Shown here piece after piece: positions 1 to 64,000 of a stretch of DNA of 64,000 nucleotides. The position numbers were made by a program, and so were the translations under genes. Within the stretch, counting starts at the first letter, position 1; each line of letters starts with the position of its first letter. The notes under the pieces were generated by a model, which was given only the letters and a program-made list of their open reading frames with translations, was not told the DNA's origin and made no database searches. Source of the DNA: a virus (taxonomy: Duplodnaviria > Caudoviricetes). The stretch lies in IMG/VR virus record IMGVR_UViG_3300021376_000006; one strand, written 5' to 3'.

Positions 1-3000
1 GATTACGAGCAAGGCATTTTACAATACAGAGTCAAAAATTGGGGTAGCCTGTTCCCAGGTAGCCAAGTTAAAATATATGAATGGGTAGAAAGCAATTTCT
101 TACCTAGCCAATACGCCACCAGTGCAGGAGATGGAATAGCTAGATATCCGGATGACACAGCTTACAGTTCTGTTACAGTGGTAGATCCAGCAACTGGTAT
201 AATAACACAGAAGTATTACTATTGGGTCCATAATAAAATTAGTGTGGATATAAATCAAGCTCGAAGAACCTTGAGTGCTAAGGCATTAGAATCTTACATA
301 ACAGCTCCTAAAGATCAAGGTATACCATATCTAGCTTTATTGGCACCCAACAGCGTTGCAGTCTACAATGTAACTGATCAATTGATCGGAAACGACGTGG
401 CTATCCATTTGGATGTGGCTCAAATTAGAAACAGCAACTTGATGCACAGTGAATGGCAAATGGTACAACAAAATGCCGGCGCTGAATCTATTCCGGTAAG
501 ATTTATTTCAAAATTAAGAGATAGTATTGTAGGATTTGATGACACAGGCTTGATTGTTCCTGATCCATTGTTGAAAGCGCAAGATCGCCTTGGTATTTTA
601 AATATGCCAAGACAAACTCTGATGTCTAATAGATTAGGTGCTTTACAAAATTATGTAGAAACACTTAATGCAATTTTAGTGCGCTACCCTACACTACTAA
701 TAAAAACACCATCTACACTGTTTTTAGAAGATCCACTGCCTACCACTGGCTTTAATACACAGACAAGTAATGTCACAGATCTAACTTATCTAAGCACCGA
801 TGCCTTTACCAATGGATATAAGATTTTAATACCTAATGACTCTAATTATCAAGGTAAATGGAGCATTTACAGTTTTAATTCAACCAACGATACTTTTGAA
901 TTATTTAGATTACAAAGTTTCAAAACAGAATTGTTTTGGAGCCCTACTGTATGGTATGACACCACTTTTCAAAACGGCAAAGATATCAACTACACTGTGG
1001 CAATCTACAGCGATATTCAAGCTCTGAGTCCCGAACCTGGTGATTACATAAAGGTACTAGATAATGGTCAAGGCAAGTGGTTACTGTACGAAGCTCAGGA
1101 TGGCGGATCTTTAAGTTTGATTGGGGCCGAAAATGGAACACTACAAGTAAGCACAGAAGTATTTGATGTGACAGTGAGAGCCGGTTATGACAGCGCCGTT
1201 TACGATTCTGTAGGATTTGATCCACAAGCAGTCCAAGAGTTAAAAAATATTTACAACAGTGTGTATCAAGAAATACTAACAGGCAATCTGAGTAACGAAT
1301 TAAACAGATTATTCCTTACAATTGTAAACTTTATATTTGCAGAACAAAAGAATCCAGACTGGATTTTTAAAACAAGCTTTATTGATGTTTATCATAATCT
1401 TAGAAATTTGGAACAGTTCCCAAATTTTGTAAGAGACAATCAAAGTTTTTACAATGATTATATTCAAGAGGTAAAACCATATAGAACACAGATTAGAGAA
1501 TACGTACCTAGTTATATAAAACAAGATACGGCTGCAGGTGATTGGACAGATTTTGATTTACCAAGTGTGTATGATGCTAGATATGGAAAATTTAGAAGTC
1601 CTGACATAGCGATTACACAAGATGCATCGTTGTTTGAAAATGAAATTTATAGCGATTGGGCAAACAATTACAAATTCAAAGTAACTGATTATATAATTGG
1701 TAATATAGGGCTTAATTATGTATTACCTCCCAATGTAGAAATTACTGGCGGCGGTGGTATTGGTGCTGCGGCTATAACAACACTATATGCCAATGGTCGT
1801 GTGGCTTCTATTACAGTCACCAATGCAGGATCAGGATATACGTCAACTCCAAATGTGTTTATAAACGGCGATGGTGTAGGAGCCACAGCGTATCCGCTAT
1901 TGAAAAATGAATTTTATAGTTCCCAAACAAATCTCAGTTATAATCTAGTTAGAAGTATAGATACTCAAATTAAATTTGATAGATTTGCATATTCTAGTAA
2001 CTTGATATTATGGCAACCAAACACAGCTTATGCTAATACTGTTGTAACATCAGGTAACACAGTTACTGATCAAGGAAATATCTATATCAGTAGCGGAAAT
2101 ATTGTTGTATATAACAATCAGGCCTATTTGGCAACTAACGCAAATATTTCTACTCAAAGCACATTTGATTTCACTAGATTTACAGTAATCGACAGTGGCA
2201 ATACATTGCTTAATGCTGCAGACAGAATAATAGCCTACTATCAACCAGAAGTTGGGATGACTGGTCGAACTCTTACTCAATTGATTAACGGACTAGAATA
2301 TCCCGGAATAGAGGTTTTAGGAACCGAATTTAGAACCAATGCATTTGAAATTACAAGCAATGTAATCTCATTTAACTATACTGGTTTAACCATAGACAGT
2401 GGCAATGTTGATGCGGTAAATTTCCAAACTTTAGGTTTTGAAGTGGATCAAAGTATCAGAATTGAAGCACAGGTGCCATTTGAATTTCAGAATAACGGAT
2501 ATTTTACCATAGTCAATGTTACAAGAGATTCAATGACATTGACTGGACAACCAGTCGAAACAACTTACAAAATTTTATTAGATTCGCCAATTACTGCCAA
2601 TCTAGGAGATTATATAACTCAGGCAAACACATTGGCTAATGCTTATGTGTTACAGTCAGTTACCAATTCGTCCACAGTGGATTTAATATACACCGTGCCT
2701 GAATTTACTGTATCATCAAACAATATCAGCATCAATGGTGTAGCTATCCAATCAAATATTGCAGAAATAGGTACAGGCGGCAATGCCAACGTAAAAATAT
2801 CGTATCTAGATTTACAACAAGTATTAGATTCTAATATATACAGCAAATATCTTGACACAGCATTGGGAACCAGGCCTCAAGATATTAATATCGTAGGCGG
2901 TGCATATGTTGACACTTATGCAAGTCATGCGCCCGAGGAATTGATACCAGGAAGAATGTACGATGCAATGGAAATGCGTGTTTTCAGTAATACAACAGGA

Positions 3001-3939
3001 AATACAGAAACCTATGGATTTAGGTTATTCCAACCAATGAGTGCCAATGCAGTTTATACCAGAATCAATGCCAACGCCACTACTACTCTGTCGGCCAATT
3101 TAAATCTAATAGATGATGAAATTGTTGTAAACGATGCAAGTAAATTACCTGACCCTAGTCCAAGCTTGGGCAATCCTGGTATTGTGTTTATTAATGGCGA
3201 AAAAATTCATTATTATCAACGCTATGATGCTGCTAGACTGGCCACAGCAACACCTTGGACCGCTAATACTGTGATTCCAGCTGCTACACTTATTGCATTA
3301 GACAGTAATGTATATTTGACTACCGGCAACGTTTATGCAAATGCCAATACATACATAAACTCGGCAAATATTCAGCTTATTACAGTAAATTCATTGCGTC
3401 AACTGAGACGCGGAGTTGATGGTACAGGTGTATCAAATGTCATATTGTCAGGGAATACTATATCAGATAGCAGCCTTACTCAATTAATTCCAGACGCTCA
3501 GATTTATTCTGCTGTAACAGTCAATGGTAATATTACAGTTACATCAAATGTAAGTTTTAAATTGATAATGAGTTCGAATATTACTGCCAATGTTGGGGAT
3601 TACATCACGCAATTTGCAAATACAGGAAATGCAAGAGTTTTACAATCTGTAACAAACGGCAATATTGTAGCAGTTGATTTTGTCACTGGCACATTCCAAA
3701 CGGCATCTAACATAGGAACCAGAATAAACATAGCTAGTATTACCGGTGGTGTTTCTAGTGTCAGTGCAAACGTGCTCAATATCAACACTTTAGGATCAGT
3801 GTTTGCAAATGGTAATGTTGTGTTGTCCAGTGTTCCTTTATTACAAAGCAATATTTGGGAACAATTAGGAACTACCCTACAAAATAGCAACACAATTGGT
3901 GCACAATTTATTAGAGCGGAGCCTAGTTATATACCATGA
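1..3939 (+). CDS. Large virion structural protein (baseplate wedge/tail-associated), 5'-truncated by the window edge
   Basis: Frame 1 is open from position 1 (DYEQGILQYRVKNWG...) to TGA at 3937-3939. It contains a GGGGIGAAA..VASITVTNAGSGYTSTPNV..GDGVGATA segment typical of T4-like structural proteins, is N/T/S/V-rich, and heads a tail operon. Confidence 0.6.
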   Translation, partial: DYEQGILQYRVKNWGSLFPGSQVKIYEWVESNFLPSQYATSAGDGIARYPDDTAYSSVTVVDPATGIITQKYYYWVHNKISVDINQARRTLSAKALESYITAPKDQGIPYLALLAPNSVAVYNVTDQLIGNDVAIHLDVAQIRNSNLMHSEWQMVQQNAGAESIPVRFISKLRDSIVGFDDTGLIVPDPLLKAQDRLGILNMPRQTLMSNRLGALQNYVETLNAILVRYPTLLIKTPSTLFLEDPLPTTGFNTQTSNVTDLTYLSTDAFTNGYKILIPNDSNYQGKWSIYSFNSTNDTFELFRLQSFKTELFWSPTVWYDTTFQNGKDINYTVAIYSDIQALSPEPGDYIKVLDNGQGKWLLYEAQDGGSLSLIGAENGTLQVSTEVFDVTVRAGYDSAVYDSVGFDPQAVQELKNIYNSVYQEILTGNLSNELNRLFLTIVNFIFAEQKNPDWIFKTSFIDVYHNLRNLEQFPNFVRDNQSFYNDYIQEVKPYRTQIREYVPSYIKQDTAAGDWTDFDLPSVYDARYGKFRSPDIAITQDASLFENEIYSDWANNYKFKVTDYIIGNIGLNYVLPPNVEITGGGGIGAAAITTLYANGRVASITVTNAGSGYTSTPNVFINGDGVGATAYPLLKNEFYSSQTNLSYNLVRSIDTQIKFDRFAYSSNLILWQPNTAYANTVVTSGNTVTDQGNIYISSGNIVVYNNQAYLATNANISTQSTFDFTRFTVIDSGNTLLNAADRIIAYYQPEVGMTGRTLTQLINGLEYPGIEVLGTEFRTNAFEITSNVISFNYTGLTIDSGNVDAVNFQTLGFEVDQSIRIEAQVPFEFQNNGYFTIVNVTRDSMTLTGQPVETTYKILLDSPITANLGDYITQANTLANAYVLQSVTNSSTVDLIYTVPEFTVSSNNISINGVAIQSNIAEIGTGGNANVKISYLDLQQVLDSNIYSKYLDTALGTRPQDINIVGGAYVDTYASHAPEELIPGRMYDAMEMRVFSNTTGNTETYGFRLFQPMSANAVYTRINANATTTLSANLNLIDDEIVVNDASKLPDPSPSLGNPGIVFINGEKIHYYQRYDAARLATATPWTANTVIPAATLIALDSNVYLTTGNVYANANTYINSANIQLITVNSLRQLRRGVDGTGVSNVILSGNTISDSSLTQLIPDAQIYSAVTVNGNITVTSNVSFKLIMSSNITANVGDYITQFANTGNARVLQSVTNGNIVAVDFVTGTFQTASNIGTRINIASITGGVSSVSANVLNINTLGSVFANGNVVLSSVPLLQSNIWEQLGTTLQNSNTIGAQFIRAEPSYIP

Positions 3940-4640
3940 ATCATACCCAGCTAAATAGTAATATGGATAAAAATATGGAAGATTTAGAACGTAACCCCAC
4001 AGACCACGAACATAAACCAAACGAAACGGGTGGCATAAATGTGCAAGGGCATATCAAAATTTTTGATCCCACTTCAGGCGAAGTTTATGTAGATAAGCGA
4101 AATGCAATTCACTACGAAAATATCAGTGAGGCTATAGCGTATACATTGGCAAACAAAGGTCAAAACTACATTTACGAAATGCATTTTGGTAACGGCGGTA
4201 CCAGTATTGATCCTACAGGAATTATCAATTATTTGCCACCAAATGTTAATACCAGTAACAGCAATTTGTACAATCCAACCTTTGCTAAAATTGTAGATAA
4301 TAACAGTGCATTAAATGCTGATCCAACAAGAAACAAAATGGAAATACGACATGTTCCTGGTAGAGTGTATACAGACATTGTTATCAGCTGTTTGCTTGAT
4401 TACGGTGAGCCAACTGGCCAAGCAGCATTTGACAACAGTACAAATCTTGAAGATACTTATACATTTGACGAATTGGGTCTCAAAGCTAGAAGCACAGACG
4501 GTAGTTCTGGACTTACCACAACAGGCAAATTACTTACGCATGTAATTTTTCATCCTGTGCAAAAAAGTCTAAACAGATTAATTCAAATTGATTACACAGT
4601 GAGAATTCAAACTCTAACCAATTTGAGCAGCATAGGATAA
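3936..4640 (+). CDS. Putative baseplate/tail structural protein
   Basis: 234-aa ORF with an ATGA overlap to the upstream gene; an alternative start at 3963 follows CTAAATA. Product inferred from operon context only. Confidence 0.5.
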   Translation: MNHTQLNSNMDKNMEDLERNPTDHEHKPNETGGINVQGHIKIFDPTSGEVYVDKRNAIHYENISEAIAYTLANKGQNYIYEMHFGNGGTSIDPTGIINYLPPNVNTSNSNLYNPTFAKIVDNNSALNADPTRNKMEIRHVPGRVYTDIVISCLLDYGEPTGQAAFDNSTNLEDTYTFDELGLKARSTDGSSGLTTTGKLLTHVIFHPVQKSLNRLIQIDYTVRIQTLTNLSSIG

Positions 4641-4644
4641 CACA

Positions 4645-5760
4645 ATGAGTTATTTTGTAAACAAAACCGATGGGTCAGTGATTGTTGTACTAGATGGTAC
4701 AAAAGATACTACCAGCACCAGTTTAACACTGTTTGGCCGGTTAGTACAAAACTACGGTGATCAAACAAATGAAAATTTTGTTAGGTTACTTGAAAATTTT
4801 GCATTTAACAACAGCCCAGCCAATCCTATATATGGACAGCTATGGTACGACACCAGCATTGATAATTTAAAAGTATACACCACTGCCAATACATGGTCAG
4901 TAATTGGTACTGACATTCGCGGCAATCTTGATGTATCGGGCAATGTGCATTTTGGGCCATACAATTTTGCTTTCAAAGATCTTGATGGAAATGTTCAGAT
5001 AACCAATAGTGCTAATGTAGGCAATGTCAGTTTTTACACCAACGTAAACGGTGTAAGTTCTAGAGTGCTGCATATTAACAGCCAAACTGGTCTAATGGAT
5101 GTGTATGGTAATGCTACCGCAAACTTTGGCGTACCAACAAAAATATACGTGGATAGTGAAATGTCTGCATTGCAGTCAAGAGCAAATACCAATCTTGTGG
5201 CCAATGTTGCTATTATCAATTCAAACCTGGCTACAAGAACCAGTGAAGAAAATCAACTGCGAGCAAATATAACTGCGGCCAATGCTCAAATAGCATTGAG
5301 AGATACAATCGCCAGAGTGAATTCAATTAATACTGCAATTAATACTGCACTCACTGCCAATGTTGATGCAATTTATGCTAATTTGGCTGCCAGAGTTGAT
5401 CAAACTGTTGCAGTAGAAACAGCAATGACAGCCAATGTTGCTGCTGCTAACGCAAGAGTTAACGGTGCCAATGTTAACATTACAAATTTAAACAACAGAT
5501 TAGACAGTGTAAACACTGCAATTGATATTGCACTCACAACAAACCTAGCCCTCAAAGCAGACACTTTAAGTCCTACACTAACAGGAACGCCCACTGCACC
5601 AACCGCTGCATTTGGTGCAAACACATTACAAATTGCCTCAACTCAATACGTTATGACTAGATCAGAATTCTGGGGCGGTAGTAGAAAATTTGTGAGTACC
5701 GATGATCCAAGTGTTAGCGATGGTGACAATGGTGATATTTGGTTTAAATACGTTCCTTGA
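4645..5760 (+). CDS. Tail fibre protein with coiled-coil shaft
   Basis: N-terminal domain (D.T.D.T.S.L.L.G..Y...N.N.VRL.ENF....P..P..GQLW) is shared with 7792..9417. It has an Ala/Asn heptad region, the fibre motif SPTLTGTPTAPTAA..NTLQIASTQYV and a C-terminal DGDNGDIWFKY. Confidence 0.7.
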   Translation: MSYFVNKTDGSVIVVLDGTKDTTSTSLTLFGRLVQNYGDQTNENFVRLLENFAFNNSPANPIYGQLWYDTSIDNLKVYTTANTWSVIGTDIRGNLDVSGNVHFGPYNFAFKDLDGNVQITNSANVGNVSFYTNVNGVSSRVLHINSQTGLMDVYGNATANFGVPTKIYVDSEMSALQSRANTNLVANVAIINSNLATRTSEENQLRANITAANAQIALRDTIARVNSINTAINTALTANVDAIYANLAARVDQTVAVETAMTANVAAANARVNGANVNITNLNNRLDSVNTAIDIALTTNLALKADTLSPTLTGTPTAPTAAFGANTLQIASTQYVMTRSEFWGGSRKFVSTDDPSVSDGDNGDIWFKYVP

Positions 5761-5763
5761 CGC

Positions 5764-7737
5764 ATGACCACTACTAAAATAATTGAGAGAGAATTTGTTG
5801 TACAGGTTGGAGCTGATACTTTGCCGGCTGTTACATTGGGCGCTTGGTCTGGCTTTATGAACACCTATGCGGTATGGCCGTCGGGCGCCGGCGATTCAAC
5901 GACCATACGAAGATCTGTAAATTTACAAGCAGGTTATTATTATGTAACTGGCGCAGTTGACAACTACGGCTCAGTGAATATAAATGGCCAATACAACATT
6001 ACGTTATACAATTTTGATGCTAATATATCCAGGACTGCAATTGGTAATAATACAAGAATTTATCACGGTGGCGGAGCAATGAGTATTGTTATTTCTGCCA
6101 CCAACACCGGCGGACCTAGAGGAGTAGCAGTAACAATATCAGAGGAACTAGTAAGAAATGAACCAGGTATTCCAGGTATTCCTAATCCCATCGGGGGGAC
6201 TCGAACTGTGATCGATGTAGGAAATTTAGTATGGAGTACTAGAAGTGCAGGTACTTTAACCATTGGTAGATATCAAGTCACACTGCCTTTCCGGGCGAAT
6301 ATTACAGCACATGCGTGGGCTGCAGGCGGCGGCGGAGGCGGCATGGATGCTGGTACTCTGGGAGGCATAGGAGCGCCGGGGCTGTATAATACCACATCAT
6401 TTGAAGTTGACAGAGGCGATTTAGTTGAAGTTTTTGTAGGAAAAGGTGGCAATGGGGGTTCGAGTAGCTCAGGAGGCGCCCCTGGCGGTGCAGCTGGACT
6501 AAGCAGAACAAGTATCAACGGCGATGCAACTAAATCTTTCAATGGTGGTGCAGGATCTGCAGCTGGTCCCGGAGGTACTTCGGGTGGTGGAGGTGGTGGC
6601 GGCGGAGCGTCTGGTGTATTAGTAAACAATGTCCCGATGTTGGTAGCAGGTGGTGGAGGTGGTGGTGGAGGTGCCGGCAACGATGGCAACGGGTCTGGAA
6701 AATATGCTAGAAGAGATGCAACAATAACAAAAAATGCATTTGGAGATTACTCCATTGGCGCACCGGCATTAGATGTTGACAATTCTGGTTCATTAACTTT
6801 AAGTGCTCAAACTCAAATAGTAGAATATAACACGCTGCCAAGTGTGACTGCACCCCCAACTGCTGCTGGGTCAACAAAAGTTTTTGCATTTGGATATGGA
6901 TTTAATGCTGCGGGTTCATTTACAAGAACAGTGCAAACAAACAACAAGGTAAATTTATCAACTAGCGGAGTTTTAACTTTTTTTGCTCGAAGAGGATCAT
7001 TGCAACCTCCCGTCGGTCCTCCCGAACCGGGAGAAGATTTACACTTAGAGTATAGTAAAAATGGATCAACGTGGACAAATATTACTAAAGTACCTGTTAA
7101 TGTTACCGCTGATACTTGGTTAGTCAGATCGCCACAGATACCAGCCGGAGCCAAAGTAGCAGGCGGCGTCTTTTTACGCTATAGACAAACAGTTACTGGT
7201 GGTATTAGCACCAACAAAGATCTTTGGGCAGTTACCTCAATATTCAACGGATCACCAATATTGGATTTTCGCGGAGAAAGGGGCCAACCCAAGGGTGGCG
7301 ATGGTGGAGGTGCCGGTGGAGGAGGAGGCGGACATCCTGGAGGGCAAGGTGGTGCTGTATTTGGCGGAGATGCCAGTGGATTTGCAGGGCAGTGTGGTGG
7401 CAATTTTCCTGATAATGAAGGAGCCACTACTGGAACTGGTAGCACGTATTACAAAGCAGGATATGCAGGCGGTGGCAATCGCGGTGGTGGCACTGGCCAA
7501 GACGGGCGAGTTCTTTTGTTCATTGAGCCAATTTCACTCATGTCAATCAAAGTGTCTGGTGAGTGGAAACAGATAAACCAAGCATTTGTTAAAGTAAGCG
7601 GAACATGGCAAGATATCAACACCGTGTACGTAAAAATTGATAATGAATGGCGAGAAATTAATGGAGCCGGGCAAGGTGACGTTACATTCACAGGAAACTC
7701 GCAAAGTTATGGAACATCTATCAGAAGCTTCGCATAA
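5764..7737 (+). CDS. Glycine-rich tail fibre/adhesin with an inserted Asp-box (reelin-like) domain
   Basis: Poly-Gly tracts at about 6320-6700 and 7270-7510, LEYSKNGSTW Asp-box-like motif, and a C-terminal triple (V/I)K(V/I).G.W..I repeat typical of fibre tips. Confidence 0.65.
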   Translation: MTTTKIIEREFVVQVGADTLPAVTLGAWSGFMNTYAVWPSGAGDSTTIRRSVNLQAGYYYVTGAVDNYGSVNINGQYNITLYNFDANISRTAIGNNTRIYHGGGAMSIVISATNTGGPRGVAVTISEELVRNEPGIPGIPNPIGGTRTVIDVGNLVWSTRSAGTLTIGRYQVTLPFRANITAHAWAAGGGGGGMDAGTLGGIGAPGLYNTTSFEVDRGDLVEVFVGKGGNGGSSSSGGAPGGAAGLSRTSINGDATKSFNGGAGSAAGPGGTSGGGGGGGGASGVLVNNVPMLVAGGGGGGGGAGNDGNGSGKYARRDATITKNAFGDYSIGAPALDVDNSGSLTLSAQTQIVEYNTLPSVTAPPTAAGSTKVFAFGYGFNAAGSFTRTVQTNNKVNLSTSGVLTFFARRGSLQPPVGPPEPGEDLHLEYSKNGSTWTNITKVPVNVTADTWLVRSPQIPAGAKVAGGVFLRYRQTVTGGISTNKDLWAVTSIFNGSPILDFRGERGQPKGGDGGGAGGGGGGHPGGQGGAVFGGDASGFAGQCGGNFPDNEGATTGTGSTYYKAGYAGGGNRGGGTGQDGRVLLFIEPISLMSIKVSGEWKQINQAFVKVSGTWQDINTVYVKIDNEWREINGAGQGDVTFTGNSQSYGTSIRSFA

Positions 7738-7761
7738 GCTTTAGCAAGCGATTATAAACGC

Positions 7762-7768
7762 ATAAATA
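7762..7768 (+). promoter_or_regulatory. T4-like late promoter motif (cATAAATA)
   Basis: One mismatch to the T4 late consensus TATAAATA, intergenic, 23 nt upstream of the ATG at 7792, with GGAG Shine-Dalgarno between. Confidence 0.55.
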
Positions 7769-7791
7769 ACAAAGTTGGAGAAACTTAAAAA

Positions 7792-9417
7792 ATGGCATAT
7801 AATATTACCTTAACTAACGGATCTGCGTTGATCAGCGGCGGATTGCCGGATGGTACAATTGATACAACAAACAGCAGCTTGACCTTAGTTGGTAAAAACT
7901 ATCCGGGCTATGGCTTGTTTTTGAACCAAAACATGGTTCGTTTGATAGAAAATTTTAGTAATGCTTCTGCACCTGCAGCACCACTCCCTGGGCAACTTTG
8001 GTGGAACAGCACAACTAAAAATCTTACAGTAAACACAGCTACCACAAAAGGTACAGCCAGTGCAGCTTGGAAAACAATTACTACAATGACATATTCGTCT
8101 AGTGCTCCTAGTAACCCAGTTACTGGAGAGCAATGGTACGATACTGTGGGTGGACAGCTCAAAGTTTGGACCGGAACCGGATGGATAACAATTGGCCCAG
8201 CAGCAGCAGCAGCTACAGGTAATTCAGGTGCTATCCCAGATACCATTGCAGCCACATCACCAAGTGCCACATATGTAGTATTAAAATTTTACATTGATAG
8301 CATTTTGGTAGGCATTTGGAGCAAAGAGGCGACGTTTACCACTGCGGTAAGTGGATTTGCCACAGTTAATAGAGGTCTCAATCTCAGCACAGCATTAAGT
8401 CAAGCATTTTATGGTAATGCAGACGTGGCTAACAATTTGTATGTGAGTGGTGTTGCAGTTCCTGGTTCTAGCTTTTTAAGAAATGACACATCGGGCACCG
8501 TCAATGGATCACTTTCTCTCACAAACGACAGTGGGTTGACATTTGGTGCTGCTGGCGATTTCGTAGGATCTGTTAGTAGCGGAACGGTTACTTTACGTAA
8601 TCAAACCAATAACAAAGACTTTGTTTTAAGTTTAAAAACTGCCAGCGTTCAAACACCTTTTTTAAAAGGAAATTATCAGACTGGTCTTGCAGAAGCTTAC
8701 AGTAATCCAACAGCAAGTTCGCCAGCCCTGACCTTGGCAACAAAAAATTATGTTGACAGTCAATTGGGCGGTGGTACAGGAACAAGCGCATTCGCAGCAA
8801 ATATCACTCCGTTTGCCAATGTAACATATACTTTAGGTAACACCACAAATCGCTGGAGCAATGTTTTTGCAGAAAGCACATTGGTTGGTAATGTATATGC
8901 AGCCAATGCAAACATTGCAACAGTATATGTTTCTAGCACCATATTACCAACTGCTAATACCACTGTTGATCTAGGCAGTACAGGGATGTGGTTTAACACC
9001 TTCTATGGTGTGTCTGTACAAGCACAATACGCTGACTTGGCAGAAAGATTTGAAACTGATCAACCATATGATCCAGGCACTGTGGTTGCTCTAGGCGGCG
9101 CAAAGGAAATTACTGCTGCTGCTGAGGAATTGAGTGAAGATGTGTTCGGCGTCATAAGTACACAAGCAGCCTACTTGATGAATGGGGCTGCTGGCCCAGA
9201 CACAACACATCCACCAGTAGCAGTCAATGGTCGTGTTCCAGTTCGTGTGATAGGAAAAATACGTAAAGGTGATAGATTGGTAAGTGCCGGAAACGGTATT
9301 GCTAGAGCTGGATCTAAAAATGAATTGAGTCCATTTAATGTGATTGGCAGAAGTCTACAAGATAAATTAGACAATGGCGAAGGTGTAATTGAAGCCATTG
9401 TGAAGTTAAACAGTTGA
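7792..9417 (+). CDS. Tail fibre with C-terminal intramolecular-chaperone/autocleavage-like domain
   Basis: N-terminal domain paralogous to 4645..5760. C-terminal YADLAE...GVIST..AYLMN...PVAVNGRVPVRVIGKI.KGD.LVS...VIGRSL pattern as in phage fibre chaperone domains. Confidence 0.7.
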   Translation: MAYNITLTNGSALISGGLPDGTIDTTNSSLTLVGKNYPGYGLFLNQNMVRLIENFSNASAPAAPLPGQLWWNSTTKNLTVNTATTKGTASAAWKTITTMTYSSSAPSNPVTGEQWYDTVGGQLKVWTGTGWITIGPAAAAATGNSGAIPDTIAATSPSATYVVLKFYIDSILVGIWSKEATFTTAVSGFATVNRGLNLSTALSQAFYGNADVANNLYVSGVAVPGSSFLRNDTSGTVNGSLSLTNDSGLTFGAAGDFVGSVSSGTVTLRNQTNNKDFVLSLKTASVQTPFLKGNYQTGLAEAYSNPTASSPALTLATKNYVDSQLGGGTGTSAFAANITPFANVTYTLGNTTNRWSNVFAESTLVGNVYAANANIATVYVSSTILPTANTTVDLGSTGMWFNTFYGVSVQAQYADLAERFETDQPYDPGTVVALGGAKEITAAAEELSEDVFGVISTQAAYLMNGAAGPDTTHPPVAVNGRVPVRVIGKIRKGDRLVSAGNGIARAGSKNELSPFNVIGRSLQDKLDNGEGVIEAIVKLNS

Positions 9418-9432
9418 TAGGATTTAAAAGAT

Positions 9433-10410
9433 ATGACATACGCACAAGGTAGTTTAATTGATGCTTCAGATTACAACGATATATTAGGTACTAATACCAG
9501 CACTAATACCAGCACATTTCATGCTGTATGGGCGTGGGGTAATGGAAGTAGAGGTTATGGTCAAACACCTTTAAGTAATGTTGCTGTAAGTAGCACTGTT
9601 ACCGCTACTGAGTGGGCTACCCTTATTAACAATATAAATAGTGCTAATTTACATATTAGAAACACTAGCTCAGGTCTGACAGCTAATACTGCAGGTCAAG
9701 TCATTGGACATTCTGGTGGTCTACCAACTACAATTACATTACAAAATCAAGATAGATTATTATTTGCCACCAACTCTGCTGTAATTGCCAATCATAACAG
9801 TCTAACTGCCTACGGGGCTTGGTCTGTTGCAACTACAAGCTCAACGGTAAGTAGAAGTTTTGGCGCTAATGTACAGTTTGGCACAGCAGGGTCTACCGGT
9901 GTAGACCGAGCAAGGTTTTTTTTCAATGCCGGCGGCAGATTGAAATTTAATGTCAGTGCGGTCAATAATGTAGGTGCAGCGTCAAGATCTGCTGCTGTAG
10001 TTGATTTGTTCACTAATCTAGGAGGAGTTGCACTTTTTGGTGCTAATACCAACAGTGGTAGAACTGGCACAGGCGGCACACTTGGTACTAATGACACTGC
10101 AAAAGGTTATTATCAAGCTACAATAGCAAATATAACCTTAGTCTCGGTTACCAGTACCACAACCAATTATACCACAGACACAGCCACTATTACCTACAGA
10201 ACCAATGGCACACAAGGTTCGTTCAATGACAACGGCGACATTTTACAGTTTTGGGTGAATATTACTTCTACATCTGGCGGTAATTCCGGAGGTAGTTTCG
10301 ACGATGCTATCAATGTAACTCCAACTGTTACCATAGATGTTTCATATCCAGAAGTTACCAACATTGCAAATACCTGGGGTGCAGTAACGGTAACAAGACA
10401 AGGCTCGTAA
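9433..10410 (+). CDS. Virion structural protein (tail/baseplate)
   Basis: 325 aa, T/S/G/N-rich, GYGQT and FFNAGG motifs, last gene of the tail operon. Confidence 0.5.
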   Translation: MTYAQGSLIDASDYNDILGTNTSTNTSTFHAVWAWGNGSRGYGQTPLSNVAVSSTVTATEWATLINNINSANLHIRNTSSGLTANTAGQVIGHSGGLPTTITLQNQDRLLFATNSAVIANHNSLTAYGAWSVATTSSTVSRSFGANVQFGTAGSTGVDRARFFFNAGGRLKFNVSAVNNVGAASRSAAVVDLFTNLGGVALFGANTNSGRTGTGGTLGTNDTAKGYYQATIANITLVSVTSTTTNYTTDTATITYRTNGTQGSFNDNGDILQFWVNITSTSGGNSGGSFDDAINVTPTVTIDVSYPEVTNIANTWGAVTVTRQGS

Positions 10411-10415
10411 AAGTC

Positions 10416-10460
10416 TTTACATTCAGCAACTGGTTAGTGTATAATAATCACTAACCAGTT
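10416..10460 (+). promoter_or_regulatory. sigma70-like promoter whose -10 box lies in the loop of a perfect 12-bp inverted repeat (possible terminator of the tail operon)
   Basis: TTTACA (10416-21), 18 nt, TATAAT (10440-45). Arms AACTGGTTAGTG (10428-39) and CACTAACCAGTT (10449-60). Confidence 0.65.
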
Positions 10461-10474
10461 TCTACATCAAAATT

Positions 10475-10789
10475 ATGAATACTATCGACGATATTGTGAC
10501 CGAAGTTCGTAGGGCCACAGATTTTCAAATCAACAAGCAGATTCTACGCGAAAAAATTCAAACAGATCTACATATGACTCATCGCGGCGGCATGTTCAAA
10601 ATAACACCAGAACTTTTGGCATTTGTGAAAACATGGCCTGTAGACGAACTTTATCTTGAAGACATTTACCAAAATCCCGTTCAAATTGATCGTCAAACAT
10701 TTCTTGTAACTGCACAACAGCACTATCAAACAGTAATGAACACTTGGCATCAAGAATATGAAGAACTCAAAAAAATCAGAAAAATCTAG
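10475..10789 (+). CDS. Hypothetical protein
   Basis: 104-aa ORF directly downstream of the promoter and overlapping the next gene. Confidence 0.6.
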   Translation: MNTIDDIVTEVRRATDFQINKQILREKIQTDLHMTHRGGMFKITPELLAFVKTWPVDELYLEDIYQNPVQIDRQTFLVTAQQHYQTVMNTWHQEYEELKKIRKI

Positions 10790-11546
10790 AGGCATCGTGG
10801 CATTTGCTTACAATGTTGATACAATTGATTATGTGTCAATTGCCAAAAATATTTTAGAGTTGGCTAGTCAACTACTTGGAATTCCGTATACTTTAATTAC
10901 AGATAAAGAATTTGAAAATACAAATTACACAATGCGTTGTGACGTAGACACTGGCGAATTTATTAAGTGGCGCAATGTAGGAAGACATCATGCATACGAG
11001 TTATCACCATATGACGAAACTTTAGTGATTGATGTGGATTATTTGATATTGGACAACAATTTAAATAAAATTTTTGATGTTAATTGGGATTATTTACTAG
11101 CAAGAACAAGCACTGCCTTGACAACCACTTGGTCCAGTCAAATGGGAGAAACCAGTTTACCGTATGTTTGGGCCACAGTGTTTGCTTTCCGGAAAACACC
11201 TCGAGCTCAGATGTTTTTTGATCTTGTGGGAAGAATTCAAAGAAACTATGCCTACTATTGTGCTTTGTTTAATGTGCAAGAACGAAATTTTAGAAATGAC
11301 TATGCATTTGCCATGGCAGACATAATTTTAAATGGATACGCTCTATATAAAAAATCTATTCCGGGCAGCATATTGGCAGTGGATCAACCAATTGAAAGTA
11401 TTTGTTTGTCAAACAAAAAAGTCATTGTCAAAGATAAAAATAGAGCCTATGTGTTACCACGTACAAATTTACACATAATGAGCAAAACTTATTTGCAAAG
11501 CGATGACTGCCAACAGTTTATCAATCAGGTGCTTGATGAGTCATAA
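10758..11546 (+). CDS. GT-A fold glycosyltransferase-like protein
   Basis: GIVAFAYN..DY N-terminus and LSPYDETLVIDVDYLI (DxD). Paralog of the next gene. Start uncertain. Confidence 0.6.
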   Translation: MKNSKKSEKSRGIVAFAYNVDTIDYVSIAKNILELASQLLGIPYTLITDKEFENTNYTMRCDVDTGEFIKWRNVGRHHAYELSPYDETLVIDVDYLILDNNLNKIFDVNWDYLLARTSTALTTTWSSQMGETSLPYVWATVFAFRKTPRAQMFFDLVGRIQRNYAYYCALFNVQERNFRNDYAFAMADIILNGYALYKKSIPGSILAVDQPIESICLSNKKVIVKDKNRAYVLPRTNLHIMSKTYLQSDDCQQFINQVLDES

Positions 11547-12330
11547 AGCACAATTGGGATTCTTAACTGTTGCTTGCAACACCGAACATGTTGATTATCT
11601 TAGATTGGCTTATTTACAGGCTGTAAATGTCAAACAAACACAAAAGAACAATCAATATGCTGTGATAGTCGACAGTGCTACTCTAACTAAAGTTAGTGAA
11701 GATCACAAAAAAGTTTTTGATTACGTGATTGAAGCACCAGACCATGCATTTGGACCTTTTGGCACAGAAGCATTTGCATTTGAATTGACACCATTTAAAG
11801 AAACCATAAAACTAGAAAGCGATTTGTTATTTACAAGAAGTATAGACCATTGGGTACATGCATTTAGATTACGAGATATGGTACTAAGTGTTGGCAGTAG
11901 AAATTATCAACAACAAATATCCAATGTTAGAAATTATCGAAAAGCATTTGATGATAACAATTTGCCTGATGTATATAATGGGTTGATGTATTTTAGATTT
12001 ACCAAGACAGCACGAGATTTTTTTGACACAACAAAACAAATATATAGTAACTGGAACACAATTGTTAACGAGTTAAAAAATTGTAGAGAATCTGTACCCA
12101 GCACAGACGTTGTTTTTGCTTTGGCTGCACAAATTGTCGGACGAGAACTTTGCACATTACCAAGCGCAGACTTTATAAATTTTGTGCATATGAAGCCTGC
12201 TATTAACGGATTCAACGAAGATTTAAAATTCAGTGAAGTGTTTGTAACTGAACAGGACACAGATATGATTAGAATCAACAATATCAATCAATATCATCCT
12301 ATACATTATTATGATAAAGAATTTTTATGA
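11536..12330 (+). CDS. GT-A fold glycosyltransferase-like protein (paralog, DxD changed to ESD)
   Basis: GFLTVACN...DY and LTPFKETIKLESDLLF align with the preceding gene. ATG at 11536 overlaps the upstream stop. Confidence 0.55.
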   Translation: MSHKAQLGFLTVACNTEHVDYLRLAYLQAVNVKQTQKNNQYAVIVDSATLTKVSEDHKKVFDYVIEAPDHAFGPFGTEAFAFELTPFKETIKLESDLLFTRSIDHWVHAFRLRDMVLSVGSRNYQQQISNVRNYRKAFDDNNLPDVYNGLMYFRFTKTARDFFDTTKQIYSNWNTIVNELKNCRESVPSTDVVFALAAQIVGRELCTLPSADFINFVHMKPAINGFNEDLKFSEVFVTEQDTDMIRINNINQYHPIHYYDKEFL

Positions 12331-12698
12331 GTGAAAATCTATGGGACGAAGTTGCTAGATTAGTGGCCGAGTATGATGCTGCTCGCCCAGTGATTACAAA
12401 AGAATATAGACTGTATTACAATCATGACGGAACCGTAATTGGACTTTGGGAGAGCAATCATCCCACCGGCGACAATTTTATTGTGTTAGATGATCCGGGC
12501 ATGTTTTATAGTGCAAATACTCTTTTACTACGAGTGCAAAATAAAAAATTAATTGTATTAGATCCGCGAGCACCTGCAAAAACACGATTACAAAAATCCA
12601 ATCAAGGATTTAGAGTAGTAAAAGGACATGCCGCTTTGATTTTAGAACAGGATGAAATCTATCCAGAAGTAGAATATTATGACCAAAAAAATAATTGA
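12327..12698 (+). CDS. Hypothetical protein
   Basis: 123-aa ORF with ATGA coupling. Confidence 0.55.
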   Translation: MSENLWDEVARLVAEYDAARPVITKEYRLYYNHDGTVIGLWESNHPTGDNFIVLDDPGMFYSANTLLLRVQNKKLIVLDPRAPAKTRLQKSNQGFRVVKGHAALILEQDEIYPEVEYYDQKNN

Positions 12699-13608
12699 TA
12701 TTGCAGATTTAGATTGTATCTTTTTAACTTATGACGAACCTAAAAAAGAAGAATTTTGGATTAGGATTCAAAACATGGTACCGTGGGCAAAGAGAGTTGA
12801 TGGAGTTAAAGGGTCTGATGCAGCGCATAAAGCAGCCGCTGCCGCGTCAGACACAGACCGTTTTGTTGTTATTGACGGAGACAATATTCCGGATCCAGAA
12901 TTTTTTAATCTACAACTATCGTTGGACGAGAGAAATCATGACCACGTTTTTAGGTGGAAGGCCAGGAATGCTGTAAACGGTTTAAGATATGGTAACGGTG
13001 GTGTAAGCTGCTGGACCAAGGATTTCGTTAATCGTATGCGAACACACGAAGCAAGTCTTGGGGATGAGGAAACTGCCGTTGAGTTTTGTTTTGATCCTAA
13101 GTATACAGCAATGCATAATTGTTATAGCACTACATATCCTAATGGTAGTTCCAAACAAGCATGGCGTGCAGGATTCCGTGAAGGTGTCAAGATGTGTCTT
13201 AACAGGGGACACAAGCCCACTCTACAAGAATTTGAAGAAGGTGTGAACAAAAGGAACTATGATAATTTATGTATATGGCACTCAGTGGGTGCAGATGTGG
13301 AAAATGGTTATTGGGCAATGTATGGAGCACGATTAGGCACATACATGATCATGCTTGAAGGGTGGGATCATCATTATGTTCAGGACTTTGACATGCTTGA
13401 AAAACTATGGACCAGTTTTAGTACTGAAGATCCTGAAGAAGGTTGTGCTAGGATCCAAGATGCATTAAAAAATAGATTAGGATTACCTATTGTTATGTAT
13501 ACACCAGAACAAAGTCAATTTTTTAAACATCACTACAGTATTGGGCAGCGTAATAGTGAAATTATGATGACTGAGATAGATGTAATTCGGAGGATCGAAG
13601 GATGGTAA
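12679..13608 (+). CDS. GT-A (GT2-like) glycosyltransferase-like protein
   Basis: DCIFLTYDEP, RVDGVKGSDAAHKAAA and FVVIDGDN (DxD). Homologous to the C-terminal domain of 29987..31846. Confidence 0.55.
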   Translation: MTKKIIDIADLDCIFLTYDEPKKEEFWIRIQNMVPWAKRVDGVKGSDAAHKAAAAASDTDRFVVIDGDNIPDPEFFNLQLSLDERNHDHVFRWKARNAVNGLRYGNGGVSCWTKDFVNRMRTHEASLGDEETAVEFCFDPKYTAMHNCYSTTYPNGSSKQAWRAGFREGVKMCLNRGHKPTLQEFEEGVNKRNYDNLCIWHSVGADVENGYWAMYGARLGTYMIMLEGWDHHYVQDFDMLEKLWTSFSTEDPEEGCARIQDALKNRLGLPIVMYTPEQSQFFKHHYSIGQRNSEIMMTEIDVIRRIEGW

Positions 13609-14561
13609 TTTTAGAAAATAAAGACACACATATTTTTAATTTGCCTGAAAAAATTGTAGATATTGTACACGAGTATACAAATACCGGCAAAGTAATTATT
13701 ACAACTAACTCAGAAGGTTTGTGTCTTTTGTCGGCTAATTTTTATAATACATTAGATTATGTTTGCTCTAAATTTCAAATTAGTAAAAAATCAATTATTA
13801 TAAAAACTTGTAATGTAGAAGAATTTCATCCAGAATACACAATAAAAATTTTAGATAATTATTATATAGATAGTTGTAAGCCTTATTTAAAAGTTAAATT
13901 ATTACAAAAAAATCATCAGTTACATACTGTAGGTTGTTTTATAGGAAAGCCAAATTGGCATAGATTAATAATATCGGCATGGCTTTACACAAATTTTAAT
14001 AATAAAATTCTGTTAACGTGTCACTATAATCCGCAAGATGAAAGACATTTAATTGACAGCGAGTTAACAATGTTAAATCAACTAGCTTTTAACGAATTAT
14101 CTACAGTAATACCATATATGAAAAAATGTCCTGTGTATTTAGATGAAGGATTTTTAGATTATACTATTGGACCACCAACTCATTATAATTTATTGCAAAA
14201 GTACACTGACATATTTTTAGATTTAGTAGTCGAAACATATGTAACTGGTAAAACATTTTTTCCTACCGAAAAAACTCTAAGACCTATTATAGCAAAAACT
14301 CCTTTTATAATAATGGGTCCTCAAGGATATTTGTCTAATCTTAGAAGAATTGGATATAAAACTTTTTCAAATTGGTGGAGCGAAGATTATGACAATTTTA
14401 ATGGGTATCAACGAATTTTAGAAATTAAAAAAATTTTAGAAAATGTATTTACATGGCCACATAGTAAATTAAATGATACTTTAAATGAAATGAATAATGT
14501 ATTAGATCATAATAGAACGGTATTACAATATATGAAAGGTAGTGAAGTAAAACTGTCATGA
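13602..14561 (+). CDS. GT10-like (GT-B) glycosyltransferase-like protein, copy 1
   Basis: DLVVETY..KTFFPTEKTLRPI..KTPFI..G....L..L...GYKTF..WW.EDYD resembles the fucosyltransferase EN...Y.TEK motif. Visibly AT-rich. Confidence 0.5.
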   Translation: MVILENKDTHIFNLPEKIVDIVHEYTNTGKVIITTNSEGLCLLSANFYNTLDYVCSKFQISKKSIIIKTCNVEEFHPEYTIKILDNYYIDSCKPYLKVKLLQKNHQLHTVGCFIGKPNWHRLIISAWLYTNFNNKILLTCHYNPQDERHLIDSELTMLNQLAFNELSTVIPYMKKCPVYLDEGFLDYTIGPPTHYNLLQKYTDIFLDLVVETYVTGKTFFPTEKTLRPIIAKTPFIIMGPQGYLSNLRRIGYKTFSNWWSEDYDNFNGYQRILEIKKILENVFTWPHSKLNDTLNEMNNVLDHNRTVLQYMKGSEVKLS

Positions 14562-15940
14562 CAAAAAGTATCTTTCTCTCTTCTGCGGAGGCTATGCAAG
14601 AAAAATTAGGTCCTGCGCTTTGTCTTGCTAAATGGCAACAGGTCAGTCTACATCTTCCAACAGGACTAACTAACAGTTGCTATCACCCTCCACTACACGA
14701 AATAGATGCCGCACTATTGAAAGATAATCCCAGTGCGCTACACAATACACCACACAAAAAAGAACAGCGTAAAATTATGTTACGCAATGAACGACCGCAG
14801 GAGTGTAGTTATTGCTGGACACAAGAAGACCTAGGCAATTTAAGTGACAGGCATTATCGTTCAGGCGAACCCTGGGCAGCGGAACATTTTGATCGTATCA
14901 TCAACAGTACCGGAGACGAAGATGAAATTCCAAGTTATGTGGAAGTCAATTTTAATAACGCTTGCAACCTTAAGTGTAGCTATTGCAGCCCTCAGTTTAG
15001 CAGCACTTGGGCTGACGAAATTGCTAGGTACGGAGCGTATCCCACTAGTAATCGTCATAATGACCCCACTTTTTTTATGGACCGCAGAAGGCCTACGCCC
15101 AATCGTGAGGATAATCCTTATGTTAACGCTTTTTGGGAGTGGTGGCCAAGTCTTTATCCACGGTTAAAACACTTTCGAATGACCGGCGGCGAACCTTTAA
15201 TGGATCGTAATACCTATCGTGTATTTGATTATGTATTGGCTTTTCCTAAATCCGATTTGCACATTGATGTGACCAGCAATTTCAGTGTGGAAGAAAAGTT
15301 ATGGGAACAATACTTCAATTATGTAAAACAGTTGTGTAATACCAATATAGAGCATTTTATGCAGTATGTGAGTTTGGACTCTGGTATCCCGGAGCAAGCA
15401 GAATATATAAGACACGGGATGGAATTCAAACGAGTTTTAGCCAGGGTCGAATTTTTCTTAAGACACATACCCGGTCGCAATAGTCTTACATTTATTATTA
15501 CTATGAATAATCTAAGTGTTTTAGGTTTGCGAAGACAATTAGAAACCATTCTTTCATTGAGAAGATACCATAGTACAACATATCAACGTGTTTGGTTTGA
15601 CACACCAATATTGAGACAGCCCACGTGGCAAAGCTTACAAATACTTCCTTCTGTATATGCACGTCGATTGCAAGATGTAGTAGATTGGATGCAGGAAAAC
15701 TCGGAGACTGTTGAACGTCCGTTTCAAGGATTCAAAGATTATGAAGTGCAAAGAATGCAACGGGTTCTAGATTGGATGCAAGAAGGTAGCAAATTAGACG
15801 CTGAATATGTTAAACTACAACGTGCTGATTTTTATAAATTCTTTAGTGAGCACGATAAACGAAGAGGAACCTGGTTTCTAAATACATTTCCAGAAATGCG
15901 AGAGTTCTGGAACGAATGCCAATATCATGCCCAAAATTAA
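14558..15940 (+). CDS. Radical SAM protein 1 with N-terminal Twitch-like Cys domain
   Basis: CNLKCSYC (CxxxCxxC) and TGGEP; N-terminal CLAKW..SCYH..CSYCW. Confidence 0.85.
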   Translation: MTKSIFLSSAEAMQEKLGPALCLAKWQQVSLHLPTGLTNSCYHPPLHEIDAALLKDNPSALHNTPHKKEQRKIMLRNERPQECSYCWTQEDLGNLSDRHYRSGEPWAAEHFDRIINSTGDEDEIPSYVEVNFNNACNLKCSYCSPQFSSTWADEIARYGAYPTSNRHNDPTFFMDRRRPTPNREDNPYVNAFWEWWPSLYPRLKHFRMTGGEPLMDRNTYRVFDYVLAFPKSDLHIDVTSNFSVEEKLWEQYFNYVKQLCNTNIEHFMQYVSLDSGIPEQAEYIRHGMEFKRVLARVEFFLRHIPGRNSLTFIITMNNLSVLGLRRQLETILSLRRYHSTTYQRVWFDTPILRQPTWQSLQILPSVYARRLQDVVDWMQENSETVERPFQGFKDYEVQRMQRVLDWMQEGSKLDAEYVKLQRADFYKFFSEHDKRRGTWFLNTFPEMREFWNECQYHAQN

Positions 15941-17282
15941 TAACGAAACAGATTTAGAATACAAGCGCAGAGTGATCGACATCAAGTCCAAATCATTCTG
16001 TGGAGCCAAATGGTATAATGCTACAATTTGGCTAGGATCAGGTATGACTACGTCATGTCATCACCCACTTCCTCACAAAGTTGATGTTGGAGATGTGCAA
16101 GTCAACCCCAGGACACTACACAATACATCTAAGAAAAAAGAAGAGCGTCGCCAAATGCAAGCGGGCGCAAGACCTACAGGTTGTGAATATTGTTGGAAGA
16201 TTGAAGACATTGATAGAAATAATATCAGTGATCGAGTTTACAAAACAGTAATTTACTCAGATGAGGACTTAAATTATGCGTACAACACAGACCCTAGCGA
16301 AGATATCAATCTTCGAACTCTTGAAATTAGTTTTGACCGCACTTGTCAGTTTGCTTGCTCTTATTGCAATCCTGCGTTCAGTAGCACTTGGGTTAAAGAC
16401 ATCAATACCCATGGACCCTACACTAATTTGGTGTCTGACGGCAGGAATCATTTTACTCATAGCCATGACAGTTCGCAGCTTTTTAAATATGGTGAAAATA
16501 ACCCATATGCAGAAGCCTTCTTTAGATGGTGGGAATCAGACCTCCACCAAACCTTAGACGAATTACGTATAACCGGAGGCGAGCCACTCATGTCCGGATA
16601 CACTTGGCAACTACTTGATTGGTTTCAACAAAACAAAGGTTGTAGCCAAACCAGACTTGCAATAAATTCTAACCTAGGAACACAAGTTGATCTCGATCGT
16701 TTATTTTCAAGTGTGGACACACCCATTGACCTATACACTAGTAATGAAAGCATCGGCCTACACTCAGAGTATATTAGAGACGGATTGGCCTGGGACGATT
16801 GGGCTAATACTGTAGAATTAATCTTAGACCATCAAATTGATCATAAACTACGTGCTTTGCACATCATGTGTACTATCAATGCACTGTGTTTAGACAGTTT
16901 AACAGACTTCTTGGAATGGGTAATTAATTTAAAACTATGCTATGGTCGAGAAGCGGTGAACTTTTCTTTAAATATCCTACGTTTTCCAAGTTTTCAATCT
17001 GCCCTAGTACTACCTAGCCAAATACGCACCAAGTATAAAGATCAACTTATAGACTTTATGGCTAGACACCAAGGTTCAGAGTTTGTACACGAATATGAAT
17101 GGAATCAGCTACAACGTTTGATTGATTATCTTGACGTGGTTAAAACTTCTCATACCGGAGCAGCAGAACAAGATGTATTACAAAAAGATTTCAAAAATTT
17201 TTATACACAATACGATATAAGAAGGAAAAAAGATTTTTGTAAAACTTTTCCTAATTTAGCTGATTGGTTCATTAACATATGA
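15927..17282 (+). CDS. Radical SAM protein 2 with N-terminal Twitch-like Cys domain
   Basis: CQFACSYC and TGGEP; N-terminal CGAKW..SCHH..CEYCW. Confidence 0.85.
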   Translation: MPKINNETDLEYKRRVIDIKSKSFCGAKWYNATIWLGSGMTTSCHHPLPHKVDVGDVQVNPRTLHNTSKKKEERRQMQAGARPTGCEYCWKIEDIDRNNISDRVYKTVIYSDEDLNYAYNTDPSEDINLRTLEISFDRTCQFACSYCNPAFSSTWVKDINTHGPYTNLVSDGRNHFTHSHDSSQLFKYGENNPYAEAFFRWWESDLHQTLDELRITGGEPLMSGYTWQLLDWFQQNKGCSQTRLAINSNLGTQVDLDRLFSSVDTPIDLYTSNESIGLHSEYIRDGLAWDDWANTVELILDHQIDHKLRALHIMCTINALCLDSLTDFLEWVINLKLCYGREAVNFSLNILRFPSFQSALVLPSQIRTKYKDQLIDFMARHQGSEFVHEYEWNQLQRLIDYLDVVKTSHTGAAEQDVLQKDFKNFYTQYDIRRKKDFCKTFPNLADWFINI

Positions 17283-18745
17283 GTGTAAAAGATTTTTACA
17301 ATAAAGGCTATGTGTATAATGCCCGTTCTCCTTATTTTATAGAAAAAGAAAAACTGTCAAACCAACATTGGCAACGTCTAACTGAAAGCAAAACATTCTG
17401 TATGATGCCCTGGGTTCATATGCATGCATTTCCAGATGGCCGTGCCTATCCGTGTTGTCTTGCAGATTACTGGCATCCAGTTGGAGATTTAAGAAAAAAT
17501 ACCATGGAAGAAGTTTGGAACCAAGACGCATACAAAACCATGCGTCAAAACATGTTAGAGGACAAATCGTGCAAAGAATGTACCAAGTGTTATGAACAAG
17601 AAGCAAATGGTTTCTTTAGTATGCGATACGATAGTAATCGTAATTATGGACATCATATAGCAGAAATAGATCAAACACTGCCAGATGGTACTCATCCAGA
17701 ATTCAAGATAAGGTATTGGGATGTCAGATTTAGCAATCTTTGTAATTTTAGTTGTCGCAGTTGCGGTCCAATTTTTAGTAGCAACTGGTATAATGATCAT
17801 GTTAAACTTTATAATCGTAAGCCCGATGTACTTGGCAGAGACATGGCACGAGTTGAATACACCGCCGGCGATGAAGACGCCATGCTCGAGCAAATGCTCC
17901 CCCATATTCCATATCTTGAACAAGTTTATTTCGCCGGCGGTGAACCTTTAATTATGAAGGAACATTATTTCTTATTAGAAAAGTTAATTGAACATGGCAA
18001 GACAGATATCAGGATTCAATACAATACAAATTTTAGTGAATTGAGATACAAAGATAAACATGTGTTTGACTATTGGAAGCACTTCAAAAACGTCAGCGTA
18101 GGTGCCAGCTTGGATGCCAGCGGAGAGCGTGCTGAACTCATGCGTAAAGGCACAGATTGGTCTCAAACACTAGAGAATCGACGACACATGATGCAAGAAG
18201 TTCCGCATGTTGATTTTTACGTCAGTGCCACTGTAAGTGCTATGAACGTATTACATGTATTAGATTTTCATCGTGAATGGACAGAACTAGGATTAATTCA
18301 AGCTAAAGATTTTAATATTAACTTGTGTCAGAGTCCTAACTGGTATCGTGCAAATATTTTTCCTAAAGAATTTAAAGATCAAGTAATTGTGCCTGCCTAT
18401 AAACGGCATCTTGACTGGCTACGACCAGTTGATTCACTTAAACGAGCTACAAATGGATACGAATCACTATTAAATTTTATTCAAACAAACAATTCAGATA
18501 TACAGGTTAACCTACAGGAATTTGAGTATGAAACTCAAAAAAGTTCGTCGTGGCCAGACTGGGAAGATTTTCAAAAAGGAAAAAGAACTGATGATGAAGA
18601 AATAAACAGAGAAATTGAAGAATTTGTAAAAGAAAAAAAACAAACTATTGAATTTGAAAGCTTTAAAGCACAAATCAAAAAACTAGACAGTGTTAGAAAT
18701 GAAAACTTTTGGAACACATTTCCTGAATTAAATGATCTTGCCTAA
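17279..18745 (+). CDS. Radical SAM protein 3 with N-terminal Twitch-like Cys domain
   Basis: CNFSCRSC and AGGEP; N-terminal CMMPW..PCC..CTKCY; roughly 50-aa C-terminal insertion. Confidence 0.85.
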   Translation: MSVKDFYNKGYVYNARSPYFIEKEKLSNQHWQRLTESKTFCMMPWVHMHAFPDGRAYPCCLADYWHPVGDLRKNTMEEVWNQDAYKTMRQNMLEDKSCKECTKCYEQEANGFFSMRYDSNRNYGHHIAEIDQTLPDGTHPEFKIRYWDVRFSNLCNFSCRSCGPIFSSNWYNDHVKLYNRKPDVLGRDMARVEYTAGDEDAMLEQMLPHIPYLEQVYFAGGEPLIMKEHYFLLEKLIEHGKTDIRIQYNTNFSELRYKDKHVFDYWKHFKNVSVGASLDASGERAELMRKGTDWSQTLENRRHMMQEVPHVDFYVSATVSAMNVLHVLDFHREWTELGLIQAKDFNINLCQSPNWYRANIFPKEFKDQVIVPAYKRHLDWLRPVDSLKRATNGYESLLNFIQTNNSDIQVNLQEFEYETQKSSSWPDWEDFQKGKRTDDEEINREIEEFVKEKKQTIEFESFKAQIKKLDSVRNENFWNTFPELNDLA

Positions 18746-19946
18746 AACAATATGTATGCTTCCATGGGTAAGCATTGAAACCAGTCCTATTGGTACTGCT
18801 AGACCTTGCTGCTTGGCCAGAAACGAAATCACAAACAGTGATGGTAACAAGTTTGATCTTAACAAAGACAATTTAGAAAACATTTATCACAGTGAATACA
18901 TGCAAAATCTTCGTAGACAATTTAGAGCCGGAGAAAAGCCTAGCACTTGTAAATTGTGTTGGGACGAAGAGGCAGCCGGTAGAACAAGTAAAAGAATACA
19001 CAGTAGGGTAAGATTAAAAGAATTATATGAGTTAGTTGATTGGGCAAATGACGATCCGGATCAACTTTGGTTTCTGGATTTAAAGTTGGGAAATATTTGT
19101 AATCTTAAATGTAGAATATGCGGATCTTGGTCTAGCAGTAAATGGGCAGCAGAAGAACTAGATTATATGCCAAAAGATTTTGATAAAAAGTCGCATATTG
19201 CCTATCAGTGGCTACGGCAAGGTGCGTGGCCAAGAAACAAAGATACAAATTTTTGGGATAATCTAAAAACACTATTGCCTAATATCAAGTATCTTGAATT
19301 CACTGGTGGCGAACCTTGGTTAATTGAAGAACACTTTGATTTATTAAAATACGCAGTTGCACAAGGATACAGTAAAAATATTGATATACATTATAATACA
19401 AATGCTACCCAGATGCCCGGAGAGTTTGATGCTGTCATTTGGCAAGAGTTTGGTCGTGTAGATATTGCATTTAGTATTGACAATGTGGGTGCCAGATTTG
19501 AATACGAACGGTACGGCGCTAAATGGGAATTGGCAAATGAAATTATTGATTATGTACATTACAGCCAAGTCACGATGCCAAACATTACTACACAACTTTG
19601 TTTTACCATAAATGTGCAAAATGTTTACTATCTTGATGAATTATTAGCGTGGGCAGATACCAAACCGTTTGGCAGCGTGTATTTTAACATGATGCATAGC
19701 CCAGATCATATGAGTGTACAGCATATGACGCCACAGGCTCAAGACTTGGTTTTAAATAAATTAAAAACTCATTTTTGGCAAAATAAAAATTATTTGAAAG
19801 AAGTTGACAATGTAATAAAATTTATCGAACAAGGCCCAGGTAGTGACGGCTCCGAATTTCGAGAAAAAATGCAAAGAACAGATACTTATAGAAAACAAAA
19901 TTTTAAAAATACACATTCAGAAATAGCATTGGCAATGGGGTATTAA
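18732..19946 (+). CDS. Radical SAM protein 4 with N-terminal Twitch-like Cys domain
   Basis: CNLKCRIC and TGGEP; N-terminal CMLPW..PCC..CKLCW. Confidence 0.85.
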   Translation: MILPKTICMLPWVSIETSPIGTARPCCLARNEITNSDGNKFDLNKDNLENIYHSEYMQNLRRQFRAGEKPSTCKLCWDEEAAGRTSKRIHSRVRLKELYELVDWANDDPDQLWFLDLKLGNICNLKCRICGSWSSSKWAAEELDYMPKDFDKKSHIAYQWLRQGAWPRNKDTNFWDNLKTLLPNIKYLEFTGGEPWLIEEHFDLLKYAVAQGYSKNIDIHYNTNATQMPGEFDAVIWQEFGRVDIAFSIDNVGARFEYERYGAKWELANEIIDYVHYSQVTMPNITTQLCFTINVQNVYYLDELLAWADTKPFGSVYFNMMHSPDHMSVQHMTPQAQDLVLNKLKTHFWQNKNYLKEVDNVIKFIEQGPGSDGSEFREKMQRTDTYRKQNFKNTHSEIALAMGY

Positions 19947-20672
19947 GTGAAAAATTTAATAACAACAGGATGTAGCTTTACAGCAGGCGTGATTCCGTTG
20001 CCTCACGAAAACAAAATAGCTTGGAAAAATCGAGGTAGCGTATGGCCACACTTTTGTTTTGCTGAAATGAATCCTGCACAAGATAAATTTGTTAATTTGG
20101 CTATACCTGGCGGTGGCAACATAGCTGCATTTACCAATTTAATCTATGTGTTAGAAAATAATAAAACATTTACACCTGACAATACGCTCATAGGTATAAA
20201 TTTAACTGGAATGCATCGATATGACGCAATTAGTGATTCTGCAAATGTTCAAGTGAACAAAAATTTGTGTTGTATTGATATCGATGGCATAACACACATT
20301 AGTGATACTTTAGGATTTGGTTGGATCACTGGCAAACATTTTGGTAATCAAAAAGTCGATATTTTATCAGCCGTCACTATTATTCAAGGTCTATCGTATC
20401 TAGAATTGCGTAAATTTAATTATTTTTTTATGTTAATGAATAATGCAATTTATGATTATTCTCCAGAATGGTTTCAACAGGCTTTAGATATAAGAAAATC
20501 CAACTGGATAACATTCAATAAACATATAGGCATGTTTGAATTTGTTCGCAATCTAAATCAAGTAACAGAAGATGGGCATCCAACTACAGATCGGCATAAA
20601 AGAATTAGTGAATTTGTGATCGAGTATATTAAAAATAATTGCAAAAATTATTTAGACAATTATGCAGCATAA
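19947..20672 (+). CDS. SGNH/GDSL-like protein, copy 1
   Basis: TGCSFTAG (block I), LAIPGGGN (block II), C-terminal DGHP. GTG start abuts the upstream stop. Confidence 0.55.
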   Translation: MKNLITTGCSFTAGVIPLPHENKIAWKNRGSVWPHFCFAEMNPAQDKFVNLAIPGGGNIAAFTNLIYVLENNKTFTPDNTLIGINLTGMHRYDAISDSANVQVNKNLCCIDIDGITHISDTLGFGWITGKHFGNQKVDILSAVTIIQGLSYLELRKFNYFFMLMNNAIYDYSPEWFQQALDIRKSNWITFNKHIGMFEFVRNLNQVTEDGHPTTDRHKRISEFVIEYIKNNCKNYLDNYAA

Positions 20673-21951
20673 TTTATGTATGGCACCTTGGACTCATACT
20701 TATTTGAGTCCACAAACTGAACGACGCATGTGTTGTGCCAGTAGAGAACCCGCACAAAATTTTAAACAGTATATTGATAGTGCCGTGGGCACAGGCAAGT
20801 ATATTCCTATAACACTTGAAGAGCATTGGAACAGTGATCATATGCGTAGTGTACGCCGACGCATGATGGCCGGAGAAGTATTACCCGAGTGTGAAGTATG
20901 TAACGATCGATTGTTAAACACAGATGTTTACCGCAGTTATTTTAACAATTTATTTGCCCATAAGTACAAACAAGTAGTAGAAACAACAGACGCTTCGGGA
21001 CACACAACAATGGAGCCTGTTTCATGGGATTACAGATTCAGTAATCTTTGCAATTTCAAATGTCGTATGTGCGGCGACATGTTAAGTAGTTCGTGGGAAA
21101 GCGAACAACGACAACACGAAATGATCGATTGGTCTGATCCCAAGAATTCGTGGATGCGACCTGAAATTAAAAAACAAATTGAACAGTTCCAGACAACTCA
21201 GATTGAAGCAGAGTTTGCAGCAGCAGTAGAGGACCACCGTGTAGAGGAAGTTTATTGGGTGGGAGGAGAACCGTTAATGTATGAACAGCATTGGCGGTAT
21301 ATGCAGCGCATTATAGAACTAGGAGATGGACCACGTGTTTACGCCAGATACAACACTAATCTTAGTCGCGTTGATTATAGAGGTTGTAATCTTTATAAAG
21401 ATGTACTTGCTCATTTGCGCGATTGGCAAATTTGTGCCAGTATCGACGGCACAGGCCAAATTGGAGAATATATCCGAACAGGTCTTGATTATGAAGCATG
21501 GCTTGCAAATTTTAAGACAGGAATTAGATTCTCTACGCACTGTAGGCAAATGAGATTGGACTTTACACTTACCCTACCGGGCATGTTTGAAGTCGTTAAT
21601 ATACAGCAGTTGGGTAATGATTTGGGCGTTGACATCCTTAGTAAGGTTGTCTTTAGTTTCTCGCCGGACATAGTTATGTCACCTTTAGCCCTACCTAGAT
21701 CCATTTTAGATCCCTGGGTAGATGAAATCATAAACGCCGGAGTAGCCGGACCATTAAAGGATACACTAGTTCAGTTACGAACACGCCCTACCTTTCAAGA
21801 GCAATATGGCGAACAAGCTTACCGCATTGGTCTTGTGCAAGGCCGAGCTCGTGTGTTAAAATTAGAAGCTATTCGTAGCCAATCTATTACTATGGATCAA
21901 ATACTTTCAAAGAGAGCAGATGTGTATGAGTGGTGGACTGCCATTGGTTAA
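20662..21951 (+). CDS. Radical SAM protein 5 with N-terminal Twitch-like Cys domain
   Basis: CNFKCRMC and VGGEP; N-terminal CMAPW..MCC..CEVC. Confidence 0.85.
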   Translation: MQHNLCMAPWTHTYLSPQTERRMCCASREPAQNFKQYIDSAVGTGKYIPITLEEHWNSDHMRSVRRRMMAGEVLPECEVCNDRLLNTDVYRSYFNNLFAHKYKQVVETTDASGHTTMEPVSWDYRFSNLCNFKCRMCGDMLSSSWESEQRQHEMIDWSDPKNSWMRPEIKKQIEQFQTTQIEAEFAAAVEDHRVEEVYWVGGEPLMYEQHWRYMQRIIELGDGPRVYARYNTNLSRVDYRGCNLYKDVLAHLRDWQICASIDGTGQIGEYIRTGLDYEAWLANFKTGIRFSTHCRQMRLDFTLTLPGMFEVVNIQQLGNDLGVDILSKVVFSFSPDIVMSPLALPRSILDPWVDEIINAGVAGPLKDTLVQLRTRPTFQEQYGEQAYRIGLVQGRARVLKLEAIRSQSITMDQILSKRADVYEWWTAIG

Positions 21952-23020
21952 AATAGTATTGCGTAATCCGTTAAATTATGCAGATCAAATTGATTATAAT
22001 ATTGTACCTTACGATAATCAATTGGCCGAAGATTGGATTGTTGCTCTTAAAGAATTACTACAAAATAAAAATCTATTAGAAAAAAACTTTTGTTTTTTAG
22101 GATTTCCTAATACAGCAAGAACAGTAGAATATTTGTGCCAACAACTCGATGAAGCGGTAGCAACAATTAATGATTTTTTTAGTGATTATTATATTGATGA
22201 TTTTTACACACCATCCAATGTAATTGCCGATGACTATGCGCCTGATGGTCCTAATCACGAAAAATTAAATAAACTACATAATCATTTTGAAGTGTTACAA
22301 GGCACAGTATGGGAACTCAGTGATTATTATAAACGAGCCAATTATGAAACAAAATATGCTATTAGACAATTAAACAATATTTGTCACGAACTGGAAACTT
22401 TAATTTTAAGTCGAAGAAAATTGGTTACTGTGCCTCAATGGGTGCGTCCTAGTCAAATCACAACATTTATAAATGCCGCTAGATATGATCTAAAAGACGA
22501 ACATAGGAAATTATTTGCAAATAATGGCTACGATCGTGTATTAGGCGGCGTTTACATGCATTGGACACAAATTGGCAAAACGTACTATGAAGTTTTTCGA
22601 GATGAAGGTGCTCCTAATTTGACCGATACTGTGTGTGAAGCAATCACAGATTTGAAATATTACAGTGGCGAGTTTGATATAGAATGGGGTAATGATATGA
22701 TTTATGGCAGTGCAAATGTACCTTGGTATAATCAAGATCAAGATTTATTTAGAGCCTGGATGAGAAATAACGGCAAAGATGCTCTTGATCCAAAATTAAG
22801 TTGTGGATATCTTCCTATAGCACAAGTGGATTTACAAGGGAGTTTTGGAACGTTAGATTATCGAAAAATTTGGGAAATGCTAGGAGGACACCTTGACATC
22901 TATAAAATTGAAGTAGACGGAACAGCTAGTACCTTTGATTATTCATGGGCTGATGCCAATTATAAACAGATGCAAATAGATATGATGAGACCGGGATATG
23001 ATTATAGTAGCAGGCGGTGA
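21920..23020 (+). CDS. Hypothetical protein
   Basis: 366-aa ORF overlapping both neighbours; true start may be the TTG near 21944. No motif recognised. Confidence 0.6.
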   Translation: MCMSGGLPLVKIVLRNPLNYADQIDYNIVPYDNQLAEDWIVALKELLQNKNLLEKNFCFLGFPNTARTVEYLCQQLDEAVATINDFFSDYYIDDFYTPSNVIADDYAPDGPNHEKLNKLHNHFEVLQGTVWELSDYYKRANYETKYAIRQLNNICHELETLILSRRKLVTVPQWVRPSQITTFINAARYDLKDEHRKLFANNGYDRVLGGVYMHWTQIGKTYYEVFRDEGAPNLTDTVCEAITDLKYYSGEFDIEWGNDMIYGSANVPWYNQDQDLFRAWMRNNGKDALDPKLSCGYLPIAQVDLQGSFGTLDYRKIWEMLGGHLDIYKIEVDGTASTFDYSWADANYKQMQIDMMRPGYDYSSRR

Positions 23021-23837
23021 CAGTTTTGTGTACGGCAGCGAATTAGCCGACTGTCAGGATAATACCCCGGCTGGAATTTTTGGACACAGTGTTAGTACAT
23101 TTTCGGCATTGATATCAAAAAATGCAGATTACAAATGTGTAGCTTGGCCTGGATATGCCAATGACAGTATCGCAAGAACTGTTATTGCAGAGTCTAGCAA
23201 ACACCCTAAATGTGGAGTTATTGTAAGTTGGACATTCCCGGGGAGGTACGAATTTAGATTCAGTTATGATACAGGACAGAAAAAAAGTCCGTGGTACGCT
23301 TTTAACAGTTGGACTATTCAAAATCCTGATGTTGTTACTAGAGAATTTAGTAAAAAAAATCAATATATCGAAGAAGTATTCAAGCAGCACCATATCAAAG
23401 CCAAACAAACTGGCACATTATTTTTTGCTAAAACATTTTACGAACATGTAGGTAGTAGCGAGTATTGGGAAATCTACAGCACACTTAAAGAAATTGTTTA
23501 CTTGCAAAATTATTTAAAAGTGAACAGTATTCCGTATCTGTTTACCTGTGCAGATAATAGCATATTGTATAACTATACCATAGAGCAGGCAGATGGATAT
23601 ATTACAAGTTTGCAAAAGCAAATTGATTTTAATAATTGGTTTTGGTTTCCAGCCGGAACCAATCAGAATGAAACCAAAACACCAAGAGGATTTTATCAAT
23701 GGGCGGTTGAAAATAAATATCCTGTAGGTACCACACACCCATTAGAACAAGCACATAAAGTGGCAGCAGAATTAATAAAGGACAAATTCAATGAACTGGT
23801 TACGCAACCTTTGGAACAGAGTTCAATTAGAAATTAG
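22998..23837 (+). CDS. SGNH/GDSL-like protein, copy 2
   Basis: GGDSFVYG, WPGYAN, SWTFPGRYE, THPLEQAH. Confidence 0.6.
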   Translation: MIIVAGGDSFVYGSELADCQDNTPAGIFGHSVSTFSALISKNADYKCVAWPGYANDSIARTVIAESSKHPKCGVIVSWTFPGRYEFRFSYDTGQKKSPWYAFNSWTIQNPDVVTREFSKKNQYIEEVFKQHHIKAKQTGTLFFAKTFYEHVGSSEYWEIYSTLKEIVYLQNYLKVNSIPYLFTCADNSILYNYTIEQADGYITSLQKQIDFNNWFWFPAGTNQNETKTPRGFYQWAVENKYPVGTTHPLEQAHKVAAELIKDKFNELVTQPLEQSSIRN

Positions 23838-23892
23838 ATATAGACGTAAACTACGAGAACTTCGTAAACGCGATCCATTTATTTACAAATGA
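23791..23892 (+). CDS. Small basic peptide, 33 aa (MNWLRNLWNRVQLEIRYRRKLRELRKRDPFIYK)
   Basis: Below the ORF-track cutoff. ATG at 23791; its TGA (23890-92) overlaps the next ATG (23889) as ATGA. Confidence 0.6.
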   Translation: MNWLRNLWNRVQLEIRYRRKLRELRKRDPFIYK

Positions 23893-24557
23893 TTAAAAAT
23901 ATCCTATCAGTTGGCGATAGTTTTACTTATGGCGAAGAGCTTAAAAATATTTACAATGCATGGCCATATCAAGTCGGTAAAATTTTAAATGCAGACGTGG
24001 TTAATTTAGCCAAACCAGCTGCTAGTAATGACAAAATTTTAAGATTAACCTTAGATTATCTCTTACGAAATAATAATGTTGATTTGGTTTTAATTGGATG
24101 GTCTAATCCTGGTAGAATGGAATTCAGTGATGAACTGGGTTATTATGATGTATGGCCCGGGTATACTGTAGATTCACATCTCTCCAATAATTTCCATTGG
24201 CGGAAAAACATGATAGAATATGTTTCTCAATATCATAATCCACAAGCTTTACATTTAAAATTTATTCAACAAATAATTTTGTTGCAAAGCTATTTAGAAA
24301 GTAAAAAAATCAAGTATGTGATGATGAACATAATGCAAAATGATTATTATAAAAAATTATATTTTGATGGAATCAAGCAATATCATGATCAAATAAACAC
24401 AGACAATTTTTTAGATTTTAATATCAGTGGAATGATAGAATGGACAAAAAATTGTAAACAGGGTTCAAGGGGGCATTTCCTTGAAGACGGCCATACATTG
24501 GTAGCTGGAAAAGTGTTAAACTATGTAAATCAGCAGTGCTGGGCATTGACACCATGA
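23889..24557 (+). CDS. SGNH/GDSL-like protein, copy 3
   Basis: VGDSFTYG, LAKPAASN, GWSNPGRME, GHFLEDGH. Confidence 0.6.
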   Translation: MIKNILSVGDSFTYGEELKNIYNAWPYQVGKILNADVVNLAKPAASNDKILRLTLDYLLRNNNVDLVLIGWSNPGRMEFSDELGYYDVWPGYTVDSHLSNNFHWRKNMIEYVSQYHNPQALHLKFIQQIILLQSYLESKKIKYVMMNIMQNDYYKKLYFDGIKQYHDQINTDNFLDFNISGMIEWTKNCKQGSRGHFLEDGHTLVAGKVLNYVNQQCWALTP

Positions 24558-25201
24558 TCCATGCAATAGGAGATAGTTTCACATACGGTGACGAACTTGA
24601 GTGTAAAAACTTAGCGTGGCCTACGATCTTGTCTAATAAATTACATAAACATGTGGCCAATTTAGGAAGACCTGCAAGTGGAAATACACGTATAGTTAAA
24701 AGATTGATTCACTGTGTTTTAGACAAAAGTGATTTAGTTATTATTGGATGGTCAGATTGTAATAGACAGGAATTTGCCGACGAAATTGGAGTGTATGATA
24801 TATGGGCCGGTAGAAATTACAGAGCCATACAATTAGATGATCCCACCCATCGAATTAATTTAATCAAGTATATAACTGCATACGATGTGCCTGAGTACTA
24901 TTATGCCAATTGGTTAAGACAAATTTTATTGGCTCAAAGTTTTTGTGAAGTTCATAATGTTCCTTGTGTTATGTTTATTGCTTGTGGTTCTCATCAAAGT
25001 CATCAAATTTATCATTCCAAGCACAAAACCTTGATTGATGCAATAGATCATTCAATGTTTGTTGATGGTATGTTTACAAGTGTAGGAGAATGGACCTACG
25101 GTTTGCCACATGGACCCGGTGGCCATCCACTTGAACAAGGCCATGAAATTATAGCAGAAAAAATTTATGAACATATTAGGAATAAGTGCTGGCTTTCATG
25201 A
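24554..25201 (+). CDS. SGNH/GDSL-like protein, copy 4
   Basis: IGDSFTYG, LGRPASGN, GWSDCNRQE, GHPLEQGH. ATG at 24554 in an ATGA overlap. Confidence 0.6.
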   Translation: MIHAIGDSFTYGDELECKNLAWPTILSNKLHKHVANLGRPASGNTRIVKRLIHCVLDKSDLVIIGWSDCNRQEFADEIGVYDIWAGRNYRAIQLDDPTHRINLIKYITAYDVPEYYYANWLRQILLAQSFCEVHNVPCVMFIACGSHQSHQIYHSKHKTLIDAIDHSMFVDGMFTSVGEWTYGLPHGPGGHPLEQGHEIIAEKIYEHIRNKCWLS

Positions 25202-26648
25202 CGCTGCTGCCGCAGTAATCAATCGCCAAGGCGATATACTGTATGCAGCGCATAGCGAACGTTACAGCCGGGTCAAAAACGATGCCAATCTTTGTCGTGC
25301 CATGATGGATGATATCATGGATCAGTTTCCTATTGCTCATGTTGCATATTATGAAACTCCGTGGAAGAAACAATTACGAAGATTGTACAGTGAAGAAGGT
25401 ATAGAGTGGAATCGTTTATCTACTCGAAGGATCTTGACAGAACAGTTTGGCAGATGGGCACATATTCCCAGTTACAGTAGTCATAATCATCACATGAGTC
25501 ATGCAGCAGCCGGCTTCCAAACAAGTCCATACAATCGCGCAACAGTAGTAGTCATTGACGCAATTGGTGAGTGGGACACTGTTAGCATATGGGGCGCGGA
25601 GTACGACAGTCGTGGAATAGCCCAATATAAACGACTATGGGGTCAACGATATCCTCATAGTATAGGATTGTTTTATAGCGCAATGACTCAAAGAGTAGGA
25701 TTAAAACCTAACGAAGATGAATACATTTTAATGGGTATGAGCGCATATGGAAGAAACGGTTATGCCAGCACACTACAAGATGAGTTGATTGTAAACGAAT
25801 GGGAAACTACATTTAAACAAAATTTACATGTTGGTATTACAAATGATTTTTTAACAGATGTGCATGACGCAGATTTAGCAGCAGCAGCACAAAAAGTTTT
25901 AGAAAGATTGGTATACAATGTGATGCGTCGAGCAAGAGATTTTGCGTGGAGTGCAAATCTTGTTTATATGGGTGGTGTAGCATTAAACTGTTTGGCAAAT
26001 AGAAACCTTGGAGAATACTTTGAAAATATTTGGATTATGCCTAATCCTGGTGATGCTGGTAGCAGTCTTGGCGCTGCCGCTCTCGCTTATGGGCGTCGTG
26101 TTAATTGGGTCGATGCTTATCTGGGCCACGATATTCCGGGACCATATCCCGTTACACCCATACTTGATAGTTTATTATCTGACGGTATTTGCGGTGTTGC
26201 TAGTGGTCGTGCAGAGTTTGGTCCCCGTGCTTTAGGTAATAGAAGTTTATTAGCGGACCCAAGAGGACCTAACATCAAGGATCGAGTAAATGAAATTAAA
26301 CGCAGACAAAAATTCAGACCTTTTGCCCCTGTCATATTGGAGGAGATGGCTGATCAGTACTTTGATTTCCGCAACGGGTGGCCTAATAGCCGTTATATGC
26401 AGTCAGTCGCTCATTGTTGGTATCCTAGCCGTTTTCCTGCTATCTGCCATGTTGATGGGACCAGTCGAGTACAAACGGTACCAGCAGACGGTTCGGGCAT
26501 CAGACAATTATTGGAAAAATGGTTTGTAATGACTGACTGCCCTATGCTACTAAACACAAGTTTAAATATCAAAGGTGAGCCAATGGTAAATGATCGAGAC
26601 GACGCAGATAGATTTGAAAGTAAATACGGTGTAAAGGTATTTTCATGA
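25167..26648 (+). CDS. Carbamoyltransferase, NodU/CmcH/TobZ family
   Basis: ILGISAGFHDAAA, SERYSRVKND, HHMSHAAA, DAIGE, GRAEFGPRALGNRSLLADP, RPFAP, LLNTSLN. Confidence 0.92.
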   Translation: MNILGISAGFHDAAAAVINRQGDILYAAHSERYSRVKNDANLCRAMMDDIMDQFPIAHVAYYETPWKKQLRRLYSEEGIEWNRLSTRRILTEQFGRWAHIPSYSSHNHHMSHAAAGFQTSPYNRATVVVIDAIGEWDTVSIWGAEYDSRGIAQYKRLWGQRYPHSIGLFYSAMTQRVGLKPNEDEYILMGMSAYGRNGYASTLQDELIVNEWETTFKQNLHVGITNDFLTDVHDADLAAAAQKVLERLVYNVMRRARDFAWSANLVYMGGVALNCLANRNLGEYFENIWIMPNPGDAGSSLGAAALAYGRRVNWVDAYLGHDIPGPYPVTPILDSLLSDGICGVASGRAEFGPRALGNRSLLADPRGPNIKDRVNEIKRRQKFRPFAPVILEEMADQYFDFRNGWPNSRYMQSVAHCWYPSRFPAICHVDGTSRVQTVPADGSGIRQLLEKWFVMTDCPMLLNTSLNIKGEPMVNDRDDADRFESKYGVKVFS

Positions 26649-27349
26649 GAGTGTTAACAAATGGCTGTAGCTTTAGCAGAGGTCCTGATAGTTGGCCGCA
26701 TGCTTTACAATCAATGTATAATTTTGAATTGATAAATCTCGCACAGTCCGGTGCTGGTAATACTTATATTTTTGAATCTACAGTTACAGAATTATCATTA
26801 AGAAATTACGATGCAGTTATTATTATGTGGTCTCAACCACATAGAATAGATTACAGAACCGTAAAGAATTTTAACACCATTTTTACTTCAAATTTTCAGC
26901 ACAAGCAAAACGATTGGCCTGAAAAAATAATACATCCAGTTAATGATCAAGACTTTGTTCAAAAAGATTGGATTTTTGGTTGTGGGTATTTAAATAACGA
27001 TAAAGAATGTATGAATTTGTTTGATTCATACTATAAGAATGTAAGTTATAATCAAATGGTAGACTCTTTCCTCATAAAGATAATTTCTTTACAAAGTATA
27101 CTAATGCAGCTGGGGGTATTATATATATTTACTTTTTATCAAGATTATGTTTTAGACTTAAAAAGTATAAATGAAAATCTATATAATTTAATCAATTGGA
27201 CGAATTGTTGTACAACAAATAATATATACAGTATCACTAAAAAAAATAATTGGTTTGATAAAGATAAAATACATCCAGGCAAATTAGCTCATTATGAATG
27301 GGCACTAGAACTTAAAAAACATATAAAAGATAAAAAATTAGATTTCTAA
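26645..27349 (+). CDS. SGNH/GDSL-like protein, copy 5
   Basis: NGCSFSRG, LAQSGAGN, MWSQPHRID, DKIHPGKLAH. AT-rich. Confidence 0.55.
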   Translation: MRVLTNGCSFSRGPDSWPHALQSMYNFELINLAQSGAGNTYIFESTVTELSLRNYDAVIIMWSQPHRIDYRTVKNFNTIFTSNFQHKQNDWPEKIIHPVNDQDFVQKDWIFGCGYLNNDKECMNLFDSYYKNVSYNQMVDSFLIKIISLQSILMQLGVLYIFTFYQDYVLDLKSINENLYNLINWTNCCTTNNIYSITKKNNWFDKDKIHPGKLAHYEWALELKKHIKDKKLDF

Positions 27350-27368
27350 AAAATGGTGAGGTTTTTTC

Positions 27369-27800
27369 ATGACAACTAGAATTCTTATAATGGGATTGCC
27401 CGGAGCAGGCAAAACTACGCTTGCAATAAATTTATTAAACTATTTTAGTCCGGATGTTCTCTGGTTAAATGCAGATGAAATAAGAAAAAAATTTAATGAT
27501 TGGGATTTCAGCTATGAAGGACGAATTCGTCAAAGCCGACGAATGAGAGAAATAGCAGATGTTTCAAACAAAGATTATGTAATTGCAGATTTTGTTTGTC
27601 CCCTAAAAGAAATGCGCGACATTTACGATCCGCACTTTTTGATTTGGGTAGATACAATAGCAGAGGGTAGATTTGAAGATACTAATCGTGTGTTTCTTCC
27701 GCCCGAAACACACGATGTAAGAGTGACCGAGCAAGATGCAGGTCGATGGGCAAGGACAATATATGAACAAATATCACATAAGATTCAATCACCAACATAA
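27369..27800 (+). CDS. cysC: Adenylylsulfate (APS) kinase-like P-loop protein
   Basis: ILIMGLPGAGKTTLA (Walker A), WLNADEIR, DFS.EGR.RQ..RM and DFVCP as in CysC-like kinases; short (143 aa). Confidence 0.65.
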   Translation: MTTRILIMGLPGAGKTTLAINLLNYFSPDVLWLNADEIRKKFNDWDFSYEGRIRQSRRMREIADVSNKDYVIADFVCPLKEMRDIYDPHFLIWVDTIAEGRFEDTNRVFLPPETHDVRVTEQDAGRWARTIYEQISHKIQSPT

Positions 27801-28338
27801 TAGCAATGGTAAAGTTTGGCGTGTGTTCGAGAATGGAGTAGAACATTTAGTTGAACACCTAGATATCCGTGTTCCTATGCGCGACGATGTCACTGTTGAA
27901 AACGGTGTTGAAAAATGGAATGTTTATTGTGAAGGTTATTTGTCTATTGTAAATCAAACTGCTTGTATAGAATCAGTACCTACATTTGATTGGCGAAAAC
28001 CCACAGTGCAAATGTTAGGTCGTTGGCAACCGTGGCATGCAGGGCATCGTGCATTATTTGAAAGAGCAATAAAGAAAACCGGACAAGTGTGTATTATGAT
28101 AAGAGATTGCCAAGGATGGAATCACAGTAATCCGTTTAATCTTGAAGAAGTTAAAAAGTATATTCGTGCTGATCTTGATCCCGAGTATAAAGGACGATAT
28201 GAAATCATTGTTGTTCCTAATATAGTTAATATTACATATGGTCGTGATGTTGGTTACCTCATCGAAGAAGAAACATTTGACGATGTTACACAGGCTATAT
28301 CAGCAACCACTATACGAAAACAAATGGGCATCGAATGA
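27763..28338 (+). CDS. Cytidylyltransferase-like (HxGH) nucleotidyltransferase with an extra N-terminal domain
   Basis: MLGRWQPWHAGH, TYGRDVGY, ISATTIR. Confidence 0.75.
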   Translation: MNKYHIRFNHQHNSNGKVWRVFENGVEHLVEHLDIRVPMRDDVTVENGVEKWNVYCEGYLSIVNQTACIESVPTFDWRKPTVQMLGRWQPWHAGHRALFERAIKKTGQVCIMIRDCQGWNHSNPFNLEEVKKYIRADLDPEYKGRYEIIVVPNIVNITYGRDVGYLIEEETFDDVTQAISATTIRKQMGIE

Positions 28339-28808
28339 AAGACAAATTTAAACGTGCCTACATGAAAACAGCACAAACGTTTGCAGAACTTAGTTTGGCA
28401 CGTAGATTGAAAGTTGGAGCTATTATTGTCAAAGATGACAGAATTATTTCAATTGGCTATAATGGAATGCCTGCTGGTTGGGATAACAATTGCGAGGATG
28501 AATTGGTAACTGAATACAATAACGCTAAAGATTTGGACGGTAATACAATACAAGTGAAAACTTCTACACTAACCACCAAACCAGAAGTCCTGCATGCTGA
28601 AACCAATGCTATTGCCAAATTAGCAAAATCGCCAGAATCTGGACAAGGTGCTACAATGTTTGTAACACATAGTCCTTGTTTAGAATGTGCAAAATTGATA
28701 TATCAATCAGGTATTACCAAGGTTGTATATAGAGATTTGTATCGAAATAAAAACGGTTTAAATTTTCTAGAAAAGTCTGGTCTAGAGCTTGAGCAATTGC
28801 TGAATTGA
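28335..28808 (+). CDS. dCMP deaminase
   Basis: RRLKVGAIIVKD, GYNGMP, HAETNAI, SPCLECAK zinc motifs. Confidence 0.9.
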   Translation: MKDKFKRAYMKTAQTFAELSLARRLKVGAIIVKDDRIISIGYNGMPAGWDNNCEDELVTEYNNAKDLDGNTIQVKTSTLTTKPEVLHAETNAIAKLAKSPESGQGATMFVTHSPCLECAKLIYQSGITKVVYRDLYRNKNGLNFLEKSGLELEQLLN

Positions 28809-29988
28809 GATTTGTTTGTAATTCGTTCCATATTTGATCAACAAAGTGTTTACTGTAAAACAAATTGTAATTGTACTCAAGAACTTCCTCCATGTCATAT
28901 AACATTTTTTCTAAATCATTATTTGATAGTTTGCTTAAACTTTTTATTATATCAACGACCATATCGATTCGCTCAATTGGATCTTGGCATTGATCATAAC
29001 TTTCATCCCACCATTTGTCAAATGTTATAAATCCGTATTCTTTTAAGTATGCAAGATTGTCAACACACCCTAACAATATAAAAGGCTGTTTCAACGCTAT
29101 AGGTTTAAAAATTTTTTCAGTTAAATGTTTCTTGCGTTCCCAGAAACAGGTTTCTGTAACAACATGAACAAAACTTTGCATCAATTTTGGAATAGGCTCA
29201 AGAGTAAAACTTGAATTGTCAATAGGCATATTGTGCTCACTATCAATTCTTAGACTTGGAAGATTGGTTATATAATCTAATTCTTGGAAAACAAATTTTT
29301 TGTCTAACCCAAACTGTTCTAATGTTTTGACAATTGAGAACTGTAATTTACCGTGAACTGGACAAACATTACTAAAACTTATATGGCCATAATCTAATAG
29401 ATTTTGTTGACTGAGTTTAGCGACAAAAAAAGCTCTATAAATTCTAGAATTGCCAGTTATCCTATTAAATGTAATAAATTTTTTTTCTATTTTTCTTTTT
29501 CGTATTGGTATAATTTCACTACAGAATTGATAACCTCGGTACCAATCTATTGCTGCTAGGGCATGGTAAAAATAGTAACAATCAATATAATTAAATTTTT
29601 CTAAAATTTTATTTTTTTCGTCACTATCTTTTTCTGTGTTAAGTAGTATAGTAGGAACTTTGTCTTTATATTTTAATGATCTGTATTTTAAAGATATATC
29701 ATTTTTCCAATATTGACTATATTGTGTAGATTCTTTGATTTGTTGACTGCCATTGGAAGTTACAGTCAAATTATCAAATTTTGAAAAAGTGTCAAAGTTA
29801 TAATGGTAGTTTAAAGGTTCTTGATCAAAACACAGAAAAAATACATCAGGGTCGGTTGTACCTAATATTTCAAGCTGTGAGAACGCAGTTGCACCAAACG
29901 GAAAGAAGTAAGCAAGTTTTGGCGATATATCGTAGTTTATTTTTGCATGTTGTAGAATAAAATTATAGTGGCTGTTTATATTATACAT
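28714..29988 (-). CDS. GT10-like glycosyltransferase-like protein, copy 2 (antisense to its neighbours)
   Basis: HVVTETCFW..KKHLTEKIFKPIALKQPFILLG...LAYLKEYGFITFDKWWDESYD. AT-rich 424-aa ORF. Confidence 0.55.
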   Translation of the reverse strand: MYNINSHYNFILQHAKINYDISPKLAYFFPFGATAFSQLEILGTTDPDVFFLCFDQEPLNYHYNFDTFSKFDNLTVTSNGSQQIKESTQYSQYWKNDISLKYRSLKYKDKVPTILLNTEKDSDEKNKILEKFNYIDCYYFYHALAAIDWYRGYQFCSEIIPIRKRKIEKKFITFNRITGNSRIYRAFFVAKLSQQNLLDYGHISFSNVCPVHGKLQFSIVKTLEQFGLDKKFVFQELDYITNLPSLRIDSEHNMPIDNSSFTLEPIPKLMQSFVHVVTETCFWERKKHLTEKIFKPIALKQPFILLGCVDNLAYLKEYGFITFDKWWDESYDQCQDPIERIDMVVDIIKSLSKLSNNDLEKMLYDMEEVLEYNYNLFYSKHFVDQIWNELQTNLNSAIAQALDQTFLENLNRFYFDTNLYIQPW

Positions 29989-31846
29989 GTTTGATGTCTT
30001 TTATTCTGGGGAAAAACCAAATTTGTTTGCGTTCGAAAGACCAGCTGACTGTTTGGAAGATGCTGCTAAAAAAAGTAGAACTAAATTCTACTGGTATATT
30101 TATGACTGCAACGACTATACAAATTTTGATTTTGCGTGGCGTCCTGCTCCTTGGGAAGCACATCATGTACACTGTTTTGGAACACAGTGGCAACGTACCG
30201 GCGGTGCATATTTTGCAAATGTAGATACCGTAAACAATAGAGAATGGCATTTTAGAACAGAGCAAAAAGTCACACGCTGTGTTGAGAAAAATAAGTGGAT
30301 TGTTCCCGGCAATATAGATGATAGCCAATTTGATTATAGTTGGCACCCTGATGAATTAGAACCTGATTATGAATATCATTTTCCAACGCAATGGCAGCGA
30401 GATGGTGGCCCTGTATATCCGGGTACCGCAGGCATCAAGTATGTGAACGATCAACATATACGCAATGGCGCCACCCAGATATTTTATATGGATTTTCTAA
30501 ATCAAGAAAGCCCGGAACAATTTGCTCGTATACAAAAACAATATCCCGATGCAAAAAGCACCAGGTATGTTGACAGTCATTTAAACGTTTTTAAACGTAT
30601 TGCCAATTTGGCAACTACAGAGTTTGTTTGGATTATTAGTAGCTTCTGTGATTATAGAGAATTTGATTTTACGTGGCATCCTGCTCCTGAACAGAGAGAA
30701 ATGATACATGTGTTTCCTACAGCATGTGAAAATTTTAAATACAAATTTCAAAAAAGAGGCGATACCTTTTACATTCATATACCGTCTCTTAAAACACAGT
30801 TGTACGAATTAGAATTATTGGATTGGTTTAATGTAATTAATTATTGTAGTGATCAAATTGTTCCTGTGAAAGCACCTATCATTGAATACAACAATGACAG
30901 TTTGATTCCTGCTGTACAAGCATATAATTTTCAATTTCCTTATGCCATATTTAAGACTCAAAAATTTCCAATAGGCCCAATCTGTGTGCCACCATGTTTA
31001 TGGCATCCAAAAGATCGTATTGCAGAACCACTAAATTCGTCGGGTAGCACGACTATTGTACCTAGAGAAGCCAGGGCACATATCAAGACACAATTGTATG
31101 ATTATCCGTATATTAATAGACGTTCAGACGCATTTTATACAGACCAACCGCTGGATATCGTGTATATTAGTAACGGCGAGCCTGATGCAGAACGCTGGTA
31201 CAATCATCTAAAGGTAACAGTAGAAGCACAGATACCACATGGTCAACAAAAGATACACAGAGTGCAAAACGTTAATGGGCGTATTGCTGCATATCATACC
31301 GCAGCGCAAGCAAGCACATCACCATGGTTCTTCGCTGTTTTTGCTAAGTTAGAAATATTAGGTAGTTTTGATTTTATTTGGCAACCTGATTATTGGCAAG
31401 AACCCAAGCATTACATATTCCATAGTCGTAATTGCCTAAATGGACTAGAGTATGGTCATATGGGTGTGATTGCCTATAATAAGCGATTGGTATTGGAAAC
31501 AATTGAATCTGGTCTTGACTTTACACTGAGTCAAAAACACACGGTAGTTCCTGAACTAAGTGCCATTGCTTATTTCAATGCCGATCCTTGGATGACTTGG
31601 CGCACTGCATTCAGAGAAGTCCTAAAGTTAAAATTGTTTATGGAAACTGAACCTACAGTAGAAACAGAATACAGACTAGATACTTGGCTTAATGTGGCCA
31701 ATGGGGATAATGCAGAATGGTGTTTACGTGGTGCTCAAGACGCAGTTGAATATTACAAAGAAGTTGATGGCGAGTATGATAAGTTAATGCTAAGTTTTGA
31801 TTGGCCTTGGCTGTCACAAAGATTTAAGAATCTATATAAAATTTAA
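29987..31846 (+). CDS. Multi-module GT-A-like protein with four FD(F/Y)xWxP repeats
   Basis: Repeat motifs start at 30125, 30329, 30662 and 31367. The C-terminal domain aligns with 12679..13608 (RN..NGL.YG..GV; W.R.(A/G)FRE). Confidence 0.55.
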   Translation: MFDVFYSGEKPNLFAFERPADCLEDAAKKSRTKFYWYIYDCNDYTNFDFAWRPAPWEAHHVHCFGTQWQRTGGAYFANVDTVNNREWHFRTEQKVTRCVEKNKWIVPGNIDDSQFDYSWHPDELEPDYEYHFPTQWQRDGGPVYPGTAGIKYVNDQHIRNGATQIFYMDFLNQESPEQFARIQKQYPDAKSTRYVDSHLNVFKRIANLATTEFVWIISSFCDYREFDFTWHPAPEQREMIHVFPTACENFKYKFQKRGDTFYIHIPSLKTQLYELELLDWFNVINYCSDQIVPVKAPIIEYNNDSLIPAVQAYNFQFPYAIFKTQKFPIGPICVPPCLWHPKDRIAEPLNSSGSTTIVPREARAHIKTQLYDYPYINRRSDAFYTDQPLDIVYISNGEPDAERWYNHLKVTVEAQIPHGQQKIHRVQNVNGRIAAYHTAAQASTSPWFFAVFAKLEILGSFDFIWQPDYWQEPKHYIFHSRNCLNGLEYGHMGVIAYNKRLVLETIESGLDFTLSQKHTVVPELSAIAYFNADPWMTWRTAFREVLKLKLFMETEPTVETEYRLDTWLNVANGDNAEWCLRGAQDAVEYYKEVDGEYDKLMLSFDWPWLSQRFKNLYKI

Positions 31847-32924
31847 TTTGTTCTACAATTGTTTCAACTTCGCTATCTAAAAGTTCGGGATAGATAGGCA
31901 GGCTAAGACATTCTCGAGTAAAGGCAGCAGTTTCTGTGAATAAATCTTTTCCGTAATCTATGTAATTAAATCCTACACCTAAATCATACAGAGCAGATTC
32001 ATAATGTATTTTTGTTTCTATTCCTTGTCTGGCCAGATGACCCATTAAAGCTGACCTGTTATTAGTTCTAATTACAAATTTGTGCCAGGCATGTTCGACG
32101 CCCTTGTTTGGTACCGAAATGTCAACAAATTGATATAATTCGTTAATATAATAATCAGCTATCTCTTTGCGCCTCCTCTGCCACGAATCAAAATGTTGTA
32201 ATTTGATAAGCATTTGAGCACAATCACTTTCGCTCATTTTGCTATTGGTTCCTGGAGTGTCGTGGATACTTTTACCATTGTCCCTGAGAGTTCGACATGT
32301 CTCATATATATGATAGTCGTCGGTTAGAATCATTCCGCCGCTACCGTAATTGTTCAAGTTTTTAGTTGGATCAAAACTCAAAACACTGATATCGCCGAGT
32401 TTTCCACTAGGAACGCCCTGATAACTTGCTCCGAAACTTTGTGCAGCATCTTCGATAATAATTAAATCATCATTAAAGAATCTGGTCTGCATTTGAAACC
32501 TGTCCCAGTCTACACAGTTGCCAAACAAATTAACATACATGACAGCGCCAACACTTTGATCAAGCTTATATTCGTAGCTATCAAGATCAATTAGTCCTTT
32601 GTGATCGATATCACAAAACACTGGAGTAAAATTATTCATTAGCACACTATTGATAGTAGCCACAAAACTCACAGTAGGAATTAAAATTGAATATGGCGGT
32701 CTGGACACCGCGGCCATTTGTGCAAAAATCAATGCTTGTGTTCCAGAATTGACTGCTAATGCATATGCTCTGTTACACCGTTTTGCTATTTTATTTTCAA
32801 AGTGTTCTGTGTAAGCGCCATCGAGGACGCGACCGGTAGAGTACACCCGATCTGTTATTTCTAATATTTCTTCGCGAATATTTTGGTACTGTCTATGAAT
32901 TCCGAAAAAAGGAATTACTTGCAT
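31824..32924 (-). CDS. DegT/DnrJ/EryC1/StrS PLP-dependent sugar aminotransferase
   Basis: AVNSGTQAL, IIEDAAQSFG, SFDPTKNL..YGSGGMI, LSLPIYP. Confidence 0.9.
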   Translation of the reverse strand: MQVIPFFGIHRQYQNIREEILEITDRVYSTGRVLDGAYTEHFENKIAKRCNRAYALAVNSGTQALIFAQMAAVSRPPYSILIPTVSFVATINSVLMNNFTPVFCDIDHKGLIDLDSYEYKLDQSVGAVMYVNLFGNCVDWDRFQMQTRFFNDDLIIIEDAAQSFGASYQGVPSGKLGDISVLSFDPTKNLNNYGSGGMILTDDYHIYETCRTLRDNGKSIHDTPGTNSKMSESDCAQMLIKLQHFDSWQRRRKEIADYYINELYQFVDISVPNKGVEHAWHKFVIRTNNRSALMGHLARQGIETKIHYESALYDLGVGFNYIDYGKDLFTETAAFTRECLSLPIYPELLDSEVETIVEQIKFYIDS

Positions 32925-33889
32925 AATCTAGACTGCCAATAATCTGATTGTTGAAACCATTCATAATAGCGTTGGAATCCTTCTTCAACGTTGACCCTAG
33001 GCGAATAACCAAAATCTTGTGTGGCGCGATCGATATTAAGTCTTCCTCGCTTAGGAAAATTCAAATCTCGATCTTGTATTTCAATCGAGCCTTTGCCGGC
33101 TATTGCAATTGCCAACTCGGCTGCATCGCATAATGTATATTGACGTTCTGCACTTCGAGTAATATTATAAATTTTATTTGCACTATATTTACTGCAGGTT
33201 GCTTGAACAATTCCCAAAGCAGCATCCTCGACATAAGTGAAATCTAATACTTCATTGGCACCTTTAACTTTGAGAGTTTCGCCTTTCATTGCTGTTAGCA
33301 TAAATTTTGATACTACACGGTCCTCTACATCCCATTCGCCATAAACTGCACTAGGACGAATAATTACCGATTCAAAACCGTGTTGACGAGCATAATCTTC
33401 GACCAGTTTTTCGCCCATGTATTTCATAATGCCATATTGGCCAATTGGATTGCATACAGCATCTTCTGTTACATCTGTTTCAAAGTCGCCGTATACCATG
33501 CTAGAACTAATATAAACAAAACGTTTTACTCGATGAGTTGCTGCTGCTTCGAGTAAATTAATCAATCCGGTGCTCATCACTTCACTGGCTACAACAGGAT
33601 TTCGACCAACAACTTTTTGTCTAGGAAAACTAGCCAGATGTATAATAGTGTCACAGCCAAAAACACCAACACGACTTTTAATATCATCACCATTGCGTAT
33701 ATCGCCAACTAACGGTGTTGCACGTATTCTTGATAATCTTTCTCGTATCAAATAATCTAATTCGTCTTGTGGAACGAATCCATAGTTGGTACGACTATCG
33801 ACTCCAAAACATTCAATGCCATGTTTTTCTAATTGTTGTACTACATTATGACCAATAAAGCCCGCACTACCTGTTATAAAAACTTTCAT
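32915..33889 (-). CDS. NAD-dependent epimerase/dehydratase (extended SDR)
   Basis: ITGSAGFIG, YISSSMVYG, YGIMK (YxxxK), IIRPSAVYG. Confidence 0.9.
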   Translation of the reverse strand: MKVFITGSAGFIGHNVVQQLEKHGIECFGVDSRTNYGFVPQDELDYLIRERLSRIRATPLVGDIRNGDDIKSRVGVFGCDTIIHLASFPRQKVVGRNPVVASEVMSTGLINLLEAAATHRVKRFVYISSSMVYGDFETDVTEDAVCNPIGQYGIMKYMGEKLVEDYARQHGFESVIIRPSAVYGEWDVEDRVVSKFMLTAMKGETLKVKGANEVLDFTYVEDAALGIVQATCSKYSANKIYNITRSAERQYTLCDAAELAIAIAGKGSIEIQDRDLNFPKRGRLNIDRATQDFGYSPRVNVEEGFQRYYEWFQQSDYWQSRLCK

Positions 33890-34518
33890 TGTAATTTATA
33901 TTCTATATAAAAAATTGGATAATCGTTAACTGGTGAATTGGTTTGATAACAATTAGTTCGTTGTAAGTTAACTAAAAATTTATCAAAGGTATCACGGTTA
34001 CACCCCCATGAACTCTCTTGTAACAGTATTACACCGTCCGGGGTTAGATGTTTGGAAATGTTGTTAAAAAATTCTTTATGTATAACCCAATCTAGATCTA
34101 AATAAATTCTAGGATCGTTTCTTAACACAATTTCTTGATAATTTACTGGCTTAGAAAAGTGTGGAGGATTTGCCACCACCAGATCAAATTTTTTGGTTAT
34201 TGGTAAACTAGAAATTTTATCTGTGCAATAAGTGGTAACATTTAAATTAGTATTATAACATGATAAACTATGTGTAGCAAAATTCAAAGCAGATTGATGT
34301 TGATCTACTAGTGTTAATTCTTTGCAGTAATTGTTTAATAATAAATCAAATCCAATAAAGCCAGGGCCCGAACACCATTCTAAGCAGCATTTGAATTCGC
34401 GATGAGCATAGTGTGTGTTTAGAATATTTTTAAAATCTAATCCAATTGATGTTCCGCCGCCGTCAACATCATCTTCATAATGTAACTGAAAATCTCCTAT
34501 ATCAAATATACGTTTCAT
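33886..34518 (-). CDS. Class I SAM-dependent methyltransferase (NPPH motif)
   Basis: LEWCSGPGFIG (motif I) and FDLVVANPPHF (motif IV, amino-methyltransferase type). Confidence 0.75.
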   Translation of the reverse strand: MKRIFDIGDFQLHYEDDVDGGGTSIGLDFKNILNTHYAHREFKCCLEWCSGPGFIGFDLLLNNYCKELTLVDQHQSALNFATHSLSCYNTNLNVTTYCTDKISSLPITKKFDLVVANPPHFSKPVNYQEIVLRNDPRIYLDLDWVIHKEFFNNISKHLTPDGVILLQESSWGCNRDTFDKFLVNLQRTNCYQTNSPVNDYPIFYIEYKLQ

Positions 34519-34745
34519 AAAAATTTTAATCTAAAGTAGATTTCTGCTTCTGGATTAAGATTTCCCGTAATAACTACACGATACCCAAGAGTGTCATGGT
34601 CGGGCGTGACATGAAAAGTGGGCTCAGAAGTCACGTTCTCCATTATCCATTTGCCTTTTTCTGTTTCTTGCCATTCTCCAATAGGAAAGGCAGCATACAG
34701 ATAAGGATCCTCAACATCTGCCATGTGAAAGCTATGTAGTATCAT
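34515..34745 (-). CDS. Hypothetical protein
   Basis: 76 aa, ATGA-coupled on both sides. Confidence 0.55.
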   Translation of the reverse strand: MILHSFHMADVEDPYLYAAFPIGEWQETEKGKWIMENVTSEPTFHVTPDHDTLGYRVVITGNLNPEAEIYFRLKFL

Positions 34746-35818
34746 AATAAATGTATTTTATTTTGTATTATTTGATTAATGTCATTAAACAATTCTGTCT
34801 TTATGCTTTTATAGGCACTAGGCCAAGACCAAAAAAGATTTTGGTTATGTTCTAGTATAGGTAAAATTTCACGATGTAATTTTTCTAATTTGTTCACTGA
34901 CCAAGTTGACATTTCTAAAAGTAAATGAAAAATAGCTTCTAGTCTGTAATTTCCTGCTAAACTATCGTAATCTTCATCCCAAAAATTAGCAAAAGTTTGA
35001 AATCCTAAATCTTGTAACATTTTTAGAGAACCAGGATTGCCGTGTAAAATAAATGGGTGCCCAAACACTATAGGTTTAAAAATTTTTTCTGTAAAATATG
35101 GAAACGGTTGATCGTCATAGGTTTCAAATACTACAGAACAAAATGTATCTTCATAGTATTTTTTATCTCCTATAGACCAATCATTTATTTCAAATTTGTC
35201 CCCCTTAATTGTAAACGGTATATTATTATGCAGTTTGTGTAAATCTAGATTTTTACAGAACCATGCGGTATGACTACTTAGCATTTCTTCGGATATTTCG
35301 TCGTAAGACTTATATTTTGATCTTTCAAGCTCTCCTAAATAACTAAAATATGATTTTTCGATTAAATTAAATTTTACAAAAAAATAATATAGTGATTGTC
35401 TTGCTACAGATGCTCTGTTATTAAGAGAAAGAAAATGAAATTTGATATTTTTTTTTAATTCTACCTTTTGAAAATGGTCAGTATAATAGTTGTAGATAAG
35501 TGGTTGATACAAGAAAGAAAAAAAATCTTGATATTCATCGAAAAGAGATTGAGGATATTTGTGAGAGTGGACAATAATGTAATAATTTTTTAATTTTCCA
35601 GTCATTTCATAATGACTTTTGCTATTAGCTAAAATTTCTTCGATCCAGTCATAAGTATGATATTCTAAATAAAGTAAGATGATAATTTTGCCTTCTATGT
35701 CGGCAAAAGAGTTCATAGTATCATCATTTGGATCGTGCGTTTGTAAAACAAAAACTTTATCGCTGGTGATTTTAAAATCATCTAATAATGTAGGAACGCT
35801 ACACATTTGCGCGGTCAT
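34742..35818 (-). CDS. GT10-like glycosyltransferase-like protein, copy 3
   Basis: SVVFETY..PYFTEKIFKPIVFGHPFILHG...LKMLQDLGFQTFANFWDEDYD. AT-rich. Confidence 0.55.
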   Translation of the reverse strand: MTAQMCSVPTLLDDFKITSDKVFVLQTHDPNDDTMNSFADIEGKIIILLYLEYHTYDWIEEILANSKSHYEMTGKLKNYYIIVHSHKYPQSLFDEYQDFFSFLYQPLIYNYYTDHFQKVELKKNIKFHFLSLNNRASVARQSLYYFFVKFNLIEKSYFSYLGELERSKYKSYDEISEEMLSSHTAWFCKNLDLHKLHNNIPFTIKGDKFEINDWSIGDKKYYEDTFCSVVFETYDDQPFPYFTEKIFKPIVFGHPFILHGNPGSLKMLQDLGFQTFANFWDEDYDSLAGNYRLEAIFHLLLEMSTWSVNKLEKLHREILPILEHNQNLFWSWPSAYKSIKTELFNDINQIIQNKIHLL

Positions 35819-36729
35819 ACAGCCATCCGGGCCTTGATAGCACCATGGCTTTGATATCCTTCGAGTCGAATATCAGACATGGTAAATTTTGTAATATCAG
35901 TTATCTCAGGATTGAGCCACAATTGCGGTGCAGGCAATGGTTCACGTGTCAACTGTTCTTTTACTTGCTCTACATGATCTAGGTATATGTGTGCGTCGCC
36001 TAGAACGTGAACAAACTCTCCTACATCCAAATCACACACTTGTGCAATCATTGCTGTTAGTAGCGAATAGCTGGCGATATTAAAAGGTACACCCAAAAAC
36101 ATATCGCAGGATCGCTGATACATCTGGCACGACAATCTTCCATCTGCTACATAAAACTGTGCAAAACAATGACACGGTGGCAGGGCCATTTGATCTAATT
36201 CTCCAGGATTCCATGCAGTTAATATGTGTCGTCGTCCGTGCAGATCTTGCTTAATACCGTCGATTAAATTTCGTAGTTGATCGACTTCTTTAATTTCAAC
36301 GTTATTGCCTACTCTTCGGTAAGTGCTTCCAAACCCGTCTTTGAAAGATCCTTCTGTTTCGCGTTCTTTGATAGTACGCCAATGTCTCCACTGTACTCCG
36401 TACACACGACCTAGATCTCCTTCAAATTGGGCCCGCGATCGCCAATATGGTGCTAGTGCATTGGGCGTCCATATAGTTACTGTACCATCCCGTGTGCCAT
36501 GCGTTATCTCAGCCAATCTACGTTCATCGCCTGAACCTTCAATCATCCATAATAGTTCGCCCACCACAGCATTCCATGCTAGTTTTTTTGTAGTTACAGC
36601 AGGAAAACCTTGACTTAAATCATAACGTTGCTGCATACCAAACTTGCTTATGGTACCTACACCCGTGCGATCATCTTTGCGTGTTCCTGTTTCTAATATA
36701 TCTTTAAGAACATTGTGGTATGTTTTCAT
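35815..36729 (-). CDS. thyA: Thymidylate synthase
   Basis: DRTGVGT, TTKKL, GRVYGVQWR, LPPCH, YQRSCDMFLGVPFNIASY, HIYLDH. Confidence 0.95.
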   Translation of the reverse strand: MKTYHNVLKDILETGTRKDDRTGVGTISKFGMQQRYDLSQGFPAVTTKKLAWNAVVGELLWMIEGSGDERRLAEITHGTRDGTVTIWTPNALAPYWRSRAQFEGDLGRVYGVQWRHWRTIKERETEGSFKDGFGSTYRRVGNNVEIKEVDQLRNLIDGIKQDLHGRRHILTAWNPGELDQMALPPCHCFAQFYVADGRLSCQMYQRSCDMFLGVPFNIASYSLLTAMIAQVCDLDVGEFVHVLGDAHIYLDHVEQVKEQLTREPLPAPQLWLNPEITDITKFTMSDIRLEGYQSHGAIKARMAV

Positions 36730-37442
36730 AAGTTTAATTTTTCTCGAATATGATTAAATAAAATTTTATGTCCATTATGATTAGGATGCACTCCATCTGG
36801 GTAAAAGACACTTTCTCTAAATACCAATGAATTCGTTTCTTGATACAAATAAAAATCTTCAATCACATTCTTTGCCTGTAGATCGTTAAACAATTTTAAA
36901 TCAACTAATTCAATTCTGCAGTTTGGATTTGATAATATTCTAAATTTGTTATCTATTGTGTTACTATACTCATTAAAATGACCTACTAATATATTAACCC
37001 ACGAAGATACTATAGGAATAAGATTATTATAATTAGAAATAGAGTAATCTAAATTGTTAAGTGCTCCAATCATATAAATTTTCCTATTGAATTGTTTGCA
37101 TAGATTGTTAAGCATATTATAAGTTGAATCTAGTAAGATGTCAACTAACCCTGATAGACTTTGGTTCTCTTGTAGGCATTTAGTGAGACTATTTTTAGTA
37201 AAAAATGTATCTCTAGTTGCGTCTGTAGTTATAAAAAATATAAAGTCACTGCGGTCTATATTAACTATTTCTTTACTTAACAAACGTACTAAATTAAGAT
37301 TAGAACTGGCCGGACGACTTAGATTTATAACGGTGTAACCTAAATTACTTAGAAAGAATTCTAGACCTTTGTGAATTATTTTGTGATTTTCCCATACTCC
37401 GGCACCCCAACTATCGCCAAAGATATAAATTTTTCTTGGCAT
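36726..37442 (-). CDS. SGNH/GDSL-like protein, copy 6
   Basis: FGDSWGAG, LSRPASSN, DGVHPNHNGH. AT-rich; sits between folA and thyA. Confidence 0.6.
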   Translation of the reverse strand: MPRKIYIFGDSWGAGVWENHKIIHKGLEFFLSNLGYTVINLSRPASSNLNLVRLLSKEIVNIDRSDFIFFITTDATRDTFFTKNSLTKCLQENQSLSGLVDILLDSTYNMLNNLCKQFNRKIYMIGALNNLDYSISNYNNLIPIVSSWVNILVGHFNEYSNTIDNKFRILSNPNCRIELVDLKLFNDLQAKNVIEDFYLYQETNSLVFRESVFYPDGVHPNHNGHKILFNHIREKLNL

Positions 37443-37942
37443 TATCTAAAAATATCTATATTTTTATAAATGCAAAAGTTTAAAGTTTTATCGGCACTAG
37501 GGCGTGAACTTGTTATACGCATACCCATCATAAAAGATCGTAAGTCAATACGAACATCCGAAAAAGCTGCGCCTCGCCTGTGGGTTACATAAGCGTAATC
37601 AATTAAATCCTTGCATTCCATTATGATACTAGGGCCACCTAGAATAAACACATTTTTCTTTGGATATAATTCTTGTAAATTTTTAATTGCGTCCTTATAA
37701 TCACCATGTAATCTACGTACACCTGAGTGCTGTAAAGGTTGATTAGAAACAACACAATTTATTCTATCAGGTAAAGGTTTACTCATTTTAGGATCATCCC
37801 AAGTGTTACGGCCCATTACAACTATTTGATTGAGGGTGTGCTCACGAAACCATTCCATATCTTCTGAATGTATTGGCCATGGCAAGGTTCCACGGTTACC
37901 AAATGTTCCCAATTGGTCTGTGGCGAATATGGTGCAAATCAT
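37442..37942 (-). CDS. folA: Dihydrofolate reductase
   Basis: GTFGNRGTLPW, DMEWF, VVMGRNTW, PLPDRINCVVS, ILGG. Confidence 0.9.
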   Translation of the reverse strand: MICTIFATDQLGTFGNRGTLPWPIHSEDMEWFREHTLNQIVVMGRNTWDDPKMSKPLPDRINCVVSNQPLQHSGVRRLHGDYKDAIKNLQELYPKKNVFILGGPSIIMECKDLIDYAYVTHRRGAAFSDVRIDLRSFMMGMRITSSRPSADKTLNFCIYKNIDIFR

Positions 37943-37945
37943 TTT

Positions 37946-38776
37946 TTATAATCTTTCTGGGATAAATTTTTCAAAAAAATAAGGTTGTTTTTGAGTAATT
38001 TTTTTATCAATATCCCGCACCCAATTTACTGTAGATTCATTTATATCTAAGTTAGTTATAAATTTAAGTGCGGTTAAATGTTCTAATGGGGTTGGATGGC
38101 TGTCTTGTGCTGTATTAGTGAAGTATAAATGTTTATTATTACCTATAAGTTGCAAAAAAGAATCAACTTCGTTATTTATTGATGTATTATAAACAGTTCT
38201 ATCATAAGAAAAAATATCAATTAGTTTTGGCCAATCAACACCTGCGTGTCTATCGTATAAATCTTGTAATTTATGTTGTGCTGTTAAAGAAACTTCTTTT
38301 GACACTATCGGAAAATTAATTTTACGAATTTTCTTTAGGGTATCTCTATATAATGAGCCTGCTTTAGAATATAAATCATAATCTAAAAAACTTAAAAAAG
38401 AGTAACTACTTTTTGATGATGAAAGTATTTTGTCTATAGCTGTGAATAATGCATAACTTATAATTTCTGCTCCATTTGGACAACTGACAGGTGACTTAGT
38501 GTCAAATATAGAATGATAATGACTCCATTCATTCATTTGATAATAGTCAATTCGAGTTATTCCGGACCACATTACAATTACGGTGTCGTCTTCGGTAAAA
38601 GTTTTTTTGATAAGACATTCAATAATTGAATTAAATATAAAGTTGTTTCCTGCACCTGGTCTAGCCCAGTTTTCAAAATAATCATATTCTTTACCTAGTA
38701 TGTCCGCCCAAGTAGGCCAACTATATGAAGTCATACTACAACCAAAGGTGTATAAATTGCCTTTGCGACTTTTCAT
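37946..38776 (-). CDS. SGNH/GDSL-like protein, copy 7
   Basis: FGCSMTSY, WARPGAGN, MWSGITRID, DSHPTPLEH. Confidence 0.55.
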   Translation of the reverse strand: MKSRKGNLYTFGCSMTSYSWPTWADILGKEYDYFENWARPGAGNNFIFNSIIECLIKKTFTEDDTVIVMWSGITRIDYYQMNEWSHYHSIFDTKSPVSCPNGAEIISYALFTAIDKILSSSKSSYSFLSFLDYDLYSKAGSLYRDTLKKIRKINFPIVSKEVSLTAQHKLQDLYDRHAGVDWPKLIDIFSYDRTVYNTSINNEVDSFLQLIGNNKHLYFTNTAQDSHPTPLEHLTALKFITNLDINESTVNWVRDIDKKITQKQPYFFEKFIPERL

Positions 38777-39117
38777 AAATTTTTTAAAATATTATCTGTT
38801 GCAGGCTGAACAACTTTTGCAACTGCCTTGACACTTATGTAAAAATCAATATCACTTATAATATGATCCAATGCACTCAATTTGACCTTGATCATTTCTT
38901 CAAGTTCGTTTGGGTCATTACCTTCGTCTAACAGTTCTTTAATATTGATATTTACAATTGTGCCATCTGTTAAATTCACTGAGACACTTTCTAGTAAAGC
39001 AATGGGAATCTCTTTTTTCTCAACTGACTTTAGAATAGATTCCCATTGTACTTTGCTATTTAAATTAAGCCGCTTGCTTTTTTGTCGCGGTTTTTTTGGT
39101 TTTTGTTCCGACATCAT
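38773..39117 (-). CDS. Hypothetical protein
   Basis: 114-aa ORF within the operon. Confidence 0.55.
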   Translation of the reverse strand: MMSEQKPKKPRQKSKRLNLNSKVQWESILKSVEKKEIPIALLESVSVNLTDGTIVNINIKELLDEGNDPNELEEMIKVKLSALDHIISDIDFYISVKAVAKVVQPATDNILKNL

Positions 39118-39745
39118 CTACCTTTGGACTAAGACTTTGTGCTTCTTGTTTTAATCTTTCTGCTTCGGCCAACAATTGTTGAGCACTTGCTTCCATTTTT
39201 TGAGCTTGCTCTAACCGTTGCGATGCGAGGTCAGAATCTGACAATAGTCCTGACAGCATGTCGGCTGCACTGGTATTACCTTGTGCTTCACGAGTTTTAC
39301 GTTCACCCACTTCCTGAATTGTAGCTTTTCTAGGTGCCTGTTTGCCTGTCATGCCTCTGCTGGCATCAATGTCCTGTAGCCGTTTTAATGCTTCTTCGCC
39401 TTTGGCCATTTCGTCAAGAATATCGTTTAGCTCATCTAACCGAACACTCGAATTTGAAGTTGGTGTAACTAACACTTGATTAGTAGGAACTTTCTTCATT
39501 AGCCCATTGCGATGTAGACTTTCTAAACAATTAGCACCATCAGCCATAATAGTCCTAAATAAAACATCACTGAGTTCTTTGGCTTCTTGTCCTTGCGGAC
39601 TTTCGAGTGCTCGCATAACTTCATCATGAATCATTCTTGGTAACAAGTCACTGTACAAAACCAGTGCCATGTGATCTAATTCGGGAATTTTTCGAAACAC
39701 AATTACACATCGCTTATCGTTGTGTTTACCAACGTGTTTTAACAT
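39065..39745 (-). CDS. Hypothetical coiled-coil protein
   Basis: Start MLKHV at 39745 with AAGGAG Shine-Dalgarno; C-terminal heptads. Confidence 0.65.
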   Translation of the reverse strand: MLKHVGKHNDKRCVIVFRKIPELDHMALVLYSDLLPRMIHDEVMRALESPQGQEAKELSDVLFRTIMADGANCLESLHRNGLMKKVPTNQVLVTPTSNSSVRLDELNDILDEMAKGEEALKRLQDIDASRGMTGKQAPRKATIQEVGERKTREAQGNTSAADMLSGLLSDSDLASQRLEQAQKMEASAQQLLAEAERLKQEAQSLSPKVDDVGTKTKKTATKKQAA

Positions 39746-39761
39746 TTGATTTCTCCTTGAT

Positions 39762-39983
39762 TTATTCGGACTGATCCGCAGCGGCATCTAGCGGTGTCGT
39801 TTTATTTATGGCACCGCTGGCTTCTAAAAATTTTAAAAGTTTATCGTAAACTGCGCCGACTGCGCTGAGTTCTTCGGCTTTGATAGCACCGCGTTCGCTA
39901 GTCACTCGTATAAGATTCAACATTAAAACTAAATCTGCAAGAGCAAGGCTGGGTGCTTCGGGGGATTGTGAATTCTGATCCAT
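39762..39983 (-). CDS. Hypothetical protein
   Basis: 73 aa, GGAG Shine-Dalgarno; TTAAATA late-like motif at 40007-40013 upstream. Confidence 0.6.
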   Translation of the reverse strand: MDQNSQSPEAPSLALADLVLMLNLIRVTSERGAIKAEELSAVGAVYDKLLKFLEASGAINKTTPLDAAADQSE

Positions 39984-40040
39984 TTGTTCTCCATTAAAGT
40001 TATATATATTTAATGAAGACCAATTAGATAGTTTTTTTTA

Positions 40041-40328
40041 CTAATAGTTAGATTGTTGTATCTGATCTAGGCAAAGACTAAACATACTTGCTTCGCCGGG
40101 GATTTCAAACGCAGCACAAGTAGACATAATTATTGGTCCGTTTTTGTTTGTATAATAAATATCTCCAAACCAAAATCTACCTTCAAAATTTTCCCAGATC
40201 CAGTCGGTAATTTTTTTTGGATTTCCAAGTTGTAGTTCAAATTGAACTTTGACAAAATGTGGTGGACAGCGATCCAACTCACGTAGTCCGTGTACTGCTA
40301 ACGGATTTGCTTCTCCGTTACGTAACAT
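40041..40328 (-). CDS. Hypothetical protein
   Basis: Start MLRNG overlapping the upstream gene. Confidence 0.5.
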   Translation of the reverse strand: MLRNGEANPLAVHGLRELDRCPPHFVKVQFELQLGNPKKITDWIWENFEGRFWFGDIYYTNKNGPIIMSTCAAFEIPGEASMFSLCLDQIQQSNY

Positions 40329-40605
40329 TTTTGTTGCCTTTGGTCTCATCTGTTACAACAAGAATTTTTTGTTCGTCGGCTGATATGCTAGTATCTGGTC
40401 GCACAATACGATTTCTAAGAAACTCATTTGATTGTTCGATCCAAGTGCTTAAAATTTCTCGCTGCCCGGTTACTTCAACAATTTCAGCTGCACGAGTGAT
40501 ATCTTCTAGTGCGTCTTCGGTTAGCAACAAACGTTCTTGCAAGTCAGCAATAAGTTGTTTGACTTTTTTGCTTGCTTTTAGCTCGTCAAAATTAATTGGT
40601 GCCAT
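40318..40605 (-). CDS. Hypothetical protein
   Basis: 95 aa, AGGGGA Shine-Dalgarno-like sequence. Confidence 0.5.
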   Translation of the reverse strand: MAPINFDELKASKKVKQLIADLQERLLLTEDALEDITRAAEIVEVTGQREILSTWIEQSNEFLRNRIVRPDTSISADEQKILVVTDETKGNKNVT

Positions 40606-40831
40606 TGTTGTCCCCTAGTCGTTCTTTCCAATCAAATCCAACATAGTACTCCATGAGTGTTTCCATAGCATTACGGTATCTATAATTATGTTCAAGATCT
40701 TCTTTTTGATATTTCTTTAATTCTTTAGCAGACTCCAGGCGACCAATGTCCTCACACAAGCCTTTATAGTCTTGTACAAGAATACTACGCATCAAGCCAT
40801 CTACCGCTTCATTGTTTAGTTCAACTATCAT
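40592..40831 (-). CDS. Hypothetical protein
   Basis: 79 aa, ATGA coupling. Confidence 0.5.
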   Translation of the reverse strand: MIVELNNEAVDGLMRSILVQDYKGLCEDIGRLESAKELKKYQKEDLEHNYRYRNAMETLMEYYVGFDWKERLGDNNGTN

Positions 40832-41001
40832 CGTGCCATCCTTTCTTTCCTACAGGCTTCTTTTATTTCGTTAGTATAGTCCGGGCTGATTTCTGCAATG
40901 CTGCAATCAATTACTCGCCTATCTTCGGGGAAACTGTACAGGGCCACTACAACTGCGATAGCTACAGCCACAAGTACTAAAATAAATTCTTTCGATATCA
41001 T
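40828..41001 (-). CDS. Small single-pass membrane protein
   Basis: MISKEFILVLVAVAIAVVVALY hydrophobic segment; TAATG coupling with the vWA gene. Confidence 0.5.
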   Translation of the reverse strand: MISKEFILVLVAVAIAVVVALYSFPEDRRVIDCSIAEISPDYTNEIKEACRKERMAR

Positions 41002-42248
41002 TATCGTCCTCTCGCAGCTTCTTCGTAGTGAGCCCAGATGCCCCACGGGGGTTCGCAGCCAGGATTGCCTTTAATGATCCAAACAGTTTCGCAATACTCT
41101 TTCTCGCCCCACTCACCGCACGGCATGCCGTCGGTAAACATGATAAACTTTTTTGGTTCAATGTTTTCTTGCTTCATGAACTCCCAATTGGCCATAAAGT
41201 CGGTACCGCCACCACCTGCTGGTTCGTAGTTTTCAATGTCTTCAATATTGTCCGACGTATAAGTTTTGACATTGTAAATTTCAGTGTCAAAGCACCATAG
41301 CGTGATTTTGTACTCGTCAAAGGCTTCCATAATGCCTTTAATCTCGCCAAGGAACGCTTTGCTATCGGCTTCACTAATACTACCCGACTGGTCCATAGCA
41401 ATACAGATATCAATCATGTCGCCAGGCTTGAGTCCGGGCATGATAGCATCCATGTGCCAACCTCGTCGACTAGGCCGCGCCCAAGTATAGTCGTTCTTGA
41501 TTACGGCTGTGATTTGTTGTTGTAGCAGTTCCTTCCAGCCAATTACAGGTGCAGTAATATCTTTGAGCAGTCGTTTAACACCCATTGGCAAGTTGCCTGC
41601 GCCTGCTGCCTGCGCCGCACTAATTACAGCACCTTTTATCTCATCGCGGATAGCCTGTGCTTCTTCTTTGCTTAGTCGAGGCTTACCCGAACCGTCTTTG
41701 CCTTCACCGTCGCTATCTTCTTCGAGGTGATCGTCTAGAATCATCTTCTCAAGTTGGTCCAAGTCTATCTTGTCTGCGTTCTCGTACAGATAGTCATATA
41801 CTTCTTCATAGCTTTGACCTTTAAACTTGTTGTCAAACAAGATAGGAACTACACTGATCTTTTCACCAATGCGCTGTTCTACAAGGTCTTGATTCACACA
41901 ATAGTCAGCAGCAATATTACTGAGACGCGGTTGACGATCGCCACGTCGGCCCATGTGATCATATACAGCATGTAGAATTTCGTGTCCGACAAGAAACTCA
42001 AGTTGCTTTAGCGGCATCTTGTTCACAAACTCGCTGTTGTAATAGAACTTGCGTCCGTCAGTTGCAGCGGTACCGCACCATTCATCCGCATTAGTTAGGG
42101 TCATTCGGGTAGCCAGCTGTCCAAAGAACGGAGCCTTGAGCAACAAGCCAATACGTGCAGTAGTCAGTTTCTCACGAGCCGCAGCATCTGTGCGCGGATA
42201 CGTAACGGTTACAACTTTTTCTTTGTCAATTATTGTAGATTCTGCCAT
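41001..42248 (-). CDS. Metallopeptidase-like (HExxH) plus vWA domain protein, partner of the MoxR ATPase
   Basis: AATDG, HEILH, acidic linker, MIDAS-like DQSGS, GGGGTDF, FTDG. Confidence 0.8.
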   Translation of the reverse strand: MAESTIIDKEKVVTVTYPRTDAAAREKLTTARIGLLLKAPFFGQLATRMTLTNADEWCGTAATDGRKFYYNSEFVNKMPLKQLEFLVGHEILHAVYDHMGRRGDRQPRLSNIAADYCVNQDLVEQRIGEKISVVPILFDNKFKGQSYEEVYDYLYENADKIDLDQLEKMILDDHLEEDSDGEGKDGSGKPRLSKEEAQAIRDEIKGAVISAAQAAGAGNLPMGVKRLLKDITAPVIGWKELLQQQITAVIKNDYTWARPSRRGWHMDAIMPGLKPGDMIDICIAMDQSGSISEADSKAFLGEIKGIMEAFDEYKITLWCFDTEIYNVKTYTSDNIEDIENYEPAGGGGTDFMANWEFMKQENIEPKKFIMFTDGMPCGEWGEKEYCETVWIIKGNPGCEPPWGIWAHYEEAARGR

Positions 42249-42274
42249 TTGTTATGCTCCTTAACTATATGTAT

Positions 42275-42303
42275 ATTATAGCGCAAAATGGATTTATAGT
42301 CAA
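42275..42303 (-). promoter_or_regulatory. sigma70-type early promoter
   Basis: TTGACT, 17 nt, TATAAT; then AAGGAG Shine-Dalgarno and the ATG of the vWA gene. Confidence 0.8.
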
Positions 42304-42617
42304 ACCCATCTTAATGTTATGTGGCTTAGGATATTGCGATTCTGCACATATATGTATTGAGTATTTGGATAATCTCGATCCACGTGCCAACACCACGGCG
42401 GGTCGAACAATTCGTTATCTTTAAACTCCAAAACTGTATTCGCATAACTATCTCGCTCTGTGCTTAACGCGTATTGTTCAATCATCCACGACCTAAGTGT
42501 ATGAAAATTTCTATTGGCTGATTTATATGCATTAGGGCTATGGCCAATACGCAAGCGGTATTGCCAAAGTAAATGTCCGGTATATCTCTTGTTAAGTTTT
42601 TCAACAAAAAATTTCAT
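42300..42617 (-). CDS. Hypothetical protein
   Basis: 105-aa ORF between the ATPase and vWA genes. Confidence 0.5.
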   Translation of the reverse strand: MKFFVEKLNKRYTGHLLWQYRLRIGHSPNAYKSANRNFHTLRSWMIEQYALSTERDSYANTVLEFKDNELFDPPWCWHVDRDYPNTQYIYVQNRNILSHITLRWV

Positions 42618-42620
42618 AAT

Positions 42621-42655
42621 AAAAAGGAGGACTTACGGATCAAGATCCTGCCTCC
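42621..42655 (-). terminator. Putative intrinsic terminator after the ATPase gene
   Basis: On the minus strand, GGAGG..GGAT-CTTG-ATCC..CCTCC bulged stem followed by TTTTT. Confidence 0.45.
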
Positions 42656-42673
42656 GCCTCACACGCGACTCAA

Positions 42674-43777
42674 TTACTTGGTAGAACCAGCTGCTGCAAG
42701 AACATACTTGCCAAAACGCTGATGGAACTCATCAAAGCTTGGCATCTTGCCTGGAACCATTGGCAGATTGTATGTAGTAAGTGCAACTCTAGCACCCATG
42801 ACAGTGACTTCGGTTGTAAAATTATCCATCATGAATCGCAAGAAGTTATCCGCCATCTTATGAAACTCGGCAATCTTGTCCTTGTTCTTGGTGTGATAGT
42901 CTTGCAACTCGTAACACATACTAGTAGTCAACGAATACATAGCCGACACTTCTTTGGTCTTGAGTTCTTTAACCTTGCCTGCTAGAATGTCTTCGGGTTT
43001 GGGCAACGAACCAGCAACCTTGCGGTGAGCCATAAACTTGTGTGCAATACCCTCGCCTACACAGCCTGCAACAAGATCCGTAAGCTCTGAAGCTGGCACG
43101 CCTTCGTCATGACAGAACTCACTGGCAAAGGTCCAAGAACGCGGCGTAGCAAACGAGCGGCTATTACTACGCGGATCAAAGTCAAACATGTCTGCCTTAG
43201 CAAACGACAGATAACCAACAACATCTGCATGGATCTTGTTTTTAACAGCCCACGTCTGCCAAGATTCAAAGTCCGGACGGACCTCCAAGTGTACAAAGCG
43301 ATTGGCTAGCGGACTAGGCATACGATAAGTGACACCTTTATCGCTATCTCTATTACCCGCAGCCACCATCACTACATTGTCGGGCAGTGTGTACTTGCCG
43401 ATTCGGCGATTGAGAATCAGCTGATATGCTGCCGCTTGTACAGCCGGTGCCGCTGAATTCATCTCATCCAATAGCAATACTACAATCGGATACTGAGCCG
43501 CTAGCTCGGCGTCAGGCAAATCAATAGGTGGTGCCCAATCCATCAGACCCTTGTCCTTGTTATAGAACGGGATACCACGCATGTCAGTGGGCTCCATCTG
43601 CGATAGACGCAGGTCGATCATGTAGCCGCCTAGCTCGTCACAAATGTCAGCGATCACTTCACTTTTGCCAACACCGGGCGGTCCCCATAGGAACATGGGT
43701 CGCTTGTGTTTAAACGAGCGTAAAATACGGCTACGTGCCTCTTCAGGCGTGACCGTACGAGTTTCAGTTACAGCCAT
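42674..43777 (-). CDS. MoxR-like AAA+ ATPase
   Basis: LWGPPGVGKS (Walker A), DLRLSQMEPTDMRGIP, LLLDEMN (Walker B), AAGNR, PLANRF. Confidence 0.85.
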   Translation of the reverse strand: MAVTETRTVTPEEARSRILRSFKHKRPMFLWGPPGVGKSEVIADICDELGGYMIDLRLSQMEPTDMRGIPFYNKDKGLMDWAPPIDLPDAELAAQYPIVVLLLDEMNSAAPAVQAAAYQLILNRRIGKYTLPDNVVMVAAGNRDSDKGVTYRMPSPLANRFVHLEVRPDFESWQTWAVKNKIHADVVGYLSFAKADMFDFDPRSNSRSFATPRSWTFASEFCHDEGVPASELTDLVAGCVGEGIAHKFMAHRKVAGSLPKPEDILAGKVKELKTKEVSAMYSLTTSMCYELQDYHTKNKDKIAEFHKMADNFLRFMMDNFTTEVTVMGARVALTTYNLPMVPGKMPSFDEFHQRFGKYVLAAAGSTK

Positions 43778-43808
43778 TTACATCCTCCTTGTCAACGTGT
43801 GAATACAT

Positions 43809-43859
43809 ATTATAGTTTAAAACAGAATAAGCGTCTGTGGCTTTTACACAACAGACGCT
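43809..43859 (-). promoter_or_regulatory. sigma70-like promoter overlapping a 9-bp hairpin (probable terminator of the upstream gene)
   Basis: -10 TATAAT (43809-14), 17 nt, weak -35 CAGACG (43832-37). Inverted repeat AGCGTCTGT/ACAGACGCT at 43830-38 and 43851-59. Confidence 0.55.
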
Positions 43860-43864
43860 CATTA

Positions 43865-44335
43865 TTAGAAACAAGTTTGTCCTGCTTCACGCTTGACTGC
43901 AAGTTTGGCATCACACTTGGCAAAGAATGCTACAGCCTTGGCTGCATCACGCTTGTATTGTGCAAAGCTTACAACTGGCATGCCGTTAGCTTTACGCTCA
44001 CCCATAGCCTCAGCATAAGCCTCCTTAGTTACTTCGTCCGAATCAACTGCTTTGGCCTTGGCTGCGACAACGTTAGTAGTCTTAGCAGCCTTAACCTTAA
44101 CAGTAGCCGGCTTTGCAGCCCGAGCAGCACGAGCCGGCTTGGTAGCAGTCATGCCTTGTGCATTAAGATAGTCGACAGCGGCTTCTTTAGCCATTGTAAA
44201 CGGCAGTTCAATCATCTTAACTTCAGTGCAACCAAAACGTTCAAGTGCCTTGGCACGATTAGCATCGTTAGCAAATTTGTAAACGGTAGTACCGTTTTCA
44301 GTGCAGGTACCTGCAAAAGCAAACAATTTAGACAT
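43865..44335 (-). CDS. Ala/Lys-rich hypothetical protein
   Basis: 156 aa, AAGGAG Shine-Dalgarno, ATKPARAARAAKPATVKVKAAK tract. Confidence 0.65.
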   Translation of the reverse strand: MSKLFAFAGTCTENGTTVYKFANDANRAKALERFGCTEVKMIELPFTMAKEAAVDYLNAQGMTATKPARAARAAKPATVKVKAAKTTNVVAAKAKAVDSDEVTKEAYAEAMGERKANGMPVVSFAQYKRDAAKAVAFFAKCDAKLAVKREAGQTCF

Positions 44336-44366
44336 GCAAGTTCTCCTTACTAGTTAATGTACAACT

Positions 44367-44395
44367 ATTATAGCAAAATGGGTCATTTGAGTCTA
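44367..44395 (-). promoter_or_regulatory. sigma70-type early promoter
   Basis: TAGACT, 17 nt, TATAAT; the spacer shares CCATTTTGC with the promoter at 42275. Confidence 0.75.
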
Positions 44396-44743
44396 CCGTT
44401 TTTTGAGTTTCTTTTTCTGTTGTGTTTTTACAACAGTTTTGGGTGTTACTAAAGGTGCAACTTTCGTTGCTGTTTTGAGCCTGTTAAACAAGAATGTTGC
44501 TTTATTGAACTCAAAATTTGGATGCTTGTACATATAGTCAATTTTACGCTCTAGAACTTGCAAAACTTCTAACAAGTCCATTTTTGTTGCAAAATCGCTA
44601 TTCATTAGTATTTTGTTAACATCATGCTTATCTAGCATGTATTCTACCCATTTTTCTGTTGCGGGTATTTTGTGCCATTGACTTTTAAAACCTTTGCTAC
44701 TAGTTTTGGTTGCATATTTGCTAATGTAACTTTGTGCTAGCAT
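44393..44743 (-). CDS. Hypothetical protein
   Basis: 116 aa, GGGAGG Shine-Dalgarno, Lys-rich tail. Confidence 0.65.
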   Translation of the reverse strand: MLAQSYISKYATKTSSKGFKSQWHKIPATEKWVEYMLDKHDVNKILMNSDFATKMDLLEVLQVLERKIDYMYKHPNFEFNKATFLFNRLKTATKVAPLVTPKTVVKTQQKKKLKKR

Positions 44744-44769
44744 ACAGCCTCCCTTGTATAAGACTATAC

Positions 44770-44798
44770 AGTATATGCTAAACGTGAATTTAGCGCAA
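44770..44798 (-). promoter_or_regulatory. sigma70-like promoter with an inverted repeat in the spacer
   Basis: TTGCGC, 17 nt, TATACT; GCTAAA..TTTAGC at 44777-44794. Confidence 0.55.
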
Positions 44799-44799
44799 T

Positions 44800-45165
44800 C
44801 TACTGTGTTTGAAGGTTGTCTAAGTATTGTTGCAAGTTATCCGCATGTAGTGCAAGTAATACGGATTCTTGTTCGCCAAGCAAATAGACACAATCCAACT
44901 TTTTTATGTAATAAGGACAAGTGAGCAGTCGGCTCATTTGTATTAGAGTGCGATTTCGTAAAGGTTGGGGCAGTACTATTTCGTATTTGGGTATTTTGTT
45001 TAGTTGGACAAACTTGAATCCGTCCATGCTCAATCTCAAGTTTTTGGGATCAGTGTGATTCCACCACCATGTTTTGTGATATCTATTAAAGTTAGCATGG
45101 TCTAGGCCCGTTTGAGTCAAAAACTGTCGGGTATAGTCAGTTTGATTAAGGGTAGATTTGGTCAC
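44800..45165 (-). CDS. Hypothetical protein
   Basis: 121-aa ORF. Confidence 0.55.
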   Translation of the reverse strand: MTKSTLNQTDYTRQFLTQTGLDHANFNRYHKTWWWNHTDPKNLRLSMDGFKFVQLNKIPKYEIVLPQPLRNRTLIQMSRLLTCPYYIKKLDCVYLLGEQESVLLALHADNLQQYLDNLQTQ

Positions 45166-45433
45166 CTTGTTTCATTAAGACCACAGTGAATTTGTCGGTC
45201 TTGAAAAGGGTGTTAAGTTTTTTTGCTAGATTGATAGCGTGTCCACTGTTGCTAAATGAAACCTTCTTATATTTTGGACCCGGGTAAGCAACCAACATAT
45301 TGGAACTTTTTAAGTTGATGGGTTTGTTGTCGTAGAATACCGCCCAAATTCCTTCGCTGCTGAGAACTTGATCGCTTTTGTAGTTAGATTTATTAACATG
45401 TTCTAACAGTACTGTGGGTTTAGGTCTAGACAT
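45146..45433 (-). CDS. Hypothetical protein
   Basis: 95 aa (MSRPKPTVLLEH..), AAGGA Shine-Dalgarno. Confidence 0.65.
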   Translation of the reverse strand: MSRPKPTVLLEHVNKSNYKSDQVLSSEGIWAVFYDNKPINLKSSNMLVAYPGPKYKKVSFSNSGHAINLAKKLNTLFKTDKFTVVLMKQGDQIYP

Positions 45434-45453
45434 CTTGTAATCCTTGAACTATG

Positions 45454-45461
45454 TATTTATG
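45454..45461 (-). promoter_or_regulatory. T4-like late promoter motif (CATAAATA)
   Basis: Intergenic, about 20 nt upstream of the ATG at 45433. Confidence 0.55.
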
Positions 45462-45482
45462 CAGTTTTCTGGGTAGTTTAAG

Positions 45483-45692
45483 TTAAAAACCTCCTCCATC
45501 AAAGTTAGTAGCTGGTATTTGCGTTGTTTCTGATTTTGTTTGAAGTTCGGCAATGTTAGCCAATAAATTAAAGATATCTGCGTGTAAATTTCTTGCTTCT
45601 TCGGCTGATAGAGTTAATTGTTTGCTTCCAGTTTGATTTAAGACTTTAACACGCTCATTGAAATTTTTAACTGCTAAACTTAGTTTTTGCAT
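45483..45692 (-). CDS. Hypothetical protein
   Basis: 69-aa ORF. Confidence 0.5.
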   Translation of the reverse strand: MQKLSLAVKNFNERVKVLNQTGSKQLTLSAEEARNLHADIFNLLANIAELQTKSETTQIPATNFDGGGF

Positions 45693-46153
45693 TGTAGATC
45701 CTGTAAGGTGTGTTGCATTTGTTGCTTGGTCAAAAAAGGACCAACGTACTCATATCTTGAAATTGTTATATTCTTAGGGCAAAATGATTCAGTCCATATG
45801 CCATTTAGTTTAATGCCATAATACCCTGCACAGTATAAACTTTTACTTTTGCCTGTCTTACTGTAAATTGGTAATCGTCTATGTACATCCCATACTTGAT
45901 TGAAGGCTTTGCCGTTTATAGGATAACCATATACAGTTTTGGCATTTTCTTTTTTAACACGTTCTGGCGAGCCAAATTTAATATTATATTTTTGTTTTAA
46001 AACTTTAACACTAGGGAAATATTCTCTTTGTTCGTCATGAACATAAACTAATCCACCATCCTCTCTTGCCTGAATGGTAGCAATCTTTTGACCGTGATCT
46101 TCTACTACCCAAAATTTATTTTTTACTACGGGTTTGGCTACTCGTTCAGTCAT
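45680..46153 (-). CDS. Hypothetical protein
   Basis: 157 aa, ATGA coupling. Confidence 0.6.
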   Translation of the reverse strand: MTERVAKPVVKNKFWVVEDHGQKIATIQAREDGGLVYVHDEQREYFPSVKVLKQKYNIKFGSPERVKKENAKTVYGYPINGKAFNQVWDVHRRLPIYSKTGKSKSLYCAGYYGIKLNGIWTESFCPKNITISRYEYVGPFLTKQQMQHTLQDLQCKN

Positions 46154-46425
46154 GTTTTTGCTAATGTGTGATGTGTTACAATTTTTCCAAGTTCTTGGCC
46201 AAGATCTTGATTGTCGCCAATTACATATAAATTATCCTGATCTCCAATACCAATTCCGCTTGCCACTCTAATCACATAACCACCATTGGCGGTATGCACA
46301 TCAAATGATATTTTTTTGTTTGGTAGTTTTTTATTATCGAAGCCATATGAACTGGTTAAATCTATCTGTGATATTTGTGTTGCTGTAATAGGTGCCACCT
46401 GTCCTGCCATTGTATAGTTGCTCAT
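46150..46425 (-). CDS. Hypothetical protein
   Basis: 91 aa, ATGA coupling on both sides. Confidence 0.55.
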   Translation of the reverse strand: MSNYTMAGQVAPITATQISQIDLTSSYGFDNKKLPNKKISFDVHTANGGYVIRVASGIGIGDQDNLYVIGDNQDLGQELGKIVTHHTLAKT

Positions 46426-46523
46426 AGTTTCATTTGCTCTAGCATGATGGCCTGCGCTACCTGCTTGGCAAAATCTTCGTCCTCGTGAATCATGTACAGG
46501 GTGCCTTCATCATTTTTAATCAT
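46422..46523 (-). CDS. Small acidic peptide, 33 aa (MIKNDEGTLYMIHEDEDFAKQVAQAIMLEQMKL)
   Basis: Below the ORF-track cutoff. Fills the gap exactly with ATGA overlaps at both ends and resembles the C-terminus of 46150..46425. Confidence 0.6.
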   Translation of the reverse strand: MIKNDEGTLYMIHEDEDFAKQVAQAIMLEQMKL

Positions 46524-46894
46524 ATGTATTCAATCATTAAAACGCTGACTATAAAACCAATTAACAGATAAGTTATGGCATGAATCAGCTGATCAACCCC
46601 AATCCAAAACCAAAAAGCATCTGCATCAGTGGACCATCTCACTGTGAGTCGACGATGTGCCATATCCACGAAGTAATGTACGACAGCATCAAATACAGCC
46701 AGCATGACCGAAGCTTGTAAAGTCAAAAAATGCATCAAGATTACATAACTCAAAGCACCGTGAAGCCCGGCATGTTGTAATCCGCCCAATCGACCAAAGT
46801 GTCCTTTGTCTTTGAGCATTCGATCACTTTGCCAGCAAAAGTCTGCTAAGAAATGTTTAATAAACAACAATGCCAATATCAGCCATGTGATCAT
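46520..46894 (-). CDS. DUF3307-like membrane protein
   Basis: KHFLADF..Q, HAGLHG, HYFVD and DQLIH His/Asp motifs with hydrophobic helices. Confidence 0.7.
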   Translation of the reverse strand: MITWLILALLFIKHFLADFCWQSDRMLKDKGHFGRLGGLQHAGLHGALSYVILMHFLTLQASVMLAVFDAVVHYFVDMAHRRLTVRWSTDADAFWFWIGVDQLIHAITYLLIGFIVSVLMIEYI

Positions 46895-47880
46895 TCGGGA
46901 TACTCTGCACTAAGAAATTCACCAAACGATTGACTTTGTTCGCTTAATCTATTCAATTCATACTTGCCGCAAAACTTAAGAAACTGTGCGCCCACCATTG
47001 GACGATTTTTTTTGACAGCATTAGCGGCAATTGTTTCTGTAATTTTAGCCTTAATTTCATCAGGTTGTGCTGAGAGATCCACTAGCACTCGATTGCGTTC
47101 ATAATCATCTAACACTCGATGTTCCACACCGTTATGGTCTGTCCATCGCTGAAGCATAAGGTTATTCCAAGCATATCCTTTTTTATGTTGGTCAGCAAAA
47201 GCTTCAGTGAGACCAACTTTGTTTTTGGAACCCTTCGTCCTAACACCAGGGTATGCGGAAAAGATATTATCTGTTGGATCTCCCCGCATACACTTCTCAA
47301 ACAGTATCCACGCCGGGTCAGGGATGACTTTGGGTGCTTTGGTCTTTTTATCAAATACCAGTTTACCTTTCTTGTCAAGGATACCGTTCAGCGTGTGGAG
47401 TTCATCGGCAACACCGTTATATTGCTCGACATTCGGCGCAAGTAGTTGGTAGAAATCGGTGTCCGAGGATATAATAACATGATGGTCATTGGGGTGTTGG
47501 TGGATGAATCCTGCAATAAGATCATCTGCTTCAAGTTTGGGATGTTGAAGAACTGTGCAATTAGTCTTTTCTGTGAGGAACGTTTTAAGGTTATCAAACG
47601 CTTCCCAAAATAGTCGGTCCTCTTCCTGCTCGGTTTTGGTAAGGGCTGCACGAGCGACTGCACGATTCTTTTTGTACGGCTCGTAATAATCTTTTCGCCA
47701 TGACCGTCCCTCCAAACAGAATACCACATGATCGGCTTTCTGATCCCGCCAGGCCTTATTAACCGAACCAAGGGTAACATGAATAGCGAATCCTAGCCGA
47801 TCCCAAGTGTCCGACTGACGGTGAGCCGAATGGCGAGCACGAAAGAATGTGTTTGCAGTGTCTACAATTAGGTATCTCAT
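46891..47880 (-). CDS. 5'-3' exonuclease / T4 RNase H-like (FEN family)
   Basis: YLIVDTANTFFR, EADDLIA, SSDTDFYQL, GDPTDNI acidic motifs. Confidence 0.85.
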   Translation of the reverse strand: MRYLIVDTANTFFRARHSAHRQSDTWDRLGFAIHVTLGSVNKAWRDQKADHVVFCLEGRSWRKDYYEPYKKNRAVARAALTKTEQEEDRLFWEAFDNLKTFLTEKTNCTVLQHPKLEADDLIAGFIHQHPNDHHVIISSDTDFYQLLAPNVEQYNGVADELHTLNGILDKKGKLVFDKKTKAPKVIPDPAWILFEKCMRGDPTDNIFSAYPGVRTKGSKNKVGLTEAFADQHKKGYAWNNLMLQRWTDHNGVEHRVLDDYERNRVLVDLSAQPDEIKAKITETIAANAVKKNRPMVGAQFLKFCGKYELNRLSEQSQSFGEFLSAEYPE

Positions 47881-47886
47881 GCGTTA

Positions 47887-47915
47887 ATAGTAGCATATTA
47901 TTGTACTCCAGTCAA
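47887..47915 (-). promoter_or_regulatory. sigma70 promoter predicting a leaderless mRNA
   Basis: TTGACT, 17 nt, TACTAT, 6 nt, ATG (47880); no Shine-Dalgarno. Confidence 0.6.
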
Positions 47916-48095
47916 GAACAAATTGGCCAAATTTAAATTAGATTTTAACCCATTATGTATTTTGTCTCTAGCCAGATCTCCTTGTGGATTAAATTTGTAA
48001 GATATAGGTACTGACCAATTTGTATCTACGTTTTCGGGTTGATCGGTTCCAGACCAATGTTCTAAATTATTTTTTTGATACCAGCTGTATGGCAT
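47898..48095 (-). pseudogene. Short ORF, possibly a truncated gene remnant
   Basis: 65 aa; its 3' end overlaps the RNase H promoter. WSGTD..E..W...ISYKFNPQG looks like an N-terminal fragment of a longer protein (recall, unverified). Confidence 0.3.
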
Positions 48096-48115
48096 TATTT
48101 TTGATTGCCAAAAAT

Positions 48116-48802
48116 TTAAATTCGTAATAGTTTTTTTAGATAAGGTGTTAAAAATTCAGCCCATTTCCTATGAGCAGCAGGACCAAAATGATATGACGAA
48201 TTTGATGTAAAACCACTGTCGGTGAGCCATTTCCAATAAGTCAGATTTGGATCATATGGATCAATAAAACAATGATGCCAATCTTTTTTTAATTGGTCAT
48301 TAAAATGATTAAAGGTATTGAAAAATAAATGAGGAATTTTCAAATCTAATAGCTGGGTATGAAAGTTGTAAATTTCATTGTGTGCTTTAGAAGTAACCAC
48401 GGACCAGTCTAAATTAATTATATAATTTTTATAACGTTCTTTTATTGGATCAGGCCAATCATTGCCTATACCACCACCATTAATTTGCCAATACACATCA
48501 TCATGCAACCACTCTTCTCTCTCCCATGTACTCCATCCAATAATTATTGCATCTGGTTTGTGATTTTCGAGATATTGTTTTGTTGTTCTTATAATTCTAG
48601 TATTAGAACTCGCCGATTCTGCGTCGCAATGTAAAATTGCAAATATATCATTAGCAATAATGCATCCATAACTTACACGTTCATTATCTGGATGTGGAAT
48701 ACGACCTAGTGCATAGTAAAATGGATCGTCTTCGGCAAAGCAATAATTGTTTACGGCTTCTGCACCGGCACTGTGACTGTCGCCATTTACATAAAGAATC
48801 AT
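48116..48802 (-). CDS. SGNH/GDSL-like protein, copy 8
   Basis: NGDSHSAG, AESASSN, GWSTWEREE, YHFGPAAH. Confidence 0.6.
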   Translation of the reverse strand: MILYVNGDSHSAGAEAVNNYCFAEDDPFYYALGRIPHPDNERVSYGCIIANDIFAILHCDAESASSNTRIIRTTKQYLENHKPDAIIIGWSTWEREEWLHDDVYWQINGGGIGNDWPDPIKERYKNYIINLDWSVVTSKAHNEIYNFHTQLLDLKIPHLFFNTFNHFNDQLKKDWHHCFIDPYDPNLTYWKWLTDSGFTSNSSYHFGPAAHRKWAEFLTPYLKKLLRI

Positions 48803-49197
48803 GAAATTTCTGTTCTTCCATTTCCTAAATCATTGCGGTCTACTCTTCTTGGTCTAGCATCAACTGGTTGATTTGCTTCCCACTGTTCAAAATTTTCGTT
48901 TAGAATATTGCGACACACACTCTGAAACCATCTATCCACAATCTCAGCATCGGTATCATCCTTTTTCTGCATGTACCCAGCTTTTACTAATCTAGCAACA
49001 AATACTTCGTTCCAGTCAAGTTCAAACGAACCGTTCCCGACATCATCTGCATCAAGTTCTATGCTTAATACACTGATGTACGGCTCACCTGCCTCGGTGG
49101 CCTGTTCTTTGGCCGACTTTATACGTTTGCCTACAGGTTTTTTTGGTTCATCGTTTATTGCTTGACTTGATGCTTTCTTTTTCATCCAATTAAACAT
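48799..49197 (-). CDS. Hypothetical protein
   Basis: 132 aa within the operon. Confidence 0.6.
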   Translation of the reverse strand: MFNWMKKKASSQAINDEPKKPVGKRIKSAKEQATEAGEPYISVLSIELDADDVGNGSFELDWNEVFVARLVKAGYMQKKDDTDAEIVDRWFQSVCRNILNENFEQWEANQPVDARPRRVDRNDLGNGRTEIS

Positions 49198-49399
49198 CTA
49201 CTTTTCCCCATTTAATTTTTAACCAAACACGTTCATGAATATAGTAATCTATACTTAACAAAACATGTAATGCAGTAGCAAAACCAGTACTTCGTCCGAC
49301 GTCGCTAATAAACAACCAAGTCCAAAAAATTGTAAATAGCCATGCCGTAATTCTATAGGTTAGCATTCTTGTAATTGTTCTAGTTTTCGTTTCGTTCAT
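49190..49399 (-). CDS. DUF2061-like small membrane protein
   Basis: ETKTRTITRMLTYRI...YYIHERVW.KIKWG. Confidence 0.7.
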   Translation of the reverse strand: MNETKTRTITRMLTYRITAWLFTIFWTWLFISDVGRSTGFATALHVLLSIDYYIHERVWLKIKWGKVDV

Positions 49400-49592
49400 A
49401 TCTTAATAACCCTGATTCGTAATAAAGTGCAGTTAAATCTAAATATTCTAACCTATAGGTTACAAAGGAAGGACGCCAAAATCTTGCTGTTTTATCTAGC
49501 CTTACAGTTATTACCCTTTTGTTTATTCGAATAGACCAAACACAAGAAAATCTTGACTTACAATAATAAAAGTTTATATCATTTTTAGTCAT
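49380..49592 (-). CDS. Hypothetical protein
   Basis: 70 aa, TGATG coupling with queE. Confidence 0.4.
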   Translation of the reverse strand: MTKNDINFYYCKSRFSCVWSIRINKRVITVRLDKTARFWRPSFVTYRLEYLDLTALYYESGLLRYERNEN

Positions 49593-50440
49593 CAAGTTCC
49601 CCATTCGTTTTTAAATAACGGTACTTGAAGTCTATCGCTGTATCGTAAACCATGTTTCATTGCTAACAGTGCAACGTTGCGGTTATTTAAAGTATATACA
49701 CTTTCAATACCTCCTACTGGCATAAGATAAATTGATCCTTTAAATCCTGCATTACGATACTGCTCTGTGGCTTTTAAAGCATCTGTGACATCTTCTTCGG
49801 TTGCCACAACAAACTTGAGATAGGTGTAACCAACAGTGGCATAATCGCACACAATGTTGGGTTTGATTGCATCTTCCCATGACTCTCCACTGACAGGTAG
49901 TTTTGCGCTTACACTGAATGTAACTTCTCTATCTCGAGACGCAGCAGTCCATTCGCCTAGATAATGTTTGAACTCTTTGGTTAGCTCTTGAGTACCGTTA
50001 GTTTCAAAAGTAATTTCTTTTAACTTTTGCATACGAGGATGATTCAGCAGATCTTCGTAACTACGCTGCCAACCTAGTAGAGGCTCGCCACCTGTAATAA
50101 CAAGATGTTCGTCCTTCCACTTGCTATGTGGAAGAATTTCCATAATTTGTTCCACAATTGCATCACTGGTTAGCATAGGACTAAGATCTTTGAATCTTGG
50201 ATCCCAGCTTGCATAACTGTCACAGCCTGTACTTACCAAAGGTAAATCATCGTATTTGTTGTAATAATGCACTCTTGCTGCTATATCTTCTACTTCTCTA
50301 CTTAGTTTTCCTCTAGGCATACCGAATCCTGCACATTTAAAGTTGCAACCAAATGTGCGAAGAAAGACACTAGGCACACCCATGTATCTGCCTTCGCCTT
50401 GGATTGAATAAAATAGTTCAGCTACTTTGATTTTACTCAT
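49592..50440 (-). CDS. queE: 7-carboxy-7-deazaguanine synthase (radical SAM)
   Basis: ELFYSIQGEG..G.PSVFLRTFGCNFKC...CDS..SW, VITGGEPL, TFETNGT, DRLQV. Confidence 0.85.
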   Translation of the reverse strand: MSKIKVAELFYSIQGEGRYMGVPSVFLRTFGCNFKCAGFGMPRGKLSREVEDIAARVHYYNKYDDLPLVSTGCDSYASWDPRFKDLSPMLTSDAIVEQIMEILPHSKWKDEHLVITGGEPLLGWQRSYEDLLNHPRMQKLKEITFETNGTQELTKEFKHYLGEWTAASRDREVTFSVSAKLPVSGESWEDAIKPNIVCDYATVGYTYLKFVVATEEDVTDALKATEQYRNAGFKGSIYLMPVGGIESVYTLNNRNVALLAMKHGLRYSDRLQVPLFKNEWGT

Positions 50441-50442
50441 GA

Positions 50443-50967
50443 TTATCCTTGGTAGGTTGCACTGTTAGCACCGTGCTCAAATACTTCTACACTTTTTATA
50501 CGCACAGTTGGATTGATTGGATAACGCAAAGCGTCACCGGCTAACAGTTCACTCATTTTGTCATAGCACATCTTGGCAAACATTTCGCACCCTACACCCG
50601 GAACAATGCGTAGATCACACAATGCACCTCGTTCGTATGGTTTAACTTGTTCTAAACTTCCGGTACCAGACATAGGCATGTTGCCCTGATGACTCATTCG
50701 TACAAAAAAATCTAGGTGAGGATCATCTTCGGCCACAATTAGAGTATGATCAAACATGTAGTCGGCCCATGACTTGAATTCTTTGAGACCTCCAAAGTCC
50801 ATGCACCAGTTTTTATCGTCTAGTGTATCACATTCAAATACCAGCCGAATGCCAATTGAATAACCGTGTAGCGTTGAACAATGGCTGTGTGTGGCACGCC
50901 ATTGTCTAAAGCAACAGCTGAGTCCTCGGTCGTTGCCATAAGTTTTTGTTGAGTAAAATTGTGCCAA
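50443..50967 (-). CDS. queD: 6-carboxy-5,6,7,8-tetrahydropterin synthase (QueD/PTPS)
   Basis: HSHCSTLHGY, MDFG, FDH, VFEH..NSATY; TTG start with AGGAG Shine-Dalgarno; adjacent to queE. Confidence 0.85.
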   Translation of the reverse strand: MAQFYSTKTYGNDRGLSCCFRQWRATHSHCSTLHGYSIGIRLVFECDTLDDKNWCMDFGGLKEFKSWADYMFDHTLIVAEDDPHLDFFVRMSHQGNMPMSGTGSLEQVKPYERGALCDLRIVPGVGCEMFAKMCYDKMSELLAGDALRYPINPTVRIKSVEVFEHGANSATYQG

Positions 50968-50974
50968 TTTAATT

Positions 50975-51061
50975 CTCCTATGTTAAATTTTAGCATAGGC
51001 CTGCAGAATTTGTAAAGCGGGATGAAGAGCCAGGAAGGCCGCTGTGTAAAGTTTTATTTAT
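50975..51061 (-). promoter_or_regulatory. queD leader: late promoter, internal sigma70 promoter and an RBS-sequestering hairpin
   Basis: ATAAATA (51055-61); stem AGCGG/CCGCT (51043-39 and 51020-16); TTTACA (51016-11), 18 nt, extended -10 TGcTAAAAT (50992-87); stem CCTATG/CATAGG (50999-94 and 50982-77) covering AGGAG. Confidence 0.6.
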
Positions 51062-51233
51062 TAATGTATATGCAGTTAGCTGAAACTCTGTATCTATCTG
51101 ATTTCCAGGCTTGACGAACATAATCTCTTGTCTTTTCGCATTCTTCAAAATTTTGAGTTGGAAAACTTATAGAACCTCGAGATGATGGCACATTTGGATT
51201 AATTGCATGCAACATAATTATTAGAGTCCACAT
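51054..51233 (-). CDS. Small hypothetical protein, 59 aa
   Basis: ATG at 51233 lies 5 nt after a perfect TATAAATA; two Cys; hydrophobic N-terminus. Confidence 0.5.
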   Translation of the reverse strand: MWTLIIMLHAINPNVPSSRGSISFPTQNFEECEKTRDYVRQAWKSDRYRVSANCIYINK

Positions 51234-51238
51234 AAAAA

Positions 51239-51246
51239 TATTTATA
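51239..51246 (-). promoter_or_regulatory. T4 late promoter consensus TATAAATA
   Basis: Exact match, intergenic. Confidence 0.65.
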
Positions 51247-51273
51247 CTACAGTTTCCCAGGCATGTCTTTCCA

Positions 51274-51558
51274 TTACAGTTTGAATATTGTTGGCAGTAA
51301 CATACTGGCAGTACTAGCATCATCCCCGTGAAAGTGAAGTCTAGTACCGCCTGTGCCATTTTGGTGATGATGACAACGTTTTGCCTTGCCGTAACTAACA
51401 TATTTCACAATTTGTTCTCGACCACGACTGTCCCAAAATTTAGATTCAATTACAGTGCCGTCAATCATCTTGTACCACTCTATCATATCATCAGTGAGTT
51501 CGTCTACATCAATCCAGACCGCATACGTTACTGTGCAACCTGGTGGTAAAGCTATCAT
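51274..51558 (-). CDS. Hypothetical protein, possibly frameshifted near its 3' end
   Basis: ATGA coupling with the PRTase gene; 8-nt direct repeat near the end (see findings). Confidence 0.5.
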   Translation of the reverse strand: MIALPPGCTVTYAVWIDVDELTDDMIEWYKMIDGTVIESKFWDSRGREQIVKYVSYGKAKRCHHHQNGTGGTRLHFHGDDASTASMLLPTIFKL

Positions 51559-52103
51559 TGAGCCCACCACGTTTCCCAAGGAAAAACAACCCAACAAGGA
51601 TCATCGAGTTTGTTTATGTTGCGACCGCTATAGCTAATACCTTCGTAGCTGCTGGCTTCATTGTTTACAACAACTGCGAATCTTACATTACGGTTCCAGA
51701 TTGCCGACCATGCAGGATGATTGGGCAAGCAACTGCTCTGCCAATCTTGTCTAATCCATTCTAGTGTAGCACCTGAGTCATTGATGTCATCCACTATCAA
51801 TATTTTTTTTCGATAAGCAGGATCAGTGTCTGCATCACCTGAACCACGTTCGTCTTTGGGCACATAACCAAATGCCTGTTCGGCCATCCATAAATTACTT
51901 TCAGATTCCCCACCGTCACGCAAGCTCACTTTAAGTGTTTCACAAGGAACACCAAAGTAATGACTGATCATTACAGCAGGTTGCAATCCGCCCCGAGTTA
52001 TACCAACTACATAATCTGGACGCCAATTACTATTTGCAATATCTCTGCACAGTTTGTTGACCAAACCTTTGAATTCAGAATCTGAAATAATTAGTTGTTT
52101 CAT
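51555..52103 (-). CDS. Type I phosphoribosyltransferase (purine/xanthine-guanine PRT-like)
   Basis: YVVGITRGGL, ILIVDDINDSGAT (PRPP loop), WVVFPWE. Confidence 0.85.
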   Translation of the reverse strand: MKQLIISDSEFKGLVNKLCRDIANSNWRPDYVVGITRGGLQPAVMISHYFGVPCETLKVSLRDGGESESNLWMAEQAFGYVPKDERGSGDADTDPAYRKKILIVDDINDSGATLEWIRQDWQSSCLPNHPAWSAIWNRNVRFAVVVNNEASSYEGISYSGRNINKLDDPCWVVFPWETWWAQ

Positions 52104-52291
52104 CAGTCTCTTTCCATAAGTGAAGCTTCTTTGATAAGTGCTACCAATTCATCCAAGGTGTTACACAAAATTTTTGCATTGGCCCAATCGCCATCTTCGG
52201 TGCGACCACCAGCTTCAAACATGAAACCGTTGTCATACATGCTGTCAGTAAAGCTGTCGTTGATTTTGTTTAATTTGTCTTCGATTTTCAT
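52103..52291 (-). CDS. Hypothetical protein
   Basis: 62 aa, coupled on both sides. Confidence 0.55.
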   Translation of the reverse strand: MKIEDKLNKINDSFTDSMYDNGFMFEAGGRTEDGDWANAKILCNTLDELVALIKEASLMERD

Positions 52292-52515
52292 TTTAATCCT
52301 TTCTTGAGTTTATCTTCTTTCATGCCTTGTGCTATCATTTTTTTAAAAATTAATACCACTCTATTTTTCTCCTTTTCAGAGAGAAACTTTACCAACATCA
52401 ACTTGTCTTCGTAACTTTTTGCGTTGTCAAGAAATTCTTCAGGTACTGTAATTTTTGGTTTTTTTGGTTTGAATTTCTTGAGTTCAGCTTTGACATCTTT
52501 TTCTTCATCAGACAT
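52288..52515 (-). CDS. Hypothetical Lys/Glu-rich protein
   Basis: 75 aa, AAGGAG Shine-Dalgarno, TTAAATA in a hairpin loop upstream (52529-52545). Confidence 0.55.
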   Translation of the reverse strand: MSDEEKDVKAELKKFKPKKPKITVPEEFLDNAKSYEDKLMLVKFLSEKEKNRVVLIFKKMIAQGMKEDKLKKGLK

Positions 52516-52542
52516 GACGGGCTCCTTTTAGCGTATTTAACG

Positions 52543-53238
52543 CTATCTGGGAGCAAATTCTTGTTGTAGTTTAACGTTGTCAAAAAATTCTTTTTTGGTT
52601 GCAGCATCGTCTTTGAATGCGCCTCTCAACACTGTTGTTTGGGTAAGACTGCTATGTGCCATAATGCCTCTATTCTCGCAGCAACCGTGCGTGGCTTGTA
52701 TATAAACTGCCACATCCTTACTTCCAGTTGCAAACTCAATTTCTCTGGCGATATCCATACATAGTTCTTCTTGAAGTGTGCCGCGCCGCGCACACCATTG
52801 TGCAATTCGCGTGTACTTCGAGAGACCAATGAGTTTGGGTCCAGCAATAATACCAATATAAGCAACACCCGACACAGGTTGATGATGATGGCTACAAACA
52901 CTTTTAAGTTCGCTTCGAACTACAAGCATTCCGTCGTATGCCCCATCAGTGTCATTTGGAAATGCAGTTGCGTTGGGTGTAGGATCATATCTACCTGCCA
53001 TCAATTCATAGTAATACATTTTGGCAAGACGTCTTGCTGTGCCTTTACTGTTGGGATCAGTTGCTCGGTCAATCAACAATGTATCTAGCACTTGTTCAAA
53101 AGCCTCTGTGGCTTCGTCAATCAACTGATCTCGATCTTCGTCATTCACATAACTGCTTATGTTGTCACCGGCCCAATATCTCTTGCCGTCTGCCTGCATC
53201 TGTTCTCTAATACGATCACTTACTCTTGTATATTTCAT
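52543..53238 (-). CDS. folE: GTP cyclohydrolase I
   Basis: GTARRLAKMY, SVCSHHHQP, GLSKY.RI, LQEEL, HGCCENRG, FKDD. Confidence 0.92.
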   Translation of the reverse strand: MKYTRVSDRIREQMQADGKRYWAGDNISSYVNDEDRDQLIDEATEAFEQVLDTLLIDRATDPNSKGTARRLAKMYYYELMAGRYDPTPNATAFPNDTDGAYDGMLVVRSELKSVCSHHHQPVSGVAYIGIIAGPKLIGLSKYTRIAQWCARRGTLQEELCMDIAREIEFATGSKDVAVYIQATHGCCENRGIMAHSSLTQTTVLRGAFKDDAATKKEFFDNVKLQQEFAPR

Positions 53239-53850
53239 TTAATCTCCAATAATTGCGATATCTCTTAGATCTGGATATTCGTGATATTTAGGTTGTTCAT
53301 TCAGTGTTAGAAGTTTTTCTAAACCGATCCTTGCATCTTCGATAGTGGGGCGATAATGATAACCAACCTTGAAAACACGCTGTTCCTGCCACGGCAAGAA
53401 ATTGAGATTTCTTCCGTCATAGCGTTGTTGTAATAGTATATCATATGCCTCGTAATCGTCTAACAGTATAGCACCACCGTGGCCTATCTGTAAAGGTTTA
53501 TTATGACCAAAACTCAAACACTGCATCATACCAGGCCGATACATGCCGTCTTCCAATCTTCTAGCACTATCCCAAATGTCTGTTCCGTAAAATCTATACT
53601 CACCTGTCCATTTTTCTGGAACTAATTTGTATTCTATTCCTAACTTGTGCATGATCATTGGGATTGATAGATAGGTGTATGCGGTAAACTTGACTCGTTG
53701 AACCTTATTGTAGCGCAAACATAACTCAATCGCATGTGTACAGCAATCAGTCATTATGGCATAAGGTGCACCAGTTTTCTTTGCTAATAATTTTTCAAAT
53801 TGCGCTATTTCTTCAAAGGCCACGTGTGTACCATTTATAAGCTGAATCAA
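53239..53850 (-). CDS. Short DegT-like PLP-dependent enzyme
   Basis: TDCCTHAIEL, WDSAR, CLSFGHNKPL..G.GGAIL; only about 200 aa. Start uncertain. Confidence 0.65.
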   Translation of the reverse strand: MIQLINGTHVAFEEIAQFEKLLAKKTGAPYAIMTDCCTHAIELCLRYNKVQRVKFTAYTYLSIPMIMHKLGIEYKLVPEKWTGEYRFYGTDIWDSARRLEDGMYRPGMMQCLSFGHNKPLQIGHGGAILLDDYEAYDILLQQRYDGRNLNFLPWQEQRVFKVGYHYRPTIEDARIGLEKLLTLNEQPKYHEYPDLRDIAIIGD

Positions 53851-54778
53851 CGATTTGGTTGATAGTTGAATAGTTAGGACGCCAGTTCAGTACTGATTGT
53901 GCTAGGCCAGCATCTGCAACTAGTTGATCCGGATCTCCGGGCCTACGTTCGCCTACGTGTAATTTTAACGGTCCATATTTTAATGTAATATAATCTACAA
54001 TTTCTTGATTGCTTATTCCGCTATTGGTTCCCAAATTAAACACTGCAAATTGCTGATCAGTGTTCCAATGTATAGCTCTATGATGTGCATCAGCTAAATC
54101 CCATACATGAATGTAATCTCTAATACAGGTTCGATCTGGTGTTGCAAAGTCTACACCGTTTAGAGTGAAAAATTCATCACGAATTTTAGATTCTAATAAT
54201 CTAGCAATGATGTGTCCTGCGCCCGGTGCTTGACCTAGGTCGTGATTGTAAGGTTCGGCACCGGCGGCGTTAAAGTATCTAAAACAAACACCAGGTAATC
54301 CGTATGCTTGGTTATAATTTTGAAGCACTACTTCAATAATATCTTTAGTGTGGCCGTATGGACTAATAGGTTTTATCCTGTCAGTTTCAACCAGTGGAAC
54401 ATGATCAGGGTTGCCGTACACACTAGCACTAGAACTAAAAAGAATAATCGGTTTCTTTTTATAATCCTTAACATGATTTAAAAATGTAATTGTCTTTGCT
54501 ACATTGTTATCATAATATTTTGCCGGATCTTCAACACTTTCTCTAACAGAGATATCCCCGGCACAATGTACAATGACATCGGGTTGTAATTCGTCTAACC
54601 ATAATAAACTTTGTTTAGATACATAGTCAGTATGTAAAAATCCATCAACATTTTTTAATGTGTGATCTCTACGCTCACTATCAATAACATACACACTTGA
54701 ATTTTTGTTGTGTTGTTTTAAATAGCGAGAAATGTGACTACCAATGTAGCCACATCCGCCTGTAATGACAATTTTCAT
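53813..54778 (-). CDS. galE: UDP-glucose 4-epimerase-like
   Basis: ITGGCGYIGSH, FSSSASVYG, PYGHTK, FRYFNAAGA, IRDYIHVWDLADAH, RRPGDP. Confidence 0.85.
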   Translation of the reverse strand: MKIVITGGCGYIGSHISRYLKQHNKNSSVYVIDSERRDHTLKNVDGFLHTDYVSKQSLLWLDELQPDVIVHCAGDISVRESVEDPAKYYDNNVAKTITFLNHVKDYKKKPIILFSSSASVYGNPDHVPLVETDRIKPISPYGHTKDIIEVVLQNYNQAYGLPGVCFRYFNAAGAEPYNHDLGQAPGAGHIIARLLESKIRDEFFTLNGVDFATPDRTCIRDYIHVWDLADAHHRAIHWNTDQQFAVFNLGTNSGISNQEIVDYITLKYGPLKLHVGERRPGDPDQLVADAGLAQSVLNWRPNYSTINQIVDSAYKWYTRGL

Positions 54779-55971
54779 TAGTACTTGCTTTCGTGTGTGT
54801 GTTTACGATAGTCTGTACTCATTCGCAACCAGGATTCTCCGTTGCCTTGGAGAATATCGCAGATCCTATCAATAGTCGAGTCGTTCCACGCACTAAACTT
54901 GCCCATGTTGTTGTGCGGATGTTGTAAGAGGGGTACAAGTTTTTGTATTGCATCTCTAATCGACCACGGGACATAAAGTCTCTCGCTATCATTTGCAAAA
55001 GCTTCGGGGAAACTTCTGTAGGCGGGGTATAAAATATTAGCCCCAAGAGCGTCAGCTTCACTTGCTGTGTTCGAAACCCAATCCTGTAGAGCACAATTAA
55101 ACAATACTCGCGTATCCGTGAGTAATTCATAGTAATCATTCTTTTCAAGATCTTCATACACAGTCAGTTTGCCTTCGGCCTGCAGTCTACGTGTACGTTC
55201 CATGTAACTGCTATTGTTACTACGCAACTTGCTGCCGCTGAATACACAGAATTCTACCCGGGGCCAATCGTTATATGGCAATGTCTGCAGTCTATGATAT
55301 TCTTCGATTAGATCCATGTAGAAGTCTGGCTGCTTCTCTTGATCCCACCTAGCAGCAAAACCTACACGGTAAGCTCTATCTTCGAATCTTTTTAGATCTC
55401 CGGGTACACGACTGCGTACTTCGTCTTTACCAAACGCCAGTCCACTGATATTATACAGCCTACCCTGCCAGCCTGCAACCTTCATGTGCATGACCATTTC
55501 TTCATTAGTGGCAAGAATTATATCGGCAAACGAGTCGACCATCTTTTCATAGTGTCCCATCCATTCTTGCATACCCCATACATGAACAAAATCATCGGGG
55601 TCAATAGTTTGTGCAAGACAGCGAACGGCAATGCGAGGACGGCTACCAGCGTCCACTTGATCCAAAATGTAAGGTAGGCTTTCGATGCCGGGTTGAAACA
55701 TGTCCTCAAAGTATACAACATCTTCATTAGTAACTGCTCCTGCTTTCATTAGACGAATAAGATTCATAAGTTGGCTCATGCCAAAATATGTACGACCATG
55801 TGCATCAAGGACTTGACCAGTAACAATAGCTTGGTCATTGCTTAGTGTGTCGCCGGGCACAATTTCATAGTCGATGCCGCGGCGTTCAAACACTGCACGA
55901 TTCCATTCTTGTAATTGTAATGTATAACGTGCCTTATAAGGCTCTAGGCCCATGTACCATAATTTACGCAT
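54778..55971 (-). CDS. GT-B (GT4-like) glycosyltransferase
   Basis: GFAARWDQEKQPDF, FNCALQDWVSNTASEADALG..LYP..RSFPE; adjacent to galE. Confidence 0.65.
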   Translation of the reverse strand: MRKLWYMGLEPYKARYTLQLQEWNRAVFERRGIDYEIVPGDTLSNDQAIVTGQVLDAHGRTYFGMSQLMNLIRLMKAGAVTNEDVVYFEDMFQPGIESLPYILDQVDAGSRPRIAVRCLAQTIDPDDFVHVWGMQEWMGHYEKMVDSFADIILATNEEMVMHMKVAGWQGRLYNISGLAFGKDEVRSRVPGDLKRFEDRAYRVGFAARWDQEKQPDFYMDLIEEYHRLQTLPYNDWPRVEFCVFSGSKLRSNNSSYMERTRRLQAEGKLTVYEDLEKNDYYELLTDTRVLFNCALQDWVSNTASEADALGANILYPAYRSFPEAFANDSERLYVPWSIRDAIQKLVPLLQHPHNNMGKFSAWNDSTIDRICDILQGNGESWLRMSTDYRKHTHESKY

Positions 55972-56393
55972 TATTTTTCTCCTGTATCTGTAGCGACCTT
56001 GATATTTAGACCGCGTAGTGCGCTGTCAGGAATTTGTACTCTCGTTGACTTTTGAGCTATCACACTGTTCCAATATTCTTGTGCTCGATAGCCACCTTGT
56101 GTGAAATTCTTTTCAGGGTAAGAAAGTTGATTTTTCAATGATTGTACTTGATCATCAAGTCTTTTGATCCATCTCCAATGATCTTTTATGTCTTCTTGCA
56201 TTCTACGCAATGGCCCTTGAGCTCGAACATCTGCTTCATTATCTCCGCTATCAGTCAATATCACCATCATCATGAGTTGACGTAGTGCATTCTTTACTCT
56301 AGGATCATCGCTGGTCATTGCTCGATCAAACATTTCCGTCAAACGTTCTAGATCGAAGTTGGCTGCGTCTTTTTCTCTCATTGCTCCACTCAT
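55971..56393 (-). CDS. Hypothetical protein
   Basis: 140 aa, coupled. Confidence 0.55.
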   Translation of the reverse strand: MSGAMREKDAANFDLERLTEMFDRAMTSDDPRVKNALRQLMMMVILTDSGDNEADVRAQGPLRRMQEDIKDHWRWIKRLDDQVQSLKNQLSYPEKNFTQGGYRAQEYWNSVIAQKSTRVQIPDSALRGLNIKVATDTGEK

Positions 56394-56611
56394 TGTACAC
56401 GATCCTTTTTAGCGTACCAATTCATCTTGGGCCATTTTCCACGTTGGGCACGATCAAACTCACCCCAGGGAGTTTTTTCATTGTATAGGTGTCTTTCATC
56501 ATACGGATATCCGTATGTGACACAAAATTCACGATATTTTTCAAGGTCGTCAAAAATTTGACTGACTTCAGGTTTCATAGTCAGGTATTTCTTGAGCCAT
56601 TTAGCGGCCAT
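56390..56611 (-). CDS. Hypothetical protein
   Basis: 73 aa, AAGGAG Shine-Dalgarno. Confidence 0.6.
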   Translation of the reverse strand: MAAKWLKKYLTMKPEVSQIFDDLEKYREFCVTYGYPYDERHLYNEKTPWGEFDRAQRGKWPKMNWYAKKDRVQ

Positions 56612-56621
56612 GTTTATCTCC

Positions 56622-57071
56622 TTAGATTTTTATTGAAAGAGAAGGTTGATGAGTTGCATAAGTTATGGAGCAGCCGTTTTCGTTGTCTTCGCTTACACTG
56701 ATTGTAACATTGCGTTCGGGATACCTGTTAGCGATTTGAACATATAAATCATCTGCAATCATTTCACAACTTTTGTGATCTAATTGCAATACAGCTTGGT
56801 CGCCCGAATACAATTGTTCGATCCAGCGTTTGAACTGGATGAATTCGATGTCTCTGTCATTGTGAAATACATCAATACTAATCCTAAAATGAAATATATG
56901 GCGATGAGGATGGCCAAGGAACGAAACGTCATATTTGTCTCCGGTTGCGAGTAGTGGATCGGTCAGTGCTGCTGGATATTGATGGATACCTTCTCGAGAA
57001 AAAGTAACCCAAATCTGTCTTTGAGCGTGGTGTAAAATTCTATCAACTGTTTCTCTTTGTGATTGGATCAT
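56622..57071 (-). CDS. Second QueD-like T-fold protein (DpdL-like candidate CDG decarboxylase)
   Basis: FLGHPHRHIFHF His cluster, HNDRDIEF, SCEMIA, VSEDNENG..ITY. Confidence 0.6.
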   Translation of the reverse strand: MIQSQRETVDRILHHAQRQIWVTFSREGIHQYPAALTDPLLATGDKYDVSFLGHPHRHIFHFRISIDVFHNDRDIEFIQFKRWIEQLYSGDQAVLQLDHKSCEMIADDLYVQIANRYPERNVTISVSEDNENGCSITYATHQPSLSIKI

Positions 57072-57664
57072 AATAAATTCAAGTTGTCAAAAGTTATTGT
57101 TTTAGTATAAATTCCAAATTGCAAATAGTCAATCAATTTGATTATCAAATCTGCGATTTGTGCGGTACTTTGTAATAGTTTATCTTTAGGTAATATACCG
57201 TTCAATGAATGTATAAAATTGGTGTCTAATAGAGCCGGATTAATTTCAATTATTTTTAATTGAGAATCAATTTGACGATGTATATCTATCATGTTTTTTT
57301 GTTTTCTTTTTTCTTCTATGTACTTTTTTTCTTTGGGATTGAAGTTTACGTAAAATGATTCAGGTTTGTCTACCAAGAAACTTCCTATGTGAATTATCAA
57401 TTTGTTTGGATCATATCGCCATACTTTTAAAATATATTTAAGAAGCATGGTTTGCCCAAACGCATCGTATGCGTTGTTAATAAAAACATCTGCCGATCGA
57501 CTTAATTGTAATATTTTTGCTATGGTACTAAGTTTACTAATGTCGTACCCATCAATGATATCATATCCTACAACTTGATTTTGACCAAAATTCTTATAAT
57601 ATTGTAGTCTGAGACAAAGAGCTTGCCCTAAGCCAGATTTATGGCCAGTTATAACCAATTTCAT
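57068..57664 (-). CDS. Short-chain dehydrogenase/reductase
   Basis: VITGHKSGLG, DVFINNA, YIEEK (YxxxK). AT-rich. Confidence 0.7.
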   Translation of the reverse strand: MKLVITGHKSGLGQALCLRLQYYKNFGQNQVVGYDIIDGYDISKLSTIAKILQLSRSADVFINNAYDAFGQTMLLKYILKVWRYDPNKLIIHIGSFLVDKPESFYVNFNPKEKKYIEEKRKQKNMIDIHRQIDSQLKIIEINPALLDTNFIHSLNGILPKDKLLQSTAQIADLIIKLIDYLQFGIYTKTITFDNLNLL

Positions 57665-58194
57665 TTAATTACTTCGTCTTTGGTATACTGTGACCAATCA
57701 GTAAATACACCGTCTCTACGCATCAGGCTGTGTACACTATGGCACCACACCCCAGGATTAGAATGTGCAAAATTAGTATCATCGATTTTTATTGTTGCAT
57801 TATATCCAAGCTGTTGTATATAGGGCAATTTAACCGATATCATTGGAATAAACTTTTGATATTCAACAAGAGTAGATTCTAGCAATCCTTCTACTTCTCT
57901 CACATCTATATCCAAAGTACACCAATAACCACGTCCTATAAAAGGCATGATCATATTTTCCCATCGTGTCCAATCTTGACTTGTAGCGCGACCTGTTGGA
58001 AAACTTTGGTTAGCACCAAAATATATGTGTTCAATTTTTTTGTTTACTTGGGTGAAAGGATCATTTAGTATCTGTTCAATGTCTTCAGTAGATTTCACTC
58101 CTGCTACAAAAAGAGTTTTCAAGCCATATGCTGGACTATGTTCTACTTCAGTGCCTAAAAACATAGTAACATCATTGTGTCCAGGTCTGTCCAT
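57661..58194 (-). CDS. Hypothetical protein in the deazaguanine locus
   Basis: 177 aa; HIYFGANQSF and WCTLD motifs; no family recognised. Confidence 0.6.
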   Translation of the reverse strand: MDRPGHNDVTMFLGTEVEHSPAYGLKTLFVAGVKSTEDIEQILNDPFTQVNKKIEHIYFGANQSFPTGRATSQDWTRWENMIMPFIGRGYWCTLDIDVREVEGLLESTLVEYQKFIPMISVKLPYIQQLGYNATIKIDDTNFAHSNPGVWCHSVHSLMRRDGVFTDWSQYTKDEVIK

Positions 58195-58406
58195 TATTCA
58201 TCACCATATCCTGTTCGTTGAGTATCTTCTTCCCACTGCAACTTGCTTAGTTTGCTGATTTCGTCTTTAATCAACAACTTTTTCTTTTTCAATTCAGCTA
58301 AATGCTCCACATCAACACCAGGATGATTTGTTTGCATTTCTGTTATTTGTTTGTCGAGTAATTTATGCATTTCTTCTAAATGATTGATTCTACTTTTATA
58401 GCTCAT
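58194..58406 (-). CDS. DUF465/YdcH-like small coiled-coil protein
   Basis: RINHLEEMHKLLDKQI...LKKKKLLIKDEI. Confidence 0.65.
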   Translation of the reverse strand: MSYKSRINHLEEMHKLLDKQITEMQTNHPGVDVEHLAELKKKKLLIKDEISKLSKLQWEEDTQRTGYGDE

Positions 58407-58407
58407 A

Positions 58408-59952
58408 TTATTCCTCCAAATGAGTTTGCATAATTGTTTCTGCTTCGTCCTCAGACATTTCGTCTTCAACTTCTTCTACTGTTTCAAAAAGTGCATTAAA
58501 CATGGTATGACTGTTCTTTGTTTTTTTGCCTTTGAATCCTCTTGTGCCAACGATGTCCATCCAATAACTATCGTAGCGTTCAACAATTGCTTCGGCACTT
58601 GCACGATCAGGTGCAGAGAAAACAGCTTCAACAATGTCTCTGAATCTAGCATGGTCACCATTGACATTCCACAGCATGCTAGGTCGTTCTCCTGCATCAT
58701 ACGCTCTATTCGCTCGCTGAACTGATTCAATATGCATCCAAACATTGTGCCCCATCATTAATGCGTAACTAAAACTATCCCAACTGGTTCGACCTTCCTT
58801 GCCATTTTTATTCAGGTCACCGGGTTGATATATACAAACATCTTTAATTAGCAAATGTTTACTTATTGGACTGTCCTCAAATTGTTCAAAGATACCATCT
58901 TGTAATACCGCATCTCGAAACAGTCTAGTGTCTGTGGCGTATTTCTTGTCATCGGCACTGGGCTTCATTTTGTACGACCATTTACTATCGTGTTCAAGAC
59001 TAATGGCATGATACATCTGTCCATTGGCAGTAGCAAGAAACGGACTGGCGCAATCAAAACTGATTGTAAATGCTGGATTGACATACTTACGAACGGCTCG
59101 TTGAATGTCAGTTAGTAACAACGCCCATTCTAGTTTACTTGTTCCTAGAAAGTGCATCCAATCATGTACACCTTCTTGCAGTAGATTATCATATCTCAAT
59201 GCAACTAATCTTTTAAGAACAAGATGAATATCACACATGTTCTGACCGCCCATAGCCCAGCCATCAAAATGTGTATCTGGATATATGGTAGGATCGCAGA
59301 ACTGTTTCATTTCTTGATACCATTCTTCTGCCGAAGTATGATTGTCACCTTGAAGAACGTTTAGGAACTTAGCACCACCGTTGTTCTTTCCTTGACGGTG
59401 TTGCATAAAGTAATTGTTGTTAAACTTGGTAGCATCAACTGCTTCTTGGAGAGTAGTAATGCCGCAGGCCTTGCTTGCTTTCTTGTCATGGATAACCCAA
59501 GTTGGAATATCAAGAATCATACCATAGTCAGCAATACCGTCTAGCCATTTTAACACAGCCGAACGTTTCTTTTCAGCTTTTGAACACCCGCTATTGGCTT
59601 TCCAATCACCTTCCCACAAGCCCTTGGCAATCTGAAATCCGCCGGAGTCACCTAACATAAAGGTTCCAGGTTCTCTCTTGCGAACCATGTCTTCACTGGC
59701 ATCCTCTTTAGTAAGATCTAGGTTTGCGTGTCCTCCGGAGTAGAGATTCCATCTGTAGGGGAACAGGGCTTGTTGGCTGTTCAGCCAATTGAATTGCTCC
59801 ATGTCCTGTAATGCCTGTGGCATACGAGCAGGATCAACATAGTCATTGTTAACACGTTGTTTTCCTATAAAAGTTGCATAGAATCCAGATATAGCAGGCA
59901 AGAACACTGCATAATCTGATTGCTTTGCTGTTAAATTATCTTGGTTCGTCAT
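58408..59952 (-). CDS. dpdA: TGT-superfamily guanine transglycosylase, probable DNA 7-deazaguanine inserting enzyme (DpdA-type)
   Basis: GDSGGFQ (TGT signature), MILDIP, LNVLQG, GWAMGG, HFLG, SFDCASP, HNVW; located with folE, queD and queE. Confidence 0.75.
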   Translation of the reverse strand: MTNQDNLTAKQSDYAVFLPAISGFYATFIGKQRVNNDYVDPARMPQALQDMEQFNWLNSQQALFPYRWNLYSGGHANLDLTKEDASEDMVRKREPGTFMLGDSGGFQIAKGLWEGDWKANSGCSKAEKKRSAVLKWLDGIADYGMILDIPTWVIHDKKASKACGITTLQEAVDATKFNNNYFMQHRQGKNNGGAKFLNVLQGDNHTSAEEWYQEMKQFCDPTIYPDTHFDGWAMGGQNMCDIHLVLKRLVALRYDNLLQEGVHDWMHFLGTSKLEWALLLTDIQRAVRKYVNPAFTISFDCASPFLATANGQMYHAISLEHDSKWSYKMKPSADDKKYATDTRLFRDAVLQDGIFEQFEDSPISKHLLIKDVCIYQPGDLNKNGKEGRTSWDSFSYALMMGHNVWMHIESVQRANRAYDAGERPSMLWNVNGDHARFRDIVEAVFSAPDRASAEAIVERYDSYWMDIVGTRGFKGKKTKNSHTMFNALFETVEEVEDEMSEDEAETIMQTHLEE

Positions 59953-60559
59953 AAAAATCAAGGTTACTTATAAATTTGTAGTCGTTGTGATATGTAATAA
60001 TAATTTTAGATTTTAATTTAGGATCGTTGTCGATACGTGATTTGATAAATTTTATAACCTGGGCGTTATCGTAATTTGATTCTGATCTGTTATCTTCAAT
60101 GTTATCAAGTGTATTTAGATCATAGCCCAAGTAATGATTTATTTGTTGCTTTAAATTTTTGTTAAATCTAAAATATACTGGATCGTAATTCAAAATTTGT
60201 TGTATATATTTTAACTGAAAGTCAGTATGATCATCAAACACGATTTGATCAAAGATTATTCTTTCGGCTAAATGGTTGTAATCAGAAACAAAGTGATCAC
60301 TGCCATAGCCTGATCCTAGCAGGCGTAAAGAAGCGTAAGTACCAAATCCACTCAGCCATCTTTCTACAGGATCTCTTATTACCACCAAGCAATTTTTAAT
60401 AGCAATTGGTTGATCAATGATATTCCAGTGTGACCAAGAATTGTATTTCAACAAATTAGTTAAATAGGTGCTTGCATTTTTTGGAATATTGAGATAAAAT
60501 ATTTCCCGGTCAGGGGACAACATACCTCCGCCGGGAACATATCCTGTGTCTTTGATCAC
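59936..60559 (-). CDS. Sulfotransferase-like protein
   Basis: FYLNIPKNAST (5'-PSB loop) and VVIRDPVERWLSG (3'-PB motif). AT-rich. Confidence 0.65.
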   Translation of the reverse strand: MIKDTGYVPGGGMLSPDREIFYLNIPKNASTYLTNLLKYNSWSHWNIIDQPIAIKNCLVVIRDPVERWLSGFGTYASLRLLGSGYGSDHFVSDYNHLAERIIFDQIVFDDHTDFQLKYIQQILNYDPVYFRFNKNLKQQINHYLGYDLNTLDNIEDNRSESNYDNAQVIKFIKSRIDNDPKLKSKIIITYHNDYKFISNLDFYDEPR

Positions 60560-61282
60560 TTATTTTTGTTGAGCTGGTAGAATATAGTTGTATTCAGCAA
60601 TGCCACTGTCGACAGTGATCATGGCTGCACCTTCGTCACTGAACTTGATAGTTTTGTCGCCTGACAAAGATAGGATACTAATTACGGCACTCACTGGCCA
60701 AGACCATGCTTTGGTCAACGATCCTTGAACACTGTGTTGAAACACAAAGTTACCACTGTGGCTGCTGTGATCACCAAAGTAGAAAACCAAGTTGCTGTTA
60801 TCGACCTTGGCAATAAATGTTGTTTCTTCGCTGTTGGCTTGAGCCTGGAACTTCATGCGTTGAATAGCTGCCACAGTGGGTTCAATATCCACTCCCCACT
60901 TGACACCTTTAAATTTTACAGTCTTTAATTTGTCATTGACAATAGCTGCAAGCATAAAACGATAATCGTTTTTGAAATCACCCGCATTGTTTTCAAAATG
61001 TACTCCATTTGGAATTCCATCATCTTTTTTCGTGATTGTTAATTTCGCATCATCTCTATACTCAGGGATATTCAATATAGTGTTTAGTTTGGCCAAGTTA
61101 GGCATACCAAATGTGCCAATGAATTCAGGAACTGGATTATGAAATTGTGCCTGCACAATTACTGTGCGTTCTTCGCTGACTGCTTCGATAATGGTCTGGC
61201 CATCTGACCCTGTAATTTTAACCAGATCAATAATGCCTAAACTGTGAGTATGTTGTACGATATCTTGTAAATAATCTTTCAT
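60560..61282 (-). CDS. Putative DNA polymerase sliding clamp / processivity factor
   Basis: 240 aa with a two-domain alpha/beta pattern ending YILPAQ; near polB; own promoter. The call rests mostly on size and context. Confidence 0.5.
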   Translation of the reverse strand: MKDYLQDIVQHTHSLGIIDLVKITGSDGQTIIEAVSEERTVIVQAQFHNPVPEFIGTFGMPNLAKLNTILNIPEYRDDAKLTITKKDDGIPNGVHFENNAGDFKNDYRFMLAAIVNDKLKTVKFKGVKWGVDIEPTVAAIQRMKFQAQANSEETTFIAKVDNSNLVFYFGDHSSHSGNFVFQHSVQGSLTKAWSWPVSAVISILSLSGDKTIKFSDEGAAMITVDSGIAEYNYILPAQQK

Positions 61283-61305
61283 GTTGAATCTCCAATAATG
61301 TTAAA

Positions 61306-61334
61306 ATTTTACTATTGATTTTTGCTAATGTCAA
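61306..61334 (-). promoter_or_regulatory. sigma70-type promoter
   Basis: TTGACA, 17 nt, TAAAAT; the -35 is half of the palindrome TGTCAATTGACA (61329-40); GGAG Shine-Dalgarno downstream. Confidence 0.7.
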
Positions 61335-62263
61335 TTGACAATCTGCTTTATTTCGGCCAAAGTTTGTCCAACTTTGATTGATTTGAGAATACCAGGTTTA
61401 TTTAATTCAATTATTGAGTAAGCTGGTTCGCAATTGTAAATAAATTTAGTTTCAAATCCGAGACTCTCAGCCAACGGTACCAAAATATTTTCTGGTACAT
61501 AAGTCATAAAATAATTTTCAGCATAAGCCGCAGCAGCTGGCAGGTCTGCATTATTGTAGGTAAAAATCATTGTGCCACCTGGTCTTAGCCATTCGAATGC
61601 CTGTAAAAGAAACTGCTTGATGCTGTCGACACTAAGATAATTAAAAAAATTATAACTAAAGATCAAACCAAATTGATTTTTTGGTAAATTGGCTATTTTA
61701 TAAAAATCTTTAATCAAGTACTTTCTGACTCTTCCTTGATACAGTTGAGGAAACTGTTGCACTGCACTTGTCAAAAATTCTGCAAATACATCGGCGATAT
61801 AAAGCGGGTCACTGGCCACGAGATATTTGGTCCATTCGCCATCTCTACAGCCAATTTCTAATGCTGGGTATTGCCAGTTACTATACAAATTGATTCGTTG
61901 AAGTAAAACTTGTTCAAATTCTTCGTCATTACGCAAATTTCTCATTTGCCTAATAGTGTCTGGATCAAGGTTTTTCAATTCAAATTGATAATTATCTGCA
62001 AAAAACTGCGTAGATAGTTGATTTATTTTTTGCTGAATATTGGTTAATATCTGTTGTAATTGATTTTGATCACGCTCTAAATAATTTTTAATTGATATGT
62101 GTTCTTCTGCAATACTGTTTATACTACTAGAAAGATCTTGATCGATATCTTCAGTCAATACAACAAGTCGCGAATAATTTTTTTCAAGCTCGTCAAACAA
62201 TGCTGAATATTGTAAAGCATTGGCCAGTTGATTTCTTAGTCTTACCAGTTCGTGCAATTTCAT
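61331..62263 (-). CDS. Class I SAM-dependent methyltransferase with N-terminal coiled coil
   Basis: ALEIGCRDG, LYIAD, FGLIFSYNFFNYL, LRPGGTMIF. Confidence 0.7.
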   Translation of the reverse strand: MKLHELVRLRNQLANALQYSALFDELEKNYSRLVVLTEDIDQDLSSSINSIAEEHISIKNYLERDQNQLQQILTNIQQKINQLSTQFFADNYQFELKNLDPDTIRQMRNLRNDEEFEQVLLQRINLYSNWQYPALEIGCRDGEWTKYLVASDPLYIADVFAEFLTSAVQQFPQLYQGRVRKYLIKDFYKIANLPKNQFGLIFSYNFFNYLSVDSIKQFLLQAFEWLRPGGTMIFTYNNADLPAAAAYAENYFMTYVPENILVPLAESLGFETKFIYNCEPAYSIIELNKPGILKSIKVGQTLAEIKQIVN

Positions 62264-62295
62264 TGAATAACATAAGTAATTTGTAACTGTACTAT

Positions 62296-63999
62296 TTATT
62301 CAAAGGTAAACAAGGTATCAAATGTTGTTTTGATATCAGTATAATTAGGTATATCCCATTCTAGTACTCCCAAGAGATTTTCTACCTTTTGATCCACAAT
62401 TGTGGCTTCCATAAGATTATCGTCAAATGGCAATTCTTTAAACCAAGCAGGAATATGACTTTCATCTGTGGGATAACCTACACTGGTGTATCCTAACGCA
62501 TTGTCTTTTAATTTGCAAACAATAGTTTTCATACCATCCACAATAGCCATGCTGTAATTGTCCCCGTGCATGCGCCGTAAGTTGTTCCAGTTAAGAGCAG
62601 CACGAACATGACCCGGCATATTGGCACGACCAAGTCGCTCTTCTTCTCGACCGTACTTGGTTAGATTATTGACACGTTTAGGTGTACCTTTTTCCCAAGC
62701 AGGTCTATCTTGGAACGCAATTTTGAATTCTCGTACACGGTCGTAGATTTCTTCCTTGTCTGCTCCAGTTAGTACCGCAGTCAACAGTTCACTCAAGAAG
62801 TCTTGTACAACCTTGGGAGTATCTGATCGTTTAAGATCAAGACCCATTGCTTTTACTTTACCGGGCTTGCCATGTGTGTCTAGTCTGTGCCCTTCTAGGT
62901 CATAGATAAGAACAGCATAGCGTTTTTTCTTTATGAATAGTCCCTTACTAGCGACAAGTTCTCGCCCCCCTCGTATTAGCTCACCCATTGGTCTTGGTAC
63001 ATGACAGGCCCTTTCCATAAAAGCCGGGAAGGAATCATTGACTTGATCTGCGATATTATCGTAAAGTTGGGCACAGATGTCTCGGTTCCATTCCATCCGA
63101 CCTGATTCAACTTCTTCTCTAACTGCAGGCCATGCTGTAAAATAGCATGAATCAGTGTCACCGTAGATGATGGATTTGCCCACATGGTTATATTCTCCGA
63201 ATATGCACTCATTGATATACGCATCCATGTGCCGCGCGATAATCCTTCCAGTGAGAGTAGTACTTTGACCAATTCTTTTATCGAAAAATCTACAACCTGG
63301 ATTGAGGATCGCTCCGTAGAGACTGTTAAGGTTAATTTTCTTGACAAGTTGTCGCTTGTCCCAGAACGCTTGGTCTTCTTTCGTATTAGCTTCTTTTTTC
63401 TTGGCTTGTAATTCCTTGCGTTCTGCATACCACCTCTCTAATAGTCCAGGCACAACTGCTTTTTGTTCATAACTGAATATAGTACCATTTGCACTTAGCA
63501 TCCATGGACGATTACTATCAAATATAAGTCTCCATATATCAGCTGCACTCATTATATCTGAACCGCCGGCTTCCCAATCAATGGTAATTTCTGTGCCAAC
63601 TTCTCCATTCATTACTGCGGTATACTCAAGACTGCCAAACATGTTTTCCCATGCATCTGCAAAACTACTGCCACCGGCCATTTTTTCTTGAATATACCTG
63701 TCGGTCATTATTGGCCGCAGCTGACCGACGATCGACTCTTGTGCCATGTTAAGAGCGCGGATTGCTGACGGGTAGAGACTGTTGATGTCGATTGCTCCGA
63801 TCCAGTCGTGCATGCCTTTTTTGGGGAAAGCAACATAGGCACCTGCTGCTTGCGTATCTCCTTGGTCATCTCTTCCTTTCCTATCAGGTACAACCATACC
63901 TCGTTGATGTGCTTCGTTGATAATTGCCTGCTCAGTCACTGCCACAGCACCCATGGTAGTTTGTAACAGCACGGTGTTATCATGTGCAAGTTCATTGGC
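62296..63999 (-). CDS. Family B DNA polymerase (C-terminal polymerase domain; 5' end outside the window)
   Basis: DINSLYPS (region II), KINLNSLYG (III), YGDTDS (I), KKKRYA; frame open to the window edge. Confidence 0.95.
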   Translation of the reverse strand, partial: ANELAHDNTVLLQTTMGAVAVTEQAIINEAHQRGMVVPDRKGRDDQGDTQAAGAYVAFPKKGMHDWIGAIDINSLYPSAIRALNMAQESIVGQLRPIMTDRYIQEKMAGGSSFADAWENMFGSLEYTAVMNGEVGTEITIDWEAGGSDIMSAADIWRLIFDSNRPWMLSANGTIFSYEQKAVVPGLLERWYAERKELQAKKKEANTKEDQAFWDKRQLVKKINLNSLYGAILNPGCRFFDKRIGQSTTLTGRIIARHMDAYINECIFGEYNHVGKSIIYGDTDSCYFTAWPAVREEVESGRMEWNRDICAQLYDNIADQVNDSFPAFMERACHVPRPMGELIRGGRELVASKGLFIKKKRYAVLIYDLEGHRLDTHGKPGKVKAMGLDLKRSDTPKVVQDFLSELLTAVLTGADKEEIYDRVREFKIAFQDRPAWEKGTPKRVNNLTKYGREEERLGRANMPGHVRAALNWNNLRRMHGDNYSMAIVDGMKTIVCKLKDNALGYTSVGYPTDESHIPAWFKELPFDDNLMEATIVDQKVENLLGVLEWDIPNYTDIKTTFDTLFTFE

Positions 64000-64000
64000 T

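Follow-up and report, generated by a model that had tools for sequence, protein, structure and literature searches.

What would a large uncultured freshwater T4-like phage do with some 28 kb of genes for sugar chemistry, placed just behind its tail-fibre genes? Here we consider this question for positions 10475-38776 of the window, that is, of the whole 64,000-nucleotide stretch analysed. A sequence-only reading had described these positions as one assembly line, directly downstream of the tail-fibre genes, for a heavily modified glycan. The glycan gene content proves largely real, and the position behind fibre genes is kept in all five related records checked, but the stretch is a three-part mosaic rather than a single unit. 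The product of its block of soluble enzymes is most likely a sugar structure with many chemical edits, and at modest odds the likeliest target is an acceptor of phage origin, for example a virion protein.

Organization and expression of the locus

The stretch consists of a plus-strand operon (10475-28808), a divergent gene pair, and an operon on the minus strand that also includes genes of nucleotide metabolism. Genes for dCMP deaminase (28335-28808), thymidylate synthase (ThyA, 35815-36729) and DHFR (37442-37942), all missing from the earlier gene list, are interleaved with the rest, as are two ORFs also absent from that list: one at 23791-23892 (+), described below, and one of about 69-76 aa at 34515..34757 (-), which occupies an apparent 223-nt gap. 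The proposed translational coupling agrees with the coordinates, as 20 of the 21 junctions in the plus-strand operon overlap or abut. The first gene of this operon (10475..10789, +) encodes a conserved 104-aa protein with orthologs (31-85% identity) at the same position in five of five related records, while a conserved 123-aa protein (12327..12698, +) has orthologs (37-65% identity) in four of the five; neither has a Pfam match. Among the proteins of the 28-kb island we found no hydrophobic segment of transmembrane strength, and one SGNH protein has a borderline internal hydrophobic stretch.

The island was also thought to start at its own promoter, and a sigma-70-like TTTACA-N18-TATAAT sequence at 10416-10445 (feature 10416..10460, +), at the head of the plus-strand operon, is indeed the top promoter match across 9-29 kb (11 of 12 positions), with a sigma-70-like promoter in the same place in all five relatives. 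A 12-bp inverted repeat, with arms at 10428-10439 and 10449-10460, encloses the -10 box of this promoter in its loop. We found no copy of the T4 late motif TATAAATA in the island. Given this conserved promoter and the absence of the late motif, the block may be expressed early rather than alongside the virion genes, a timing that may count against a virion protein as the target.

Conservation of the block

Synteny across related large phages, which the sequence-only reading had put forward as a check, is extensive: dozens of contigs from related jumbo phages carry the block in colinear form. Its order is a small protein, two GT8-like glycosyltransferases, a second small protein, a GT-A protein with a DxD motif, five radical SAM genes in fixed order (R1-R2-R3-R4-R5), a protein we call Y, SGNH proteins, a micro-protein and a carbamoyltransferase (CT), followed by a TEK-motif protein, a three-domain GT-A-like protein, a sugar aminotransferase and a short-chain dehydrogenase/reductase (SDR). 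Of 67 fully covered loci, 31 show R1-R5-Y in this order upstream of CT; another 16 loci have R2-R5-Y, and there R1 probably lies beyond the flank. The left part, from fibre gene to GT-A, is colinear in five of five records, two of them at least 92% complete; adjacency to the fibre genes could perhaps simply reflect how T4-like phages conserve their genome order. The cultured relative, Ralstonia phage RsoM2USA, keeps one radical SAM gene, SGNH genes, the micro-protein and CT, with no glycosyltransferase match near this cassette, so that the core chemistry may not need phage glycosyltransferases.

Glycosyltransferase-like proteins

Most of the enzyme families named in the sequence-only reading are upheld by profile, motif or fold comparisons, namely four GT-A-like proteins (10758, 11503, 12679 and 29987), five Twitch-type radical SAM enzymes, seven SGNH-like proteins, the NodU/TobZ carbamoyltransferase, the DegT aminotransferase and the NDP-sugar epimerase. 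Two of the GT-A proteins are GT8-like: one (10758..11546, +) has an invariant DVD at residues 92-94, and the other (11503..12330, +) has ESD in the DxD place and a profile that matches 17 glycogenin entries (best E 0.003, residues 2-107). Their families are paralogous (hhalign 98.2%, E 3.6e-14). The third (12679..13608, +) has a canonical DGD motif (66-68), is among the best-conserved genes of the block (64-89% identity), and is homologous to the C-terminal GT-A domain of the fourth, a 619-aa three-domain protein at 29987..31846 (+; hhalign 99%, E 4.5e-18). The structure model of this last protein (pLDDT 87.9) matches K4CP, LH3, Mimivirus R699 and SunS in Foldseek (probability ~1), and its residues 386-585 give VIA Z of 10-11.8 for a GT-A fold. 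No DxD motif occurs in any part of this protein, whose last domain has an invariant Ala-Lys at the corresponding site, and it is perhaps not a transferase at all.

The three genes called GT10-like form a real family, at 13602..14561 (+), 28714..29988 (-, its start codon overlapping that of 29987 head to head) and 34742..35818 (-), joined by blastp paralogy and by an invariant E..TEK..P..G in the family alignment. As for the GT10 label itself, no member matches PF00852, the hhalign alignment with true GT10 proteins is confined to the TEK motif (P 0.0065), and the annotated Atlas clusters closest to 28714, which are GT10, score just 0.80. The family is very large (13,369 relatives at 50% clustering), and in other phages its domain occurs as a fusion with an MTS methyltransferase or with an SDR epimerase (Atlas). 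Judged by its sequence, the 13602..14561 product is probably an NDP-sugar-using transferase.

Radical SAM enzymes and protein Y

All five radical SAM paralogs (14558-21951) exceed the 170-bit cut-off of NCBIfam NF033640 (N_Twi_rSAM), scoring 280-387 bits, and each carries CxxxCxxC, GGEP and four invariant N-terminal Cys. R1 (14558..15940, +; 307 bits) has an N-terminal twitch domain, with CNLKCSYC at 136 and GGEP at 210; R2 (15927..17282, +; 285 bits) has more than 8000 metagenomic relatives, and its ortholog (49% identity) is the sole radical SAM protein retained in RsoM2USA. In R3 (17279..18745, +; 387 bits) a Pfam SPASM match (residues 41-104) precedes Radical_SAM (150-314); R4 (18732..19946, +) scores 336 bits, and R5 (20662..21951, +; 280 bits) shows the strongest conservation of the set, with a median identity of 72% to its orthologs. 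Orthologs are 45-87% identical whereas paralogs are only 20-32% identical, and thus the five enzymes are old and distinct. To our knowledge, no member of this family has a known reaction.

Protein Y (21920..23020, +) always follows R5. Its model (pLDDT 87.7) shows a cyclophilin-like barrel into which a helical bundle bearing invariant His/Glu is inserted; cyclophilins and the Pictet-Spenglerases McbB/KslB match it at VIA Z 7-8.6, and its Atlas label is Cyclophil_like2. Foldseek gave no PDB match, relatives in AFDB (E 1.6e-23) have no informative annotation, and a search of genome contigs found the protein only on MAG contigs of mixed taxa.

Carbamoyltransferase, its small neighbour and SGNH-like proteins

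The NodU/CmcH/TobZ-type O-carbamoyltransferase (25167..26648, +; PF16861 3.6e-46, PF02543 2.4e-38) is the anchor gene of the block, with 61-88% identity in 111 viral contigs and an invariant HHxxH. The unannotated ORF at 23791..23892 (+), which has a ribosome-binding site, encodes a 33-codon micro-protein ending DPFIYK. It is present in 82 of 95 loci, and its codon variation amounts to 24.0 bits at the third position, versus 8.5 at position 1 and 3.4 at position 2; the gene is real and under purifying selection. A model of the micro-protein with CT scored 0.67, versus 0.00 for the best of three controls. Among solved complexes 58 of 80 attain this mark, and among mismatched pairs 2 of 110, a calibration that is approximate here, our own alignments having been used. 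Between model runs at least 95% of the contacts are shared, the partner's pLDDT is at least 78, and the modelled interface residues are invariant in both proteins, which supports rather than demonstrates that the micro-protein is a small subunit binding CT. In bacteria, DUF5989 adjoins a CT homologue in 16 of 16 loci. That SxtK/DUF5989 partner carries a membrane helix whereas the phage micro-protein does not, and the latter is likely a membrane-helix-less analogue.

The seven SGNH-like proteins are recognized by Pfam matches (DUF6071 or Lipase_GDSL), blastp paralogy and invariant Ser/Asn/His, with weak but consistent PDB profile matches to SGNH esterases. Two are DUF6071 proteins (23889..24557, +, PF19547 5e-14; 24536..25201, +, PF19547 1.1e-7 plus Lipase_GDSL matches), and one, between thyA and the DHFR gene (36726..37442, -), matches PF00657 over its full length (5e-6). 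Paralogy and alignment identify those at 22998..23837 (+), 26645..27349 (+) and 37946..38776 (-), as well as a variant with GCS in block I (19947..20672, +; blastp match to 23889). In the saxitoxin cluster a GDSL protein adjoining a carbamoyltransferase is thought to strip carbamoyl groups (PMC2679770), a parallel that weakens the case for acylation, even though the SGNH proteins are present as claimed.

Sugar-nucleotide and accessory genes

The minus-strand operon encodes a DegT/PseC-like NDP-sugar aminotransferase (31824..32924, -; PF01041 8.7e-79; PseC 2e-51, under the equivalog cut-off) and an extended SDR of the NDP-sugar epimerase/oxidoreductase type (32915..33889, -; SDR epimerase family 3e-41). 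SSSMVYG and YxxxK are present in the latter, but not the Asp-Glu of 4,6-dehydratases. Next to these two genes lies a HemK/RsmC-type (MTS) methyltransferase (33886..34518, -) with the NPPH of N-methyltransferases at 117-120; found in only 2 of 84 related loci, it is accessory. The presumed APS kinase (27369..27800, +; Walker A at 9-16; accessory, 30 of 84 loci) is a generic small P-loop kinase, in which only the N-terminal ~80 residues match APS kinase and PSTK scores equally. The HxGH nucleotidyltransferase (27736..28338, +) does have HAGH at 101-104 but best matches NMN adenylyltransferases (accessory, 20 of 84 loci). With these two assignments changed, and no sulfotransferase or sulfurylase in the island, sulfation is unsupported. 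Of the other modifications once proposed, amination and carbamoylation are well grounded, and methylation and acylation are weak.

A probable cytoplasmic pathway and its likely target

The GT-A folds, sugar aminotransferase, SDR and carbamoyltransferase together support a gene set for building and tailoring a sugar or glycan. In such a pathway the SDR and aminotransferase would supply an amino sugar nucleotide, GT-A and TEK-motif proteins would transfer sugars, and each of the five radical SAM enzymes would make one C-H-activating edit, candidates being oxidation to a ketone, epimerisation, dehydration and C-C or C-methyl chemistry. CT, held by its 33-residue partner, would carbamoylate a hydroxyl group, and the SGNH proteins may put on or take off ester or carbamate groups. 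No island gene was found for lipid-carrier handling, a flippase step or polymerisation; together with the CT partner's lack of a membrane helix, this makes the acceptor most likely cytoplasmic and phage-made. The leading candidate is a virion protein, for example one of the fibre proteins encoded upstream, and we favour this reading tentatively, at somewhat short of an even chance.

The all-soluble enzymes and helix-less CT partner argue against a self-sufficient envelope pathway. The enzymes could nonetheless make unusual NDP-sugars and add them to host lipid-linked O-antigen or capsule intermediates, with host flippases and polymerases exporting the product and so altering the surface, for example to block superinfection or lessen trapping of progeny. 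We consider this unlikely: known seroconverting phages rely on membrane Gtr or Oac proteins, whereas the 28 kb encode no membrane protein, and strong conservation across phages with probably differing hosts is more readily explained by a phage-internal substrate than by diverse host glycans. Yet host lipid-linked intermediates can be substrates of soluble O-antigen-type glycosyltransferases, so the missing membrane proteins are compatible with a host-envelope target, for which the suggested early expression also speaks. GT8-like and GT2-like folds are typical of LPS enzymes, and glycosyltransferases in pelagimyophage host recognition clusters, where radical SAM cassettes were noted, have been proposed to remodel the host envelope (PMC7029224).

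Early-type expression and soluble enzymes would also suit decoration of a modified base, such as a 7-deazaguanine derivative from the cluster at 49.6-60 kb, or synthesis of a modified nucleotide. The interleaved dCMP deaminase, ThyA, DHFR and NMN adenylyltransferase-like genes, the QueE-like and FolE genes 12-25 kb away, and a methyltransferase of the NPPH type used on bases point the same way. ThyA, however, scores 357 bits against an equivalog cut-off of 327 with DHFR beside it, indicating a true dTMP pathway and not a hydroxymethylase; this set with dCMP deaminase, no base-hydroxymethylase having been found, argues against glycosylated pyrimidines. The known T-even phage DNA sugar transferases are GT-B, not GT-A as here, the island has no TGT/DpdA, DNA glycosylase-like protein or DNA kinase, the deazaguanine cluster has sugar genes of its own, and many related loci keep the core but lack the nucleotide genes, making nucleic-acid modification distinctly improbable. 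In place of a polymer-bound glycan, the core of radical SAM, SGNH, micro-protein and CT genes might tailor a diffusible metabolite that resembles a sugar or an aminocyclitol and acts as an antibiotic-like compound, a signal or an enzyme inhibitor. CT, its small partner, the GDSL protein and the P-loop kinase parallel sxtI-J-K-L-O of the saxitoxin cluster (PMC2679770), and the reduced RsoM2USA cassette fits such a product. Twitch radical SAM and DegT enzymes together recall aminoglycoside pathways, although the BtrN/BtrR comparison drawn earlier stands as analogy only, BtrN scoring E 0.004 against the radical SAM family profile. With seven or more transferase-like genes, conservation beside fibre genes, and no scaffold-forming enzyme (cyclase, PKS or NRPS) or exporter, the full block is very unlikely to yield a small-molecule product. 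The cytoplasmic modification of a phage-made protein that we prefer can be set beside known systems, as virus-encoded cytoplasmic glycosylation of capsid or fibril proteins occurs in chloroviruses, Mimivirus and mycobacteriophages.

A colinear gene block in a large T4-like phage

The DNA analysed here comes from a large T4-like phage. R2, the second of five radical SAM proteins (R1–R5) encoded at 14558–21951 (+), has a record on a 337,915-base contig, and IMG/VR contigs of 260–354 kb occur among the relatives of the gene island at 10475–38776; a megablast search of 50,697 phage records with 30 kb of the sequence returned no near-identical genome and no close relative. Upstream of the island lie genes for a 1253-aa virion structural protein and for fibre-like proteins of high Thr, Gly, Asn and Ser content (PHROG tail-fiber matches of 2.6e-8 and 1e-7). 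The fibre-like genes (5764–10410, +) have a GC content of 42–46%, as against ~36%, and their Gly/Thr/Ala/Ser/Asn-rich products contain no cysteine at all; the last of these genes (9433–10410), whose product is 16% Thr, stops 64 nt short of the island promoter. Downstream come genes for DNA polymerase, an exonuclease, GTP cyclohydrolase and a radical SAM protein of QueE type, and within the island stretch itself there are nucleotide genes, namely dCMP deaminase, dihydrofolate reductase (DHFR) and thymidylate synthase, the last a true one by its score (357 bits, cut-off 327). A second sugar set, separate from the island, sits among 7-deazaguanine genes at 49592–55971 (−). It comprises a QueE-like radical SAM protein, FolE, a true GalE (280 bits, cut-off 262) and two further proteins, one short and DegT-like (203 aa), the other of 397 aa.

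The sequence-only reading had described the island as a glycan-tailoring assembly line, and its overall account of the gene content holds with some labels corrected. It had also proposed a comparison across related large phages, and here the block proved colinear, its order being kept. A search with the NodU/CmcH/TobZ-type O-carbamoyltransferase of the island (CT; 25167–26648, +) found 111 viral contigs at 61–88% identity. Among the 67 loci with a full flank upstream of the CT gene, 31 have the order R1-R2-R3-R4-R5-Y, where Y is the protein encoded at 21920–23020 (+); another 16 have R2–R5 and Y, with R1 probably past the end of the flank, and the remainder are mostly variants with extra copies. 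The usual order downstream of CT is a TEK-motif protein (−), a GT-A protein (+), an aminotransferase (−) and an SDR (−), often followed by thyA and DHFR. The left arm was compared in five records, of which two are 92% complete or more, and in all five it consists of a fibre gene, a fibre-like gene, a gene for a 104-aa protein, a pair of GT8-like genes and one for a GT-A; a 123-aa protein is encoded there in four of the five, and R1 then follows in the three records whose stretch reaches it.

Radical SAM enzymes and the protein that follows them

All five proteins previously described as Twitch-type radical SAM enzymes score above the curated cut-off (170 bits) of the N_Twi_rSAM family NF033640, R1–R5 reaching 307, 285, 387, 336 and 280 bits, respectively, and by these matches they are members of that family. 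In each, four invariant N-terminal cysteines precede the CxxxCxxC and the GGEP SAM motif, and Pfam places a SPASM/twitch domain N-terminal to the Radical_SAM core. With the closest solved enzymes (SkfB, MoaA, viperin, BtrN) the similarity is limited to E values of 1e-4 to 4e-3. In the literature searched the family is catalogued only, with no member of tested reaction, and a search there for a characterized radical SAM enzyme with an N-terminal twitch, or for this phage island, turned up nothing beyond passing mentions. R2 alone has more than 8000 metagenomic relatives. Orthologues are 45–87% identical, whereas the paralogues are 20–32% identical, and the five enzymes therefore represent old, separate functions.

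Protein Y always directly follows R5. Its structure model (pLDDT 87.7) had no match in a Foldseek search of the PDB, while VIA and Atlas indicate a barrel of the cyclophilin type into which a helical bundle is inserted (Z 7–8.6), the Pictet-Spenglerases McbB and KslB being among the structural matches. Its relatives in the AlphaFold DB carry no informative annotation, and Atlas look-ups with protein Y and with a 619-aa island protein (29987–31846, +) led solely to unannotated viral clusters. A cellular home for protein Y was sought by scanning 185,579 species genomes and rejected: only contigs of metagenome-assembled genomes were found, assigned to a beta-proteobacterium, Chitinophagaceae, Legionella, Pacearchaeota and others, an incoherent taxonomy that we read as mis-binned phage DNA.

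The carbamoyltransferase and a micro-protein partner

Both domains of the proposed NodU/TobZ carbamoyltransferase are present well above their gathering scores: PF02543 reaches 132.9 bits (cut-off 24) and PF16861 157.3 bits (cut-off 27). The NodU equivalog NF041651 is matched at 128 bits, far from its cut-off of 1000, and by sequence CT is thus a member of the superfamily but not NodU.

In the same operon a 33-codon open reading frame (23791–23892, +) has an AAGGA ribosome-binding site and a stop that overlaps the next start codon. This micro-protein is encoded in 82 of 95 loci, in many of which its stop overlaps the CT start (ATGA). The C-terminal half is nearly invariant and ends in DPFIYK; across 62 distinct DNA versions, variation falls on the third codon position (24.0 bits, against 8.5 and 3.4 for the other two). 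A complex model favours, without demonstrating, binding of the micro-protein to CT: the pair scored 0.67 and the best of three controls 0.00. In calibration 58 of 80 solved complexes attained this mark, as did two of 110 mismatched pairs (counts that hold roughly here, own alignments having been used). Model runs agreed in at least 95% of contacts, with a partner pLDDT of at least 78, and the predicted contacts include residues that are invariant on both sides, CT residues 219–223 and peptide residues 17–18 and 29–32.

A plausible relative of the micro-protein, judging from shared motifs, is the small SxtK-type protein DUF5989 (PF19451). The two have in common an N-terminal LW...RKK and a C-terminal PFIY, and DUF5989 has a hydrophobic helix of ~20 residues where the micro-protein has a basic one instead. 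The Pfam model found no match in the micro-protein at E values up to 5; hhalign aligned it end-to-end with six DUF5989 sequences through an 18-residue deletion (P 0.0012, probability 19%). DUF5989 occurs in 147 of 401 Bacteroidota genomes sampled, and in all 16 Bacteroidota loci fetched (L103–L118) it directly follows a CT homologue that is 31–34% identical to the phage enzyme. The literature searched assigns no function to this bacterial pair.

Glycosyltransferase-like and other tailoring enzymes

Four GT-A-like proteins had been counted, a fair number according to Foldseek and VIA, hhalign and a profile match to glycogenin. The structure search found a GT-A fold in the model of the 619-aa protein at 29987 (pLDDT 87.9), which Foldseek matched at a probability of ~1 to the multi-domain GT-A enzymes K4CP, LH3, Mimivirus R699, heparosan synthase and SunS. 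In VIA its residues 386–585 superimposed on GT-A transferases including B4GALNT1, a Leptospira GT, WrtF and SpsA (Z 10–11.8, rmsd ~3 Å, ~140 residues aligned), although this region is matched as well by sugar nucleotidyltransferases, which share the fold. There is no DxD motif anywhere in the protein. The product of the gene starting at 12679 is homologous to its C-terminal GT-A domain (hhalign 99%) and has DGD at the corresponding position. The remaining two, starting at 10758 and 11503, are paralogues (hhalign 98%) with DVD and ESD, respectively, at the DxD site, and the 11503 profile matches the GT8 enzyme glycogenin at an E value of 0.003. All-against-all blastp recovered the resemblance of 12679 to the C-terminal part of 29987, along with a family of three proteins that share a C-terminal region and a set of SGNH proteins.

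The label 'GT10-like', given to the proteins starting at 13602 (+), 28714 (−) and 34742 (−), was not confirmed. The GT10 model PF00852 (alpha-1,3/4-fucosyltransferases) matched none of 31 family members at E values up to 0.1 and none of 10 long relatives, and hhalign against four true GT10 proteins from Bacteroidota genomes aligned the donor-binding TEK motif alone (23 columns, P 0.0065, probability 5.8%). An Atlas feature score for GT10 of 0.80 is a lead only. The family, with the invariant pattern E...TEK...P..G, spans 13,369 clusters, mostly viral and unannotated. Atlas shows its domain fused in other phages to an MTS methyltransferase or an SDR epimerase, in agreement with the minus-strand order of TEK protein, small open reading frame, methyltransferase, SDR and aminotransferase in the island. 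Profile searches of the PDB with the alignments A1, A2 (TEK-motif family), A3 and A8 (the 10758 protein) gave nothing meaningful. The start codons of the TEK gene at 28714–29988 (−) and of the GT-A gene at 29987–31846 (+) overlap head to head in a CATG (29986–29989), so that the promoter of each must lie inside the other; relatives have the same overlap (e.g. L005, 14076/14077).

The seven SGNH-like proteins reported for the island are all there. The block I Ser, block III Asn and block V His are invariant across eight paralogues, family models identify two DUF6071/GDSL proteins and one GDSL protein, and the profile matches SGNH esterases in the PDB weakly (E 0.005–0.03). The eighth paralogue, SGNH/DUF6071-like, is encoded outside the island at 48116–48802 (−), amid early-type genes. 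The claimed aminotransferase is a full-length DegT protein (265.8 bits, residues 15–360), closest to PseC and under every equivalog cut-off; the epimerase is an extended SDR with SSSMVYG and YxxxK, which lacks the Asp-Glu of the 4,6-dehydratases; and the methyltransferase is an MTS-type enzyme with NPPH.

Two further assignments fared less well. The supposed APS kinase matches over residues 4–85 alone, scoring 28 bits with the apsK model (cut-off 139), and over these first ~80 residues APS kinase, PSTK and KTI12 fit equally. The motif of the HxGH nucleotidyltransferase is present (HAGH), its best matches being NMN adenylyltransferases. Both genes are accessory: of 84 loci, 30 have the kinase and 20 the nucleotidyltransferase. 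That the two form a frameshifted fusion was rejected because of their reverse order in L044. The modifications that had been listed (amination, acylation, carbamoylation, sulfation and methylation) are supported in part, and sulfation is unsupported, as neither Pfam nor NCBIfam finds a sulfotransferase among the island genes. Outside the island, beside deazaguanine and replication genes, a 207-aa protein (59936–60559, −) has a weak Sulfotransfer_2 match just under the cut-off (E 2.4e-4); no other gene resembling a sulfotransferase was seen in the window.

Expression and the likely target

The promoter noted at 10416 (TTTACA-N18-TATAAT) lies inside an inverted repeat and does form the head of the plus-strand operon, which from there on contains no gap of 25 nt or more; sigma-70-like promoters occupy the same place in five relatives. 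The T4 late motif TATAAATA occurs twice in the 64 kb, where 7.7 matches would be expected, but is absent from the island, with no match at any of its gene starts; CATAAATA lies ahead of the fibre gene at 7792. Elsewhere, at 41001–45433, several minus-strand genes are preceded by short intergenic stretches with −10 boxes of the TATAAT type, e.g. TGCTATAAT. A 223-nt 'gap' at 34519–34741, considered as a regulatory region, was rejected because an open reading frame lies inside it. The conserved promoter and the missing late motif hint at early or continuous expression of the island.

A sugar or glycan tailoring pathway is the best reading of the island, and the choice among its targets is one of rank. 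We place first an acceptor made by the phage in the cytoplasm, such as a virion protein; remodelling of the host envelope comes second, and nucleic-acid or small-molecule products last. No island protein has a hydrophobic segment of membrane strength, and fibre genes adjoin the left arm, while the hint of early or continuous expression slightly weakens a reading confined to the virion. The conserved core comprises the five ordered N-twitch radical SAM enzymes, the cyclophilin-like protein Y, the SGNH proteins, and CT with its soluble, SxtK-like micro-subunit. That this core is an undescribed virus-encoded pathway by which the phage attaches a radical-edited, carbamoylated sugar to its own virion, for instance to fibre proteins, is a specific proposal to which we give rather low odds. 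If it is true, it would supply the first function for the N_Twi_rSAM family, and the phage would have turned a membrane-anchored bacterial carbamoyltransferase system cytosolic by dropping the small subunit's anchor helix.

The block abounds in jumbo phages from fresh waters and the sea, and none of its signature enzymes has a known reaction. If the product decorates virions, environmental phages would have a new level of protection or host recognition; one that acts on the host surface or DNA would represent a new chemistry of takeover or anti-defence. The radical SAM family and the pair of CT and micro-subunit are well-defined biochemical targets. New here are the full colinear core with its left arm, the conserved early-type promoter, the fold evidence for two unknown proteins, and the examination of the modelled CT–micro-protein pairing with its DUF5989 parallel.

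Comparison with known systems

Virus-encoded glycosylation produces the capsid glycans of chlorovirus PBCV-1, the fibril sugars of Mimivirus and the capsid and tail glycans of mycobacteriophages. Like the island, these systems encode soluble, often multi-domain GT-A enzymes and amino-sugar enzymes, and the Mimivirus R699-type transferases recur as a Foldseek match of the 29987 protein. To our knowledge, none of them includes radical SAM arrays, a carbamoyltransferase or SGNH families.

The sequence-only reading drew an analogy with aminoglycoside biosynthesis, where BtrN, BtrR and TobZ provide a twitch radical SAM enzyme, a DegT-type aminotransferase and a TobZ-type carbamoyltransferase. The types of chemistry correspond, but the sequence relation to BtrN is marginal. 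The twitch domain of BtrN is C-terminal and that of the island enzymes N-terminal, and the island has no 2-deoxy-scyllo-inosose synthase or other aminocyclitol gene.

Marine T4-like myoviruses have host recognition clusters and genes of LPS type, in which glycosyltransferases and radical SAM cassettes lie beside tail-fibre genes (PMC7029224). The clusters of pelagimyophages and cyanomyophages are described as hypervariable, whereas the island block is strongly colinear. Carbamoyltransferase homologues occur in 142 phage records; the 'Nol-like' enzymes of cyanophages and pelagiphages are distant from the island CT (25–36% identity), and no PFIY micro-protein was found beside the gene in P-SSM2 or HTVC008M.

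In the saxitoxin module the carbamoyltransferase SxtI is accompanied by SxtJ, the small DUF5989-type SxtK, the GDSL protein SxtL and the APS kinase SxtO; SxtJ and SxtK are proposed helpers of SxtI, and the neighbouring SxtL is a proposed decarbamoylase (PMC2679770). A carbamoyltransferase, a tiny partner ending in PFIY and adjoining GDSL/SGNH genes are common to this module and the phage block; the block differs in having neither SxtJ nor the rest of the saxitoxin pathway, and in a peptide without the membrane helix.

A cultured relative is Ralstonia phage RsoM2USA (MG752970), whose reduced cassette, at about 123.4–129 kb, runs SGNH, one radical SAM gene, SGNH, micro-ORF, SGNH and CT, the radical SAM protein being 49% identical to R2 and the carbamoyltransferase 45% identical to CT; no glycosyltransferase match was found around it. 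Its micro-ORF, which also ends in DPFIYK (L100, 19014–19136), was missed by the deposited annotation and lies between RsoM2USA_201 and _200, just upstream of the genes for an SGNH protein and the carbamoyltransferase. With this phage, a reduced form of the block is accessible to experiments in culture.

Follow-up and report, generated by a model that had tools for sequence, protein, structure and literature searches.

Five radical SAM genes lie almost in tandem in a 64,000-nt window from an uncultured T4-like jumbo phage of lake origin, which raises the question of whether they are redundant copies or distinct enzymes and, if distinct, on what substrate a phage would use them. We addressed this through motif conservation, family membership, phylogeny and gene neighborhood.

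An array of five radical SAM genes

The + strand of the window encodes five complete radical SAM ORFs, designated R1 to R5. In each, the motifs follow the order C-x2-(K/P)-W, (S/C)-C, CxxC, CxxxCxxC and GGEP, bearing out a sequence-only reading that described five CxxxCxxC/GGEP proteins with an N-terminal Cys module. All five are N-terminal-Twitch radical SAM proteins:

14558-15940, + strand: R1, 460 aa, S-C-Y-H subtype; C22 (CLAKW), S40-C41-Y-H, C83xxC86, C136xxxC140xxC143, GGEP 210; Twitch Cys region at nt 14621-14815, CxxxCxxC at 14963-14986
15927-17282, + strand: R2, 451 aa, S-C-H-H subtype; C25 (CGAKW), S43-C44-H-H, C86xxC89, C140/144/147, GGEP 217; Twitch at nt 15999-16193, CxxxCxxC at 16344-16367
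17279-18745, + strand: R3, 488 aa, C-C subtype; C41 (CMMPW), C59-C60, C101xxC104, C155/159/162, GGEP 220; Twitch at nt 17399-17590, CxxxCxxC at 17741-17764
18732-19946, + strand: R4, 404 aa, C-C subtype; C8 (CMLPW), C26-C27, C73xxC76, C123/127/130, GGEP 192; Twitch at nt 18753-18959, CxxxCxxC at 19098-19121
20662-21951, + strand: R5, 429 aa, C-C subtype; C6 (CMAPW), C24-C25, C77xxC80, C130/134/137, GGEP 201; Twitch at nt 20677-20901, CxxxCxxC at 21049-21072

Consecutive ORFs from R1 to R4 overlap by 14, 4 and 14 nt. Between R4 and R5 lies an SGNH-like ORF (19947-20672) that directly adjoins R4 and shares 11 nt with R5. These overlaps indicate that the R1-R5 genes are translationally coupled.

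The division into two subtypes, also proposed from the sequence, is upheld by the orthologs: S-C-Y-H is kept in 71 of 72 R1 orthologs and S-C-H-H in 77 of 84 R2 orthologs, and the C-C doublet is present in every ortholog of R3 (82/82), R4 (85/85) and R5 (80/80). The same split is the deepest in the family tree, with SH-aLRT values of 100 on both sides, and these comparisons indicate that it is real and old, far beyond chance. In R1 and R2, Ser takes the place of the doublet's first Cys and the second Cys is invariant. The four N-terminal Cys residues, whose conservation had been singled out as a check, are invariant or exceed 90% conservation in an alignment of 67 family sequences whose columns average 27% identity. 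Because every one of the five copies retains these four Cys, a His ligand to the auxiliary cluster, suggested earlier for two of them, is not needed, and that suggestion was not supported.

Family membership, domain order and age

All five proteins match NCBIfam NF033640 (N_Twi_rSAM) end to end, scoring 307, 285, 387, 336 and 280 bits for R1 to R5, respectively, against a curated cut-off of 170 bits. They share its domain order and Cys pattern with no structural difference, and are thus members of the family. Pfam SPASM is found in R3 at residues 41-104 (3e-13), before Radical_SAM at 150-314, and also matches R4 (residues 8-77) and R5 (residues 6-81); partial NCBIfam StsB and AlbA matches fall on the same N-terminal module. 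An AlphaFold2 model of R4 (pLDDT 94.3, pTM 0.91) folds residues 10-81 as a β-hairpin plus helices, and its full-length look-alikes in the AlphaFold DB (TM 0.8-0.88) are named 'Twitch domain-containing radical SAM protein'. The permuted architecture proposed at first therefore stands insofar as a Twitch/SPASM homolog precedes the core, as Pfam SPASM and the BtrN alignment described below both indicate, but it is not novel, since this order is already catalogued as the defining trait of NF033640. Our literature search found no characterised member of the family and no paper on it. None of 14 control genomes contained a protein above the cut-off, and the family is therefore not a housekeeping subgroup, as had been considered, but one that is catalogued and uncharacterised. 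Cultured phages with family members include Ralstonia phage RsoM2USA and Vibrio phages K566 and K567.

The founding Twitch radical SAM enzyme, BtrN (butirosin 2-deoxy-scyllo-inosamine dehydrogenase, PDB 4M7S/4M7T), acts on a carbohydrate-like substrate. The family profile aligns with BtrN residues 162-240 (E = 6e-7 for the full profile, 9e-5 for the N-terminal profile alone) and matches four Cys. Goldman et al. 2013 reportedly assigned BtrN C169, C187, C232 and C235 as the cluster ligands. The two modules have in common an 18-residue spacing from the first Cys and a terminal CxxC. In contrast, the Twitch domain follows the core in BtrN and precedes it in R1-R5, core identity is low, and R1-R5 are extended at the C-terminus by about 100 residues of helical structure that include a conserved D-x2-R (D384 and R387 in R4).

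The core's top structural neighbors are BlsE (Z 13.1), anSME (Z 12.6) and DesII (Z 12.5). BlsE and DesII (PDB 7VOB, 8HZV) align over about 215-225 residues, which covers the generic core only and leaves them tied with anSME. Both perform single-step C-H activation on sugar nucleosides or nucleotides and are encoded beside sugar-pathway genes, but unlike R1-R5 they have no N-terminal Twitch domain. HygY, NeoN and AprD4 are further carbohydrate-tailoring radical SAM enzymes; none of these five is known to occur as a multi-paralog array.

The tandem arrangement could by itself hint that R1-R5 arose by recent duplication and are redundant, or that they are decaying, with no distinct roles. Comparison with 83 related viral loci makes this highly improbable. 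The other copies are only 20-32% identical to R1, and all catalytic and ligand motifs are intact. Nearly all 83 loci carry at least five radical SAM copies, and as a rule each of the five paralogs has one ortholog among them (R1 in 75, R2 in 80, R3 and R4 in 83, R5 in 81), at identities down to about 40%; copy number in related genomes is 7-10. In the family tree each paralog forms a separate phage clade with bacterial sisters of its own: the R2 clade includes 11 bacterial sequences (support 96), and R5 has a bacterial sister clade (support 100). Low identity, ortholog retention and separate clades all contradict recent duplication or decay, and instead point to R1-R5 as old, separately conserved, non-redundant types. 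Natural fusion proteins join R1-R2, R3-R4 and R4-R5, and the two inspected translate under table 11. Given separate conservation and these fusions, the idea that the paralogs act stepwise or as hetero-oligomers is plausible.

Operon neighbors and bacterial relatives

The array is embedded in a longer + strand operon:

7792-10410, + strand: tail-fibre-like genes (541-aa and 325-aa proteins), directly upstream of the operon
10758-11546 and 11503-12330, + strand: two conserved proteins, 262 and 275 aa, with a D-x-D-like motif read by eye
12679-13608, + strand: GT2-like protein, 309 aa, invariant D66-G-D68, Atlas match
13602-14561, + strand: phage-specific protein, 319 aa, 4-nt overlap with the R1 start
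19947-20672, + strand: SGNH/GDSL-like protein with a GCSF motif, between R4 and R5; linked to DUF6071/GDSL paralogs by iterated HMM search
21920-23020, + strand: conserved protein, 366 aa, 32-nt overlap with the R5 stop, orthologs in 60/83 loci
22998-23837, 23889-24557 and 24536-25201, + strand: three SGNH/GDSL-like paralogs, all linked by iterated HMM search
25167-26648, + strand: NodU/CmcH-type carbamoyltransferase (Pfam Carbam_trans_N 2e-38, Carbam_trans_C 4e-46)
26645-27349, + strand: fifth SGNH-like paralog (iterated HMM search)
27369-27800, + strand: APS-kinase-like P-loop kinase, operon end
27736-28338, + strand: nucleotidyltransferase-like protein, operon end
28335-28808, + strand: dCMP/cytidine deaminase, last operon gene

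The 541-aa tail-fibre-like protein contains a Peptidase_G2/IMC autoproteolytic domain (Pfam PF11962, 5e-7), and the translation of the 325-aa protein is rich in Ser, Thr, Asn and Gly. Synteny between tail-fibre genes and operon is the same in two related loci (L001 and L003).

The protein at 12679-13608 is probably a GT2-like glycosyltransferase: an Atlas feature search placed it in a 'Glycosyltransferase 2-like' cluster (score 0.99), its DGD is invariant in 19 orthologs, and it occurs in 65 of the 83 loci at a median identity of 68%. The proteins at 10758-12330, with orthologs in 55/83 and 59/83 loci and no match in Pfam/NCBIfam searches, may be GT-A-like, a weak assignment. For 13602-14561, whose nearest named Atlas clusters are GT10 at only 0.78-0.79, a glycosyltransferase role is likewise weak and only a lead. 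In other phages its fold is fused to NDP-sugar epimerase/dehydratase or methyltransferase domains (Atlas; TM 0.75, 0.67), and the minus strand carries a paralog of the gene (28714-29988). The weakness of the assignments at 10758-12330 and 13602-14561 counts against a glycan role for the array.

The carbamoyltransferase gene is present in 70/83 loci, and its product matches the NodU model at 5e-37, under the equivalog cut-off. Pfam DUF6071 matches among the three SGNH/GDSL-like paralogs at 22998-25201 reach 5e-14 and 1e-7. The SGNH-like gene within the array is a variable insert, with an ortholog in only 2/83 loci. A model of 21920-23020 (pLDDT 87) gave no Foldseek match in the PDB and a marginal VIA Z of about 8 to cyclophilin-like barrels. 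The minus strand nearby encodes a DegT aminotransferase as well as an NDP-sugar epimerase/dehydratase.

Bacterial relatives come mostly from Bdellovibrionota, often within Wzm/Wzt polysaccharide loci; in the Bdellovibrionota loci conserved neighbors are Wzt (13 loci), Wzm (11), GT4 (9), carbamoyltransferase (7) and DegT (5). One contig carries an rSAM-GT2 fusion alongside nine rSAM and five GT2 genes. GT2, GT4, RmlD and GDSL-TPR genes, plus a fusion of NDP-sugar epimerase with C-methyltransferase domains, are found in an Elusimicrobiota locus and in another locus, on a 1.7-Mb contig. Counting against a glycan role, one of the glycan markers we chose is present in just 13 of the 29 long bacterial loci. 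Several multi-copy bacterial arrays (L089, L092, L094 and L137) stand alone among housekeeping genes or beside an integrase, and the flanks retrieved contain no glycosyltransferase.

Candidate substrates of the array

We favor, at a probability of about 0.5, the reading that R1-R5 are non-redundant glycan-tailoring enzymes of a phage-encoded sugar pathway. A sugar substrate fits the operon, given its GT2-like DGD protein, NodU-like carbamoyltransferase and five SGNH-like paralogs and the DegT and NDP-sugar epimerase/dehydratase genes. Also arguing for it are the glycan genes that recur near family members in the rSAM-GT2 fusion, Elusimicrobiota and Bdellovibrionota loci, and two of the three best core neighbors, BlsE and DesII. 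Each enzyme would bind two [4Fe-4S] clusters, one on CxxxCxxC that cleaves SAM to give the 5′-deoxyadenosyl radical and a second, BtrN-like, on the four Twitch Cys. Co-transcribed with GT-like proteins, SGNH acyl-esterase/transferase-like proteins and the O-carbamoyltransferase, each paralog would take a hydrogen atom from a position or sugar residue specific to it, leading to epimerisation, oxidation or deoxygenation. The neighbors R1-R2, R3-R4 and R4-R5 may work as pairs, and we infer that virion fibres would be the final target.

Alternatively, R1-R5 could be maturases that act on a structural protein of the phage, for instance the upstream tail-fibre proteins, or on the protein part of a glycoprotein, introducing crosslinks, epimerised residues or other radical changes while the sugar genes serve a separate decoration step. 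We consider this unlikely, yet several observations favor it. CteB, SkfB, SuiB, anSME and EpeE are among the nearest solved SPASM/Twitch enzymes, and all five are peptide or protein modifiers; the first four also tell against a glycan substrate. The core's top PDB sequence match is a RiPP cyclopropyl synthase (8VPO). Late structural genes precede the operon, the stand-alone bacterial arrays have no sugar genes, and the family includes fusions to TPR, Sel1, subtilase or GNAT domains that would suit protein substrates. A whole protein can be the substrate, as for CrpC (PMC13692751), but CrpC comes from another family, one that has an RRE and places SPASM at the C-terminus. More broadly, anSME, CteB, SkfB, SuiB and CrpC share core and auxiliary-domain homology with R1-R5 but carry the auxiliary domain C-terminally, and most SPASM/Twitch maturases hold two auxiliary clusters with 7-8 Cys, in contrast to the four Cys here. 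Many also possess an RRE, with a precursor alongside. In R1-R5 we detected neither an RRE nor any other peptide-binding domain, the Twitch module opens R4 and R5 directly, and no Cys-rich, repeat-bearing or leader-like precursor was recognised among the operon translations. Moreover, GT, Wzm/Wzt, DegT and carbamoyltransferase genes repeatedly accompany the family in unrelated lineages.

Less probable still is that the substrate is a nucleotide, DNA or some other small molecule, for example in base hypermodification or a nucleotide-derivative pathway. The P-loop kinase, nucleotidyltransferase-like protein and dCMP deaminase that close the operon would suit such a role, as would a thymidylate synthase nearby, and self-contained bacterial arrays suit a substrate common to every cell. 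Thymidine hypermodification in some phages, as reported by Lee et al. 2018, uses radical SAM enzymes, which we counted in its favor. Viperin and MoaA, whose substrates are nucleotides, turn up when the core is compared by sequence and fold, but these matches reflect the generic core only (Z 11-12, tied with many), and the NCBIfam viperin model, with its cut-off of 180 bits, gives 18-21 bits. Nor do known DNA-modification clusters feature SGNH, GT-like, carbamoyltransferase and Wzm/Wzt partners.

Within the family, what is specific here is the setting, with five ancient subtypes maintained side by side in one jumbo-phage operon.

Five paralogs with the Twitch domain ahead of the radical SAM core

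The sequence-only reading had described five radical SAM enzymes almost in tandem in the region 14558-21951, and all five were found there with every motif it listed. The genes, R1-R5, are arranged as follows:

14558-15940, + strand, R1, complete ORF
15927-17282, + strand, R2, complete ORF
17279-18745, + strand, R3, complete ORF
18732-19946, + strand, R4, complete ORF
19947-20672, + strand, 241-aa ORF between R4 and R5, an SGNH/GDSL-like paralog
20662-21951, + strand, R5, complete ORF

Adjacent genes overlap by 4-14 nt or abut, which argues that the block is translationally coupled. In each of R1-R5 the motif order is C-x2-(K/P)-W, a doublet region, CxxC, CxxxCxxC and GGEP. Eighteen residues past the first Cys, R1 and R2 have S-C-(Y/H)-H and R3, R4 and R5 have C-C; the CxxC of the N-terminal module follows a further 42-53 residues on. 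Identity to R1 among the array copies is only 20-32%. All five proteins nevertheless match NF033640 (N_Twi_rSAM), the NCBIfam model "twitch domain-containing radical SAM protein", over nearly all of its 398 positions and above its curated cut-off of 170 bits (R1, 307.4; R2, 285.5; R3, 386.6; R4, 336.4; R5, 280.1). CxxxCxxC and the GGE SAM-binding motif are invariant in R1-R5 and across 67 family members, and matches to the radical SAM core fold reached Z values of 10-13. Literature searches returned no paper on this N-terminal-Twitch radical SAM family.

The auxiliary Cys domain is N-terminal in all five copies, unlike the C-terminal placement seen in enzymes of the type of BtrN, the founding Twitch radical SAM enzyme. 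Pfam SPASM precedes Radical_SAM at residues 41-104 in R3 (3e-13), 8-77 in R4 and 6-81 in R5. A profile built from 67 diverse family members matched the C-terminal Twitch domain of BtrN with an E-value of 6e-7, and a second profile, limited to the first 100 residues, matched BtrN residues 162-240 at 9e-5. Four family Cys coincide with four BtrN Cys in the HMM alignment, with the choice of ligand in the doublet ambiguous by one residue; these BtrN Cys are its auxiliary-cluster ligands C169, C187, C232 and C235. The corresponding Cys spacings in the N-terminal module of R1-R5 are 18 to 19, then 42-53 residues. On these alignments the module is assigned as a Twitch domain, with four Cys for one predicted auxiliary [4Fe-4S] cluster. 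A full SPASM domain, by comparison, carries two auxiliary clusters and 7-8 Cys including CX2CX5CX3C, whereas R1-R5 conserve the four N-terminal Cys only, lack CX2CX5CX3C and have a C-terminus that is not Cys-rich. The whole-protein-modifying radical SAM enzyme CrpC (PMC13692751) falls outside this family, having its SPASM domain at the C-terminus together with an RRE.

An AlphaFold2 model of R4 is confident (pLDDT 94.3, pTM 0.91); its N-terminal module has strands at residues 14-17 and helices spanning 55-65 and 71-81, in keeping with the beta-hairpin plus helix of BtrN-type Twitch domains. Foldseek comparison with solved structures and Swiss-Prot models aligned mainly the core (~residues 110-370), and full-length R4 matched AlphaFold DB clusters of uncharacterised cellular proteins with TM 0.8-0.88; one of them already bears the name "Twitch domain-containing radical SAM protein". 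The permuted architecture suggested from the sequence is real, but it is not new: R1-R5 all match NF033640, and the arrangement is the defining feature of this curated family.

The division into two subtypes also stands. S-C-Y-H is retained in 71 of 72 R1 orthologs and S-C-H-H in 77 of 84 R2 orthologs, and the C-C doublet is kept throughout the orthologs of R3 (82/82), R4 (85/85) and R5 (80/80); no branch in the family tree lies deeper than this split, which has support of 100 on both sides. More broadly, C-H-H or C-Y-H occupies these positions in 53 of 103 single-domain representatives from a library of 1.8 billion proteins, and R1/R2-type proteins share a conserved His-rich stretch after the doublet-position Cys. 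The related proposal that His ligates the auxiliary cluster in R1 and R2 was rejected. At 19 residues past the first Cys all five proteins have Cys, and at 18 residues R3-R5 have Cys and R1 and R2 have Ser; four Cys are thus available in every copy, making His ligation unnecessary. One idea, drawn by analogy with radical SAM epimerases, is that the extra Cys of the C-C subtype may serve as a hydrogen-atom donor.

Conservation, age and fusions of the family

In nearly all of the 83 related viral loci fetched (R4 identity down to 38%), five to eight family members stand consecutively, and orthologs of each of R1-R5 occur in 75-83 of the 83. CheckV rates three related viral records as 100%, 97% and 80% complete; counting a second array, these have 10, 8 and 7 copies scoring above the family cut-off, and no member over the cut-off was found in 14 well-known control genomes. 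Each paralog forms its own phage clade in a maximum-likelihood tree, and each clade has bacterial sisters. It follows that the five types are ancient and non-redundant. A recent redundant duplication of R1-R5 was ruled out by the tree together with the ortholog counts.

Family members are also present in cultured phages (Ralstonia phage RsoM2USA and the Vibrio phages K566 and K567) and in relatives of Bdellovibrio. Inside each subtype, phage and Bdellovibrionota sequences are sister groups, which suggests exchange between them.

The family comprises 5,185 clusters (50% identity) at E < 1e-30 in a protein library, and in many of these two or three modules are naturally fused. The modules joined are R1-like with R2-like, R3-like with R4-like and R4-like with R5-like, which follows the gene order of the window. 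The two examined read through without interruption under table 11, and one of these sits next to clpXP on a bacterial contig. The existence of gene-order fusions argues for joint action of neighbouring copies, and the idea of stepwise or paired action has indirect support. A complex prediction for R1 plus R2 scored 0.00, a value that counts neither for nor against pairing.

The phage and its operon

Gene content identifies the window as phage. It is gene-dense, has no tRNA gene, and encodes phage-type AAA ATPase and DUF2201 proteins, a protein with a tail-fibre-type Peptidase_G2 domain, and a family B DNA polymerase with 45-49% identity to those of the jumbo phages Atu_ph07 and Phosso. Metagenome contigs of 338-367 kb carry identical and near-identical copies of R3. 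A megablast search of cultured phages with the 7.4-kb region gave no match, and tblastn with R3 found only four distant records.

R1-R5 belong to an operon spanning ~10475-28808, straight after tail-fibre-like genes. A promoter and terminator scan was uninformative: it gave 96 promoter-like and 7 terminator-like sites, where 80 and 11 were expected. Features in and around the operon are:

12679-13608, + strand, GT2-like protein with an invariant D-G-D
within operon, + strand, two further possible GT-A-like proteins, weakly assigned by visual inspection
13602-14561, + strand, phage-specific protein with a paralog at 28714-29988
19947-20672, 22998-23837, 23889-24557, 24536-25201 and 26645-27349, + strand, five SGNH/GDSL (DUF6071-like) paralogs
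21920-23020, + strand, conserved 366-aa protein, coupled to the R5 stop and present in 60/83 loci
operon, + strand, NodU-like carbamoyltransferase
operon, + strand, P-loop kinase, nucleotidyltransferase-like protein and dCMP deaminase
near operon, - strand, DegT, NDP-sugar epimerase/dehydratase, methyltransferase and thymidylate synthase
28714-29988, - strand, paralog of the 13602-14561 protein, same phage-specific family
36726-37442, 37946-38776 and 48116-48802, - strand, three further SGNH/GDSL (DUF6071-like) paralogs
41001-43777, - strand, AAA ATPase (PHROG 1297) next to a DUF2201 metallopeptidase/VWA-like protein (PHROG 1314), a conserved phage gene pair

The SGNH/GDSL paralogs number eight in the 64-kb window, several with G-C-S for G-D-S at the nucleophile motif. 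They appear to be a second expanded family travelling with the radical SAM genes, since GDSL-TPR genes also flank the family members of two bacterial loci. A PDB-sequence profile search with the 309-aa GT2-like protein gave no match. The 366-aa protein (model pLDDT 87) had no Pfam, PDB-sequence or Foldseek PDB match, and VIA gave a marginal cyclophilin-like barrel with a helical insert (Z ~8); it may have a new or very distant fold.

Members of the family of the 13602-14561 protein occur in other phages joined to NDP-sugar epimerase/dehydratase or to methyltransferase domains. Among named clusters, GT10 fucosyltransferases come closest, which is no more than a lead. Just outside the operon, a 619-aa protein (29987-31846, + strand) has a region ~25% identical to the GT2-like protein and is possibly a further glycosyltransferase.

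Candidate substrates and significance

We favor, with a probability of about one half, the interpretation that R1-R5 act, without redundancy, as tailoring enzymes in a sugar or glycan pathway of the phage that is linked to tail fibres. The setting is that of a sugar cluster: within the operon or next to it are genes for GT2-like and SGNH-like proteins, a carbamoyltransferase, DegT and an NDP-sugar epimerase. Elsewhere, one family member is fused to GT2 on a contig with nine radical SAM and five GT2 genes, and at an Elusimicrobiota locus and a locus on a 1.7-Mb contig the radical SAM genes lie among GT2, GT4, GDSL-TPR, RmlD and NDP-sugar genes. An R1-like search of bacterial genomes yielded 52 loci, ~40 of them from Bdellovibrionota, a sample biased towards the R1/R2 subtype because the R1-like set was the query. 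Conserved neighbours in these loci include Wzt and Wzm ABC-2 exporters, GT4, carbamoyltransferase and DegT.

A simple glycan interpretation is weakened by several observations. A glycan marker is present in only 13 of the 29 long bacterial loci; large Bdellovibrionota arrays (L089, L092, L094 and L137) stand alone among housekeeping genes or adjoin an integrase, with no glycosyltransferase in their fetched flanks; fusions to TPR, Sel1, subtilase and GNAT domains exist; and peptides or proteins are the substrates of several of the closest solved relatives that have such auxiliary domains. Modification of protein by R1-R5 is a live rival, though an unlikely one in our estimation. Pfam and NCBIfam gave no match to an RRE or other substrate-recognition domain in R1-R5, by a method that cannot exclude one, R4 and R5 have the Twitch module at their very start, and inspection of the ORF translations picked out no leader-like or Cys-rich product. 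Action on a nucleotide or small molecule, in an operon that also contains kinase, nucleotidyltransferase-like and deaminase genes, is a second live rival, which we consider less likely again.

Some of the predatory Bdellovibrionota carry arrays of 7-9 copies. In L137 (3902-4999 and 5895-11308) a four-gene array of R2-, R4-, R5- and R2-like genes adjoins a phage-type integrase amid otherwise housekeeping genes and, from this layout, looks like a mobile island bearing only radical SAM enzymes. Four loci from MAGs of Neomarinimicrobiota (L090), Fischerella (L093), Pelagibacterales (L125) and Haliscomenobacter (L130) have the phage-like cassette of glycosyltransferase-like and radical SAM genes, and L093 and L130 additionally carry tail-fibre genes of the window type; these contigs probably come from phages and were binned into the MAGs, or at most they hint weakly at a host.

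A bolder extension of the sugar or glycan pathway, which we regard as distinctly unlikely, is that N-terminal-Twitch radical SAM enzymes form a new class of glycan editors. These would work as fixed pairs or assemblies (R1-R2, R3-R4-R5), using oxygen-independent radical reactions (epimerisation, deoxygenation or C-C/C-O bond formation, for instance) to rewrite single sugar residues of a glycan that the phage makes for its tail fibres. The subtypes would then represent two reaction types, perhaps with and without a Cys hydrogen-atom donor by the auxiliary cluster, and the cassette would have passed between phages and predatory Bdellovibrionota.

The NF033640 family reverses the usual Twitch/SPASM domain order, and its five to ten or more anciently diverged copies, which giant phages always keep side by side, imply a multi-step radical pathway that matches no known phage or glycan pathway. 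Identification of the substrate would assign function to thousands of proteins and, if the glycan interpretation is true, would uncover a novel type of chemistry on virions or surface sugars.

What the first reader, a model, noticed from the sequence alone, without database searches (positions are those of the whole stretch)
19947..48802. Eight-member SGNH-like family with a non-canonical W[ST]xxxRx[ED] block
Seen: eight ORFs (19947, 22998, 23889, 24554, 26645, 36726, 37946, 48116) share G[DC]S near the N-terminus, an oxyanion-like segment ending in N (e.g. PAASN, PGAGN) and a terminal (D)xH(P) His. Six carry W[ST]xxxRx[ED] where SGNH proteins usually have GxND. Three have GCS instead of GDS. 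Known: SGNH folds act as esterases and as O-acyltransferases on glycans. Inference: an expanded, fast-diverging acyl transfer/removal family that could vary the decoration pattern between phage lineages.
Basis: partly seen in the sequence, partly recalled or inferred. Interest (0 to 1): 0.68.

Follow-up and report, generated by a model that had tools for sequence, protein, structure and literature searches.

The report
Eight-copy phage SGNH acyl-transfer family
A giant lake-water phage carries eight diverged copies of an unstudied esterase-like enzyme family (around Pfam DUF6071); copies come and go between related phages and sit beside a carbamoyl-adding enzyme and a tiny tyrosine-tailed peptide, so they probably move small chemical groups onto or off a sugar-based product.

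Summary
All eight ORFs are real paralogs: each is recovered by a profile built from the other seven (E 6.5e-9 to 2.9e-31; best unrelated ORF E>=0.07). Two models, one GDS and one GCS member, have the SGNH-hydrolase fold (Z 16.0 and 11.3). G[DC]S, N, W[ST]xxxRx[ED] and H[PF]xxxxH form the signature of a large, almost purely viral superfamily around Pfam DUF6071, so the family is catalogued but nobody has studied it (0 papers found). GCS is a common variant (60 of 156 representatives). The usual DxxH aspartate is mostly missing. There is no signal peptide, so the proteins are cytoplasmic.

Ten related 317-374 kb phage genomes carry 3-11 copies each. Against the closest relative, the copies are the least conserved genes of the island (53-70% versus 77-88% identity), and three are absent. 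One clade lies between a near-invariant 33-residue peptide ending DPFIYK and a NodU-type carbamoyltransferase. This order recurs in many phages, in Ralstonia phage RsoM2USA and in a bacterium.

Best reading: Ser-His acyl or carbamoyl transferases/esterases that tailor a sugar-derived product, possibly through a tyrosine shuttle like DltX-DltD or PatA-PatB. No activity was tested.

The scan has reported this operon before on other DNA.

The parts
19947..20672 (+). SGNH-family paralog 1 (241 aa). Motifs: GCS, PGGGN, L-T-xxx-R-x-D, D-G-H-P...H. It lies between two N-twitch radical SAM genes.
   Evidence: Leave-one-out E 7.5e-12. No Pfam hit. Its ortholog in L064 is 59% identical.
22998..23837 (+). 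SGNH-family paralog 2 (279 aa). Motifs: GDS, PGYAN, W-T-xxx-R-x-E, T-H-P...H.
   Evidence: Leave-one-out E 3.6e-17. DUF6071 scores only 12.4 bits. It has its own clade of 55 rows from 46 loci, support 100.
23791..23892 (+). 33-residue micro-ORF ending RKRDPFIYK. Its stop overlaps the ATG of paralog 3 (ATGA). Candidate tyrosine shuttle. This is context, not a family member.
   Evidence: Found in 74 of 80 carbamoyltransferase-centred and 69 of 80 SGNH-centred viral loci. There are 144 hits on the operon strand against 1 on the other strand. It is also present in RsoM2USA and in a bacterium.
23889..24557 (+). SGNH-family paralog 3 (222 aa). Motifs: GDS, PAASN, W-S-xxx-R-x-E, G-H-F...H. Formal DUF6071 member.
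   Evidence: PF19547 53 bits against a cut-off of 27. AlphaFold2 pLDDT 92.9. Z 16.0 to TesA.
24554..25201 (+). SGNH-family paralog 4 (215 aa from ATG 24554). Motifs: GDS, PASGN, W-S-D-xx-R-x-E, G-H-P...H. Formal DUF6071 member, directly upstream of the carbamoyltransferase and overlapping it.
   Evidence: PF19547 32.1 bits. Its ortholog sits in the same position in L064, L071 and L073 at 70-72% identity.
25167..26648 (+). NodU/CmcH-type carbamoyltransferase (context; conserved partner gene).
   Evidence: Carbam_trans_N and Carbam_trans_C, E 2.4e-38 and 3.6e-46. E 1e-138 to 1e-140 to the bacterial carbamoyltransferases that follow a family member.
26645..27349 (+). SGNH-family paralog 5 (234 aa). 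Motifs: GCS, SGAGN, W-S-xxx-R-x-D, D-K-I-H-P...H. It starts on the carbamoyltransferase stop codon (ATGA).
   Evidence: Leave-one-out E 1.1e-23. Absent at this place in L064.
36726..37442 (-). SGNH-family paralog 6 (238 aa), the most canonical copy. Motifs: GDS, PASSN, T-T-D-xx-R, D-G-V-H-P. It is inserted between thyA and the DHFR gene.
   Evidence: Lipase_GDSL PF00657 scores 27.2 bits against a cut-off of 23.6, full length. Leave-one-out E 6.5e-9. thyA and the DHFR gene abut in L064 and L073.
37946..38776 (-). SGNH-family paralog 7 (276 aa). Motifs: GCS, PGAGN, W-S-xxx-R-x-D, D-S-H-P...H, with an extra helical C-terminal part.
   Evidence: No Pfam hit. Among 42 orthologs at 34-78% identity, GCS is kept in 39 of 39 and W, R, D and H are invariant. 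Model pLDDT 88.6. Z 11.3 to a GDSL protein.
48116..48802 (-). SGNH-family paralog 8 (228 aa). Motifs: GDS, SASSN, W-S-xxx-R-x-E, Y-H-F...H. It lies next to the 7-deazaguanine gene set.
   Evidence: Leave-one-out E 6.5e-13. DUF6071 scores 15.7 bits.
14558..21951 (+). Five N-terminal-twitch radical SAM paralogs (context; the conserved core of the island).
   Evidence: NCBIfam NF033640, E 3e-83 to 1e-115 for all five. Present in 72 of 80 related loci.

Best explanation
The eight ORFs encode old paralogs of one SGNH-hydrolase-fold family. This is the mostly viral superfamily of which Pfam DUF6071 models one branch.

Anatomy:
- They are small (215-279 aa) single-domain proteins. The nucleophile Ser sits at residues 7-14, so there is no signal peptide and they act in the infected cell's cytoplasm.
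- They keep the block I Ser (G-[DC]-S), a small residue at the block II oxyanion position, and the block V His.
- In place of block III GxND they have W-[ST]-x3-R-x-[ED]. The central strand ends at W, and the invariant Arg opens an extra beta-hairpin.
- The DxxH Asp is usually lost.

Most likely mechanism: covalent Ser-His catalysis through an acyl-Ser (or carbamoyl-Ser) intermediate, with the [ST] hydroxyl and/or the Arg replacing the missing Asn of the oxyanion hole.

Role: they are the variable tailoring layer of a conserved jumbo-phage island. That island holds five N-twitch radical SAM enzymes, a NodU-type carbamoyltransferase, a DegT aminotransferase, a sugar dehydratase/epimerase, a methyltransferase and two unknown paralog families.

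The most specific model concerns the copies next to the carbamoyltransferase. In it, the carbamoyltransferase loads the C-terminal Tyr of the 33-residue DPFIYK peptide. The SGNH paralogs then take the group from that Tyr and place it on different hydroxyl or amino positions of a sugar-derived product, as DltD does with DltX and PatB does with the PatA tail.

Shown: family, fold, motif conservation, copy-number variation and synteny.
Inferred: catalysis, donor and acceptor.

My odds: SGNH-fold family 0.95; active Ser-His enzymes 0.8; part of the island's pathway 0.65; tyrosine-shuttle transfer 0.35.
For: Family:
- Leave-one-out profiles recover every member.

Fold:
- P0003 model, pLDDT 92.9: Z 16.0, rmsd 2.8 A over 166 residues to E. 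coli TesA. Every one of the 50 listed matches is an SGNH/GDSL-type protein.
- GCS member P0007, pLDDT 88.6: Z 11.3, rmsd 3.1 A over 155 residues to 1z8h. All top 50 matches are SGNH.

Catalytic residues:
- A profile alignment to TesA (92.6% probability) puts G-D-S on the TesA nucleophile, the P-[GA] position on the block II Gly, and the first C-terminal His on TesA His157.
- Among 156 aligned proteins, Ser is kept in 155, His in 154, Arg in 156, W in 145, [ST] in 150, [ED] in 146 and Asn in 151.
- Orthologs of P0007 keep GCS in 39 of 39. This indicates purifying selection on an active site.

Viral, multi-copy and variable:
- Nearest Atlas clusters are 93-100% viral.
- Only 3 of 401 sampled bacterial genomes have a hit.
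- 70 of 80 related 20-kb loci hold 2-7 copies.
- Ten genomes of 317-374 kb hold 3-11 copies.
- Identity to the closest relative is 53-70%, against 77-88% for neighbouring genes, and three copies are absent there.

Pathway link:
- The window's genes from 12.7 to 35.8 kb recur in 42-70 of 80 loci.
- A family member lies directly upstream of the carbamoyltransferase in 38 of 79 loci chosen by the carbamoyltransferase alone.
- The same holds in 3 of 3 bacterial genomes with a hit and in cultured phage RsoM2USA.

Shuttle:
- The 33-residue ORF ending RKRDPFIYK is coupled (ATGA) to paralog 3.
- It lies upstream of the carbamoyltransferase in 74 of 80 loci. Either it abuts the carbamoyltransferase, or one or two SGNH genes lie between them.
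- Its F-I-Y matches the start of the published acyl-shuttle motif FXYXXF (FIYANF in N. gonorrhoeae PatA). SGNH proteins take acyl groups from that Tyr (PMC12148441).
Against: - No activity, substrate or product is known for any member. I found no paper on DUF6071.
- Two defining SGNH residues (block III Asn, block V Asp) are missing, so the chemistry may differ from that of classical esterases.
- The peptide tail is F-I-Y-K-stop, not a full FXYXXF. The peptide is basic and soluble, not a membrane microprotein.
- The peptide-carbamoyltransferase pair occurs without an adjacent SGNH gene in about 40% of loci. In those cases the SGNH would have to act in trans, or is not needed.
- Three of the eight copies (36726, 37946, 48116) lie outside the island, among nucleotide-metabolism genes.
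- Carbamoyl-serine intermediates are known (my own knowledge) to turn over slowly in serine hydrolases. This makes carbamoyl relay chemically less comfortable than acetyl relay.
- The peptide could instead be a substrate of the radical SAM enzymes.
Confidence: 0.5

Rival explanations
1. The proteins are plain hydrolases rather than transferases. They would be cytoplasmic O-deacylases or decarbamoylases that trim acetyl or carbamoyl groups from pathway intermediates, like the GDSL protein SxtL. SxtL sits beside the carbamoyltransferase SxtI and is proposed to decarbamoylate saxitoxins.
For: - Most characterised small SGNH proteins among the structural matches are esterases.
- The GDSL-carbamoyltransferase neighbourhood has a published parallel in the sxt cluster, with decarbamoylation proposed for SxtL (PMC2679770).
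- A family member lies directly upstream of the carbamoyltransferase in phages and bacteria.
Against: - A hydrolase that undoes the neighbouring enzyme's reaction, encoded in 3-11 copies per genome, is hard to rationalise.
- The SxtL role is itself only proposed.
- The conserved Tyr-tailed peptide between the genes has no role in this reading.
Confidence: 0.25
2. The proteins are lipid or thioester hydrolases of the TesA / lysophospholipase L1 type. They would act on host membrane lipids, acyl-CoA or acyl carrier proteins, for example to release acyl chains or remodel the host envelope.
For: - TesA is the best structural match (Z 16.0).
- Some public records name members 'lysophospholipase L1-like esterase'.
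- In two bacterial genomes the family member directly follows a ~2000-residue type I polyketide synthase. There a releasing thioesterase would make sense.
Against: - TesA is simply the minimal SGNH core. Identity is only 14-16% and the match says nothing about substrate.
- The names come from automatic annotation.
- The phage neighbourhood is sugar enzymes, radical SAM enzymes and a carbamoyltransferase, with no lipid genes.
- The TesA oxyanion Asn and triad Asp are missing.
Confidence: 0.1
3. The family tailors a DNA hypermodification rather than a glycan or small molecule. The copies would add or remove acyl groups on modified bases or their nucleotide precursors.
For: - Copies 6 and 7 flank the DHFR gene next to thyA. 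Copy 8 abuts the 7-deazaguanine genes. A dCMP deaminase, a P-loop kinase and a nucleotidyltransferase-like gene lie inside the island.
Against: - ThyA scores as a canonical thymidylate synthase (E 1e-105).
- thyA and the DHFR gene are adjacent without the SGNH gene in close relatives, so copy 6 is a recent insertion into a plastic spot.
- The bacterial homologs sit with sugar aminotransferase or polyketide genes, not DNA genes.
- No SGNH enzyme is known to me in any DNA-modification pathway.
Confidence: 0.06
4. Some or all copies are non-catalytic: pseudoenzymes, binding proteins or virion parts such as receptor-destroying esterase modules of tail fibres.
For: - Two canonical SGNH residues are missing.
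- P0006 has a faint hit (E 0.0045) to the C-terminal end of a PHROG tail-fibre family.
- The island follows tail-fibre-like genes (Peptidase_G2 domain at 7792-9417).
Against: - Ser, His and Arg are kept in 154-156 of 156 representatives and in every ortholog set examined.
- The proteins are single-domain, with no fibre or spike attachment region.
- The PHROG hit covers only 30 residues around block V.
Confidence: 0.04

Closest known systems
Pfam DUF6071 (PF19547), a family of unknown function
   Same: P0003 (53 bits) and P0004 (32.1 bits) pass its cut-off of 27 bits. The relatives of P0003 listed nearly all carry it. G[DC]S, N, W[ST]xxxRx[ED] and H[PF]xxxxH form the family-wide signature.
   Different: Six of the eight copies fall below the Pfam cut-off or get no hit. 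The P0007 ortholog group carries no Pfam domain at all. The real superfamily is therefore wider than the Pfam model. No function or paper is attached to the family.
E. coli TesA/TAP (thioesterase I / lysophospholipase L1), the minimal SGNH hydrolase
   Same: Same fold (Z 16.0, rmsd 2.8 A, 166 residues). The block I Ser, the block II small residue and the block V His align.
   Different: TesA has a signal peptide, a block III GGND with the oxyanion Asn, and a DxxH Asp. The phage proteins have none of these, and they carry an extra beta-hairpin after block III. Identity is 14-16%.
SGNH acyltransferases fed by a tyrosine acyl shuttle: DltD with DltX, PatB with the PatA C-terminal FXYXXF motif, OatA (PMC12148441)
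   Same: An SGNH protein is encoded next to a short peptide whose C-terminal tail carries an invariant Tyr in an F-x-Y context (F-I-Y here, FIYANF in N. gonorrhoeae PatA), and next to the enzyme that could load it.
   Different: No MBOAT or AT3 membrane protein is present. The candidate loader is a soluble NodU-type carbamoyltransferase. The peptide is basic and soluble and ends F-I-Y-K. The group moved would be carbamoyl rather than acetyl or D-alanyl. The system is cytoplasmic and phage-encoded. None of this has been tested.
SxtI-SxtJ-SxtK-SxtL block of the saxitoxin gene clusters (PMC2679770)
   Same: A carbamoyltransferase lies next to very small ORFs of unknown function and a GDSL-lipase homolog.
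   Different: Homology of the phage proteins to SxtL, SxtJ or SxtK was not tested here. SxtL is about 425 residues and is proposed to be a decarbamoylase.
Carbohydrate esterases of SGNH fold (CE2, CE3 and acetyl-xylan esterases such as Est2A and Axe2)
   Same: They are structural matches at Z 13-14. CE2 enzymes also work with a Ser-His pair (my own knowledge).
   Different: Those are secreted, often multi-domain, and keep the oxyanion Asn. There is no sequence-level relationship beyond the superfamily.

Membership tests
SGNH hydrolase superfamily | Three-layer alpha/beta/alpha SGNH fold | tested here: met
   - P0003 model: Z 16.0, rmsd 2.8 A, 166 residues to TesA. Foldseek probability 1.00.
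- P0007 model: Z 11.3, rmsd 3.1 A, 155 residues to 1z8h.
- The other six copies were not folded. They are linked to these two by profile.
SGNH hydrolase superfamily | Block I: GDS(L) with the nucleophile Ser near the N-terminus | tested here: met
   Ser is invariant in all eight copies and in 155 of 156 representatives. It aligns with the TesA nucleophile. The middle residue is D (93) or C (60).
SGNH hydrolase superfamily | Block II: oxyanion Gly | tested here: inconclusive
   The profile alignment puts the residue after P/S (G or A in the eight) on TesA Gly44. The family's invariant Asn lies three residues later, at the start of the next helix. Its role is unknown.
SGNH hydrolase superfamily | Block III: GxND with the oxyanion Asn | tested here: not met
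   W-[ST]-x3-R takes its place at the end of the third strand, and no Asn is conserved in that loop. By position the [ST] may take the Asn's place. That is inference only.
SGNH hydrolase superfamily | Block V: DxxH (catalytic His with its Asp) | tested here: inconclusive
   The His is met: 154 of 156, aligned to TesA His157. The Asp is mostly missing. 112 of 154 representatives have no acid at His-3 or His-2. Among the eight, only 26645 and 36726 have D at His-3.
SGNH hydrolase superfamily | Ser and His within hydrogen-bond distance; Ser-dependent ester hydrolysis or transfer | not testable with these tools
Pfam DUF6071 (PF19547) | Score at or above the gathering cut-off of 27 bits | tested here: inconclusive
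   - Met by P0003 (53 bits) and P0004 (32.1 bits).
- Below the cut-off for P0002 (12.4), P0005 (12.6) and P0008 (15.7).
- No hit for P0001, P0006 and P0007.
- All eight are tied together by leave-one-out profiles.
Pfam Lipase_GDSL (PF00657) | Score at or above the cut-off of 23.6 bits | tested here: inconclusive
   Met only by P0006 (27.2 bits, full-length match 1-208 of 208). P0004 scores 19.1 bits, and the rest have no hit.
Tyrosine acyl-shuttle SGNH transferases (DltD/DltX, PatB/PatA) | A partner peptide or tail with an invariant Tyr in a C-terminal FXYXXF motif | tested here: inconclusive
   The 33-residue ORF ends D-P-F-I-Y-K. F, I and Y are kept in 89-90 of the 94 distinct peptides. Only the F-x-Y half of the motif is present (motif from PMC12148441).
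Tyrosine acyl-shuttle SGNH transferases (DltD/DltX, PatB/PatA) | An MBOAT or AT3 membrane acyltransferase that loads the Tyr | tested here: not met
   None of the window ORFs I scanned against Pfam, including all of 14.5-39.8 kb, matched an MBOAT or AT3 family. The only candidate loader is the soluble carbamoyltransferase.
TesA / lysophospholipase L1 | Exported protein with a signal peptide, and a full Ser-Gly-Asn-His set with Asp | tested here: not met
   The nucleophile Ser lies at residues 7-14 in the eight and at 8-12 in most representatives, which leaves no room for a signal peptide. The Asn and Asp are missing.
Virion receptor-destroying esterases (SGNH modules of tail spikes or fibres) | SGNH domain fused to a fibre or spike attachment or trimerisation region | tested here: not met
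   All eight are single-domain proteins of 215-279 residues. The only link is a faint 30-residue PHROG tail-fibre hit for P0006.

The most novel reading that the evidence does not exclude
The DUF6071-type SGNH proteins, the invariant 33-residue DPFIYK peptide and the NodU-type carbamoyltransferase form a soluble, membrane-independent tyrosine-shuttle relay.

In this relay the carbamoyltransferase makes O-carbamoyl-Tyr on the peptide. Each SGNH paralog then delivers the group, through a Ser intermediate, to a different position of the island's sugar-derived product. Gain and loss of paralogs would therefore rewrite the decoration pattern between phage lineages.

This would extend the DltX/PatA acyl-shuttle principle to the cytoplasm, to viruses and to carbamoyl groups. 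It would also suggest a role for the small unexplained ORFs beside carbamoyltransferases in bacterial clusters.
Probability: 0.3. Interest if true: 0.8.

Novelty: new variant of a known kind. Interest (0 to 1): 0.55.

Why it matters
SGNH enzymes are workhorses of glycan acylation and de-acylation, and their four-residue signature is used to recognise them. This is a very large branch: more than 12,000 clusters at 50% identity match the profile. It is almost entirely viral. It drops two of the four signature residues yet keeps Ser, His and a new invariant Arg under strong selection, and nobody has tested a member.

Three features make it a tractable entry point into what aquatic jumbo phages synthesise with their radical SAM islands:
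- copy-number variation inside a conserved jumbo-phage biosynthetic island;
- a conserved position between a tyrosine-tailed micropeptide and a carbamoyltransferase;
- presence of the same module in a cultured phage (Ralstonia phage RsoM2USA).

It is also a possible new version of the tyrosine acyl-shuttle mechanism.

Tried and rejected
- DNA search of 19947-27349 against cultured phages: no match.
- tblastn of P0006, P0007 and P0008 against cultured phages: no match. P0003 hit only RsoM2USA.
- PHROGs, PADLOC and NCBIfam gave nothing useful for the eight.
- The genome-contig scan with the P0003-clade patterns gave only short block I matches, so it is not a fair census of bacteria.
- hhalign in global mode gave a meaningless alignment. 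Local mode was used instead.
- The idea that each SGNH pairs one-to-one with a radical SAM enzyme is rejected. Only 25 of 218 SGNH genes abut a radical SAM gene, and the copy numbers correlate at r = 0.13.
- No SGNH-radical SAM fusion was found in my loci. The search for longer relatives of P0003 also found none, which is weak evidence.
- Asp is not enriched right after [ST] (19 of 156). The proposed register [ST] = block III Asn therefore stays an inference.
- The 366-residue neighbour at 21920 is not a hidden family member, and the Atlas gave nothing for it.
- Unknown paralog family A gave nothing against the PDB or Pfam.
- Complex prediction of the carbamoyltransferase with P0004: no verdict (best score 0.23, mark 0.32). 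This is not evidence either way.
- RNA runs: no RNA holder was listed.
- Ser-His geometry could not be measured, because the structure tools return no coordinates.

Full report
**Observation**

The eight ORFs are present as described.

In a MAFFT alignment the paralogs share only 17-24% identity. Six columns are invariant: the G and S of block I, one N, one R and two C-terminal H.
- Copy 19947 has L in place of W. Copy 36726 lacks both the W and the acid.
- GCS is found in 19947, 26645 and 37946.

This is not a chance motif collection. A profile built from any seven members finds the eighth at E 6.5e-9 to 2.9e-31, while no other ORF of the window scores better than E 0.07. I found no ninth member in the window.

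**Fold**

AlphaFold2 on P0003 with 44 homologs gave pLDDT 92.9. Foldseek and VIA-align place it in the SGNH/GDSL fold. The best match is E. coli TesA at Z 16.0, rmsd 2.8 A over 166 residues.

The GCS member P0007 has no Pfam hit. With 42 orthologs it gave pLDDT 88.6 and again only SGNH matches, the best at Z 11.3, rmsd 3.1 A over 155 residues to 1z8h.

Ser-His distance could not be measured, because no coordinates are returned.

**Active-site anatomy**

A profile of about 150 family representatives aligns to TesA with 92.6% probability:
- G-[DC]-S falls on the TesA nucleophile.
- The residue after P/S of the 'PAASN/PGAGN' segment falls on the block II Gly.
- The first C-terminal His falls on TesA His157.

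The second His sits where many SGNH proteins have G-H or G-Y after 'HPN' (my own knowledge).

In both models the third strand ends at the W, and [ST]xxx is a loop. The invariant Arg opens a two-stranded hairpin that classical SGNH proteins lack. W[ST]xxxR therefore does stand where GxND normally is. By simple position the [ST] takes the place of the oxyanion Asn. That is inference, and the following Asp is not enriched.

The family's invariant Asn lies three residues after the block II position, at the start of the next helix. It may be a helix cap rather than an oxyanion residue.

The DxxH Asp is missing in 112 of 154 representatives, whereas 144 of 154 have an acid two residues after the Arg.

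The nucleophile Ser is at residue 8-12 in most members, so there is no signal peptide.

**What the family is**

P0003 and P0004 pass the cut-off of Pfam DUF6071, P0006 passes Lipase_GDSL, and the other five pass nothing.

The eight-paralog profile matched 12,413 cluster representatives at E<=0.001 and 3,899 at E<=1e-10. The middle residue of block I is D in 93 and C in 60. GCS is therefore a standing variant, not a local oddity.

The family is overwhelmingly viral:
- The nearest Atlas clusters are 93-100% viral.
- The closest BFVD structural matches (the first 36 rows) are uncultured tailed phages or unnamed entries.
- Only 3 of 401 sampled genomes of one bacterial phylum had a hit at E<=1e-8.
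- Among cultured phages I found it only in the 344-kb Ralstonia phage RsoM2USA.

No paper mentions DUF6071. Public names are 'hypothetical protein' or the automatic 'lysophospholipase L1-like esterase'.

**Expansion, age and rate**

The window comes from an uncultured freshwater T4-like jumbo phage. Identical proteins occur on lake metagenome contigs of up to 337,915 bp.
- Of 80 related IMG/VR loci of about 20 kb or less, 70 hold 2-7 family members.
- Ten near-complete related genomes of 317-374 kb hold 3-11 matches each.
- In a tree of 177 members, most window paralogs sit in their own clade with orthologs from other contigs. P0007 has orthologs at 34-78% identity that keep every motif residue.

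The paralogs are therefore old and under purifying selection.

They are also the least conserved genes of the island. Against the closest contig (L064) the SGNH orthologs are 53-70% identical. The carbamoyltransferase, kinase, aminotransferase, epimerase, thymidylate synthase and most radical SAM genes are 77-88% identical. Copies 3, 5 and 6 have no counterpart there, and thyA and the DHFR gene abut directly.

**Surroundings**

Window 12.7-35.8 kb is a conserved island; its genes recur in 42-70 of the 80 loci. It contains:
- five N-terminal-twitch radical SAM paralogs (NCBIfam NF033640);
- a NodU/CmcH-type carbamoyltransferase;
- a P-loop kinase, a nucleotidyltransferase-like protein and a dCMP deaminase;
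- a DegT aminotransferase, an NDP-sugar dehydratase/epimerase and a methyltransferase;
- two unknown paralog families.

In loci chosen by the carbamoyltransferase alone, a family member lies directly upstream in 38 of 79, and 31 of 80 have no member within 4 kb. In those loci the 21920-like gene abuts the carbamoyltransferase. The SGNH genes are thus variable inserts in a fixed core. Genomes without an adjacent copy still carry 3-9 copies elsewhere.

A one-to-one pairing with radical SAM genes is not supported.

**The carbamoyltransferase-peptide link**

In all three bacterial genomes with a hit, the family member lies directly upstream of a carbamoyltransferase that matches the window's at E 1e-138 to 1e-140. 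These members carry GCS, PGGSN, W[ST]xxxRxE and H[PF]xxxGH.
- In one genome it lies beside a DegT aminotransferase, a formyltransferase-like protein and a Mur-ligase-like protein.
- In the other two it lies behind a ~2000-residue type I polyketide synthase.

Following a lead from earlier notes of this scan, I checked the 33-residue ORF at 23791-23892.
- It ends RKRDPFIYK, and its stop overlaps the ATG of paralog 3.
- A peptide of this kind is found upstream of the carbamoyltransferase in 74 of 80 loci. It either abuts the carbamoyltransferase, or one or two SGNH genes lie between them.
- It is present in RsoM2USA and in one of the three bacterial genomes.
- There are 144 hits on the operon strand against 1 on the opposite strand, and the tail is nearly invariant.

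Published work shows that SGNH transferases take acyl groups from an invariant Tyr in a C-terminal FXYXXF 'acyl shuttle' motif. Examples are DltD with DltX, PatB with the PatA tail (FIYANF in N. gonorrhoeae), and OatA (PMC12148441).

The phage peptide has the F-I-Y half of that motif. It has no membrane partner; the only plausible loader is the soluble carbamoyltransferase.

A published parallel for a GDSL homolog and small unexplained ORFs beside a carbamoyltransferase is the sxtI-J-K-L block, in which SxtL is proposed to be a decarbamoylase (PMC2679770).

Iyer and colleagues earlier predicted that carbamoyltransferase clusters of jumbo cyanophages decorate polysaccharides or make a secondary metabolite (PMC7824862).

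**Verdict**

The eight genes encode cytoplasmic SGNH-fold enzymes of the DUF6071 superfamily. They most likely use a Ser-His pair for acyl or carbamoyl transfer or removal. They form the variable tailoring layer of a conserved jumbo-phage biosynthetic island.

The tyrosine-shuttle relay is the most specific mechanism the evidence allows (about 0.3-0.35). A plain esterase or decarbamoylase role is the main rival.

The family is catalogued but uncharacterised. Its altered catalytic blocks and its peptide-carbamoyltransferase context make it a new variant of a known kind.

The same operon has already been reported by this scan on other genomes; I scored only what I tested here.

Noticed in passing
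window 13602-14561 (+), 28714-29988 (-), 34742-35818 (-): Three paralogs of an unknown protein family (pairwise E 1e-14 to 1e-20) are conserved in the island of most related phages. They have an invariant block around H-L-T-E-K-T-F-K-P. From memory only, this recalls the Y-x-T-E-K motif of GT10 fucosyltransferases. Pfam, the PDB and PHROGs gave nothing.
   Followed up: partly
window 12679-13608 (+) and 29987-31846 (+): A second unknown paralog pair (E 3e-11). The nearest Atlas clusters are all viral and unnamed, with only a faint lead (0.85) to a GT2-bearing cluster.
   Followed up: partly
window 23791-23892 (+): A 33-residue micro-ORF ending RKRDPFIYK is one of the most conserved features of the whole island (94 distinct variants, tail nearly invariant). 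The 80-aa and 120-aa ORF lists used here cannot show it.
   Followed up: yes
L007 (Ralstonia phage RsoM2USA, MG752970.1, record 123467-129043): This cultured jumbo phage carries, in order: SGNH, N-twitch radical SAM, SGNH, DPFIYK peptide, SGNH, carbamoyltransferase. Every gene is annotated 'hypothetical protein'. It is a culturable system for testing the module.
   Followed up: partly
L115 10029-16100 (-) and L116 3615-9605 (+): In two related high-GC bacterial genomes the SGNH-carbamoyltransferase pair directly follows a ~2000-residue type I polyketide synthase (E 1.6e-86 to a solved polyketide synthase). There the pair serves a polyketide cluster rather than a sugar cluster.
   Followed up: partly
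L117/L118 (G007 contig C9, Legionellales MAG, GC 38%): One contig of a 1.9-Mb MAG holds three family members, an N-twitch radical SAM gene and a family-A homolog. One SGNH matches P0004 at E 1.9e-53. It looks like a phage-derived contig binned into the MAG.
   Followed up: no
window 35815-37942 (-): thyA and the DHFR gene are adjacent in close relatives (L064, L073). In this phage they are split by SGNH copy 6, which points to a recent insertion into a plastic spot of the T4-like backbone.
   Followed up: partly
BFVD entry A0A6J5LTW5 (rank 33): A 602-residue 'Radical_SAM domain containing protein' of an uncultured phage matches the SGNH model over about 200 columns (TM 0.58 by query). It may be a natural SGNH-radical SAM fusion. 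The sequence could not be fetched to check.
   Followed up: no
P0128 (400 aa, ENA contig of 1350 bp): This protein reads as a paralog-2-like copy with an internal deletion, joined in frame to a paralog-3-like copy. It could be a real fusion or an assembly or gene-calling artefact.
   Followed up: partly
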